Source: Cycas panzhihuaensis (Eukaryota > Plantae > Cycadophyta). From it: a stretch of 64,000 nt of DNA. How positions within the stretch are numbered: the first letter of the stretch is position 1; each line of letters opens with the position of its first letter. The position numbers and the translations under genes were made by a program. Location of the stretch: contig CM041465.1 of NCBI GenBank assembly GCA_023213395.1, forward strand, positions 217,999,741 through 218,063,740, written 5' to 3'. The notes under the pieces were generated by a model. It saw only the letters and a program-made list of their open reading frames with translations. It was not told the DNA's origin and did not search any database. Positions 1 to 64,000 of the stretch are shown one piece after another.

Positions 1-9
1 ATACATATA

Positions 10-3000
10 TCACTGCAAGTTTAGCAATGTCTTTCCCACTCCAAAGTGTCCTGCAACTCGAGAGGTGTGAGCTTCTCTTATCCACTTCATTCGGTCTGCA
101 TGCTTTAGAATGCAAAGCTTGTCTTGCTTGCAAAGAAGTCCATCTTTTAGCTGGAGATCAGCAACTACTTTTCCTTGCTGTAGCTGCTCAAAGATAGGCT
201 TGAATGCCTCATCTTTCAAATACAAATCAACATATTCATCATGGCAGAAAGGTTGAAATTGCATAACTACCAACAAACTAGAAATACCTTATTGTTGAGG
301 AGGTCTAGACAGCAAGTCTGTAATCTTATTCATTGTTCCTTTCTTGTATTTAACCACGATGTGAAATTACTGCAAATAGGACATCCACTTCATGTGCCTA
401 GCCTACTGCAATTTGGCCTGAGTCTGCAAGAATTGAAAAGACTTATGGTCGGTGTGGATTACCACTTATTTTCCCAACAAATATGGTCTCTAATACTTCA
501 CTGCTTAGTGTAATGCATAGAGCTCCTTATCATAAGTTGGGTAGTTTATGACAGCTCCATTAAATGTCTTTGAATGGTATGCTATTGGTTTTCCTTCTTG
601 CTTCAATACTGCTCCCATGGTATAGCCTAAAGCATCAGTCTCCAATTCAAATGGTTTCTACAGTGAGGGTAAAGCTAACACTGGTGCCTCACAAATTTTC
701 TGCTTCAAAAGCCTGAAAACTTTTTCTTGTTCATTCTCCCAATAAAACTTTGTATGTCCTCCTGTCAATGCATGAAGAGGTGTTGCAATTTGAGAGAATT
801 TGGAAATAAATTTTCTTAAATATTGACATGGACCAATGAAACTTATTACCTTTGTGGTTGTCTTGGGTGTGGGCTAATTAAGAATGACTTTAATCTTTGC
901 TGGGTCAATCTTCAATTCTCCTCCTCTAACCACGAAACCTAAGAAGATGAGAGATTGCTTTCCAAACTCGCACTTCTTCAGATTTAGTTTCAACTGCTGC
1001 TCTTGGAGAACTTTGAGCACTTTCTTGACATGTTGGAGGTGCTCCTCCCATGTATGGCTAAAAATTAGAATATCATCTAGATAAACAATTATAAAGTCAT
1101 CAATGAAGGGTCTTAATACCTCATTCATCAACCTCATGAAGGTTATAGGTGCATTGCATAGACTAAACGGCATCACCAACCATTCAAACAATCCTTGCTT
1201 CGATTTGAAGGCTGTCTTCCAAGTATCCTCCTCTTAGATTTGAACCTAACGGTAGCCTATTTTTAGGTCCATTTTGCTAAAATATCTTGCCGACTACAGC
1301 TGGTCCAATAAGTCATCTATCCATGGTAAGGGATGTCTATTCTTTATGGTGATCTTGTTCAAAGCCCGGTAGTCAATGCACATTCTCCACCCTCCATCTT
1401 TCTTTGGTACCAAAACAATAGGTAAACCACATGGGGAACAACTCAACTTGATCACTCCTTGTTCCAAGAGTTCTTGAATCTGCCTCTTAATCTCTTCATT
1501 CTCCAAAACTAAGTTTTGGTAGAGACTAAGATTTGGCAAAGGTGAATTAGCAATCAACTGGATTTCATGTTTAATTACCCTTTTAGGGGGCAGCCCTTTT
1601 GGCTCTTGGAATACGTCATTGTACCTATTTCTTAGGCCTTTAATCTGTTGCACTTGCTTCCTATCCAGTTCTTGTATTAAGGACTCTGCTTGCTCTTTTT
1701 CTTCCACCTTTTACTTTATCATCAGCAGCATAAACTTCCTACAAGCATTAATCAATCTTTTCACTTGTTGGGAAGATATGAGAGAAATCTTCTTTTGTGG
1801 CTTTGATGCATTGATTAGATATGATCTCCTATCCTTGATGAGTCAAATCTTTCTTAGCCTCCTATGATGAACTCCATCTCTATCATAGAGATATGGGTTG
1901 CCAAACACAACTTGACAAACATCCAAAGGGACTATCTCACATTCAACTTCATCAATGAAATTTTTAGATATTACAAATTTAAACTTACATTGGTGAGTAA
2001 CCTGCAACTCTGAATCTTTTTGCAGCCATCTAAGAGGATATAGTTTTGGATATGTATGCATTTTTAATCCTAGTTTCTTTACCAATGCTTCTGAGATTAA
2101 ATTCTTTTGGTTTCCTCTATCAAAGATGGCATCAACCAAACTTTGCTTCACTTGGATTCTTACCATGAAGAGCTCTTCTCTAATCTCTAGATCAACTTGC
2201 TAATGGTTACTTTTAGGCTCTGCATTAGCCATGAGTATCAACTTCTCATTAGCTTCTTCAATGTCACAAACATCTTCATCACCTATAGAGTTAAGTAAAG
2301 CTTTATTAATTTTACCTTTCCCCTTGTTCTTGGGTCGTTTCTCTCAGTGTAGGAACCAACAATCTTCTATGCTATGACCCGCTCACTTGCAATGAGTACA
2401 AGTGACTTTGATTTGGGTAGTATTGGCTTATTTCTTCTTGCCAAAACCTCCAATAGATTGTTGTCCAACTTTACCTGGAAACCTCATTCCTCGGGCAGGT
2501 TTGTTGCTACCTTCTTGAGGTGCAAACCTTTTTCTCTCAGCATAAGCCTTCTTGTTCCTCTTTTCTATGGCAATCACCTTCTTGCTAACTTCATCGAGTG
2601 ATTTAACTTCAAACAGTTGAAGTTCTTGTTGAATATGCTAGTGCAGTCCTCTAATATATTTTAGCATCACGTCTTTACCCAGTAAAGAGATGCCCAACAT
2701 AACAGCTTGCTTTTGAAATTCTGTTGTATAGTCTTGGACATTTTGGCCTCTTTCCTATCAGTAATATTGTCATTTAATCCTCTGTTGCTCTTCATATCCA
2801 ATAGGATAGAATTACTTCTTTATGAGGATTTTAAATTGTTGCCAAGTAATTTCATTTATATTATGGAATTTAAGGTATGCATTCCACCAAACTAATGCAT
2901 GTTTAGACAATTTTAACCTAGCAAAAGTAATTTTCTGCTAGTTTTTATACCCATAAATAGAAAAGTATGTTTCCAGTTGGTCCAACCAACCATCTAATTT

Positions 3001-3366
3001 TTCAGCATCCAAAGTTCCATCATAGATGGGCAATTCAAGTTTTGCCTTTACCTTGAATGGATGTGTTATTACCGCTGGATTGTCATCTTCTTATTAGTCT
3101 TCTACTAGCTTTTCATTTGTTTCCTCTTTCATTAGTTCATCTTCTTCCTTCTTTATGCCTTTGGCTATTAAAGAAGAAGTTGCAACTAGTTGTGTCATAA
3201 GTTGGGTTAGTCTGTCAAGATTTTGTTCCATCTTTACGAACCTTTCCTCCATTTTTTGCTCTAGATCAGCCATCTTCCTTCGTTGTCTACATTCTTTCTC
3301 AAGAGGTTCGGTTAAAGGTTCACTCGTTAACAAATACTGATATCCAGTTTTCATAAAAACTTTCAC
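10..3366 (-). pseudogene. gag-pol: Degenerate Gypsy gag-pol (gag, aspartic protease, RT, RNase H, start of integrase)
   Basis: ORF fragments: 1294-1707 ([23 protein letters not shown]), 874-1191 ([10 protein letters not shown]), 1843-2166 (PR), 10-276 (INT Zn-binding), 3094-3366 (gag N-term). Many stops and frameshifts. Confidence 0.93.
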
Positions 3367-3437
3367 AACGAAAGCAAGAGGTTTTTTTTTTTTCTTTTCT
3401 TTTTCTTCAAAAATCCCTAAGTTCCCAAGGCTTTCAA

Positions 3438-3457
3438 GAAACCTGGCTCTGATATCA
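3438..3457 (-). promoter_or_regulatory. Primer-binding site, tRNA-iMet
   Basis: GAAACCTGGCTCTGATATCA matches the 3' 20 nt of plant tRNA-iMet (GAAACCUGGCUCUGAUACCA) with one C>T. Confidence 0.9.
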
Positions 3458-3459
3458 AA

Positions 3460-4264
3460 ATATTGATCTAAATTTGAATGGAAAAGTGAAGACTTAAACC
3501 AATTAAAACAAATCCAGAATAATTTACAATAATATTACATAAAATTAAAGATATTTTAAATTTTCTTACAAAACTCCTTTTGTTTGTGCTCTATTGAGCA
3601 TGCAAAGGACTGCTACAGCAATTGGAAGAGAAGAACTAAGTGCTAGGCACTTCTTGAGCTACTACACGCTTTTTGGAACCTCTGCTTTTGAAGTTTGCAT
3701 AGAGTTTTTAGTTGCTGTTAACCAAAAATCTTCTTTCTTGGTGAAGAAATCCTACTAGCATCTCTTTCTTGGACTGCTACTACTGCTATTTTCCTCTCTT
3801 GACTGCAACTTTAATTTCTTGGGCTCCTTGACGATCCCCATAGTAGATTTTAGGTGTTATTCTACTGCACTTCCATTCCTTTTTCTCTCTACGCAGAATT
3901 TCAGTTGTTGGAGCCATTCTCTCTTTCTGGAAAGTAATTTTTAGACAACTCACCTCGAATCTTGCTCCAGGTACTGCGTTTATGGCTGCGGTGTCCTCTT
4001 TTCCTCTCCTTCATCCTAAGATCTTGCCATTTTAAAACCCTATAATGCATTTTATTTTTTTGCATTAGGTTTTCTATTTTTCTATTCTCCAATGGATTTT
4101 AAAATGGTTAAGAAATCTTGACTAAATCCTTTTAATTAGGAGGTTTTTCTCTTCAATCATGTAGAGGACACGTGTGAGAAGTTCCTCCTAAAATTTCGTG
4201 CGAAACAGACTTTGTTTATGCCACCAAAATCACTGCTGTTTTTATTATTTTTCTATTTTTCACA
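3460..4264 (-). repeat. 5' LTR of the CRM-like Gypsy (boundaries approximate)
   Basis: Lies between the PBS and an abrupt switch to Copia gag-like repeats at about 4265. The partner LTR is not in the window. Confidence 0.55.
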
Positions 4265-4455
4265 CTTCAGGTAGCAGTTGATGCACCTGGGTAGCAGTTG
4301 ACGCACCTACAGTTGCAGTTGACATAGTTGACACACCTACAGTTGTAGTTGATGTAGTTGATGCACCTGTAGTTACAGTTGATGCACCTAGGTAGCACCT
4401 AGTTGCACTTGTAGAAATACCTTTTTTTTACATTTTTTAAGACTCTTTAAGGCAT
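4265..4455 (-). repeat. Short degenerate tandem repeats (AGGTGCATCAACTGC-type) encoding Thr/Ser/Gly/Ala-rich peptide; probable gag N-terminus of element A
   Basis: The minus strand reads ATG (4455) ... GASTVTTGASTTSTTTVGVSTMSTATVGASTAT, at the position where gag starts in element B. Confidence 0.5.
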
Positions 4456-5072
4456 TTTTCTACTAAATGAAGATCATAAACATGAAAAAATAAAGTATTT
4501 AAAGAGTATTATGAACTTAAAGATATGAAAACAGATCAGATAAAAAAGCTAAATATAATAAGAAAGGTTTAATGAAATGTTAGGGAGAAATTTAACAAGT
4601 ATGAAATTAAATAGGAAAATCGTTGATTTGTAAACTGAATGTTATAAGGGAGGGGTTTAAATTTTCTCCTAAAATTTATTGTATTAAATATATTTGATTA
4701 AAAAGTTTTAAAAAGAAAAATATTAATAAAAGAGTGTTTGTAATAATAGAGGGTTTGTTTATATACTAATCATAATAGAAGAAATTATATAAAGTATAGG
4801 GAAAGTGTTTATTTTGTTTTATTAAACAAACATTATAAAGGGGGAATTAATTTTTATAATAAAGTGTAAGAGGGGCTTATGTATAAAAAAGTTTAAATGT
4901 AATACACTATAATAAGGGAGGGGAGGGAGGGCTAAACGTAAAAAGATTTAACTTTGATTTAGCCTAAGATTAATTAGGCTTAATATATATATATAAACAA
5001 TATTAAGAGGGGATTAAAGATTATACATTAAGGTTAAAATCAAATGTTGTTAAACTAAGGTTATATCTATCT

Positions 5073-5074
<2 letters not shown>

Positions 5075-5140
<66 letters not shown>
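5075..5140. repeat. (AT)n microsatellite in the Copia A leader
   Basis: Pure AT run; an equivalent run lies at 28481-28510 in Copia B. Confidence 0.97.
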
Positions 5141-5143
<3 letters not shown>

Positions 5144-5896
5144 TAAATAAAAAAGAAAAGAAAAATGTAGGCAGATCCGATGAGTTTGTTAAATTTATAA
5201 AACAAAATGAAATTTAAAAATCAAATGGGGTCCGTGGGGGAGGTAAGGTTGAAACCCTACTTGGTAAACCCGTGGCGGTGATGTTTCTCCTTTGCAGATC
5301 GATTGAAGAGGAGCAGCGAGGAGAGAAGATGGATCTTTTGCAGGTCATTCCTCTACATTTGTTAAGGCGAGATGGCTAGGGATCTCTGGTTCTTTCACGC
5401 TTGCAAATCTTTTTCGAATGCATCTTCTCTTTGATAATAAAAAACCAAGGACGTTGCCAAGGGAACCCAAGGCCACGACCAGCACGAACTTGCTTTCTGC
5501 CAAATCCTGCATGCTTCCCTTTGTTTCATGAGGTCTCATGGATCGTTACATTCCGTTCGATGTTTGACTATGCTTTTGCTACTATCAACGGAGAAAAATC
5601 TCTGGTATTTACAGGCAGAGTCCTAATATTTGCAGACACAGCCTTAATATTTGCTAACATAACCCTACAAGCAGCTAAGGCAGACTATTGATGGAAGCTG
5701 ATATATTATGGATGCAAATGATACACACTGGGATTATTATAATGATTAGATTAGGCATAATCCTCCCCCAATGGTTGTAACCACTTGTAACAATAGATGG
5801 TTATAACTCACTATAAAGAGAGGATACAAACAAAAGCACTTGTTCTGGATATGACAAATAACAGTCCAGTATTTATGGGAAACAACCCACTATCAA

Positions 5897-6624
5897 CATG
5901 ATGAAAGTGTGTACATAGCCAAGCTTGCTAAGCAGTCAGAGCGCTATGAGGAGATGGTAGAGTATATGGAAAAGGTATCTAAGATAGTGGATGTGGAGGG
6001 ACTAACCATGGAGGATCCAAATCTACTATAAGTGGCTTACAAAAATGTTATTAGAGCACGCAGGAAGAGAGCAAGAGAAATGAAGAACATGTTACAATGA
6101 TAAGGGAATATAGAGAAAAGGTTAATTTAGAGCTTAACAACATTTGTGATAGTATTTTGCACCTTCTTGACACCCATCTTATTCCTTCATCCACATTTGG
6201 TGAGTCTAAGGTGTTTTACCTTATGATGAAGGGTGATTACCATCAGCATCTTGCAGTATTTAAAACAGGAGCTGAGAGGAAGGAAGCTGTGGAAAACACA
6301 TTGCTAGCATACAAGTCTGCTCAAGATATTGCATTGGCAGACTTGGCTCCCACACATCCTATTGGATTGGGGCTTGCCCTCAACTTCCCTATCTTCTACT
6401 ATGAAATTTTGAATTCACCAGATTGAGCCTATTTGTTTTCTAAACAGGCCTTTGATGAGGCAATTACAGAGTTGGATACGTTAGGGGAAGAGTCTTACAA
6501 GGACAACACACTCATTATGCAACTCCTTCATGATAATCTTACTTTATGGACTTCAGATATGCAGGAGGATACTTGAGGTGATGAAATCAAGGAAGCTCCA
6601 AAGCGTGAGGAAGGGGAGGGATAT
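5897..6624 (+). pseudogene. GF14: Processed (intronless) 14-3-3 retrocopy, non-epsilon type, antisense to host Copia A
   Basis: Translates [23 protein letters not shown]...NLL*VAYKNVI...[11 protein letters not shown]...[35 protein letters not shown]...[54 protein letters not shown]. It is continuous across the usual plant intron positions, has three stops, and lacks the ASWRIISSIEQ segment near 6063. Confidence 0.96.
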
Positions 6625-6638
6625 TGGCTCTGATACCA
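6625..6638 (-). promoter_or_regulatory. PBS (tRNA-iMet) of Copia A
   Basis: TGGCTCTGATACCA is the reverse complement of TGGTATCAGAGCCA and directly abuts the LTR end (TG at 6639). Confidence 0.95.
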
Positions 6639-7072
6639 TGTGAGAATAGGTACATGTACAATATCATAGGATTACATAAACTAATATACATAGGTAAAAT
6701 CAGATATTACATATGTACACATGCTGTGATAGGTGGAAAACCACTTCTGAGGAAGAAAAACCACCATCTAAAGCTAAGATTTTATTAAAGAACAGACTAT
6801 ACAACATACCATAAATAATATCACCTATGTATGACAAACTAGCCTTTGAAATAGGCTTTAGACAACCTTCTAGATTCTCAGAACCACCTCCTTGAATCTA
6901 AGAGAAGACATTAATAACAAGAAAGGTTCGTTGAAATGGGCAGTTACACATTTCAACAACCTTTCACATAATAATTAAATAAACTCTAAGCTTTAAACAT
7001 TAGAATCACTTAAATATAAATTTACACATGTGACTTAAATAAAACATAAAAGTAACATTAATAATCCTAACA
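6639..7072 (-). repeat. 5' LTR of Copia A (434 bp)
   Basis: TG...CA ends. The reverse complement shares TGTTAGGA.T.TTAATGTTAC, AACTGCCCATTTCAAC.AACCT, GGTGGTTTT(T)CTTCC..AGAAG..GTTTTCCACC and CATGTGTA..TATG.AAT with 27169-27609 and 33549-33989. Confidence 0.88.
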
Positions 7073-8561
7073 ATTAATATGTGGTCATAAGCCCAAAAAT
7101 TGATATATACCATGGAAAAACTCCTGACATGTTTGGTTGGGTCTTTGGGAGGAAGTGCTATCAAATTTAGGCACTTTGGGAGGATAGGGAGGCAGGTTAG
7201 TCCTTTAGGCCTCTAAGGAAAGAGGTGTTTACCTATGAGCTAAGGGGTCATATAAAGGTAAAGAAGGGGGTGGGCATGGTTGTTTGATCCTGCAATGAGA
7301 ATGATGGGTACATGAGGAGCATGGGTTTCCACTCACTTAATGAGATGAGACCATACTAATGTGCTAGAAAGGAGGATGGGAGGAAGGTGGGTGAGAGGGT
7401 CTCATCCCACCTTGGGGACATGCCCCCTATGTGGGTTGCATATGAGAGTAACAAGAATATAGGGGTACGAGCCTCTCAAGTATAGGAGATATATACAACA
7501 TAGTACATAAAGATGAAGGTGTGGAAAATAGGATGGGGTTTTATTCGTATAGGCCACCTATGGAAGGTGTGACCCCATTAGGATGGAATGAATACACCTT
7601 GTAAGTTGGGAGAGGATTTGCCCCTCCATGCCCCCAAGCTTAGGATGTATACCCTGGAGGTATATATAGGGATGAATCTCTAGGTTGTAGATAGGGACGT
7701 GTGGGAGTGGGTCCCATATGATTTGAAGGATGGGAGGGAAGAGATATTCTAGGTCGAACAAAAGGGGTATGAGCCACAATAGGTATGGCACAGTCATTTG
7801 GATGGGAATAAGCATGCTCACCCTGATTTGGGATATGGATACACCTTGGAATGGGTTTCATGCATGAGGAACATATGAAGCCAACAAGATGGTTAGAGTG
7901 GGCTCTACCATGGATGTAGGAAAAGAATGGGACAGAGTGGGAGGTGTGGATCGAGGTATGGATGGGGTGATGCCATGAAGGTCCTCTAACCACTTAGAGC
8001 ATGGTTAGGTAGTCGTGGCTTTGAAGCATTGCCGTAGTGCTTCAACCACATTTGTAAGAGGGATTCTTGCTTGCTCGTACAAGGTGGGACCCATAAGATG
8101 ATCTTCATGGGAGCTCTCACTAGGGTGAAAGCTTTCCATGGAGGAATATTAACCTACATCGTGCGTAGGGAAAGGGTGGAATTTAGGGTGTGTATGGGCA
8201 CTTAGGTAGAAAATAGGATCTTTGCCCTCTTGGGTAAGATCTCATAGAGGGTTAGAAGCTGGGATTTAAGACTCAGAAATATAGGCATGGTATGTCCACA
8301 TTGATGGGTATCCCTCTATCATGGACTCAGAGTTGAATGAGGGGACAAGAGAGTAAGGAGGTTCTTTCGAGACTAGGGGGAGACCATATAAGCAGCGAGA
8401 GAAATGTCACATCCACATCTCACCTAAAAAAGGTTGTAGAAGAAGAGTAACCAAATAGAAACAAAAGTTAGGGTTGCCCAACAAATCATAAAGATGAGGG
8501 AAATGAAGGAGGCTTACTTTAGGAAGATTGAAGGAAAAGTTACAATTTTCCTTACTAGTGG

Positions 8562-8580
8562 GTCCCTAGTATGGTCGCCA
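8562..8580 (-). promoter_or_regulatory. PBS, tRNA-Arg type (Ogre/Tat)
   Basis: Reverse complement TGGCGACCATACTAGGGAC resembles the TGGCGACTCCACTGGGGAC-type PBS. Confidence 0.65.
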
Positions 8581-8815
8581 GTGGAAGCGTACCTCTAGGG
8601 GTTAGTAGGTCATGACTATTCTTACTAGTAATGGATGATAATGAATAGGAGGAAAAAATGTGGCTGAGATACCCTCAAAGGGTGTCCACACATTAGAATG
8701 CAGATTCAAGGACCCACAGTTGTGCATAAGCTACCTCTTTTCTAGGGGTCTTCTTGGTGCAAAACAGAGGGGCTGATAAAGGCATCCTCAGGTTACCAAG
8801 TAGCCAAGGTAGGGC

Positions 8816-9307
8816 TGGTGGAATAATAATAATAGGACTATGCTCTGATACCAAATGATGGAATATAAAGTTTGCAAGACTATGCTCTAATACTAAATGA
8901 TGGAAAATATACTAGCAAGGAGAACAGGTCAGAACATATATTAAATAACCATAAACCAATATTGCATCAATACATCAATATGTCACAATCACAATAGCAT
9001 AAAGAACATGAAAGCCTTGTTGTTCAATCCATTGTAGCAATAATGAGCATTACAAATCTCCTCAAAGGTAGGCGGTGTCTAAAAACACCAGGGTTGTACA
9101 CCCCATAACATTTATAGTTTTGGAGGAGGAGGGAAACTCCTCAACCCCTGAATTCAAATTAATAATAGAATAATACTAACTTAACTCAAATGAAACTAAC
9201 CCAACTTACCTTAACTTACCTTGATATGTTGAGCATCACATGTCTAAATTGAGGTGCACAATCCTGGTAGGTAAGAGGGAGTTGAGTAATGACATTACAC
9301 TCCAACA
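8816..9307 (-). repeat. 3' LTR of element C, with two embedded PBS copies
   Basis: Direct repeat of 13753-14244. GCTCTGATACCA at 8842-8853 and a degenerate copy at 8884-8895. Confidence 0.96.
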
Positions 9308-9354
9308 TTCTACCCCTTAATATCAGCACGAACACTTGTATCTTTTCCTTGAAC

Positions 9355-10041
9355 TTATGGAACTGGTACTTGAAAAAAACCTTTGAAATGCTGATCTTGA
9401 TCTTTATCAACTCTTCTCACCCTTATGGTCACATATATCTCTTTATCATAGAATGATGTAGGAAGACTATAGGTCGATGAAACTTGATGCAAATGTAGAT
9501 GAATAGCTGTAATTTGGACTTTGTCAACAGGAACATTATGAAGGCTTTGAACTTGAACTTTTGTAATCTTTATACTTTGAACAACTGTCATATCATCAGG
9601 TTCATTCTTCGTTATGTTATAAGGTTCATCTTCATGATGCTCCCCCTCAAATGGAGGATCAAATCCTTGTGCAACAAGGTGGTCATGCATTTGATATGAA
9701 TCCTCATGGTTGTTGTCGTCATGATCTATCTGCTCACACTGCCTCACATGCTCATCAAAAGTTTCATCAAATACATTGGGGGTATCTCCCCCATAAATGG
9801 AAATCAATAAATCCCAAACAAACTTAGATATTGTTAATTCAGAAACCAGTGAAAAAACATCATCAGTCATAGTGCAAAATAATAAACCTAAAACTTTATT
9901 ATCTTTTCTAAAATTGTCTTTAATGCTAAGGTCACATTCATGTTATAAATACTTTAAAAGATCATGTTCAATAAAGTAAGTTTACATGGTGTCATACCAT
10001 AGTGAAAAGTTATGGCCATCGAAAATGGGGAATTGTGCCAT
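9355..10041 (-). pseudogene. gag: Truncated Copia-type gag (DUF4219/UBN2-like N-terminus)
   Basis: MAQFPIFDGHNFSLWYDTM*TYFIEHDLLKYL*...KDNKVLGLLFCTMTDDVFSLVSELTISKFVWDLL, in frame with ORF 9355-9870. Two TAA stops, probably from CAA. Confidence 0.75.
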
Positions 10042-12404
10042 TTTGAAAGCAATGTGATCAATAAGAAAATAATGATGCCTTTCAAAGCAAACTTAAAACC
10101 TCTTTTTCACTTATGCAAAACTAAAATAAACTCTTGAGAATGAAATATAAAGAGTTTTCAAAAAATGCCAATTTCTCAAATGAGTAATGTAAATCTCCAA
10201 TATAAAAAATTTCCTTTTTATATAAAAAATAACTTTTCTTTGAGAAAAATATATATATTGCCTTATGAACAAATTCTGGTTTAAAACAACTTAAAATGCT
10301 TGTAGAAAGATCAAGTAGAAGCCTTGAGTAAACAATGAGATATGAACTAGAATTTTCTTTAAAAAATTTGAAAGAAGACAAGCTTATTAGGATGTACGTA
10401 TATGCTCAACTTTAACAGCTTGAAAATTATATTGAATAATGTCAGAATAACTTAAGATTCTACCAATATGTAGATTAATAAGGTGTGAATCCAATGAAAT
10501 AAATGGTTTTGAAAATGGGTACCAATAAATTATGATTTGAATGAGGTAAAGGTATGGATCTCCTTATGGGGCTTAACAGGAGTAGGGTAGTCAAAATTAC
10601 ATAAAATTACTAATTAACCTTTAGAAAAAGTTGAACAAAGGATCAAATATTATTTATAAAGTAATCAATGTTCTTTCAATTGAAAATTTTTGAAAAATAT
10701 GTTAAAAAAAGGTGTAAAAGACAGTAGATTTGGGGCAATAAGGTACCTCAACTTTGACTGATTTGAAATTTAGGAAGATAATGTCAAAATATATAAAACA
10801 ATATGTGAAAATGAAGAGAAATGAGTCAGATTCCCAACGAAGCTAACGAAATTGAAATCTAATAAAAAATGAGAAAGTTATAGTGAAAAATGTAACAGGT
10901 ATTTTTATGTAGGATGTTAGCAAACAGACAAAAACAACTAAATTCCTTGTTTCAGCGATTAAAATATTAATGAAGGTGAACTCAAAAAATTGAAGTAAAA
11001 AGTGGGTATTCAAGTCTATACAACGTAGATAATTATAGAGGTAATTTGGGCAAAATACTATTTACCAGAAATAAATGACAGCCAGTTCTAAAAACGATTT
11101 GTTAAAAATGCAAAAAAAGCTGAAATTTTGAAAGTATAATGTTAAAATGGTCGAAACAAGGTCAAATTGGCACCAAATTGGTCTTATGACCAACAAATCG
11201 GTACGTAAAATTTCTGATCTATTGGAGTAGGTTTCGTCTGAAACCGATGCTCCAACGAGAAGTTATGGCCACAAAAGCACTAATAACTCTATGAAAAATA
11301 AAATTTTGAAAGGAAAAAAAAAGGTTAAAAGGACTAGATTATTAAAAATAGCTTCTTAAAAATGGGCTCAAGATGGACCGAAATGGATTGAACCCAAGAT
11401 CAGTCAGAGACTAAAGACCTCCGATACCAAAAGGGTGAACTCGCTCGTCGAGAATAAAAGATTATTAAAATCCTTAAAACTGGATTTAAAATGAACATAT
11501 AATAAATAAATATGATTATGAGGAATAAGATTTAATGAACCGAATAATAATAATGCAACAATAATAATGCAACGCAAATATCAAAAAATACAGCGCAATG
11601 TATAAACGCACAAAGAAGCCGTAATAATGAATATAATGATCAAACGGGCAGCCGCAATGGACTGTATGTACAACAAAACAAAAGACGCCTCACAATAATG
11701 GAAGAAGACGTAGTGAATATATAAGCTGCAGAGCCGTAATATGGCAGAACAATGCAAATACATGGACACACACAAAGGCATAATAATGATCAAATATGAG
11801 TAATGAATGGCAACGCATGAACTGAATATGTACAGTCAAGCGCCGATAAACGGGGTAAACGCGATGGGCAATGGCCTGAATATGTACAGTCAAATGGCAA
11901 CGCATGAGCTGCCACCGATTATGAGTGCATTAAAGAAGACGCAAATAGCAAACAACCGTCAAATGCGAGAGGGAAGGCTTACAATATAGCGGACCATGGA
12001 TAACAATAATGACCCAACGGGAGCAAAGGCGACTTGAACAATAACGAATAATCAAACGGCCTCAATAGTGACCGAATAGAAAGCCAAACGGCGTAAGTGA
12101 ATTCAAAGCCAAAGCGGCAATAATGGGCGGCGGGCTTAGCTGCGGGCCGATGGCGCAAAGCCCGAGACGGGAAGAAGGGCCGGAAGGGAGAGCGGAGGCG
12201 GAGCGCTGAAAGGATACACGCAAGCAACATCCAAAACGAAGGCAGCAGAGAGGCAGAGTCACGGAGACGGGGCGCTGAAAGGAGATATACACGCAAGCAA
12301 TAGCTGAAATGAAGGCAGACAGAAATGCCAAAGAGCGCAGGGCTATCGAACGGTGAACGGCACTGTCAAAGAGCTATTAATACAATGGAACTACACCACA
12401 GTAA

Positions 12405-12530
12405 AGGGCAGAGAGCTAGCAGCAAATGCAACCGTAAGTTATGGGCAAAGGATAGAGAGCTAGCAGCAAATGCAACCTTAAGTTACAGGCAAAGGGCAGA
12501 GAGCTAGCAGCAAATGCAACCGTAAGCTAC
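12405..12530. repeat. Three copies of a ~43-bp repeat (AGAGAGCTAGCAGCAAATGCAACC core)
   Basis: Visible direct repeats inside the CpG-rich tract of element C. Confidence 0.85.
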
Positions 12531-13752
12531 GGGCCTTAGGAGAGACGCAGATGCAGTGCAGACGCAAAGACACGCACTAGTAGAAGATGCAAAGATGGAG
12601 GCCGAGGTCTAAACGAAAATGGGCCAGCATGGCACAGAGGCCAATAAATGAAATAAAAAACGGAGGACTGAATGCCAATATGGAAGGCGATCGGAGGATA
12701 TAATAAATGGAACGGTGCAAAGGGCAAGATGCCTTAGCAGAGTACAGGGAACAGAGGTGAAGATAAACAAAATCTCAATGAAGTGATACGAAAAAGGGTG
12801 CAATACTATCTCAGATAGAAATACTAAAGATGTTCAAACTAAATAGGGAAGGCAGACAAAAAGCATATATTGAAGATTAACCGAACAAAGCAAAAAAAAA
12901 TATATATATAAAAAATTATTTATTTATATGTTGAAAATCAAAAGGAACAAAGAACTTGGTTCCCGTATGATTGTGCAAACTTCTGAGCGGGAGAACTTCC
13001 TTCACGGTAGATGAAATTCTGATCCATCTTCTCCAGTGGATAGGTGAGCTCGCCAGAATCTCAACAAGCAGTCATATAGATACGTTTCACCAGATGTATG
13101 AGCAACTGCAAACGTATTTGTAGCAGGCTTCTTCAAATTTCTAAGTCCATTCTTCAGTATATAGATCTGTTGTAGATGCTTCTCTGGATGACTGAATATG
13201 CCCAAAAAACTGTAGATTTGTAACAATCTTGAAAATATAGTCAGAAAATATGATGAAAAAATGTAGATTTGAGCTAAATGTAGCATAAAATGGTGAAAAA
13301 ACTTGATACAATAGGCAGATTTATAATAAAAATAGTAGATCTGAAGTAACAAATTGTAGATCTTTAAAGAAAACTTAATCTGCAAAAAATATCAAATAAG
13401 TAGACAAAAAACTTGTAAACTATCAAAATATATGATAAATTTGTAAATCTGAAGAGAAAATAACTTGAATATGAGAATAAAAACTTGAATGTATATAACT
13501 TGCTGCTAAAAATCCTTTGTAGATCTGCACAAATCTGAAAATAGATCTCAGTAATATTTGTTGAACCAGAAATATAGCTTAATAATAATCAAAATCTACT
13601 GAAATAATATGTAAAACTTGTTGAAAATCTTCAGAAAATAAATATAGTTAATATATCTTGCTTGTAAAAGGAATTTGTTGTAGAATGCAGTAGATCCTGT
13701 TACTCTTCTTCAAAACTTCAGCAGGTCAGCAATCGCCTGCTCTGATACCAAA

Positions 13753-14244
13753 TGATGGAATAATAATAGCAGGACTATGCTCTGATACCAAATGATGGAA
13801 TATAAAGTTTGCAAGACTATGCTCTTATACCAAATGATGGAAAATATACTAGCAAGGAGAACAGGTCAAAACATATATCAAATAACCATAAACCAGTATT
13901 ACATCAATACATCAATATGTCATAATCACAATAGCATAAAGAACATGAAAGCCTTATTGTTCAATCCATTGTAGCAATAATGAGCATTACAAATCTCCTC
14001 AAAGGTAGGCGGTGTCTAAAAACACTAGGGTTGTACACCCCATAACATTTATAGTTTTGGGGGAGGAGGGAAACTCCTCAACCCCTGAATTCAAATTAAT
14101 AATAAAATAATACTAACTTAACTCAAATGAAACTAACTCAACTTACCTTAACTTACCTTGACATGTTGAGCATCACATGTCTAAATTGAGGTGCACAATC
14201 CTGGTAGGTAAGAGGGAGTTGAGTGATGACATTACACTCCAACA
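13753..14244 (-). repeat. 5' LTR of element C
   Basis: Preceded on the plus strand by GCTCTGATACCA-AA. Embedded PBS copies at 13779-13790 and 13821-13832. Confidence 0.96.
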
Positions 14245-16567
14245 AGGGCTCTCCTACCCTTAGGGTGAAAGAGGGTGAAAACGATCTCCTTCTAAAGAGG
14301 AGATAGAAGAGCAATGATTCCTTGCAGAAGGGAACCCTAAAGATGAGAAGAAGGGGTGACAATTATTGGTTTGCTTGGCTTCTACTTGTTCATTTATTTG
14401 TTAGTTTGATGATAAGAAAGAGTGAGTGTAGGTAAGAGGATTAGCCGCTTACGGTTTGTTGCAAGTGGGGGTCCAAGGTAGTTGGTTTAGTTTATAAAGG
14501 ATTACCCTTAAGAAGCTAAGGTTTGCAATGTTAGGCTTGGAGAGGTGAGAAAGTGTTGCAATCATTTAGTTGCAGCTAAGTTTTAGGTTTTTCCTTGGGT
14601 TGTGAGAACAAGGCAGGTAGGTTGATGTTTATTTGCTTGTTGTAAGGTAGGTTTATCTCTAATCAATAGTTATTATGATGTTCAATTATTGTAACTTTTA
14701 TGATGCAAATAAAATATGATGACAAAGTAAACTAACTATTCTCCCTTGCTCTTAATTCTTTTTCTCTTAGAAGGGGGAGGTTTTTCAAGAGGGCAAAAAA
14801 AAAGGTAGAATATGATATCTATCTACTTGCAACTAGTGTTTCTTCTTATACAATAAATGGATTGGAGTTCTACAATGTTTCTCTCTTGGGCAGGAAGGGG
14901 CTTAAAGTGCTTTTAGAATCCTTGCATAAATATTATACACAAGGCTAGAAGAAAAGGGAGAGATGCAAGCTTTTCCTTTCATATGCAAAGGGAAAGAGGG
15001 GAGTGGTTTGTTTATACTACGCTTCCTTTCTATGTGAGATGCACAAACATATGAGCAAAGCAATGAGACACTTTCCCTTTCCTTTTAGGGCAAAGGGGTG
15101 GTTAGGAAGGCAAGGAGAGAAAAAAAATGAGTGGAATGTACCCGGTTCCATGACATTCGATGCAGTAGCCCAACTCTTCTTCATGCGTCCTCTTTGCCAG
15201 TAGCTCTGCTTCTCTTGTCGTAATGAATGTTGTTAACGAACCTTGAGTGGGGGTTCCTTACCTTCCCTAAGTTTGAATAAACAAAACAAAAAAGGAGAGT
15301 AGAAAAAGGGAAAGTGCAACATAAACCAAAACAAGAAACAATGTTACCTCTTAGTGAAAAATCACTTTGTTTATGAATGGGTCTGACTCCACCTAAATTA
15401 CATAATAGATAACTACAAACAACAAATATTCATATATGCATGCCAACTTACTAATGAAAGATATTTGGAATGTTTGTTTAGTTGTGTAATGCTAGAATAA
15501 GATCTCAAGTAATATTTTACTATTTAGTATGACATACAACATGCAACATACGGGAGAAGCAAGAGGTAGAAAGGAGTGGGAGTGTTACCTCAGAATGGTG
15601 AGTTCTACTATAATCTAGGTTTCTCCAAAATGGATGAATAAGACCTCACAATCATGTGGTAGTTTCTTAGGGGTAAAAGATCTTGAGGTGGGGTGATAGA
15701 TCACCCAAGAAGGAAGCTATAAGTTTTGCATCCAAGTAATACACTAGTTGAGGCATGAATAAGAGGGATATCAACTAGTGTTGAGGAGGGGTTACCCTAG
15801 TAGAAGGGGGCTTTTAGAGTCATAACTCAAGTACAAAGCCCTTCCTATAATCTCCCCTAGCCACTTCTATCCTCTCCTCACCAAAACTAATGATTTGGAG
15901 GATGAAACTAGAGGTTTGATAGTAGGTAGAGGGGTTGCCTCTAAGATTCCTGGTAGACTTACTCCTAATGAGCATGAAAAGGGGTGTCTAAATCTGAAAA
16001 TGGTTAAGAAGCACATTAGTTAATCGAAAGAATAAAATAAAACTTAGGTGTTTGGTAACCAAAATCACAACAAAATGGCTTACCTTTTGGATGAAAGAGA
16101 GAATAGTGCAGGTGAGAGTTCTTAGCTTGAAAACCAAAAGTTTTAGAGAATAATTTTAAGTTTTTGGGGAGGAAACCAACTCTCTTTTATAACTTGATAG
16201 CTTGGGGCTAATCTAATATAGTTGTTGAGCTTGATCCTGCTAGCTTTCCCTTTTTGAAGTACTATTCTACATGCAGGCTTCCAGTAGATCCCAAGAGGAT
16301 GGAAGTTTGTGAGAGAAATATGAAGTTTTGCAAAGAAAATAAGTTGAAGAAGAGAGGAAATCCATTTGAATTTAGGTTTTTATGGTTTAGGTGAGGTCTT
16401 GGGACCATTAAGGATTGATCTGGGCTGGTCCCAAGGCCAGGGACTATGTTAGGTTTACAATAAATATGATTTTAGCCATTTTTGGTCACATTTAAACTTA
16501 TAACAGTCTCACCATGAATTAATTCATGGCACCACTAATATATTAGCAGTGTTGCTAATATATTAGA

Positions 16568-16712
16568 GGGGCACAATAATCAGAGTGGTGCAGACAAAAA
16601 AGGGAGTAGGGAAATAATAGGTCAATGGATCTTAATATTAGTAGGGCACAATAATCAGAGTGGTGCATATAAAAAAGGGAGTAGGGCAATAATAGTTCAA
16701 TGGATCTTAATA
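16568..16712. repeat. 75-bp tandem duplication
   Basis: GGGCACAATAATCAGAGTGGTGCA...TCAATGGATCTTAATA occurs twice. Confidence 0.9.
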
Positions 16713-18881
16713 AAAATTAATTAATATTAATTAAAAAGAAGAAAACAAGGCATGATATATTGCTAAGGGGCCTGAAACATATCCCTAAAGACCTGTAGGC
16801 CAATGCTAGGCCATTCTATAGGAAGAAAGTTGCCGAAAACATACAAGAAACATATCACTCTAAGTTAGATCTCCATGGGAAAATAGCAACCACATACACT
16901 AAGGTAAAAACAAGGCCCAAAAAATCAACATCAATTAGATACAATCTACAAATCTCACATGGAATGAGCAATGAAAGTCATCTTTTCATGTGAAACCTTA
17001 ATAAACTTTCCTTGGTGGACCAAGGGATAAATGAGGCATACAAAAGGGAAAAGATGCTACAAAAGAGTATGAATAGGCTAAGAATCATCTAAGCTAGGTT
17101 ACATAGGCATGTGAGAAACCTATTACCAAGAGGGTATTAACCATGGGATCTCAATGATGCCATTGGACTGGAGTCCTGGTTGTTATAGGTAGGGATCATA
17201 CACAAGCAAAGGGATTAGGTAGGTAATCCAAGTAGCCAAGCAACCATAATCTAATAATCAAAGGAACGAAGCAAAGAGAAATATGGAAAAGCATATACCT
17301 GATCTTACCTATGCGATGCTATCCCTATCCATTCTTGATGGCCAAGAAACACCTGAAAATATTTTTCTAGAATTTTTTTTAACTCTGTAAAGTTTATATA
17401 AAACAGAATTTACATGTTATTTTGCTAATTGAGAATCTTAGGAACCTCTTTTTGTCACTTTAAATCTTATGCCAGAAAAAATATAAGCATTATAACCTCC
17501 TATATGGTGATTAGACTCATATTTTTTAGTGATATGTAGTGGAGAAAAGGGTAATTCCCTTAACATATTTCTATGAGAAGATATATATACATAAAAGAGA
17601 AAAAGAAACAAAAAAATATATTAACAAAATAAAATTAGAAAATATAAGCATTATTTATGTTTATGGTGGGGTACCTCTTAAGGAAATGATGAATGAACTA
17701 TGGAGCAAAGCCTACTAGTGAGTAAAGCCCTTACATGAAAGCATAGAGGAGGCAAAAACAATAAAGAAGGTAGAAAAAGAAAGGCAATTGAGATAACAAT
17801 AAGAAACAAATGGCAATAGACTTGAGCACAGATTGATATAAATAGAATGTCATAGATATCAAGGCAATCTTGTAGCAGTCATTAAAAAAGAAAAAAGGAT
17901 TTGCAGGTGTGGCAAACTATGTCGTGGTCATTATGACAAACAGTAAGTGTAGATGAATGTAATATGTGTCGATCATATCGTGTAGAAAGGCCTTGTAATA
18001 GAGTAAACTTAGAGAAAATATGATGCCTCTATAATGATGCAAACACCCAAAAAAGCACTGAGTCATACATATGTCAATGATGCCACTTCTAAAGATATGG
18101 AGAAAATGTAGACATCACCCATTCTGTACATTGAATTGTTGAATGGAAAATTTCTGATGATACCATTGTCATTGTGCTTTGCAAACACTATGACATAGAA
18201 AAATATCAATAAATCCTACTCTTTTGGATCAAATTTTTTTGTTCAACATAAAAAAAATGGCAACTTTAGTAATTAATTTAATCATATTTAATTATAATAT
18301 GAAAATTGTGGATGTCAAATTCTATAAGGTAGTTTTTTTTTTTTTACATTGTAAAAAATGCAGTTAACTAGATTGCATAAAATTTAAAATTTGTACTAGC
18401 CCCCTTAACATCAGTCCTTAGTTAGATGTGTTACTCATATGGCCTCCAACTTGTCAGTGAAAATGGTTAAGCCCATGATTTCAATCCCATTCATCATTTT
18501 AAGAAGTCACCTTTATGTTTTTAACCATAACTTAAGTATACAAGGTTGAATTTTAGATCCGAAAGATGTTTTGGAAAGGTGACTTATTGCTCTTTAATTT
18601 AATAGGTTACATAAGTTGTTTTAGAGCTAGTTTGAAGGAGAAATTTCAACTCAAAAATATATATATATATATATTTTAATTTATATTTTTATAAAAATTT
18701 CATCATGTTTAGGCACACTTACTCATTTTTTATGGCTCCAATTCATTTGATGTTACTTTTATTAATGAAATGTACCCGAAATGTGGTGGTGGGGGGGGGG
18801 GCGTGAGTGTGCAAATGTAAAATTTGTTATATAGGCTCCAGGTAACCCAATTTATATTAAAATTTATTATAATTATCATGT

Positions 18882-18907
18882 AGAGAGAGAGAGAGAGAGA
18901 GAGAGAG
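18882..18907. repeat. (AG)n microsatellite
   Basis: Pure AG run. Confidence 0.95.
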
Positions 18908-19465
18908 TCATTGTTTAATATTTTGAGTCACGTCCTTATTTTATGTCATTTGTCATTATGTTGGTAGATACTTTATAGCCTATAGAGGAAAATGTAAGTC
19001 CTTAAAAATAAGAGTGTAAGCTTATAGAGGTAAATTATGAGGCCATAGTGCCCTTGTAAGGTCGTAGAGTTATTTCATCATATATATTCTAGCTATAAAT
19101 ACTGAAGAGTTGCTCATATTATCCTATATTGGCAAAAGGTGGGACTCCTTTCTTCATGCTACTCTTGCATTCAATTATCAGCTCACCTATTCGACCATGT
19201 AGGACAATGTGCTTCCAAGGTATAGTTGACTTGGTGTTGATTGCACCATGTACATAAATGATCATCTTAACTAACTGATAGTAGTAATGACTATTTATCC
19301 ATGTAGTCTGGTGGATGGAGTTCACTTCATATGGACATCAATAATAACTTATGTTTCTTTGTAGTAACTTGATCCAATAGATTTAAATACCTAAATTGTA
19401 TATTGATATGATATTTTTATTTGATGTAATTATTTATTATAGGGGAGAATATTGGATGTAATATC

Positions 19466-22400
19466 TGTTATGTACCCAATCTCCTTTCAATACATCTACC
19501 TTGCCCCTCTCTCTCTTTGATGTATCTTCTTCCCCTTCTTCTTTTTCTCCTTCTTCATCTTCACTAGTCTCTTATTGAAATTATCCTACATGTATTAGTC
19601 AAGTCTCCTTCTTCATCTTCACTAGTTTGTTATTGTAATTATCCCACATATATTAGTTAAGAGGGATGAGCAGCCTTAGTAGCTATATATATAATCTCCA
19701 CTCTTGTAGAGGACATCTTTGAGCATTGAGATATTGTGTATTGGAGGTTGCCCCCTTAAAGTGGCCTAATAATATAAAGTGATCTTGTGCTTGTGTAATT
19801 TTCTTGAGAAGAATTTAACTTTCATTAGAGGATTGGGCAATTGTTAGAGAAAAGTTTATTCCAAGTGGTATCAGAGCAAGATTAATACATGACCTATGAG
19901 CAAGTCAAAGGTATTGAATAATCAATTTTTTTTCCAATTAGCTTTCATTCCCATCAGTATTTATTCACATTTTAATTTCTACTTAGTTACTTCTACTTTT
20001 TAGGGATAGATAACACTATAATCAAGTAACTACTCTAACATTTGCATTGAGTAACCTTTTTTTGTATTTAAATAGAGACCCTATGCTAGGAGTTTATAAA
20101 TATTATGAGGATTTTCTTTTAGGGCTAAATGCATTGTGGCTTTTCTGGCCCCTGCATGAAGGACTAGAGATCACACTTCTTAACCAAGCCTTAGATAAAA
20201 CTTAGCTATAAAGTCATGTCCATGTACCTATGGATATATAGGAGGACACCCTAGGTAGGCCTTCCTAGTATAGGTAACCAATCAACCATTTGTAATTTGT
20301 AGTACATTAAAAGAAGTTACCCTTGGGAAGTTACTCTCTATGTACCCTAGAGATAAGGTAGTATGGTTGCATAGTACATCATTAGCCTCTGTAAGTTTAT
20401 AATATTTATTATTAGAATTAATATATTAGAGAGCCTATAAACCAAAAAATCTCAACCTAGTATACCTGGTCAATCTGTTAGTGGTCTATGTGCACTTAAT
20501 CAGTCAATAAGTTAGTCACCATCAATCTATAAAATTTAATGTGTTTAGCCAGTTTGTTGTCAGTTCATGTGTACATAGTCAGTCAGTTAGTGAGCGACCA
20601 AACAAGAAAAAAAGTAAAAAAAAACAAAAGAAATAAAAAAAGTCAATTAATTGATTGTAAGCAATAAAATAAAAAATAAAAATCCATATTGCTTAATTAT
20701 AAAACAAGCAGGACAATAGTCTAAAAACATCCAGTAAGGGCCTAACATCCTTAAGAACCCATATTTATAAAACAATATAGAGTTAAGGTCGAGAAAGAAA
20801 ATGGCCCTAAAAATCAACCTCGATTAAAGCATCAAACTCAATGATATAGTTGTCTCATTAAGAGGGGAAATATATGTCAAGCTTTAAAAGGTACAACATA
20901 TAGTAAATAATTTGGCCTTCCAAGTATCTAATACGATTGCCCTACTAAAGAAAAATTTCACTAACAAAGATAACCAAGTTAAGGAATATGACTACAACCA
21001 TAAAGAGAAAAAGAAACTTAATTTAGATGATACATCTCAATAGGATATCATAATGAGGGCATGGATGATGATTACTATGATAATAGATGAGGGAGGCTAA
21101 CCTTCCTTCCAAAAGTAGATCTCCAAAACTTTGATGGCAATGATGTTCAAACTTAGGTATCACAAATGGAACAATACTTTTCCCTTCACCAAGTCCCAAA
21201 AGATAAAAAGATATGAATAGCCTCTTTGTATATGGAATCTGAGCCTTACCAATAGTACCAGTGGGTGAAGAAGAAGGTTAGTGGACTTAATTATGATTGG
21301 GACTATTTTATTAAGGACCTTGAGACCTAGTATGATAATATTTAGGATAATGACTACTTTAGTTAGCTCACAAAGATTTAATAAGATAACACAATTTTAG
21401 AATATACCTCTACATACTAGCATCTCTCCATATGATTTGAGAACTTGAGTGAGGAACAAATACTAGAACTATACATTAGTGGACTTCAAGATGAGATTAA
21501 GTAAGAACTTTGTCTCTCAAATCCTACATAAATCACTAAGCTATAAGAATAACATGCCATATTAAAGCAAAAAATAAGGCATCTAGATAATCCATGTGAC
21601 CATATATAAATAAGAGAATACCATCACATACCCCAATCATGTCACACTCACCAATTGTTTAACAAATAACTACATAAGAAGTTGATGAGAAAAGGTTAAA
21701 AGGGCTATGTTTTAGATGCAACCAAAAATGGCAAAAGGACCATCATTGTTTTAAAAAATAATTATTTATCATCAAGAACATATAGGATGAGGAACAAGAG
21801 GAAGAAAATGTTTTAGAACAACTATATGAACATGTTTCAGAATTACTAGAATCACTAATAGATGATGATGAAGATACTACAACCATCTTAGTCCATACCT
21901 TAGCCAGAATTATAACTCCTCAAACTCTTAAAATCATTTAGTATATCAAGAAAAAGTGAGTGGTTGTCTTAATTGACTCAGGAAGCACCCACAATTTCAT
22001 CAATAGGAAACTAACTGAAGAGCTCAATTGTTTTCCATATCTAGTAAAAAACTTCCAAGTCATGGTCACTAATGGGAGAACACTATCTTGTGGTAGAAAA
22101 TGCCATAATATCAAGCTTACCATAGGAGAGTCTTATTTATCTACTTCAATATTTCTAATTCCTGTCATAGGTGTCGATGTGGTTTTAGGAGTTTAATGGT
22201 TGAAGATACTTGGTACCATTCAACTTAACCTACAATAGTTATTCATTTGATTTAACTTAGAAGGTCAAGAGTACCAACTTAATGGAATCACCCTACCCCT
22301 ATCACAATTCGTCAACTCATATAGGATGGAGAAGTTGATACAAAATGGAAGAATATGGCTAATTGCAAGGTGTTATCTAACATAGGTCAACTGCCCTTAA

Positions 22401-23854
22401 TTAGAGAAGATACAACTTATAATAATCACCTGTTATTAGAATTATAAGAAGTTCTACTCAACCGTCCTTAGGTCTTTGATGAAGACCGCAAGGGACTTCC
22501 ATCATAACAAGAGGAGGAACATGCCATCGAGATTGTCCCTAGGAGTCACCCACCTAACATATGACCATATGAGTATTTGTACCAATAAAAGAATGAAATT
22601 AAAAGGTTGGTATATAAATTGCTAGATGCAAGGGTCACCTAAGAGAGTAAAACTGGCTTTTCTACCCTAGTCATACTAGTTAGAAAAAAGGATGGGTCAT
22701 TCCAGATGTGTGTTAATTATAGGGAGTTAAACAAAATCACAATCAAGGATAAATTCCCTATTTTAGTGATTGATGAATTACATAGTGCAACTATATTCAC
22801 ATCCTTGGATCTTTGGTCTAGCTATTACTAAATGAGGGTCAAGATAGAAGATGTGTATAAAATAGCCTTTCAAACCCATGAAGGTCACTATGAATTTTTA
22901 GTCATGCCCTTTGGCCTTACTAATACACCAACCATAAAAAATTATATCATGTAGACTTTAAGGCTATAAGCAATAGAGGAGCATCTACAACAACAAGCTA
23001 ATATACTTTGGATACTAAAAGATAACCTCAACTTGGCTCAATATAGGATGAAGTAACAAGTAGATAAAAAATGAAGTGAGTGGGAGTTCCAACTAGAAGA
23101 TGAGGTTTACATCTGCCTACAACCTTATAAGAAACCATCAATTAAAGGAGATACCAAACACAAGATTCTGCCAAGATTCTATAGGCCATATTAGGTCCTC
23201 AAGCATATGGGTGAGGTAGTTTATGCCTTGGAGTTACCAATAACATCCAAGCTCCATAATATCTTTCATGTATCCTATTTGAAAAGGTTCATTAGACAAC
23301 AACTACAGGCATAGACCGAACTCTACTTTTGGATGAAGAGGGAAAACTCCAATTGGTACTAGAATAAATCCTTAAGGTAAGGATGTGAAACTTACATTCT
23401 TGATAGATCTAGGAGTACCTCATCAACTACCATAAGAAGATTCAACATGGAAGGGTGAGAAGATTGTTTAGGAATATCTAGAATTACTTAACCTTTGAGG
23501 ACAAAGCTTTTTAAAGGGGGATTTGTTATATATCTAACCCTCTTTTAATACATCTACCTTTCTCTTCTCTCTCTTTGATGTATCTTGCTCTCCTTCTTCA
23601 TCTTCACTAGTCTCTTATTATAATTATCCCACATGCATTAGTCAAGAGGGATGAGTGACCTTAGTAGCCTTATATATATATATACTCTCCACTTTTGTAA
23701 ATGAAATCTTTGAGCATTAAGGTATTGTGTATTGGAGGTTTCCCCCTTGAAGTACCTTAGTAATACAAAGTGATCTTGTGCTTGCGTAATTTTCTTAAGG
23801 AGAATTTAATTTTCATTGGAGGATTGGGCAATTGTTAGAGCAAACTCCATTCTA
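19466..23854 (+). mobile_element. Ty3/Gypsy chromovirus (Reina-like), internally deleted
   Basis: LTRs 19466-19863 (with an internal ~55-bp duplication) and 23524-23854. TSD ATATC at 19461-19465 and 23855-23859. PBS TGGTATCAGAGC 19866-19877; PPT AAAGGGGGA before 23524. Confidence 0.93.
20870..23500 (+). pseudogene. gag-pol: Degenerate Gypsy gag-pol: gag, PR, partial RT, INT C-terminus and chromodomain-like tail
   Basis: VVLIDSGSTHNFI (PR) and LVRKKDGSFQMCVNYRELNK...VMPFGLTN (RT). It then jumps near 22935 to KDNLNLAQYRMK...LQPYKK...YALELP. Confidence 0.88.
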
Positions 23855-26800
23855 ATATCCAATTACATTCTAGTCCCATTTACACTCTCTCTTGTATTAT
23901 TGTATTTTATATTCATGGTTACTTTGAGATGTGTGCCACCTTGAAAAGTGTGACAGCATATAATGGTTGACCATTGAGGATTCTCACATGGTGAGATGTT
24001 ATATAAGTATATATGTTATCTTTCTCATAATTTAAAATTTAGTCATTCTTCCGTTATACACTACATCTATTTCTTATGCATACTTCATTCTTATTGTGTT
24101 TATTGTTTATCATTCACTCATTATATTCTTTATTCTTTGTACTTTATTAGGTCCACTTATATTACTTCTATCTTAATCCATCTTTGTGGTATCACAACTA
24201 TACCATAATATCTATAATATTGCCAACTAAGAATTTATGTATGAGATAGAGAGTTGATGTTTAAATAGATAATGGATGAAAAACATTTTATAAAATAGTG
24301 AAATCATCAAATACTGAATCTTTTTTGATATTATACAAAGAAGTTTTGATGCGATTTTGATGACCTATGCTAACACTTAACAACATATAAAAGGCTTGTT
24401 TAAGAATATTCTACTATTATTTTGTAAATTGATAGAAATACAAAAGAACAAGTGATGGATTGAAATTTCCAATTGGAAAAGTAGAATAGGAATTATTTAG
24501 GACATTGTAGTAAAGTTGTAACAAGATTTTAAAAGATCTCATTAAAGATAAGACAACATCCAACATTGGTAAAATTATTTATTAGAGTGTTATGTTGAAG
24601 TTTATTATTATTGTATATCCATAGGAGAGTTAGGGTTATATGCTTGAGGTACAAAGTATGCAAATTAAGGACACATGCTTTACATATGGGAGTAAGCACA
24701 ACTATGAAGTATCCAATATCATTGGTGATACTCAATTCCTTATGAGTGGTCATATCATTGTTTTTAGTTATGTCTAATTATGTATGATAATTATACTACT
24801 AATTTCATGTGAACTTTGAATTGGTTAGAATACCATTACCATAATAACAAATAAAAAATTTATAGTTTAGATATATTTTAATAAATTACCCAATATATAA
24901 TATCATATATTTGAATGTTTCACTTATTTCTTTGTATAAAATTAACAGGCTATGATTCTATAGTGGTCATTACTTCTATGCATTAATATTTAATATGATA
25001 ATTATATGTTTTTTTTCCTAATATATCAAGCTTCCTTGTTAAGATAATTTTTACTTAATTGATGAACCAATGGTCTTGGGATATTATTTTGTAATAAGAA
25101 TAAACATTTGATAATGATAAGACAATGTTTAAGAGGCTAAATTATAGGTGTAAAAGATGAAGAATAGATGACCTTTACATAAATCCAAGACCAAAACTAA
25201 GTGAACTAGACTTAAATAGGGATAATGTGTAAAAGTATATTAGCTAGTATGAATGTAAAATATGTCATCTACCATTAAGAATTATACTATGCTAGAAAGG
25301 TGATGAAATGGCATGATGGTAAAGAGATGATAAAAAATGTTTATAAAGTAAATAGAAAAGCATAACCATGTAAGTGATTAAGTGATTTGAATGACTAGAT
25401 TAGTGGCACCTAGATTAAGATGATTTAAATTATGATGACTTGAAATTCAATGTAAATACAAAAGACAAGTGAATTAATTAAGGAGAAGGAATAAGGGATG
25501 TTATTCATAATCTAGATATATGGCAATGGCAAAATGATGAGATGGTGAAGTCTATAATGATTGGGTGGGTGACAAATAAAGTCAAGATCATAGTACTTAA
25601 AATTTAATAAGGGACCATCTTATAAGCGACTCCAAATGATAGTTTTAGCATCTAAAGGCATTTTAGCATCTCAAGGCACTCAACTTTAATTTTGATAAAT
25701 GTTTGACATGCTTTAATAATTAAGAGTAATAATAAGAAACTTTGATCTTTCTTTAAGGTATTAAGGGCATTATATGGATTCTTGTAGATGGTTAGGGTTT
25801 AGTCCTAATGTTATGAGGGCTTTAGTTCCATGTGGTTAGGTTTAATATAAATAGATTATAGGTTCATGACCCATCACAATAACAAAAAGAAGAGAGAATA
25901 GAGTGATATTGACTTGAAATCTTGCTAGCCAAATCAATGTAGAGTTGATGTAGTAAAATCTTTTGATGTAGAAACACAGATACTTTGCTTTCAATTTGTA
26001 AATATGTATGCACAAGATAAGAAGATCTATATATGTAAAATTAGCTTTCCTTTATCAAAGGTAGTTAGATATGATAACTTATGTTTATAGAAAGTGATAT
26101 TTTCTATTAATTATAAAAAATATATAATTTACATAAATGGCATAAGAAATGTGGCATGCATAGAATCCTCTTAAATAATCAAGAGTAATTTTTATAAAAA
26201 GATAAAGTGCATCAAGCAAGTTATTTTAGCAATAAGTGGAAACACTAGTATTGCACTAAGACTTCTTCTCCATGAACACTTAAAGAATGAGGAGGTGGAA
26301 TGGTCATGAAAAACTAGAAATATTCACCAATCCTCCTTGTCTTAGTGTGGAAAAAGGAAAGTTCTTCTAGAAGTATAATTCCCTTTTAAGGATTGCAAGT
26401 TTGATTTTAGGCCTTATAATTAAAGAACTTCCTACTTATTTAATGAGTATTACATCTATGTATTATTGTAGTGTTGTATTTATTAGGTTAGATGACATAT
26501 TTTAAGCTTATACTTGGGAAATGCATAGTTTCATATATTTTAAATGTTTGTCTAGAAAATGAGTCAAGTTTGGTTATTAAAACATGAGAAAGGAAGTAAT
26601 AATTGTATATATCTATACTAGTTAAAGAGGAATTATGTTCACTTCTTATTGAGATAGCTATGGATTCCCTTCAATTACACCTAAAGGGAGTCTTTATCTA
26701 AATGAGTGATGATGTATTTCCTACCTTTGTATACTATGGATAACTTGTTTTGCATGCACCTTAGTCCATGCCAATTTGGAGTTTCAGAGGATGTTAAATA

Positions 26801-27624
26801 AGGTTTCTATGACCTCCTTTAGTTTCACTTAAAGGGATGTAAACATCATATGTAATACTCTCTCCCTTTAGTTTGACTTGAACGGATCTACATCCTTATA
26901 ATTGCATGGACTAAAAAAGCTATAGGCAACTAGAAAGGTAGCTAAGCATGGGATAAATTAGTTGAGGTTCAAACTACTTGATGATTATGATATAATAACC
27001 TCTTTATGATGTATAAATATTCTTAATGTAATTAAGAATGAGAAATAAGCCTTCTCTTCCTAAAGATTGTATCTTTAGATATTTCATAGTCAAAGTTTGA
27101 TCATATTGATTCATTAATTTAGGAAGGGAGTTATTGGGAGAATTGTTGACTTAATCCATGGAATGATTTGTTAGGAATGTTAATGTTACCTTTTTATATC
27201 ACATGTCAGAAATGTAAACTTAAGTCACTAAGGTCAATTTGATAAAGTTTATGTTTAATTATTGTTTATTATGTAAGTTCATTAAAATGAGCAACTGCCC
27301 ATTTCAACAAACCTCTCACTCCTTAAAAAGCTCCTCCTAGAATCTAGGAGGTGATCTAGTTGTCAAAAGTATGTCTTAAGGCTATTCTGAAGGTATTCTC
27401 TAGTATGAAGGAGGTATATTAGTCTAGTCAGGTTCTTATGTTATGTGCATATTTTCTTAGCTAATAGATCAACTTTAAGAGGTGGTTTTCTTCCCTAGAA
27501 GGCGTTTTCCACCTTCCAATCCATGTGTATCTATGCAATGTCTATTTGTGTATATTTTGTACTTTTCTTTTCATCCTAATGATATTGCATATGATACCTA
27601 TCTTCTACACGATATTAGAGCAGT

Positions 27625-28185
27625 TGGATTCAACTTGCTATAGTTGTGATAGCCTTTTAACCCATGCTCTCTCCCTTCCCAATCCCAAAATCTCTTTCAT
27701 CCCTTTTGCCTATTGATGTCAAATTCTCCACATCCAGACCCTCATTGGAGGGTTTAACCAAATTGTTTAGGACAATGAGGGTTTCTGCAGGCTTGGTCTC
27801 TGTCGAAGGTTTCGAACCCCCAAGGGTTTTAATGTTCTTCTACAATTCGAGGAGCTTCTCTTTTATGTATTCCCCCAACTGGGGCTGTACATTAGACGAA
27901 ATCAAAGGAGGAAGATTAGCTCTATCTTTGCTGACTGTGATCTTGTGCACATAACCATGAGTTAAACCAAGCCTCATTTTCTTTTTCATTTTCTGTGGAC
28001 CCAATTCAGTACCATCCTCTTCAGAATCAAAACTCAGTAAGTTTTGAACTAAAGGCCTAGACCCCAATTTTTCTTTAGGCTTGTCTTTTCGATGGCTAGA
28101 ATTGAGGCTGATGAGTTTGTCATTGTCTGCAAAGCTAAGGAGATTCAAACCATGAGAGCTGACAAACAAAGATGAGATGTATTAG
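27625..28185 (-). pseudogene. ILP1: Captured fragment of ILP1 (GC-rich sequence DNA-binding factor / NTR2-like), N-terminal region, antisense to Copia B
   Basis: LLSFADND...LLSFDSEED...HKITVSKDR...SSNVQPQLGEYIKEKLLEL*KNIKTLGGSKP...ETLIVLNNLVKP...FGIGKG matches recalled plant ILP1 motifs (LLSFADDE; SSNVxPQAGxYxKEALxELQKNTRTL; EPxxVLKGLxKP; GIGKG). Identified from memory, not by search. Confidence 0.85.
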
Positions 28186-28478
28186 AATATCTATGTATGA
28201 GGAGCCTCTGCAATGGTTTGCTGGCTGCCATATTGGCTCTACCCTCACTGCTGCTCACCCGAAAGAGAGCATCCCTTAAGACTTGAACTGAAGTTACAAA
28301 CAAACAACATAAGAGCATTTTACCTACGTCATCATTACCCCTAAGGAGTTATTGAACCTCTCATCACCACCAAATTGCCATTCAAAGCTGTAGAGCCATT
28401 GTTACTGCATTGACTTGAATACACAAATAAACAGGTAGGGTTTCCTAACCCAAATAAGATGCAAAATAAAATTAAATA

Positions 28479-28515
<37 letters not shown>

Positions 28516-29302
28516 TTCAATTAAACTAATTAAATGTTTTACCCCCCCTTTAACATTTAATCAAACGATTTAGTATAACATGAAAGAGATATAGTCTGGT
28601 CCCCCCCCCTTTTACATTTTAATAATTAATTCATGATGTTTAATCAATAATTTAACCCCCATATTTTCTTAAAAAAAAAAAAAAAAACTTTATAAGTGAT
28701 ATAATTAATTAAATCAAACTTAGTAAACCTTAGGATAACTTAATCAATTTAATCCTAATAATCAATTAAATCAAAGTGAGAACACTTCTCCACTTTTGAT
28801 TCAATTTAATACCTCTCCTTTTATTAATCATTTATTTTCTTTTAAACCTTTTAATTTAAATGCTAATATATAGTTATAAACCACCCACTTATCCATCATT
28901 TAATAAATCCATAGTAAAATTTTATGATTTCTTAAATTAATTTGATTTCTTACATTAAATTCCCTACATCCTCTTAATAAAATCATTAATCAACTTAATA
29001 CCTTTTTAAAAAATTAAGCTACATTAATAACAAGGGGAATATTTATCTCTAATTTTTTTTTTTATCTAGGGGAGGGCATCTACACAAATTATCTAAAATA
29101 ATAGTAATGATCTTAAGCACTTTTATTCATTTCTCTACCATAAATATCTGATTAAACATCTCTGTTAATTATCAATGGTAAATTAAAGATTTACTCTAAT
29201 GTTAGTGTTTTTTTTTAATCATTCCTTGCGACTTTATTTCACCTATATCTCCTTGTCAAAATTATTCAATTTTATCTCTAAACAACATTCCTAATTCTCA
29301 AA

Positions 29303-32300
29303 ATGTCACTTATGCCAGGAACAACCACCTGTATACTAATTCTAGTTCTAAACGGCTCAAATTATGTCAACTAGAAAAATCAAATATCCCATCAGCTTAA
29401 ACAACAAAAGATATGTGATATATTATAGGTGAATTTGCAAAATAAAAAGACAAAAAATTAGAAAGTTATATGGTCTATCTGATGAATTGTGATGGATCCC
29501 TAGGTACTATCCTATCGTCTCTTTCACCAGACATTAGTCAGTAATTCTCTGATACAGATGATCTTGCCACCGTCTGTAAAACTCTTAAGGAAAAGTATGA
29601 TAAGGTTGACACACAATAATTAGCTCTCCTATAACAATAATTATATGACCTCAAGTATGATGACTTTTCTAAAGTCAAAGATTTCTTATCCAAAATTTAA
29701 CTTATTAATAAAGAACTAGGGAATTATATTAAATCTACAATAAAAGTAGGTGATAAAGAAGAAAAAGTCACACATGCTAAAGATGATGATACACTTGCCC
29801 ATTTAGTAATAAACAAACTTCCGAAGCATTTTAATCTCTTCAAAACTTCTAGACAGCAAGTTGGTAATCTACTAGTAACCTTCAATTAGTTGATAAACCA
29901 ACTGATAGAACACCAAACAATGTTGATTCAAACCATAAAATTAAATGATCCTTCTTAGGCTTTCTTTTCAAAATCAAAACCACAAAATAAAACTAAACAT
30001 CAAAATAATTATAATAGTAATCCTAAGTTTCAAAAACCTCACAAAGGTCCACTAACTACTTCTTCAAATAATACTAAGTATTCTGGACCACTAAGATACT
30101 AGAATACCTCTAAACAATTCGTTCCAAATCAGAACACTGTAAATCCTTCATAGAACATCAATTGTGTTTATTACCACAAAAAAGGCCACACTATTGATGT
30201 CTGTAGAAATAGAATAGCTTCTGAAGCTTAGAAAGCCTCTAAGGGAATTTAATCCTAACCCCAATCACATAATTATTCTTTAACTGCTTCAACCTCTGCC
30301 TTCATTTCTCCATCTAGTATATCACCATAATGGATTCTTGACTCTGGTGCTTCCCATCATATGATAGGATATTAGGAGTATTTAACCACTTATCAATCTG
30401 ATACTAACTCTAAAGAAAAGATTTCTTTTGGAAGTGGATCTCAACTTAAAGTAAAAGAATTAGGTGATGTTACTTTGAAAGATGGTTCAATCAAGGATGT
30501 ATTTTACGTTCTTAGTTTATTCCCAAACCTTCTTTCTGTTTATCAAATCTGCTAGAAAGACTTTGTTATCAAATTTTAGAAAGATAAATTTGTTATTAAA
30601 GAACTTTTAAATAAATTCAAATCAATTACCTCTAGACCTATTGATCATAAAACAAATCTCTATAACCTAACTAGTTTATAATATACTAAATCAAATTATT
30701 TTAGTGTCTTTATAGCTAAATTTGACCCCACCAGTAAATTATAACATGCACGATTTGGCCATATTAGTTATGGAAAACTTCATTATCTAAAAAGACATAA
30801 TATGGTTCATGGTCTTCCACCCCTAACTACTATTTATGGTGTCTGCAAAAACTGCATAACAAGTAAGCAACACATAGATCCCTTTCCACATTAGACCCAA
30901 TTCAGAGTGAAAGTTCCACTTGAACTTGTTCACTCTGATATACATAGACCATTCTATATAACTTCATATTCTAGTAGTCATTATTTCATCACCTTTATTG
31001 ATGATTTTTTAAGAAATGTTGGGTCTACACACTCAAAACTAGAAACCAAATGTTTGACATATTTATTGAATTCAAAACACTTGTTGAAAATTAATCTAAC
31101 TTAAAAATAAAAAATTTTAGATCAGACAATGCTAAAGAATATCTAAGTAGCAAACTTATTTCCTTTTGCAAAAAATATAGAATTTAATTTCAACATTCTA
31201 TTTCTTATACTCTTAAATAAAATGGTGTTTTTGAATGCAAAAATCATACTCTAGTTGAAATGACTCGATGCATGCTACATGCAAAGAGTCTTGATCTAAA
31301 GTTATAGGCAAAAGTAATTGCTTGCTCTAACTATCTCCTAAATCATCTACCTAGTAAGAGCTTAAAGAATGTTGTGCCAGAACAGAAATGGTTTGGTCAT
31401 AAACCTTCAGTTAAACATCTTAGAATCTTTAGAAGTATTGCATGGAGATACGCTCCTAAAGAAAAGCATAAGAAACTAGATCCTAAAAGTCTAAAATACA
31501 TCTTCATTGGTTATAGTAAAGAAAGCAAAGCCTATAAACTTCTAGATCTAATCACGCATAAGATCTCAATCTTATGTGATGTAATATTTGATGAAGAAGG
31601 ATCCACATCAAATTCTACTTACATAGAACTCCCAATTGAGAATTTGTTAACTAACACTTATTTGGTTAACCCTTTAGAAAAATAAGTTGCCTCTAATACG
31701 ATAGAATCCTTATCTATGCAAGTCAAGAATTGGATTTTATCCAAACCAACTACTATAGATTCCTCCACCCTACCTATTTTTTTAGATCAACCAATTACTA
31801 TCAAAACTTTAACAAACAAACAACCTATATAGGCACAAAAAACTTTTTTTGATGCTGGATTTGACATAGGTAATTGATTAGATACCAGGAGAATATGTTC
31901 TCAAAAACTATAAACTAATTATGCATTAATGGCTAAAATAATGGCCAGTAATGATCCAAAAATATTTAAATAAGCTAGTAATAATCTCATATGGCAGTAA
32001 GCCATGCAAGTTAAAATAGATGCTTTAAAAAAGAACTCAACTTGGGATCTTATTAGTTTACCACTAGGAAAGAATCTAGTTGATTCTAAATGGGTTTATC
32101 AAACTAAATTTAATTCAATAGGAGCTATTGAAAAACACAATGCTCACTTAGTTGCAAAAGGTTTTTCACAAATTGATGGTATCAATTATAACAAAACCTT
32201 CTCTCTTGTCACTAAAATGAATACTATCAAAACTGTTATTACTCTAGTAGCCAAATTTAGTTAGAAAATCCATCAAATGGATGTTAAGAGCACTTTTTTA

Positions 32301-33500
32301 AATGGTGATCTTAAAGAAGAAATCTATATGACTCAGCCTCTTAGATTTGTTGATAATCCTAACTTGGTTTGCAAGTTAAAGAAATCAATCTACGGGTTAA
32401 AACAAGCTCCTTGAGCTTGGTACATAAAAGTAGATGATTATCTTACTTAAAATGGATATACTAGATGTATTAGTGATCCAAACCTCTACTTTAAACATAA
32501 AGATAAGAATATTACCACATTAATTCTATATGTTGATGATACCATCATCACATGAACCTCCACCATCAATATTCATCAACTAAAATCGACCTTGATGAAT
32601 AAATTTGACATGACTGACTTAGGTCTTTTACATTATTTCCTCAAATTACAAATTTATCAAACTAATTAAAAAATAACAATATCCCAACCTAAATATATCT
32701 TAGACTTAATCAAAAGGTTTAACATGGAAAATGCTAAACCTGCTCCTAATCCCTTACAATTAGGAGTTAAGTTATCTACTGATTGTTCAACACCACGTTG
32801 TGATTTGACATTATATAGACAACTTATTAGAAGCCTAATTTATTTAACATATACTCGACTAGATATCTCCTATACTATTTCTCTATGTTCTAGATATATA
32901 TAAAAACTGCATGAGTCACATTGGAAAGCCACTAAACGAATTCATAAATATCTTCAAGGTACTATTTTTTATGGCTTAACTTATAATTTTTATAATAATA
33001 CTCTAAAATTAATAGGATACACTGATTCAGATTGGGCAGGAGACTTTGATGATAAAAAATCAACAGTTGGTTATGTTTTTTCTTAAATTCCTCACTTATT
33101 ACTTCGTCTAGTAAAAAGATATAGGCTCTAGCATTATCATCTACAAAAGCTAAATATTGAGCACTTATTGAAGCCAACAAAGAGGCTTTATGGATTAAAT
33201 CTCTTTTAAGTGAACTTTGTCTGTTTTCTAACTCTTCTATTAAACTTAAAGTTGATAATCAAGGTGCTATTGCTATTGCTACCCATCCCATTGCTCATTT
33301 AAGAACTAAGCATATAGAATTAGATCAACATTTTATACGTAATCTTGTTACTGATAATATTATTTATTTATCTTATTGTCCCATAGATCTATAGGTTGTT
33401 GACATTATTACCAAATCATTGACTGAAGTGAAGTCTTTAAAACTACGAGATTTATTGAAAATAAAAGAAGTCTCCATCAAAGGGGGATCAACATGATGAA
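29303..33500 (+). pseudogene. gag-pol: Degenerate Copia gag-pol of element B
   Basis: LNGSNY (gag), CVYYHKKGHTIDVC (knuckle), WILDSGASHHM (PR), LELVHSDI...FIDDF (INT), [12 protein letters not shown] and LYVDD (RT), YTDSDWAGD and TKHIE (RH). Confidence 0.95.
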
Positions 33501-35666
33501 GATCTTTTTTATCTTCCATATTAAACAAAAGTTAACATTAAAGGGGGATGTTAGGAATGTTAATGTTACCTTTTTATACCACATGTCAAAAATGTAAACT
33601 TAAGTCACTAAGGTCAGTTTGATAAAGTTTATATTTAATTATTATTTATTATGTAAGTTTATTGAAATGAGCAATTTCCCATTTCAACAAACCTCTCACT
33701 CCTTAAAAAGCTCCTCCTAGAGTCTAGGAGTTGGTCTGGTTGTCAAAAGTATGTCTTGAGGTTGTTCTAAAGGTATTCTCTCATGAAGAGGGTATATGTC
33801 TAGTAGTCAGGTTCTTATGTTATGTGCATATTTTCTCATCCAATAGATCAACTTTAAGAGGTGGTTTTTCTTCCCCAGAAGGGGTTTTCCACCTACTAAT
33901 CCATGTGTATCTATGTAATATCTATCTATGTATATTCTGTGCTTTTCATTTCATCCTAATGATATTGGATATGATACCTATCTTCCATATGATCATTTGC
34001 CTTAATAGTTAGGATTTGACTTATATACGACTTAATCTTACATCTTATACCTTATTTTACTACTATGGATTAGTGACAACACTCTAATGCTTAATAAAAT
34101 GTGACTATAATTTGATCTCAGAACTAAGTATTTTAGTGGATAAGGATTTCTTATTTATCTACCATTCAAAAGTTAGGTATCATAGTTTGATACAATAGCT
34201 TTGAGATCACATTGATGCATTTGGGACTTATTATTTTGGCACTACTGTTAGAGAATATTGGCCATTCTCTAAGGAGAATAGCAATTGCGTTGATAGTAAA
34301 AAACTAGGTGATGAAGGATAAACATAATGATTTCTAAGGAAAATATATATTCATAGTATGTATTATAAGTTAAGAAGATTCTTGAGAAAAGAAAAATGTA
34401 GATAACCTAAGGGATGTAAAGAGCAATTTCATCATGGTTTTTGTAGAATAAAAATAATAAGCAAAGATATCCTTTCTTTTTTCTTCTTTTATTACCTAAA
34501 GTAGGATCTTCAAATAAAGTAAAAGGTATTCTAAAGTTAATTATTATTATTATTTTTTGAAAGAGATTTCAAGATGAAGAAGAGATAGTGAAAATCTTAA
34601 ATAGTGATAAGTTTAAGTAGTGAAAGCAATAGTGAGTTCAAGACTTCAATTTTTCTTAACCACCTAATTTTGTTCCTAGGAAATTAGGGTGGGTTTCATA
34701 GATAATAATTATACATCCCTTCAAGTGCATTTGTAGATAATGTTGTATACATTGAAATAATCAACATGGAATGATGCATGAATTAGATATCTTGTAATGA
34801 TGATTGAAGGGAATAATGTAGACAACATTGGAAATCTTATAAATACTAGGCTTAATAGAAATAAAGCTTAATTTGAAGGGATTATTTCATTTTAAGGTAG
34901 TCTTATTTTGAACTCTATGGAATGACAATAAGTAGTCTTTAGATTTGATTAGCAATTCAAAGTAAAAGGGAGTCTTATTAATATTATCTGTACTAATTTT
35001 ATGGTGGTTATTACACATAAATAATTGAACAACTTTAGCCAAGCCTAACTAAATTTATAATGCTTAATATAGATTTAATACAAGACCACTTGGAGGTCTT
35101 TATTTTAGTAGGGGGACAGGTTGATGCAAATATGATATAGACCTGATGTGGATGTATTAACATTGATATGACATGATATAAACTTAGGAAAGTATTAGTT
35201 GAAGGCCTAATTCAAATTTAATATAAACTTTCCCATATGGAATATTATAGATATGATATAGATTTAATTTTTTATAATATGATAAATGATTTTGTGAGAA
35301 GGAAGACGCTAGAATAGTTGGTGAAGTGAAAATGATCTAGGCTCTTAATATTACACTCATTATGATGTGTATGTTTTTTTCAATATTAAACTTGTTCTCT
35401 TCTACAAACTAAGATCTTTCCACAAAGCCTTGTACTAAATTTAAAACCTCTATTCATTAGTTCTTTTACTCGTGGAAACCATTGTTCAAGACTTTGTCTT
35501 ATAAATTCCTGAATAAGTTGTAGTTATATGGTTATTATTGTAAATACTTAAATATTAAGAATCCTTGATTTTAACCTATATTTCAATAAATTAGGAGTTA
35601 TTATATTCTATAGATTTTCATACATTCATATTAGAGATAAACCATTATGAAGTTTAACTCTATTTT

Positions 35667-36107
35667 TGTTAGATATGTTGAACACTTTTCAAGTGTTACA
35701 TGGGTATAGGCATTATACTTGAGCCCCTTTGTGGGGGCCTGAAGGCCCATTGTAGGGCCCCTGGTTGGGGGGTCCCAGGGGCCAGCGACCCCCTAGGTGG
35801 GGGTTCAGCAGCGAGAGCCCCCAAGAAAATTTTTTAGGTGTCTTATAGGGGTCTTTGTTAGCCCATGGTTTATGCCTATTGTATTGTAAACTACAAGGTG
35901 ATATCTTATAATGTTATATCTATATATTCTTATGTAACAACACATGTAACATAATGATGTGGATGAGTTGAGGAGAAGAGTTTGGGTTTATTCATCTCTG
36001 TAATTTTTTAGCTATTGCTCAGATTCATAAAAGGTCTATACTTAGACCTAAATCTCTTGGTGTTCTTTGTTGAGTGCTTGATTTGTTTATGTTATTTACT
36101 CTTTACA
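35667..36107 (+). repeat. Probable LTR followed by a decayed PBS
   Basis: TGTTAG...TTTACA followed by TGGGTTAGAG. Contains the GC-rich GGGGTCCCAGGGGCCAGCGACCCC motif. No partner LTR found. Confidence 0.45.
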
Positions 36108-39025
36108 TGGGTTAGAGTTCTATTATCACATTGCTTTTGCGATTATATTTTCTCTTCAATTTTAGATTATGCAAGATGAACATCCTAATAAGCTGAATAC
36201 TAGTCATCTAGTGTTAAGATATTTTATATGAGTGTTTGAGGATGTTAAGATAAGAGTAGATGTAAATACTTTCTTGAAGTACCCATGGATATAAAATTCA
36301 AGGCATATTTCAAAATTGCTTCTGTATTGCCCGCCTAAAAAAAAGAAAAAGGTGGTTAAATTAGGGACATTCTTAAAGATGTATATATCATTATATAAAG
36401 AATGATTGAAGATAGGGAAAATGAGGTAGTAAGATAAGTTAGGGAGAAACTTAACATAGAACTATATGAAAAATGATTTAATGATGAAACAAAGACATAT
36501 TCTCTAAATTGTATTAGTTCCATTGTAGAATTTCTAGATGATAATTTAAGATCTACATCCTATATTTGGCATTACAAAATGTAGGAATGATTATATTTTA
36601 AAGAAAGAGGTAACATTAGCAATTTGGTGCAATTATGAGCTCTTATTAATGTGGCATCAAAATATTTTATAGAACCATTCAAGTCAATGCATGGTAATTT
36701 AAAAGAACACGAAAGTGCCAATCTATATACCTCTAGCATTAGTAGATTTCTATCATTAACAATGATATCTTTGTAGTGTTGATCCTTTATACCATATAAA
36801 TTACAATAAATTTATGGTTTTTGGTTTGCAATAGGGAAATTAATTCCTAAAGATATGAGAATATTATATATATAAAGCATTGAAATCATGATTCTAAGGA
36901 AGTTTCTCTATAATAGAAGATGTTGTCTAAGAAAATGAAATTACATCTTTCAATCTACCCATAGGCAATATAATTTGGGCACCATCTTGGCATTTAAATA
37001 TTCCTATATTCACCTTAGAGCCACTTCCAAATATTTATACATTAATATTTGGGAACCCAATGGCATATTTAGGAGGATTATCTTTAGCTTGAAGGCATTT
37101 TAACAAGATTGAAAATGGATTAAGTTGATAATCTATATTTTCAATAATTTCTAGAAGTGTTATCTCTTTTAATACCCATGATTGTGATCATTGTCTTTTC
37201 CAATAAGGCTCTACACTAAATATATCTTTAACTTTATATTATATTAAGTACTTTATTGGAATTATTAAAGTATGTTCAAGACCTTATTATTAAATGTACT
37301 TCCTATATCATTCTATGCTAGGAAGGTAAATAACTTATAATGCTAAATGAATTATTTAGTGACCATAAGTAATAATGTAAGTTATCATTAGGATGTAAGT
37401 TTTGTACTTGATACTAAACGTAGTGATTGTAATGATGATGATCTATGAAGTAAGTGGGAAAATATCTTATTTCTCCATGCTTAAGAGGAATGCAATGAGA
37501 AATTGATGTAAGAAGGATGTTTTTATAAGGAATGAGATCCACGCATCAATTTAAGTTCACTTTTTCCTAGTCAAGATTATTTCTCTCTTACATGACCATT
37601 AAATAATATGCATGTTCTCTAATGGATAGATTAGACTTATATAGAGAAATTATATTTAGAATTTCATATTGACCAAGTTTGTCTTTTAAGTGAATAAGAT
37701 TAAAACAAATGAAGGTACCCCATCATTAATACTTACTAAAAATAGATCTTTTCTTGCTAGCAATTTGAATGTTGATGTCATTCCAACAAAATACACTTAT
37801 AGTTCAATAATTATTATAAGATAATGTGCTACAAGTTCTCTAAGTATGGAAATTATTATAACTTTGGGCTTTGTAACCAAAACATATACTTCAAGAGGAA
37901 TTTAATGTATTAGCTAGTAGATCTTAACCTAGAAAAACTATAGATATTAATTTTGTTAAAGCCCCTCATGGATAATATTTGCATTTTGATGATTAATCAT
38001 AAACATGAAGGTGAGAACTATCTTGATGTAAGAGCCTATATCTGGTAATTATTCTATTAGAAGATGACATAAAAGACATTGTTGTTCATTGTAGTATCTA
38101 CTATGATTTCAGCATGAAAATATGAGGAAATGAGTGAACCTTTTATTGAATATACTTGAGAAATTTTTGTAAATGGAGTGTGTAATTTTCACTACATTGT
38201 AGTTTAATATTAATCTGTTGTGTTTTCATAAGGAGGTTTCTTAAAGTAGTTGATAAAGCACCCACTATTAGCTAATAATCTTAATGATTAATAACATTTA
38301 TTCCTTAAGAATATATGCCTTACAAAGGAAGGAAATGATTAGAGCAACAAAGTCCCAAGGAGTTTCTAAATGGGAAACATATAATGATGAAGATTTTATA
38401 ACAAGGAGCAAGGGAAAGCAAAAACTAATTAGTCGATGTATAATATAGGATGTAATACAAGGTAATAGAGGAAAAATAATGAGTCCAATTTTAATATTTA
38501 TATTTGAGGATTATCTTACTTATTTGGACTAGTATTATATCTACATTTATCATAGTATTATATTTATTACAATGGATGACATACTTTAAACTTGTATTTA
38601 GGAAGTGTATGATTTAGTATATTTAATATATTTTTCTAGAAAATGGGCTAAGTTTGATGACTATAGCATGGGAAATAAGCTAACAATTATCTATCTCTCT
38701 ATTAGTGAAGGCATACTTATATTCATTACCTATTGAGGCAGTTGTGACTTCCCTTCAATTACACCTATAGAATCTTTGCATTTATGTCTATTATGTATTT
38801 TCTACTCTTGTAAGTTAGGTATAACTTGTGTTAGAAAACATCAAACATATAGACAAGATATAGAATCATTTATGCACATAATAAACATGAGATGAATAAG
38901 CATAAGGGATATATTTGACATGGGAAACCTTCGAGTAAAAATCCTCCATAGAATTACATTATTACACTTTTATAAATTTGTCATAAGATATGGACATTGG
39001 ATACTTATTTATAGATCCATAAGTG

Positions 39026-42000
39026 TGTTAGAATATAATGTCTAATCCTTTTGTATATTAATGACACGTATCAATAACATGTGTCAATATGTTATGTATC
39101 AATTACAAGGTAGTTCCAGAGGTTTACAAACCTTAATTATATATATATACTCTTATACTCTTAATAAGATCATCAAGTATTCTTCATTCACCATTGTAGC
39201 ATCAATCCTACATGGTATTAGATCCATTTTAGGTCTAGATCTTGTCTGAAGAAGTATTTTTATATGATTGTACGGATTGGTTTGTACACTCGTATGGTCA
39301 AAAATTCTTTTGTCTTAGGATTTGATGAAATTTCACCAGGAGGGGTGCCTCGATCTACTCTTCACTTCTCTCTAAAGGACCAAACTTAGATTTCATTGTT
39401 TTGATGTCCTAAAGATTACCTGAAGCCATACAGTCATCGTTGGATACTTTTACTTATTTCTCACCATATGAACATCTATATTGGGAAAACCTAGTATCAA
39501 TAGAAAGCCCTTGGCATAAGATTTCCATTGATATATGATTTGAAGGCCTTCTCCTTCAATTCTAGAAAAAATCAATAAAATCATGAAAAACCCTAGCCAC
39601 CCATCAGAATTTCGTTTGGCTTTTTCTCCTCACTTAGAGGTCCATTAAAAAAACTAATTGTAGATCGAGAATCTACACATCAAGGCTATTTTTTTGGCAC
39701 CTCTTTCAGATCATTTTAAGAAAATTAAAATTTTGACTCATTTATTGTACTATACCACCATTCGTATGCCTATCAACAATAGTTCTTTATCTCAGGAAAG
39801 CACTAAAAGACCTTCTTGTTGTATTTTCTTGTTTTAATTGAGTATTATAGTCTCTTTTATGTCTTAAAAAATATATATTAAAAAGGGAGATATATTTGTT
39901 GCACTTGCCTTCTTCTCCCATAGGTAGATAACACTACTTAGCAACTACCCATTTGTAGCCTTAAAGACCCTGTTTTAGGGCTCTATAAAATTTGCATTAG
40001 ATTTGTCATTCTTGGTTAAGTACATTGGGAGTTTAAACTATCATATGAAGTGAGGGGAACTAAAAGGACCCAATACCCAAGCCTTAGATAGAACTCGCTT
40101 ATAGATTTAGGCCTCCATGTACTAAAAGGTATATAGGAGGACCCTATAAGACCTTAAGCCCAACCTAGATTAGGGAGCCCGACTGACCACTGAAGCCTCG
40201 TAGTACAATGGTTAGTGGTTAGTGCCACAAAAATACATGTCTCAAATCTCCATTAGAGGTTTATTGATAGGCCAATGAGTTTAGGTAATCCCATGTCTAG
40301 ACTTTATAAAATTACTCACCTTCTTATGGCTTCCTCTTTTTAATTTTTTAAATTTAAAAAACTCACTTGTGATAACTATGAATCATGGAAGACCAAGATG
40401 AGATCCATACTAGTGGCTCAATGTACATGGGACTAGATGGTGAGTATCAAACTTGAGCTTGTAGATGCTACTAAAAAGAAGGTATGTATGGAACAAAAGA
40501 TTCTTGCACTTGCCTCCATAACTTTTTCAGTTGCAGACTCCATCCTACCTCACAAAGCTAGCATCACCACTCCTCATGAAGCTTGGACCACATTGAAGAC
40601 CTTGTATGCCTAGAAAAACACTACCCATGTCATGGTACTCAAGAGCCAAATGGATACCCTAAGGATGTCTAAATTGAAAGACTTCACCTCCTTTCTTAGA
40701 TGATTCAAGTTACTTCATGAAAACTTAGTGTCAGTTGGAGTGAGTTATTCAGATGGTGACCTCATTGATCTTATTATACACAAATTTCCTACCTAATTCT
40801 AGAACTTTATTATATCTTATAAGTTGATGATAAAAATTGCATAGACCTCATTCACTACTATTTGTGGTCAATTTCTACATCATGAGCAGGCTAAAACCAA
40901 CCTTAAAAATGAATTAGAAAATGCATTTTCATCTAGAGTGAGTATTCAAGGTAGGGGCACCACTAATAGAGGAGTTTTTTATGGATCAGATCGAGAGAGA
41001 AGATAACCCACAAACTATTCTCATGGTAGAGGATGATCTTCTCCTCACACTCACCCTATCTAGTACTTGGGAGGATGACTTGGTCATCAAATCATCTACT
41101 ATTATTGTGGAAAAGCTGGTCACTACACCACCGACTACTATCACTGTAAAGTTGACATAGAAAGGGGGATCATAGCTTTAAGTAGCTACTTAGGACAACT
41201 TGACAGAAAGGAGTCAATTGAAGAAGAAGAAGAAGAGACCGCATTTGTAATAGCTATTTCCTCAGTAGTAAAGAACAAAAATCATGATGATTGGTTTATA
41301 GACTTTGGAGCTTCTAGACACATGATCCATGAGTGAACTTGGTTCAACATCATAAACCCTTCTTAAAATTATGGCTCAATCGAACTTAGAGATGACACCA
41401 CCCATCCAATACAAGGACATAGAATAATTCTTATTACCTTGCCAGATGGAAACATTAAAAAAGTTGGTCGTGTGCTCGATGTACTAGGGATGATAAAAAA
41501 CCTACTATCTGTAACTTAGTTGACAAACAACAAGCTCCAAGTCCTATTTGATAGTGATAGATATGCCATTTTTTATAAATACAAATGGAACAAAGTAATT
41601 AGTGAGGGTATTAAAACCAATAGATTGTACAAATTTTTTGCCATACCATCTCACACTGCCCTTCATATAACTAAAAATATTGATAATAGAAAACTTTAGT
41701 ATTTGCACTAAGGTCATTTGTCTTATGATGCTTTATCCTTATTAAGTAAACATGATATAGTGTATGGATTAAGCAAACATGATATAGTGTATGGCCTTCC
41801 ATGGATAAAAAAATCGAGCTCTATTTGTAACATATGCATGATGGGTAAACAACATAAACTATAATTCTCTGCCAGCACTACTAGAGCACATTGCAAATTG
41901 TAACTAATTCACAGTGGTCTCTGTAGTCCATTCACTCCCCCATCCTTGTAAGGGGCATGCTATTATTTGACCTTTATAGATGATTGTACCAAAAATATCT

Positions 42001-44660
42001 GGATCTATTTTCTTAAATTAAAATCTGAAGTATTTGATACCTTTCTTAAATTCAAATCCAAAGTTAAAAAAGAAAGTTAATGCATCATCAAATGCTTGAG
42101 GATCGATCATGGTGGGGAATTCATCTCCAATGAATTCACATAATACTGTAAGAAAAATGTATACAAAGATAATTTACAACTCCCTACACTCCATAATCCA
42201 ATGGAATAGTTGAGAGGAAAAATAGGACCATAACAGAGATGACGCATTCCTTGCTAAAACAAAAAGGGGTAAGCAACAAATATTGGGATGAAGCAGTAAA
42301 TACAATGATATACCTTTTGAATAGAAGTCTAAATAAAGCTCTGGAGAACATAACTCCTAAAGAAGCATGGTCGGGTTAGAAACCAAATGTCTCAAACCTT
42401 TGAGTCTTTAGATTAACTATCTACATATACATTCCTACTAAAAAGAGATAAATTAGATGATAAAAGTAGGAGATACATTCTTGTGGGATACAATGAAATA
42501 TCCAAAGTATATTGATGTCTAGATCCTCTAACCAACAAGATCTATCCTAGTAGGGATATGCACTTTGACAAATCAACTTGATAGGAAAACTATACCTACT
42601 TAATCAATTGACATCATCATACTAAGTTGGACTCAATATCACTCTAAGATAGATCAAGGTGAACAACAAGGAATAAAAAGTACACTACCACTGGCTGTCA
42701 TTAGAAGTATCTCTGATGAAGGTACAAATCTAGGATCCCATTCATTTAAATAGAATGAGGCTATCAACAACTTAATTCAACCTCAAAATCCCTCATAAAA
42801 CAAGATGTCAAAATGGTACCTGAAAATAATAGAGGAATCCAAAGTAAATCTAGATCTCATTGAAGAAGGGAAAAGAATGAGAAGTCAAATGCATCACTGG
42901 CTTGCTGCTCAACATGATATATCATATCAACAAGCCCAAAATGATCTTCATTAGAAAGAAGTAATGAATGAAGAAATGGAATCAATCTATAGTAATAAAA
43001 CCTAGGAACTCACTACTCCTCCTCAAGGAAAACCCATTATTGGATGTAGATGATTGTATAAAATCAAAGAGAAATTTGATGGATCAATTGAGAAATACAA
43101 GGCCCAACTTGTTGCAAAAGGCTATTCTCAAACTCAAGGAATAGATTATGATGCAACATTTACTCTTATCAGTAAAATAACCACCCTTAGGATAGTAATT
43201 ACCTTAACTACATTAAAAAATTGGGCAATGTATTAAATGGATATCAAAGGATCCTTTCTTAATGGATACCTTCATAAGGAAGTATACATAGAACAACCAA
43301 CATGATACATCACACAAGGACATGAAAACCTTGTTTGCAAACTAAACAAGGCTCTTTATAAACTAAAACAAGCTCCTAGGGCTTGGTATACAAAGATGGA
43401 CTCCTACCTATAAAGTATTAGAATGAAGTGATCATAAGCTAACTCTGGCCTTTACATTCACATTAACAAGAATGACAAAGTCACCATCCTTGTACTATAT
43501 GTAGATGATATGATACTCACTGGGAGTAACACCAACTGTATCAACTCTTTATGACTTCAATTATCCAAAACCTTCAAAATGATAAATATGGGAGAAATCC
43601 ACTATAACCTAGGAATAGAAATTTATAAGTTGAAGGGTGGAATCTATTACATCAAAGTAAGTATATAACACACATATTAAAAGAATTTGGTATGATAAAC
43701 TACAAACCATCTCTCATGCCCATGTGCTCTAGAACCAAGCTCACTACTGATTCTGATGGGGAACTAATAAATGAAACTCATTACAAGAAATTAGTTGGAA
43801 ATCTTATATATCTCACTTCAACTAACTAAACATTACATTTGTAGTAGGGATAATTTCAAGATACATGTCTGCCCTGAAGGTATCACATTGTAAAGTAGCC
43901 AAGCATATTCTTCATTATCTACAAGTATTAAGGACATATGGTATATACTATAATAATCAAGGATCAAATATGTTAATTAGGTACATAGACTTAGACTGGG
44001 CAGGAGACATTGACAGTTGAAAATCCACCTCTAGATATTATTTTGACCTGGGAAATAGTATTGTATTTTAGAGAACCAAGAAACAATCCATTGTATCATT
44101 ATCTACATTTGAAGTAGAATACCAGGTAGCAATTCAATCCTCCTGTGAGGCTATTTGGCTAAGACGTCTTTTAGATGAACTACAGTTTTCTCAAAAAGTT
44201 ACAATTGCAACTAACTATGACAATTAAAGCACCATTTAAATGATAAAGAACTCAATTTTTCATGCCCAAATGAAACATATTAAAGTTCATCATCACTTCA
44301 TCTAAGAGAAAGTAGACAGAGGGGAAGTCAAATTATCTTATTGTCCAAGTTTAGAATAATTAGCTAACATCTTTAAAAAACCTCTTTCCAAAGATAAATT
44401 CATGTACCTTAGAGATAAGATTGGCATGAAGGAAAAGGATATGATATTAATAGAGGATGTTAGAATATAATGTCTAATCCTTTTGTATATTAATAATATG
44501 TGTCAATAACATGTGTCAATATACTATGTATCGATTACAAAGTAGTTCTAGAGGGTTACAAACCCTAATTGTATATATATATATATATATATATATACTC
44601 TTATACTCTTAATAATAGCATCAAGTATTCTTCATCTACCATTATAGAATCAATCCTACA
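39026..44660 (+). mobile_element. Full-length degenerate Ty1/Copia element D, inserted in the 3' LTR of E
   Basis: LTRs 39026-39212 and 44458-44660. TSD AAGTG/AAGTT, with the empty site GATCCATAAGTGCCTC seen in E's other LTR. PBS TGGTATTAGATCC. Confidence 0.94.
40326..44450 (+). pseudogene. gag-pol: Degenerate Copia gag-pol of element D
   Basis: KLTCDNYESWKTKM (gag), YCGKAGH (knuckle), WFIDFGASRHM (PR), LTFIDDCT (INT), KAQLVAKGYSQ and LYVDD (RT), DLDWAGD (RH). Confidence 0.93.
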
Positions 44661-46397
44661 AAGTTCCTCAAATATTTATAAAGTGATTACATCTGTTAGC
44701 CCAAACAGTATCATAATATTACATCATAAATTCATACAAAATATTACCTTATTTATATTAGTTAGGTAAGTGGATATAATGCCACTTTAAAATCCCTCCT
44801 TAATGTAAATGTGGCATCTTGAAGTCTACTTAAGGGTTGGATTCTCTCTTTATCCTTGTTGATATATCCCCCCTCAAGGATAATCTCACTAAATCCTAAA
44901 TTTACACGAACCTTGATGAAGTGATCTTCAATAAGAGCTTTGGTAAAAACATCCTTAAGTTGCTCTTCACTTGGACAGAGCTTAACTTGCATCTTCTTTT
45001 ATTTAATCTACTCTTGAATATAATGGTGCCTAAATCTCAATGTACTTTGTATGTGCGTGATTCTTTGGAAATTACTCCAATAGTCCTTACAACCATACAA
45101 CTGCTCTCACACCAATACTTAGTCCATAGTAGTTAGTCTTTTTCTTGACTAAACTAAGAGCTTGAGCCACTTGAGCCATGCATATCTCCTCTTTAAGTCT
45201 TTATTAAGTAATGTTAACTTTACATTTATTTGATGTGACTCCCAACTATATATAGCTATAAAAGTAAATGTCAATTAGATTGATGACATCTTGGAGACTA
45301 GTATAAATGTCTCCCTATAACTAATTCATTTTTTTTGTTTGAAATCTTGTGCATTAAGTCTTACCAACTTGTAACTGACTAGTTTCTTTAGGAGGTAAGG
45401 GAACTAAATCCCACATGTATCACTCCTCCATTATAGCTCTCCATTGTAAATCTCCTTTTACTATAATCATTGGTGTCCATCACAAGTTTGACTGGAATGT
45501 TGATCCCTGTTCTTCAAAATCCTTTAGATCTTCAACTATCACATTAGAGTCCTCAATGGTCCTCCTAGCCCATAATAAAATGCAGGCTGTAGTCCATGCC
45601 TTTCTTACAACAACTCCTTATTAATACTCCCACTAGGTATTACTTCTATCTTAAACATAATGCTAAGCTCATCAACCTCTACATGTATTAAACCATAGTT
45701 AGGAAAGGGAAAAATTAGAGGATAAAACCTATCTTTAGATGATACTTCAATATGATACATCATTAACTCATCTAATTTGACATCTAGACTAATCATAATG
45801 TTATTCTTCCAATGAATCACATAATTTATAAGCTTTGTTTTAATTACAAACCCCATATAAACATACTTCAAACACTTACAATCCAACTATTGTAATCTTC
45901 ATCTAAGATGTGTGTAATTAATACATCAAAATATATAATGGAAGGTTTTTTACTAGTCTAACATAATTTAGGGGTAATGCCATAAACAACCTTAGTAGGG
46001 GCCCTATTAAATAGCTATTGCAAGAGATTCTACCAAAAATACATAAGAGGTAAATTCTATCCATGCACCATGCACCTTCACATCTCCATCATGGTATGAT
46101 TATTTCATCTACAACACCATATTACGTGGGGTATGCAATACAATCAAATCCTGTTTAATACTATGACTAAGGTATAATTGAATTAAGGCATTCTCTTATA
46201 CACCTTTATATTATCACTTTCTTTTCAATATAGACACACTATCTTTCCATTCACAAAATCTACATTAGACTTATTCAAATATGTATAAATGTTGAACCAA
46301 CTTTTGATAGGCTATATACCCCATACTATTATCTATTTAACTACCCAATGTATAACGATCCACCAACATTGATAACCACTTATACAAATAGGCCAAT

Positions 46398-48583
46398 TAT
46401 TAGAATTAGTAATTTAACAAGCATATCAAACCCTAATAGTGAGCAACAAAAAGATAAAGTATGCACATAATAGACACCATGTTGGAGAATTGGCCAAAAC
46501 TCAATTATGAACAAATAAGAGTACATGCTTATAGTACAATCTCACCACTAGAGAAAGAACCCCATTGGACTACTTAGAGGTGGCACACATATCAAGGTGG
46601 CCCATAGCTTTAATACAATATACAAAAGATAGAGAGAGTTTACATAGGGCTAGTGGAATTGAGTATTACACCCAACATTCTCCCCTGTAATAGTCAATTA
46701 TATAAATGTCGTCACTTCAATGATAAGCTTAAGTCTCCAAAATACTGCTGGATCATAAACACTGCTACACTGAATAAGAAAGTTATTGAAGTCCATATGA
46801 AGAGGAGTCCATCTATCAGAATGCATGGGTTATCAGCCACTGTAACCGCCAGTTGGGTAGGAACTCCCTTTGTGTACATGGAGCAATCAGGAGCTGGTAA
46901 GAGTAGCTGTATAAGGTCCCACCCTTGCTCATATGGGAGTGTAAGTAGGAAAAAATATATATAAGAAACACATGGCACATAGCACATGGCAGGAGTCTCC
47001 AAAAGTCTGCTAGATTATAAATGCTGTTGGATGATAAACACTACTACATTGAATAAGAAAGCTGCTGAAGTCCATATGAAGTGGAGTCCATCTACCAGAA
47101 TGCATGAGTTATTAGCTTCTACAACTGCCAGTTGGGTAGAACTCCCTTTGTATACATGGATCAATCAGGAGCTGGTAAGAGTAGCTGTATAAGGTCCCAA
47201 CCCTTACTCATATAGGAGTGCAAGCAGGAAAAAATATATATAAAGCGCATGGCAGGTAAGAGTAGCTTCTAAAAGTATGTCCTACCTCTTGCTCAATAGG
47301 ACTAGCACTTCTTTGGCATCTAATGGCCGGAAATACAATGGCACTATGGCCTCAAACATGCCACATGGGCTAAAAAGATGCCTCATTGGGCTAACAACTT
47401 GCCACCATAGGCAAAAATAACCAGCATTAGAAATTTTTACATGATGCCTCATTGGGCTAACAACTTGCCACCATGGGCAAAAATAACCAGCATTAGAAAT
47501 TTTTACATGATGCCTCATTGGGCTAATAACTTGCCACCATGGGCAAAAATAACTAGCATTAGAAATTTTTACATGACTAAAAATGATATGTGACTTGTGT
47601 AGCACATGTAACTCTCTCTCATAAATGAAGTACAATATGATCATAATGGGTTCTTCAAGACCTAAAAAGAAGTCTATAGTACATGTCATCCCCCCTATTC
47701 GGGGTACATTATATCAAGAAGCCTTGAAAATGCAATATGTGCCTGAAGAAACTGAGAAAAAATGAAGATAAATAGGAATTTATGACTTTGAACTTAAAAA
47801 TCTCCATAAAAATAGCTCCAAAATATATCAAATGACCTGTCAAATGAAAGGTCTCTATGTTACGAATCCAACACAATAGACAAAACTGAAATTGGAGCTC
47901 CCAATCTCAAGATATAGTAAAAAATGTGACAGGTACTCCTTAGTAATGCTGAAAAAGGATGAAATCTAGATTAGCCCCCTTCATAAGTTGGCAGCAGGTC
48001 ATATAAGCCCACCATGTGACTGGGGCTAAAGTGATGAGGGGCTAGATGAACTTCCAAACACTATATAATATGGTTTAATCAAAATTTTAAAATAAAAAAA
48101 ATAAACCCTTTCTTAAAACAACTTCACGTCCGCTGCCAAATCAAAAGGATATTAAAAAAATTATTATCTTTAACCCTATTAGGGTTTTGCCCAAAAGAAT
48201 GAGCAAACAAGCCACCACCATTAATGTGCAGGTCGCCACCATGGATATTTGCAGGTCAACGATGGAGAAAAAGGTTGCTGCCATGCATAGAGGGATGATA
48301 CCATGTTAGGATTAGTAATTTAACAAGCATATCAAACCCTAATGGTAAGCAACAAAAAGATGAAGTATGCACAGAATAGACACCATGTTGGAGAATTGGC
48401 CAAAACTCAATTATGAACAAATAAGAGTACATACTTATAGTACAACCTCATCACTAGAGAAATAACCCCATTGGACTACTTAGAGGTGGCACACATATCA
48501 AGGTGGCCCACAACTCTAATACAATATACAAAAGATAGAGAGAGTTTACATAGGGCTAATGGAATTGAGTATTACACCCAACA
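46398..48583 (-). mobile_element. Non-autonomous TRIM-like LTR element (2186 bp)
   Basis: 280-bp LTRs at 46398-46677 and 48304-48583. TSD CCAAT on both sides. PPT (TTCTCCCCT on plus) 46678-46686; short PBS TGGTATCA. No recognisable pol. Confidence 0.93.
46732..47575. repeat. Internal tandem repeats of the TRIM: two ~260-280-bp copies (46732-47255) and three 66-bp copies (47378-47575)
   Basis: AGTCTCCAAAA...CATGGCAGG occurs twice; ATGCCTCATTGGGCTAA...AATTTTTACATG occurs three times with period 66. Confidence 0.92.
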
Positions 48584-49107
48584 CCAATAGATTATAATCC
48601 TAAATACTTCACCTCACACATCTAATATAAATATATTGATATGAATAAAAATACCACTATATACTAAATAAATCATATCTTTATAATAATCAATATAATG
48701 ATCACCACAATATCATTTGCTTGCCCTATTACATAGTATCTCTATAAAACACACCCTTCTATTAATTAGTGAAAACTACATTAGCATTGATATATCGCCC
48801 ATTAATCACCCCCAACATGCCCTCTTATCAATCAGTGAAAATCCACTAACATTGATAACACATGTAATAGTCAGCAATAGTGTCCAAACACTCACTTTTC
48901 CATTAAATTAAAAAATAATATCCATACCTCATATTGCATAAAAGAATATAGGCCCATCACTACCTTATATAATTATCTTAATGCACCCACTTGAATAAAA
49001 AACTATATCTCATCCAATGATGTTAAAAGGCATCTTAATATATTAAAGGCCATGCTACGAATGAAATAAAAAGGCCACTTAATATATTAATTTAACCTGG
49101 GGCAATC

Positions 49108-49679
49108 TGTTGAGAAGACAAGGTCCCAACCCTTAAACCACCACCAAGATTTAAACTATTCTTGCAACTAATTATAGAAATCAAAACTAAAAAATAATTA
49201 CATGCAAGTTCTTAAACTAGAGATAAAATAATAAAATGAACAAGAAAGCCAAGCATCATAAATACACCTGATATAACATGGTAAAACCCCAACAGTGTGC
49301 TAGGGAAACATCCACACAGGAAAGGTATCAATCTTTATTATTATAGAATGGAGAAAATGTACGTAATCCTATAGCAGAGTGCTCATAGCAACAACAACCA
49401 GCCACCCCACTCACACAGTATATTGAACACGATCAGCATAAATAAAAAATGCCCTAAATTAGGCTACATGAGAGGGTCATCTAAGGCACAAATCTCGACT
49501 GTAGAATCTAGGGTATTTTTAGTAAACGACCCTAATTCTCTTTACAATTTAATATACTTTTAGTGCTAAATTCCCCCCGCATCCCCTTGGAACCCCTTGA
49601 GGAAGGTTTGGGGGGGAAATCGTGCTGTCAACCTATTAAAAATTTAGCCTCCTAACCATTGTTGTCATATTACCCAACA
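49108..49679. mobile_element. Solo LTR (572 bp)
   Basis: TGTTGAG...CCCAACA flanked by perfect TSD CAATC (49103-49107 and 49680-49684). Confidence 0.88.
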
Positions 49680-50638
49680 CAATCAATAGATCAAAATGAC
49701 TATTCAAAATAATAAAGGCCACTAACCTTAATTGTAGAATAGCGATCTAATCAATGATGATATGAAAGGTAATTAAATTTCCTTTTAAAAATACATCAAA
49801 GTAACTTTAAATAACATATGTAACTTTGATTAATGATGATATAATATATTGACATGGTGATCAATGTATAAAGTAAATATAACTTTAGTATATGGTGATT
49901 ATTATATATGGCATGTGACTTTAATAATCAATAAAGGGTAATCGAACATTATTATGCAACACTGATAAACATCAATACACAAAGATGATATGATGATTAA
50001 AAATATATCACAATGATCAAAAATATCAAATGATGAAATCGATATATCATGGGCAATTTAACTATATGAAAATACCTTCAATTTATTGTAAATATATTCA
50101 CAATTATGTGTCTCAACCTCTCGTGAAAATATTATTCATGCAATTGCTTTTATTCAGCTATAAATATTATGGCACCTATAATGGTCCTTCACAATGAACT
50201 TATATGTACATAACTACAAAAATGGTAAACACTATATGCTATAATGTTTTAACAGGATTGGTTCATATCAATTCATATTGTTGTAACCTACATCCTCTCT
50301 ATGTCTAACTACGTTCAACATTCATGGCAAAGACTCTGTGCAAATGGGTGATTGTGTCTACATATCTGTGTGGTCACTTCCACTAACTTCTCTATGGTAG
50401 TTGTGACTTGTATGAACATCATTGTATTGATCTATAGTAATCTATAGCCACATCCATTTGCATCTTCCAGCACATGTGTGATTGTAAACCCTATTCTATA
50501 TATATGGATACTTATGAGTATCACTTCAATGCAATGCCTTTACATATTTAATTCTCATAACAAACCAATGTTTACAGCTATTCTCATAACAAACCAATGT
50601 TTACACCTATCTCTTTCAAAGTTTGATTGCCTACTACA

Positions 50639-53600
50639 TGTTAAAACATTATGATAACATTCTAATTTCATGTAAATTCATGTTTATTAAGTGTATACTT
50701 TGTACCATAGGTGACCCACATTGTAAATTTAATCTTATTATATAATCAAGTTAGGTCTGCCACATGTGCCGCTTAGTCGACTAGTTGTAATCCTTGAAAT
50801 ATTAATGGGTTGCCTATAAATTAAGCCCCGTATAATTATTTGGTATATAATCTTGAAGTATATGTGAAATCTTTGCCCAAATTGAGCCTCACGTGGTGAC
50901 CAATTGACACATACTTTGTTTATCTTAGTTCTACTTTGTTATTTTACTTGTTTTCTACATTATTTTGACATTGTAGCTTGATATTTAATCAGTAGTATAT
51001 GATTTATAGATCTTGGATGTTTCTCTCATGGTATCAGAGCTAGTTATACTCTGATTTAAAGTTTGTCGAATAAATATTGATAAACAAAGGCCCTTTCCCT
51101 CATAATGACACCTTGTTTGCTCTTATTTATTCATTTTTTCTGTTAAATATTGGTGTATACTATTGTTTAACATAAAGTGTAGGCCTACTCCAGTGTATAT
51201 CATCCCTATATAGATGATACTTAGTTCATTTGTAGTTGTACATAGTCAAGGTTTAATTTTAGAGTAAAATAACTATGAAAAATACCTATTTCCAAGCCAT
51301 TCCAACCCTAGATATGCATGTATCTACTTGGTGAAGTAATATTGTCCTTTGTAGTGGTGTTACAACCTCATTCTCAACCTGTTGGAGTTTATTCGGATGG
51401 GTTTTAGGTTGCTTAAAGTCCATTTCTACTCTATTTGGCTCTCATAACCTCTACCCTCTCCATAACTTATTATCATTTATTCTAAGCTTGTTTCTAAAAA
51501 AACTGAGTCCATCAACTCCCACTGGCTTCTGTGTCCTCTCCCTATGATCTCTAATTAATTTGCATCTATTTTAGAGGCTTGTTTAGATCTCATTGCTCCT
51601 ATGGCCCATGCGTCACCATGTGCAGGTCGCACGCCTCCATGTTGCTAGTTTTTGAAGGGGCTTAAGCCCATCTCTCTTAACATTTTCTCATAATAGGGAA
51701 CTTCTACTATTTTAGTTATATCTCAATAACCATAATTCTATTTTACAAACTATTTAGACCATCAAAGAAAGGATTCAAAGCTCTATAACTTGGAATTAGA
51801 TTTAACTAGATTTGAAGTCATTTTACTAAAGTTATAAGTTGCCGAAGTAGACCTTAGCATTTGAGTATATTTGAGCCTTTTTCTCACTTTCTAAAGGCCT
51901 ATTTCAAATTTTTAGAAGTTTTTGTGCTAGTTTAGGCTATTGTTAATCTTTAATCAACTGTCTAATTCTATTTTTAAGGCTAACAAGTGCAAGATATTGG
52001 TTTTTTATAAGTGTTCTCTTAGAAGATTAAAAGTGATTCTCTCTTGTGCATGACCCATCAAAGAGCACTCTAAACCCATCTTTGTCTTTTAATTTCCTTT
52101 AGTTTTAGCTTATGTTTCAGTCATTTTACTTAAAAATAACCTTTTACTTATAATAAATCATACCATAAAATCAATTTTCTCATATTAAAAAAGATAACTC
52201 TCTAATTAATCACCCTTATTCTAGCCTTGTAAGGGGAATGGTTAGGACCACTAAAATTACCACCCCACATATGCCATTGGTATACTCTAATTTGATAAGG
52301 AAATTATTGGCTATAAGGTGTAATAAGTGGCATGTTAAGATGTTAACCTTACCATTAGAGTTCGGAGACCAGGCTAAACTTGAAAGGAGTGAGTGCCTTA
52401 GTTAATCAAGTTCTCACTGTTAGATTTATCGCTAGGCATAAGTATGACACATGTGGTGAAATAAATTAGGGGGGTCTTAGACCCTTATTATAGCCCATAT
52501 ATTTAGGTATATAGAGAATTGAGTTCATGTACTAATATATAGGATCCCTGGTTTACGACTTGCGAGCAGGCACCACTAGACAAGATAGTAACTGAGAACT
52601 TTCTTAGAGATCCTTGAAATTTAGAAATCTAGATTAGCAACCCCTTAGATAGATTAGTACACAATTACATAAACCTTATAAACATAAAACAAAATAAAAA
52701 CTTAGAAAAAATAGCATCATAAATTCTACTCTCCAACAATATTAAACTTAATGGTATTACCAATTTTACCCCATGGAAAAAACAAGTGAAAAATCTACTT
52801 ATAATGAATGACTTTTGGGCCTATGTTAATGTAGACATACCCCTTTCTAAACTTACAATAGATCCAAATGACTCTACTATAGTCATTCCACCTAATCTTA
52901 TAGCTTTATCTAACTTGAAAGATAAGGATAATATTGCCCTATCCTTCCTCTACTTGGTCGTTAAAGACTAAGTGGACCAAAATATTGAAATAGCCTAAAC
53001 ATCTCATGAGGCATGGACCATACTTTGTGCACTCTATGAGAGAAAGGATGAATCTAGATCCTTAGCCTTTAAAGCTCACCTATTTGCAATATATTTTGTT
53101 AGTAATATTACAAACCACTTAACTAAAGTTAAAACCATTAAGAACTAATTGATAATCCTTAATGAAATACCTTCAGATCATGACTTAATATCTAGCATCC
53201 TAAATATTTTACCTATAGAATATAACTCTTTTATCTCTAATCTTCATAATAATTATTCAAAAATAGACTTCATAACCTTTTAAAGGCTCTTGTTATAAGA
53301 ATAAAATATACTCAATCAACTTGGGGTTTCATCTACATTTGACTCGACCCCTGCCTTTGTAGTCTGTAATTCAAAAAAAGGCAAGACTATTAATAAAAAA
53401 ACTCATCAGGCTAGTTAGCACAAAAAACTAACTTAATAATTAAACTCTCTCATCATCTCTTAAGAGACACATCATTAGCCAACTCAACAACAATAACAAC
53501 CAGTTGGCACCTCCTCTAATCTAAGTCAGTAGCCTCAACAGTCTCAATAATAACCACTGTTTCAACCTTAAAAGAACTAGTAGAGTAGACTAAATGTCAC

Positions 53601-56600
53601 ATGCCTTTACTATGGAAAAACTGGACACCTGACTATTGAATGTAAGAGATGTCAAACTAATTTGTAACTCTTACAAAATCAAGGGAGCTAATATTATGGG
53701 CCTAGATTTTAACAAGTTTCCCCATATTATTAACAATTAGCCCTATTTTATGAACAAGGAGCATCCTCATATCAACAAGGATGTCCAAGTTATAAGGCTA
53801 TCAACAAGAAGGACCATGCCCTCCATAAGAAGCCCCTTATCCACAATAAGGAGGCCCTATTTTGTAATAAGGAGGTCCCTATTAGCAATAAGGTGGCCTT
53901 GTTTCATAGTAATAAGGCACTTACTATCCACATGGAGGGCTATTATTTTAACCATAAGACCAATTCTGCCAACAAAATTGAAACCTTAAACCTACTCAAA
54001 GTTAAAGACCATAGAATAGGCAGTAGTTCCATAATAGAAATCAAAGGAATCAATAAAATATTCAACAATAAAGAGGAAATGTAGGATACAACTAAGATTC
54101 CTCATCCCACAACCTATTCTTTATAACTCTATCTTTTTAACTTGATGAAAATTTATGACTCCTTAACTCGAGTGCAACTAGACACATGATAGGTTTAGAA
54201 AACATGTTAGAAGATACCTATCTAATAAGCACCCAAATAGTCATATTTAGTGATAATTTGACATATGATGTGACCTAAATTAATAGGGCTCTAATAACCT
54301 CAAAAGATTCAAATATTAGACACCACATCAAAAATGTATTTCTTGTACGATGAATAAAGATAGACTTGCTCTCTATTAGCCAAATGGACAAGTAGAATCT
54401 AGATGTCCTCTTTAGCTAGGGTATTTGTAAAATTATAGACCATGTAAATAGTAAACTTATGGCCATAATATATGAGGATGGTGGTTTATATAGACTAGAT
54501 GGTATCCCCCTTACCACTACTCAACAAAGTAAATCCTACTTAATGGCCAATACAGCTCAACCTGATAAGGGGAAAGATGTAATTATTAAAGAGTCCCCTT
54601 GTATCTAGGAACCAGGTGAATACTCACATTCAAAGGATATTGTCACCTCAAACAACACCAAAGATCAATTATGGCATCAACACCTTTGTCATTTACATAT
54701 GTAAAGCTTGAACCTTATGTCTAGGCTTTAAATGGTACATGGTTTACCTAAAATCAAGAGATACAATAGCATATGTGAGGTATGCCTTAAGGGAAAACAG
54801 AAACGAGAAAAATTCCCTTCCAAGAATGCATGGAGAGCCTCACAACCATTAGAGTTGGTCCACTTAGATATTTATAAGTCCATGTCAATCTGATCACTCA
54901 ATGGGAGCTTACATTTCATCATATTCATAGATGACTTCTCAAGAAAAGTGTGGATCTACTTTTTGAGAAACAAGTACCAAGCCCTACACAAATTCAAAGA
55001 GTTCAAAGTTACAATTGAAAATGAAAGTTATATGATAATTAAGATCCTTAAATTTGATAACAATGATGAGTATATTTCTAATCAATTCAACAATATTTGT
55101 AAAGAACATGACATCCAATGCTAATTCTCAGCACCTTGTATGCCATAGTAAAACGATGTAGCTGAAAGGATGAATCAAACAGTGGTGAACAAAGGAAAAT
55201 CCATGCTTAATGCTATAAATCTTGCCATTAAATTTTGGGTTGATTCCATAGCCATACTTGTATACCTAACCAACATAAATCCCATAGTTACAATTAGGAA
55301 TATCACTCCTAAGGAAGCTTGGTCAGGTTAGAAACCAATGGTCACACTTAAATTTTTTTGAATGCATGATGTATAAATTTGTTCTAAAGGACAACAAAAA
55401 GAAGTTAGATGATAAAAGCTAGAAATATATCTTCCTTAGCTATGTACCTAGTTGTAAAGCCTGTAAAGTGTTTAACACTATTGGAAACTAAGCCTACATA
55501 ACTTGGGATGTCATATTTACGAAGGATACACAGGACCTGACTCTATCTCATCACAAGTACCTCTTGGACAAATTCTAGAGCCACTAGTACCAGCCTTCTT
55601 CTACACTCTATGTCCTTCATCAATTCTAGTAGCCTCCATATCAATGACACAAGCAAGCATAACCTTGCCATCTATTTCAGTTGATGACCTTCAGGTGGAA
55701 GCTATTAGCATTTAACCACCTTCTAAGTGGGTTTAATAGTTACTAAAGGATCCTCCTCCTCCTCCCATAGTTGCCAAAATGCCTTAAAAAATAAGATACT
55801 TTATAAATTTTACCTTAAAGGCACATATCCTTAAAACACCTTAGCCTTCCATATTTAAAGACCAAATGCGAAAAATAGCTATGGATGAAGAGATGAACTC
55901 TATCATAAAAAAATGACACTTAGGAGATAACAAAATTGCCACTAGGAAAAAGGTAATTGGTTGTAGATGACTATATAAAATAAAATTCCATGTAAATGGC
56001 ACCGTTAATGTCACAAAGCTTGCCTTATAATAAAAGTTTTCAAATAACAAAAGGGGATTAACTATGGTGAGACCTTTGCACTAGTAACCAACATGACCAT
56101 ATTCTATTTGGTTATGCCACTAGTAGCTCAATTTAATTAGCCTATCTACCAAATGGATGTGAAGAGTGCTTTCCTCAATGGAGAGCTCAAAGAAGAGGTT
56201 TTCTTGAAACAACCCCCTAACTATATTATTCCAGGATAAGAACACTTAGTTTATAAACTCAAGAAATCCCTATATGGACTCAAGCAGGTATCATGTGCCT
56301 GGTACACAAAGATTCGTGCCTTTCTTATATAACATAGATTCAATCGTTCACCCTCTAACCTTGATTTACATATTCAAGGTAGATATAATTTGATTACAAT
56401 CATTGTTCTCTATATGGATGATCTTATAATCATTAACAATGACATGGACTACATTGCTTAGCTTTAATTAGAATAAAAAATCAACTTTAAGATGACAGAT
56501 CTTAGGTTACTTCATTACTTAGATTAAAATTTGTCAAAAACTAGGATACATTGTCATGACTCAAATAAAGTATACTAACGAGCTCTTGGAAAGATTTAAG

Positions 56601-57560
56601 ATGACATAATGCAAGCCAATGCTAATTCCTATGGAGACAAGAACCAAGATAAATTTGGATGAATAAGGAAAGTCTTTTGATCCTACTTTGTACTGATAAT
56701 TAGTTGGGAGCTTTACTTATCTCACCTATACTTGACCAGATATATCATATGTAATAGGCATCTACTTTAAGTACATATCACAACCTAAAGCATTGCATTA
56801 GAAAACCACTACTAGAATCCTCAAATATATTTATGACACACATCAATTTAGTCTTGAATATAACCAAATTGACTCCCTTATCTTAAAGGGACATATAGAT
56901 GTTGATTGGGTAGGTTGCCATGACTATTGTGATAATCAAAGTGTATTAAAGATAACGAAGAATCATGTGCTCCATACTAGAACCAAGCACATTGAGGTCT
57001 ATCATCACTTCATCTATGAGCATGTTCAAAACAAAGAAGTTGATCTTGTCTATCGACTAACCGAGGACCAGGTTGTTGACATCTTCACTAAAGCACTTGT
57101 TAAATTGAAGCTTGAGATATTTTGACACGACCTCAACATTAGAAGAAATGAAGTTGCTATTAAGGTAGGGTGTTAAAAATTTGTAATAGCATCCTTATTC
57201 ATGTAAATTCATGTTTATCAAGTGCATACTTTTGTACCATAGGTGACCCACATTGTAAATTTAATCTTATTGTATAATCAAGTTGGGTTTGTTGCATGTG
57301 TTACTTAGTCAGCCAATTATAATCCTTGAAATATTGATAGATTTCCTATAAATTAAGCCCTATTTTATTATTTTATATATAATCTTGAAGTATATGCAGA
57401 AACTCTACCTAAATTGAGCCTCAGGTGGTGACCAATTCACCTGTGCTTTATTTATCTTAATTCTACTTTGTTATTTCACTTATTTTTTGGATTATTTTGA
57501 TATTGTAGCTTGATATTTAATTAATAGCATATGATTTACAGATCTTGGATGTTTCTCTTA
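50639..57560 (+). mobile_element. Full-length degenerate Ty1/Copia element F
   Basis: 390-bp LTRs at 50639-51028 and 57171-57560. TSD CTACA/CTATA. PBS TGGTATCAGAGC 51029-51040; PPT AAGGTAGGG. Confidence 0.95.
52711..57163 (+). pseudogene. gag-pol: Degenerate Copia gag-pol of element F with Q-rich Gag extension
   Basis: KLNGITNFTPWK (gag), CLYYGKTGHLTIEC (knuckle), PLELVHLD and FIDDFSRKVW (INT), [12 protein letters not shown] (RT), RTKHIEV (RH; internal deletion near 56925). Confidence 0.93.
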
Positions 57561-60500
57561 CTATAACTCTGATCAACTTGTAATATCCACAACTCCTTTA
57601 ATCTGGGCAATGACAACCTCCATAACTCTAAGATAATCTTTTGCAATATCCAGAATCTTAGAATATGATGCTATCACTCCATGAGTAAAATAAACAAATC
57701 TAGCACCTTCTATGAATTCAAAATATATATCAATAACTAGTAACTAAGTAACTAGAGGTTTTCAATTTAGAAATAGGGGGTACCAACCTTTACTTCATAC
57801 CTAAACACTTGCACAAAATAAAACAACCTCTTCCACTCATCTACACACCTCTGAAGACCAACGAATCTCTATAAAATAGATAATAGAAGGCATCAAGAAT
57901 CTACACATGATCATTGCACCTTTATGGCTACTCTTTTGGCTATCAGATAAGCTAATCTTTAAGGGTTGACTCAATATTATCTATCAACTAATGATTAGAA
58001 TAATCCACCTAATATTTTCCTACTTGTGCATATTTATCTACTCCGATACCATGTTAGAAAACATCAAATATACAAACATGATATATAATTATTTATGTAG
58101 ATAATAAACACAGAATAGGGACCGATTTGATGTGGGAAACCTTGCAGTAAAAACCCACCATAGAATTATATTATCACACTTTTATAAATCTATCATAAGA
58201 TACAATGGACATTGGATGCTTATTTATAGATCCATAAGTGCCTCAAATATTTACAAAGAGATTACATTCATCATCCCAAACAATATCAAAATATTACATC
58301 ATAAGTTCATATAAACTATACCTCATTTACATTAATGAGGTAAGTGGATATAATGCTACTTTAACAACTTATTTTATATTCCCCTTAGATCATGCCAATT
58401 TATAAATTTAAAAGATTTTAAATAAGGTTTCTATGAATGAACAAATGGAATGTGTAATACTTTATCCTTTTAGTTTGACTTGATAAGATTGAATCCCTTA
58501 TAATTGCATGGCTAAAAAAATCATTAATAATGGACAAAGTAGTTAAGTAATGGATAAGTTAGTTGACGGTCAAACCACTTTGTGGATGGGATATAATAGT
58601 CTCTTTTTAATGTATGAGTATTCTTAATATAATGAGTAATAAAATATAAGGAATTTTCTCCAAGAGATTATGTCCTTTAATGTTAATTTATCAACCTCTA
58701 ATATGAATGATTTAAGAAGGGAGTTTCTAAGAAGATTATAGAATCATGACTTATGGAATAATTATTTACCTTATCAACTAGTACTTAGCTTGCATCTAAT
58801 TTAATATTGCACCTTGTACCTTACTTTACTATTGTAGATTAGAGACAAAAATCTAAACCTTAAGAAGGTGCAATTATAATTTGATCTTAGGATTTAGTAT
58901 TTTCATTTATGGATTTAGAATTTAGTGAAATAGAATTTCTTGCCAATATATCATTCAAAAGTTACATACACTAGTTTGACATGACATCCATAAGAGTATG
59001 TTAATGCTTTTAAGATATATTAAGGGAAAATTATGCTTATATATCTTTAAATATACAATCTATTGCAACCCTAAACTAATTTCAAGAGGTGAAGAAAATG
59101 GCAACTAAGATAAGAGTGGTCCTCTAAAGATTCTAATGGCTCTCCTCCATATTGTTTTAAAAAAACATGAAGACAATAACATCTTAAAGGTCACTCTAGA
59201 ATGTGGTATATATGTGAGAATTAATAGCAACAAACATGATACATATAATTATATAATTATATGTTACAAAATATAAAACTATAAATTTATAAGTATCATA
59301 AATACCTATGTAAACAAACGCCATCGTTATAGAGACAAAGTTAGTGTATGTAGAAAATTAGTAGTGACACTATCAATCCATCAACCATTTTAAAAGATGT
59401 TCATATTAATAATGAAATGATCTTTTAATGTAATAAAATAGATATATAGCACCTTGAGGCCAAGCTCATCTCCCTAAAGATACATGGTCTTAACATGATT
59501 CTTAACTCCATGCCCCTTAGTGTTAGAGGCCTTATAATATGAAATATAAAGGTAATAATTATTTCTTAGCTCTATATAATACTATTAATGATTATTTATA
59601 TTACTATATATTTTTTTATGAGAGTAATTAATGGGCAATTTAAATAGAGAGAATGCTATTATAAACATCAAGGCTACCACCTACAACCTTAATAATTAAA
59701 TAAGATGTGAGATGGTGGTTAAAACATAGTTGATTAGATAGACACATCCTAATCCCATGTCTCTATAAATGGCAATGGCTAAAATAGTTATACACATATC
59801 TTCAACCTATAAGTAAACAGTTTAAAACTAAATTCTTATCATAATGACAAGTAAAAATTTAGCATCATGGTACTTAATACTAATTAGCATAACTTGCCTT
59901 AGATGTTTCATCATAAAGAAAAGTGTGTAGAGTTGGAATTACTACATAATAATATCAATCATGAGTCAAGATCATTGTATTAATCTTGATAAATAGATAA
60001 GTAGATATTATATGGTAGGAAATAATATCTCCTATACATGAGGAACTTATAGATGTCTAAGCATTCAATAAAATGATTATCTCAAATGGGCCTTAGAAGT
60101 CTAAAAGCCATTACATTAATAAATCTAGATAAATATTACAATGTCAAGATTTATGGAATAAAAGAGGTGTAAAGGATTCTAGGTAAGATGAAAGGAGAAG
60201 ACTAATCCCACATCTTTATTAGAATGGACCAGTAGATCAAGAAGTTCCCAACCCCCACACCCCCTCCCCCCACCCCCACATGCACACACACATAAAATTT
60301 AAAATAATAAAATATCCCAATATTAATAAAAGCCAATGTGAAAACCTAAGTTATAAATGTTGGTTCTTTGGAATGTTCTAATCCCTTACACTATCCTTTG
60401 ATAAGGGTGTACTAATGTCATGAATAACTCCATGGAACTAGCTTAATAGATCCACTTAGCACTCTTAACTTGGGGAATGACATAGTTATAATATGCAAGA

Positions 60501-62645
60501 ATGGGTCTTATGGTATAAATAATGAAGGCCGAGGGTGAATAAAGGGATAGATAAAAGGGAAAATATCATAATCCTATTATGCTATACTAATTTAATGACC
60601 AAATAAGACTAGTCACATGCAATATTTAATGTCTTCTAATGCATGAGATCTCAAATTGAATGTGAAGATAAGTGAAGATGCTTTAGAAGATGAATAAAAT
60701 AGAAAATATCTCATCATATGAGTATATTTTTTCTCTTTTAATTTTTTAATTCTCTTAAACTTTTATTTGTAAGATCTTTTAGATTTTCTATAGATCTATA
60801 CCTTGTATATATTCTCTACTTTATTAGAAGATTTTCACTATAGGGAGATAAGTTATTTCATATGTTAATCAATTGACTTTTATATTATTCTATTATATTA
60901 ATCATAAATTAATAATCAAATAAATCATGCATGTGAGGGGATAAGATGAAGATGAAAGAGTTCCATCAATGGGGGGAAAATAAAATTAAAAATAACTTAA
61001 GTATATGTGTCCTATGATATATCTTACTAATTTTATAAATTACTATCCTCAACTCTTAGGTTCATATAGTGTTGAAACTTAATTTAATAAGTTATGAGAT
61101 AATTTTGGGATCTAACCTCCTTTATGATACTTTGACTAAATATAAGGCTAAAATAAGGCAAGGGAATTTTATATAACACAAAGGACTCACTTCTATAGGT
61201 ATAATAAGAAAAAGCGTAAGGGAAATTTATTACAAGCAAATATATAAGATGATGATTTTATACCACTACACAGACTTTGACATTGCAATACCACAATCAC
61301 TTGTTGACTTAACTTGAGGAAAATCATCTACAACATCTCTTATATAAGGATGAGATCTATACAATATGAATGAATTAGGTGGAGTTCTTTAGTAATGAGT
61401 AGTTATAAACCTCATATTACATAACTCATTAATGTCATGTTATGTTGATGATTAACTTCTTTATTAATAACTCATGGTAAAAAGTCATAATAAAACCCTA
61501 AATTGGATAGGATCATAAGGTGATGAGATTAATAGAATGAATCAAGGATAAGTATGAAATTATAAAGTTGGCTAAAAAATTCCCCATCCTTTTAGATAGG
61601 ATGATACACAAACTTAATAAGCTAGGGCACCAAGGTGGTTCTAGTCACTTTTCATTATTCATTGACTTTATAAGTAAAATGATTTATGTCCTTGTATGGA
61701 GCTTGGACTAGAAAAAGTTCAATAAAAAAAATTTGGATCTTATATATTACTAAAGATGTCTAGTAAGTGGAAGGTAGGGTAGATGAAGGGAGATCACAAA
61801 TAGCCTTATATAATATAAACTCATACCCTAAGAACGAATGGTAGTTTTTATTATAACTTTATGTTCTAAGAAAGGATTAATTGTTATCTACTACATTACC
61901 TTTACATAATGAAATATAGTATATTTGGATTTAAATGCCATCCATTTCACTTTATCATTAGTTAAATCCAACTTAATATATGTTCAATGGTCATAGAGTT
62001 CCTTACCATCATTCATAAAGTCCCCATAAATGATTTAGTATGATCAACTACAAGTGAGAAGGAGGACAAAAAGTATAATATCATATGATGATATATTCAT
62101 TACAAATAAAGACTTTATAAAATTATGAGAATTAGGCCCAAAAGTATCTAAATTTCATCCTTCAAGGTTTTAATTTATATAAATACCCTTTCTATAATAT
62201 AAAAGTGAAAATAAACCCTTTATAAAGTTTAAAAGGGTGAAAATTAAGGTGTATACATAACTTGTTAATTATAAAAAAGGGTTGGGAATGATCATTTAGA
62301 GTTTTTTTTTTTTTTTTCACTTTTCAAAGTTGCAGAGAGAAGTAAAGAGACAGGCTATCAAATTTTCAAGTGATTAGAGGTGGTTAGATCCTTGCATCAT
62401 ACACTTGATATATATTTTATTCAAGTATTTACCAAAACTTACAAACTCTTATTTTTATTTTAAATTTTATTAATTTTAATTTGGTTTCCTATAGATGAAG
62501 CCTCTAACAAATGGTATCTTTGGCATTATATAAGATAATCTGAGCTAGTCATGTTTGTGCATAAAAGATAAATTGTTGGTTAAAGACCTAATATTTATGG
62601 ATATAATTGATTAATACTAAATTGATGATATAACTTACACTTGGA

Positions 62646-62916
<271 letters not shown>

Positions 62917-64000
62917 TAGGGTTATGAATTATGAAATAAATAATCACCTCCTTCTATAAATAATCATTAATACCTAATTACCTATCAATTAAGCCCACTA
63001 AAAGTTCTCCCTTATAAAAAATTCTTTGCACTTAAAGCATAAGAAACTTGATTTCATAAATGGGGATACTTTTCAAAGATGGAAGAAGATTCCCATGAAG
63101 CATCCTCTTTTAGAAGTTACTATGATTTAACAAAATATTCTTGAATGGTTCAAGATTATGAGAAATGTTCTCATACTTTTAGGATAGATTTAGGAATTAA
63201 GAGTATCATGCCTCCTTTAATTAACATTAGAAGTTTGAGTTATACTAGTACTCTTATTCAATCTTACATTTTAAGCGAAAAATATGGAAACAATTATGGA
63301 TGTAACCTATAAATGGTAAATTACAGGTATAAGCAACTTCTTTTACTTTCTTCCTTATGTGATATGGACTACAAAATTATGGGTTAAGATTTTCTTTCTT
63401 TGATTTTTTAAAGATGGTTTTCTTTTATGGTTGTAAATATAGATATACCCAATTACCTTCTAAAAATTCTTGCTCAACTTGATATAAGTTGGCTTATTAT
63501 TTCATTCTATTTTAGGTATTGGAGATATATTCTCATAGAAAATTGATTATATTTTATGATTCTTATAAATAATTATTAAATGCTAGAATACATAAGTTTG
63601 TACTTGCCTAATCTTTTATTAAGATAGGATCATACCCATATAAGGCCTTAAAGGGAGTCATTTTAATGGACATGTGGTATGTTGTATTATACCCCTCTTT
63701 GATTAAATGTAATTATTTAATCCCACTACTTGGTTTGTTTATTACAAAACTTTAAAGATAAAATTCTAAGCATCTATTGATAATTTTAGTTTACCTATTT
63801 TTTTGAGGGTGGCAACTAGTATTGATATTTAGGGTAGTACCCAATTATTTAAAAAAATCCTACCAAAAGCTACTTTAAAATTTTTGATCCCTATCACTGA
63901 TAATAGCATTTAGTAATCTATAAAGTCTGTGAATTTAATTCATAAATATTGGTATGACTTGATAGGCCTTGAAGTCATTTTGTATAGCTATGAAATATGC

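What the first reader, a model, noticed from the sequence alone, without database searches (positions are those of the whole stretch)
5265..28440. A Copia family with a host-mRNA capture site at the PBS: two members, two different antisense host genes
Seen: element A (LTR 6639-7072, minus) and element B (LTR 27169-27609, plus) have homologous LTRs and the same leader layout: PBS, variable block, GTAGGGTTTC motif (5252-5261 on minus, 28435-28444 on plus), (AT)n, AT-rich tract, gag. The variable block starts at the PBS and is non-homologous between them: a spliced 14-3-3 cDNA in A and an ILP1-like coding fragment in B, both antisense to the element. Established: LTR elements can acquire mRNA by template switching, and the usual minus-strand switch leaves the insert sense to the element. 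Inference: the same site and the same antisense polarity with different genes suggests a recurring, site-specific acquisition mechanism. Every element transcript would then begin with antisense RNA to a host gene. That could act as camouflage against silencing or as a source of trans-acting siRNAs. Two cases are suggestive, not proof.
Basis: partly seen in the sequence, partly recalled or inferred. Interest (0 to 1): 0.93.

Follow-up and report, generated by a model that had tools for sequence, protein, structure and literature searches.

The report
Antisense host cDNAs behind Copia primer site
Two distantly related, long-dead plant Copia retrotransposons each carry a backwards copy of a different host gene starting right at their tRNA primer site, which points to a repeatable copying error during plus-strand DNA synthesis rather than to chance.

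Summary
The core observation holds. Two Copia LTRs (6639-7072 minus; 27169-27609 plus) align at 66% identity. Each is followed by a tRNA-iMet primer binding site (PBS) and then directly by antisense host coding sequence. Element A carries an intron-free 14-3-3 copy. Element B carries the N-terminal part of an ILP1/GCFC gene (51% identity to Amborella ILP1, E 4e-29).

The "same leader layout" does not hold.
- The gag/pol downstream of A belongs to a Ty3/Gypsy element with its own PBS at 3438-3457.
- The 10-mer GTAGGGTTTC is one of 21 ten-mers the two leaders share, which is within chance.
- The AT-rich tracts are not demonstrably homologous.

B is a complete but decayed Copia with a target-site duplication (TSD) and LTRs 89% identical. 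Only A's LTR, PBS and cargo are visible.

In both cargos the 3' side of the host message touches the PBS and the 5' part is kept. My best reading (about 0.5): plus-strand strong-stop DNA, stalled after copying the tRNA primer end, jumped onto a co-packaged host mRNA and copied it toward its 5' end.

No evidence bears on a silencing or camouflage role. Unchecked scan notes report at least ten similar cases elsewhere in this genome. I found no paper describing PBS-anchored antisense capture.

The parts
6639..7072 (-). Copia LTR of element A (TG...CA), 5' LTR by its adjoining PBS
   Evidence: 66% identity to both LTRs of B; sequence read
6625..6638 (-). PBS of A, TGGTATCAGAGCCA, 14 nt complementary to the 3' end of initiator tRNA-Met
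   Evidence: The tRNA 3' end is from memory; the 20-nt PBS of the neighbouring Gypsy agrees with it
5875..6624 (+). Intron-free, decayed 14-3-3 copy, antisense to A. C-terminal codons abut the PBS. N-terminus and a candidate ATG at 5875-5877 are retained. No stop codon, 3' UTR or poly(A)
   Evidence: PF00244 hits at E 3e-41, 3e-14 and 2e-5; tblastn collinear with residues 9-205 of plant 14-3-3; best short homologue 79% identical
5261..5874 (.). Unidentified segment distal to the 14-3-3 copy. The + frame 5218-5688 has a single stop in 157 codons
   Evidence: no homologue found
5251..5260 (-). GTAGGGTTTC, which contains a telo-box octamer AAACCCTA on the + strand
   Evidence: not significant on its own
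4540..5250 (-). (AT)n at 5062-5149 plus an AT-rich tract (23% GC). Ownership is uncertain: leader of A or outer part of the Gypsy LTR. The lower boundary is a guess
1..3457 (-). Ty3/Gypsy element cut by the window start: PBS tgatatcagagccaggtttc at 3438-3457, then gag, protease, RT (RVT_1) and integrase zinc finger. Its 5' LTR lies above 3463 and its start is undetermined
27164..27168 (+). Left target-site duplication of B (TGATT)
   Evidence: the right copy TGATC is at 33990-33994
27169..27609 (+). 5' LTR of element B
   Evidence: 89% identity to the 3' LTR, K2P 0.12
27610..27621 (+). Decayed PBS of B (cgatattagagc; three transitions from TGGTATCAGAGC)
27622..28231 (-). ILP1/GCFC-like N-terminal coding fragment, antisense to B. 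Firm homology spans 27665-28157. Candidate ATG at 28229-28231. The 3' side faces the PBS
   Evidence: phmmer E 1.5e-11 to a 946-aa Amborella ILP1 with GCFC and NTR2 domains; tblastn E 4e-29; extension of the homology
28232..28444 (-). Possible 5' UTR of the captured message, ending in GTAGGGTTTC (28435-28444 on +)
   Evidence: inference from position
28473..29303 (+). (AT)n at 28473-28511 and an AT-rich tract with degenerate repeats of about 60 nt, up to the gag ATG near 29304
29304..33539 (+). Decayed Copia gag-pol (gag_pre-integrs, integrase SH3-like domain, RVT_2; integrase before RT)
33540..33989 (+). Polypurine tract AAAGGGGGA (33540-33548) and 3' LTR of B (33549-33989)

Best explanation
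B is a complete, old Copia retrotransposon. A is the 5' LTR and PBS of a distant relative. In each, a reverse-transcribed copy of a host mRNA sits antisense immediately after the PBS.

Proposed mechanism, all steps inferred:
1. During plus-strand synthesis the strong-stop DNA (U3-R-U5 plus the copied 3' end of the tRNA primer) stalls at the modified tRNA.
2. Instead of transferring to the minus-strand PBS, its 3' end lands on a host mRNA co-packaged in the particle.
3. Reverse transcriptase copies that mRNA toward its 5' end.
4. The strand then returns to the element's minus-strand DNA in the leader.

This places cargo exactly at the PBS and makes it antisense. It puts the 3'-most captured part of the message next to the PBS, keeps the 5' part of the message, and removes introns.

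The two copies here are decayed relics. Nothing shows that the cargo has a function.
For: Shown:
- The LTRs are homologous.
- In A the PBS is followed at once by host sequence. In B firm host homology starts within 45 nt of the PBS.
- Both cargos are antisense and come from different genes.
- The 14-3-3 copy has no introns, whereas plant 14-3-3 genes have one to six (PMC4960266).
- Both cargos are 3'-truncated inside the coding region yet keep the N-terminal part. This is the reverse of LINE-type retrocopies.
- B has a TSD outside both LTRs, so the cargo lies inside the element.
- No terminal inverted repeats or TSDs flank the cargos.

From the literature:
- Plus-strand strong-stop DNA ends after copying 18 nt of the tRNA and must then transfer (PMC8599865).
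- Cargo transduced by the usual route is normally sense (PMC7264820).

Leads only: at least ten unchecked notes of antisense host fragments behind a PBS elsewhere in this genome.
Against: - There are only two cases in the window, and A is incomplete. Its Copia interior, if any, lies beyond a Gypsy element and the window edge.
- The parent genes were not available, so the exact junctions, any microhomology and the claim that the distal ends coincide with mRNA 5' ends are untested.
- Four other LTR elements in the window have long leaders without recognisable host cargo.
- No experimental precedent for this jump was found in my literature searches.
Confidence: 0.5

Rival explanations
1. Locus A is not a full element with cargo. 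It is an orphan chimera: free plus-strand strong-stop DNA (LTR plus PBS) primed on a 14-3-3 mRNA, and the LTR-PBS-cDNA product was patched into the chromosome by repair. The enzymatic error is the same as in the main explanation, but the product differs.
For: No Copia gag-pol or second LTR of A exists in the window, and what follows is a Ty3/Gypsy element. An unchecked note describes a similar 'LTR + PBS + antisense exon' retrocopy elsewhere in the genome (s1-824941).
Against: B shows that such cargo can sit inside a complete element with a TSD. The rest of A may simply lie beyond the nested Gypsy element and the window edge.
Confidence: 0.2
2. Two unrelated DNA-level accidents that happen to end at the PBS. 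Examples are a deletion or illegitimate recombination joining the PBS to a nearby processed pseudogene, or a retro-pseudogene or gene-carrying DNA transposon inserted into the leader.
For: The elements are old and rearranged. A has a nested Gypsy element, and there is a roughly 37-nt deletion in the 14-3-3 copy.
Against: - No poly(A), TSD or terminal inverted repeats surround either cargo.
- The cargos are 3'-truncated, unlike LINE retrocopies.
- A rough inferred estimate: two random breakpoints within 45 nt and 0 nt of the PBS end in a leader of about 1 kb, both antisense, have odds of order 1e-4 or less.
- A solo-LTR insertion into a pseudogene is excluded by the PBS and by unequal flanks.
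Confidence: 0.15
3. The antisense leader cargo is kept because it is useful to the element or the host. Each transcript would start with antisense RNA to a host gene, giving camouflage from silencing or a source of trans-acting siRNAs.
For: By structure, any LTR-driven transcript of B would carry antisense ILP1 sequence after R-U5-PBS. Epigenetic conflict after gene capture by transposable elements is discussed in PMC13477047.
Against: Both cargos are decayed, with stops, frameshifts and only 51-79% protein identity to the best homologues. No expression or small-RNA data could be obtained. No amplified copies of the ILP1 cargo were found among short predicted proteins, though this is a weak test.
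Confidence: 0.1
4. Ordinary minus-strand template switching, as in Bs1 or LTR-mediated retroposition, but onto a natural antisense or read-through transcript of the host gene.
For: Minus-strand switching at microsimilarity is the documented route of capture (PMC5131818, PMC13317346).
Against: The 14-3-3 cargo is spliced in the sense of the gene, so its template was the sense mRNA. Minus-strand switching onto sense mRNA yields sense cargo at arbitrary internal positions and usually replaces ORF sequence (PMC5131818). B keeps its gag-pol.
Confidence: 0.05

Closest known systems
Bs1 of maize and retroviral-type transduction by LTR retrotransposons
   Same: Host gene fragments sit inside an LTR element between its LTRs, were acquired through RNA and lack introns. 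Several fragments can stack (PMC13317346, PMC7264820).
   Different: Bs1-type cargo is sense and lies in the coding region. Here the cargo is antisense, starts at the PBS, and in B gag-pol is retained.
LTR-mediated retroposition (Tan et al. 2016, PMC5131818) and yeast Ty1 retrosequence chimeras
   Same: Reverse transcriptase switches template between element nucleic acid and a co-packaged mRNA. The result is a partial mRNA copy flanked by element sequence.
   Different: The described switches occur during minus-strand synthesis, at microsimilarities anywhere in the element, and replace internal ORF sequence. No PBS anchoring or antisense polarity is reported.
[quoted passage not shown]
   Same: This is the step I invoke. 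[quoted passage not shown]
   Different: The known failure is read-through into more tRNA, which blocks completion. A jump onto host mRNA is my inference and is not documented in the papers I found.
Antisense additional ORFs of plant LTR retrotransposons (Grande gene23, RIRE2, Retand)
   Same: Antisense coding sequence lies inside an LTR element (PMC7264820).
   Different: Those ORFs lie between pol and the 3' LTR, are family-wide and have no host homologues. Here the sequences are copy-specific fragments of recognisable host genes behind the PBS.
LINE-type processed pseudogenes
   Same: An intron-free copy of a host mRNA.
   Different: No poly(A) tail and no TSD. The copies are 3'-truncated rather than 5'-truncated and are joined to a PBS.

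Membership tests
Ty1/Copia LTR retrotransposon (element B) | Two LTRs with TG..CA ends flanked by a 5-bp target-site duplication | tested here: met
   LTRs 27169-27609 and 33549-33989 are 89% identical. The TSD is TGATT/TGATC. The 3' LTR now ends TA.
Ty1/Copia LTR retrotransposon (element B) | PBS after the 5' LTR and polypurine tract before the 3' LTR | tested here: met
   cgatattagagc at 27610-27621 (three transitions from the tRNA-iMet PBS); AAAGGGGGA at 33540-33548
Ty1/Copia LTR retrotransposon (element B) | Domain order gag - integrase - RT, with RVT_2 | tested here: met
   gag_pre-integrs at 30745-30891, SH3_retrovirus at 31308-31682, RVT_2 at 32001-32261
Ty1/Copia LTR retrotransposon (element A) | LTR homologous to a Copia LTR, followed by a PBS | tested here: met
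   66% identity to B's LTRs, E 1e-24; perfect 14-nt PBS
Ty1/Copia LTR retrotransposon (element A) | Copia gag-pol and a second LTR | tested here: not met
   Within the window the downstream genes are Ty3/Gypsy (RVT_1, Integrase_H2C2) and no second LTR exists. The rest may lie outside the window.
One family in the 80% sense (A and B together) | At least 80% identity over at least 80% of the LTR | tested here: not met
   65-66% identity, K2P 0.47-0.48
RNA-mediated gene capture by an LTR element | Host fragment lies inside the element | tested here: met
   In B the cargo lies between LTRs with the TSD outside. In A only the LTR-PBS side is visible.
RNA-mediated gene capture by an LTR element | Introns of the parent gene are absent | tested here: inconclusive
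   Met for 14-3-3, which is collinear with the protein over 5900-6573, while plant 14-3-3 genes have one to six introns (PMC4960266).
RNA-mediated gene capture by an LTR element | Microsimilarity between parent mRNA and element at the junctions | not testable with these tools
Bs1-type / minus-strand transduction | Cargo in the same sense as gag-pol | tested here: not met
   Both cargos are antisense.
LINE-mediated processed pseudogene | Poly(A) tail, TSD and 5' truncation | tested here: not met
   The 14-3-3 copy ends in its C-terminal codons at the PBS and keeps its N-terminus. No A-run or flanking repeat is present.
Pack-MULE / Helitron or other DNA-transposon cargo nested in the leader | Terminal inverted repeats or hairpin ends with a TSD around the cargo | tested here: not met
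   No inverted or direct repeats flank 27622-28444 or 5261-6624.

The most novel reading that the evidence does not exclude
In the Copia elements of this genome the end of the PBS acts as a cargo port. Mis-directed plus-strand strong-stop transfer repeatedly writes antisense copies of host mRNAs there, with the newest next to the PBS, giving polarised stacks. Every transcript of a cargo-bearing element would then begin with antisense RNA to a host gene, which could feed small-RNA pathways that affect the element, the parent gene or both.
Probability: 0.12. Interest if true: 0.9.

Novelty: new variant of a known kind. Interest (0 to 1): 0.7.

Why it matters
Gene capture by LTR retrotransposons is known, but it is described as sense-oriented and positionally loose. 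A class of captures anchored at the PBS and always antisense would show that plus-strand transfer, not only minus-strand synthesis, can recruit host RNA. It would give a simple signature (site, polarity, 5'-complete and 3'-truncated cargo) for scoring such events in any genome. It would also identify a natural source of antisense transcripts to host genes. Giant plant genomes hold hundreds of thousands of captured exon fragments (PMC13477047), so this could account for part of that load.

Tried and rejected
I could not fetch the Amborella ILP1 gene to place its introns, nor any other genomic copy.
- The search for homologous proteins found nothing for the 103-aa frame 5380-5688 or for short relatives of the ILP1 piece. 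The length window of that tool makes both blanks weak.
- The protein atlas gave only sub-threshold hits for 5380-5688.
- Pfam on ten pieces from the leaders of other LTR elements and from the flank of A found only a Copia gag and a sub-threshold PH_14 match (E 0.005), no convincing host domain.
- A third Copia (PBS at 39213) has a 1.1-kb leader with no recognisable cargo.
- Rfam and tRNA scans of the whole window were empty.
- Local alignment of the AT-rich tracts gave no collinear homology.
- I rejected the 10-mer as a family landmark after the shared-k-mer control.
- I considered reading it as a host telo-box at the 5' end of the captured messages. The octamer occurs 11 times against 3.9 expected, but this cannot be tested here.
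- All translated searches used stop-free pieces by reference.
Full report
**Anatomy of B**

A self-comparison of the window finds direct repeats at 27169-27613 and 33549-33993, 89.8% identical by BLAST. The K2P distance is 0.12 over 440 sites. Reading the ends gives these features:
- LTRs at 27169-27609 and 33549-33989.
- A target-site duplication, TGATT at 27164-27168 and TGATC at 33990-33994.
- A decayed primer binding site (PBS), cgatattagagc, at 27610-27621.
- A polypurine tract, AAAGGGGGA, at 33540-33548.

The interior has only short open frames. These match gag_pre-integrs, the retroviral integrase SH3-like domain and RVT_2 in Copia order. A Copia-type gag start lies near 29304. B is therefore a complete, old and dead Copia whose leader, from PBS to gag, is about 1.7 kb.

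**Anatomy of A**

The minus strand carries an LTR at 6639-7072 that aligns with both LTRs of B at about 66% identity (E 1e-24 and 3e-18; alignment; K2P 0.47). It is followed at once by TGGTATCAGAGCCA (6638-6625), a perfect 14-nt match to the complement of the initiator tRNA-Met 3' end. I recall the tRNA sequence from memory. The 20-nt PBS of the neighbouring Gypsy element agrees with it.

The minus-strand frames from 3534 to 1 match RVT_1 and then Integrase_H2C2. That is the Ty3/Gypsy order, and the element has its own PBS at 3438-3457. Its 5' LTR lies between about 3463 and an undetermined point below 5250.

No second LTR of A and no Copia gene of A is in the window. The rest of A is either beyond this nested Gypsy element and the window edge, or does not exist.

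**The cargos**

In A, stop-free + strand pieces match Pfam 14-3-3:
- 5855-6028 matches profile positions 2-36.
- 6055-6423 matches positions 60-180 (E 3e-41).
- 6427-6573 matches positions 184-223.

tblastn with Musa and Nicotiana 14-3-3 proteins aligns residues 9-205 to 5900-6453. The only irregularity is about 37 missing bases near 6030-6060. There is no intron-sized interruption, whereas plant 14-3-3 genes have one to six introns, mostly three to five (PMC4960266). The acidic C-terminal tail (GDEIKEAPKREEGEG) reads on to 6624, the base next to the PBS. No stop codon, 3' UTR or poly(A) is present. A candidate start codon lies at 5875-5877.

In B, the 113-aa minus-strand piece 27843-28181 finds six proteins in 1.8 billion. 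The best is a 946-aa Amborella protein named transcriptional repressor ILP1, which carries GCFC and NTR2 domains. tblastn aligns its residues 48-177 to 28157->27750 at 51% identity, E 4e-29, with one in-frame stop. The homology continues through the conserved GIGKGE motif to about 27665, at most 45 nt from the PBS.

Both cargos are antisense to their elements. In both, the 3' side of the host message faces the PBS and the N-terminal part is kept.

**What does not hold**

GTAGGGTTTC occurs only at 5251-5260 (-) and 28435-28444 (+) in the window. The right null, however, is any shared ten-mer between two leaders of about 2 kb. They share 21. Random window pieces share a median of 13 with A's leader, and 13% share 21 or more.

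The (AT)n runs are one of at least four in the window. The AT-rich tracts have the same GC content (23.4%) and an oriented k-mer resemblance in the top 0-1% of GC-matched controls. But they give no collinear alignment, and the shared ten-mers lie on no common diagonal. I treat leader homology as unproven.

The motif contains the plant telo-box octamer, which is enriched in the window at 11 copies against 3.9 expected. It could belong to the 5' ends of the captured messages rather than to the element.

**Excluding simple accidents**

- No inverted or direct repeats bracket either cargo, so a nested DNA transposon or a LINE-type insertion is unlikely.
- A LINE retrocopy would keep the 3' end and poly(A) and lose the 5' end. 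These cargos do the opposite.
- A solo LTR inserted into a pre-existing pseudogene is excluded by the PBS and by unequal flanks.
- A rough estimate: a random breakpoint within a leader of about 1 kb lands within 45 nt of the PBS end about 5% of the time and within 3 nt about 0.3% of the time. Both cargos being antisense adds a factor of 0.25. Two such events by chance are therefore improbable.

**Mechanism**

Minus-strand template switching onto a sense mRNA gives sense cargo, which is the documented pattern (PMC7264820, PMC5131818). For the element's plus strand to carry the complement of a spliced mRNA, starting at the PBS and running from the 3' part of the message toward its 5' end, the plus strand itself must have copied the mRNA.

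The natural moment is the plus-strand strong stop. The nascent strand has just copied the tRNA primer's 3' end, is blocked by a tRNA modification and must change template (PMC8599865). A mis-directed transfer onto a co-packaged mRNA, extension to its 5' end and a return to the minus-strand DNA explains the observed features:
- the site at the PBS;
- the antisense polarity;
- the direction of the cargo;
- the 3' truncation;
- the retained 5' part of the message;
- the loss of introns.

None of these steps is shown here. The model is an inference that fits two loci.

**Context**

Unchecked notes from this scan report antisense host fragments directly behind a PBS at ten or more other places in the same genome. 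The reported cargos include ENKD1/enkurin (twice), ASHR2, PUR4, a 2OG dioxygenase, DSK2, ALMT9 and stacked fragments. I could not test any of these notes.

In this window, four other LTR elements have long leaders with no recognisable cargo. One of them repeats its LTR end plus PBS three times in tandem at 13739-13850, another sign of template slippage at the PBS.

My literature searches and the reviews I read (PMC13317346, PMC7264820, PMC5131818, PMC13477047, PMC5664825) describe capture by LTR elements. None describes a PBS-anchored antisense class.

**Verdict**

The core observation is real and non-random. The proposed shared leader architecture is not supported, and A is not a visible full element. 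The finding is best filed as a new variant of RNA-mediated gene capture with a testable mechanism. The functional ideas remain speculation.

Noticed in passing
window 1-3457 (-), LTR above 3463: Decayed Ty3/Gypsy element cut by the window start. It has a 20-nt tRNA-iMet PBS (tgatatcagagccaggtttc) and a short tandem repeat of GTGCATCAACT-like units in its LTR around 4270-4400.
   Followed up: partly
window 13739-13850 (-), also 8842-8895 (-): An LTR element repeats the unit 'LTR end TTCCATCA + TT + PBS TGGTATCAGAGCA + about 17 nt' three times in tandem, and PBS-like copies recur in its other LTR. This looks like repeated slippage at the PBS. The element has a Copia gag only (9358-9942) and a leader of about 3.8 kb.
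   Followed up: partly
window 5218-5688 (+): A reading frame with a single stop in 157 codons, between the 14-3-3 copy and the 10-mer. It begins after a UTR-like stretch with ATG at about 5329. No homologue was found, so it could be a second antisense cargo or nothing.
   Followed up: partly
window 38500-45000 (+): A third decayed Copia: PBS TGGTATTAGATC at 39213, gag from about 40350, RVT_2-like sequence near 43081. Its 1.1-kb leader is of unknown content. 38547-38770 resembles 26463-26686, next to B, at 74%.
   Followed up: partly
whole window: The telo-box octamer AAACCCTA occurs 11 times against 3.9 expected. One copy (44560-44567) directly abuts another (AT)n run.
   Followed up: no
window 28540-28790 (+): The AT-rich leader tract of B contains degenerate repeats of about 57-61 nt with a C-run followed by TTTAACATTT. 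Similar C-run motifs occur in A's tract (4650-5015, minus).
   Followed up: partly
window 16560-16709 (+) and 62650-62930: A 75-nt tandem duplication (92% identity) and a large compound microsatellite of (AT)n, (ACAT)n and (ATCT)n units.
   Followed up: no
window 19463-23855 (+): An LTR pair (81-88% identical, about 400 nt) with PBS at 19866. The interior is about 3.6 kb and holds Gypsy-like protease and RT remnants (21960-22828).
   Followed up: no
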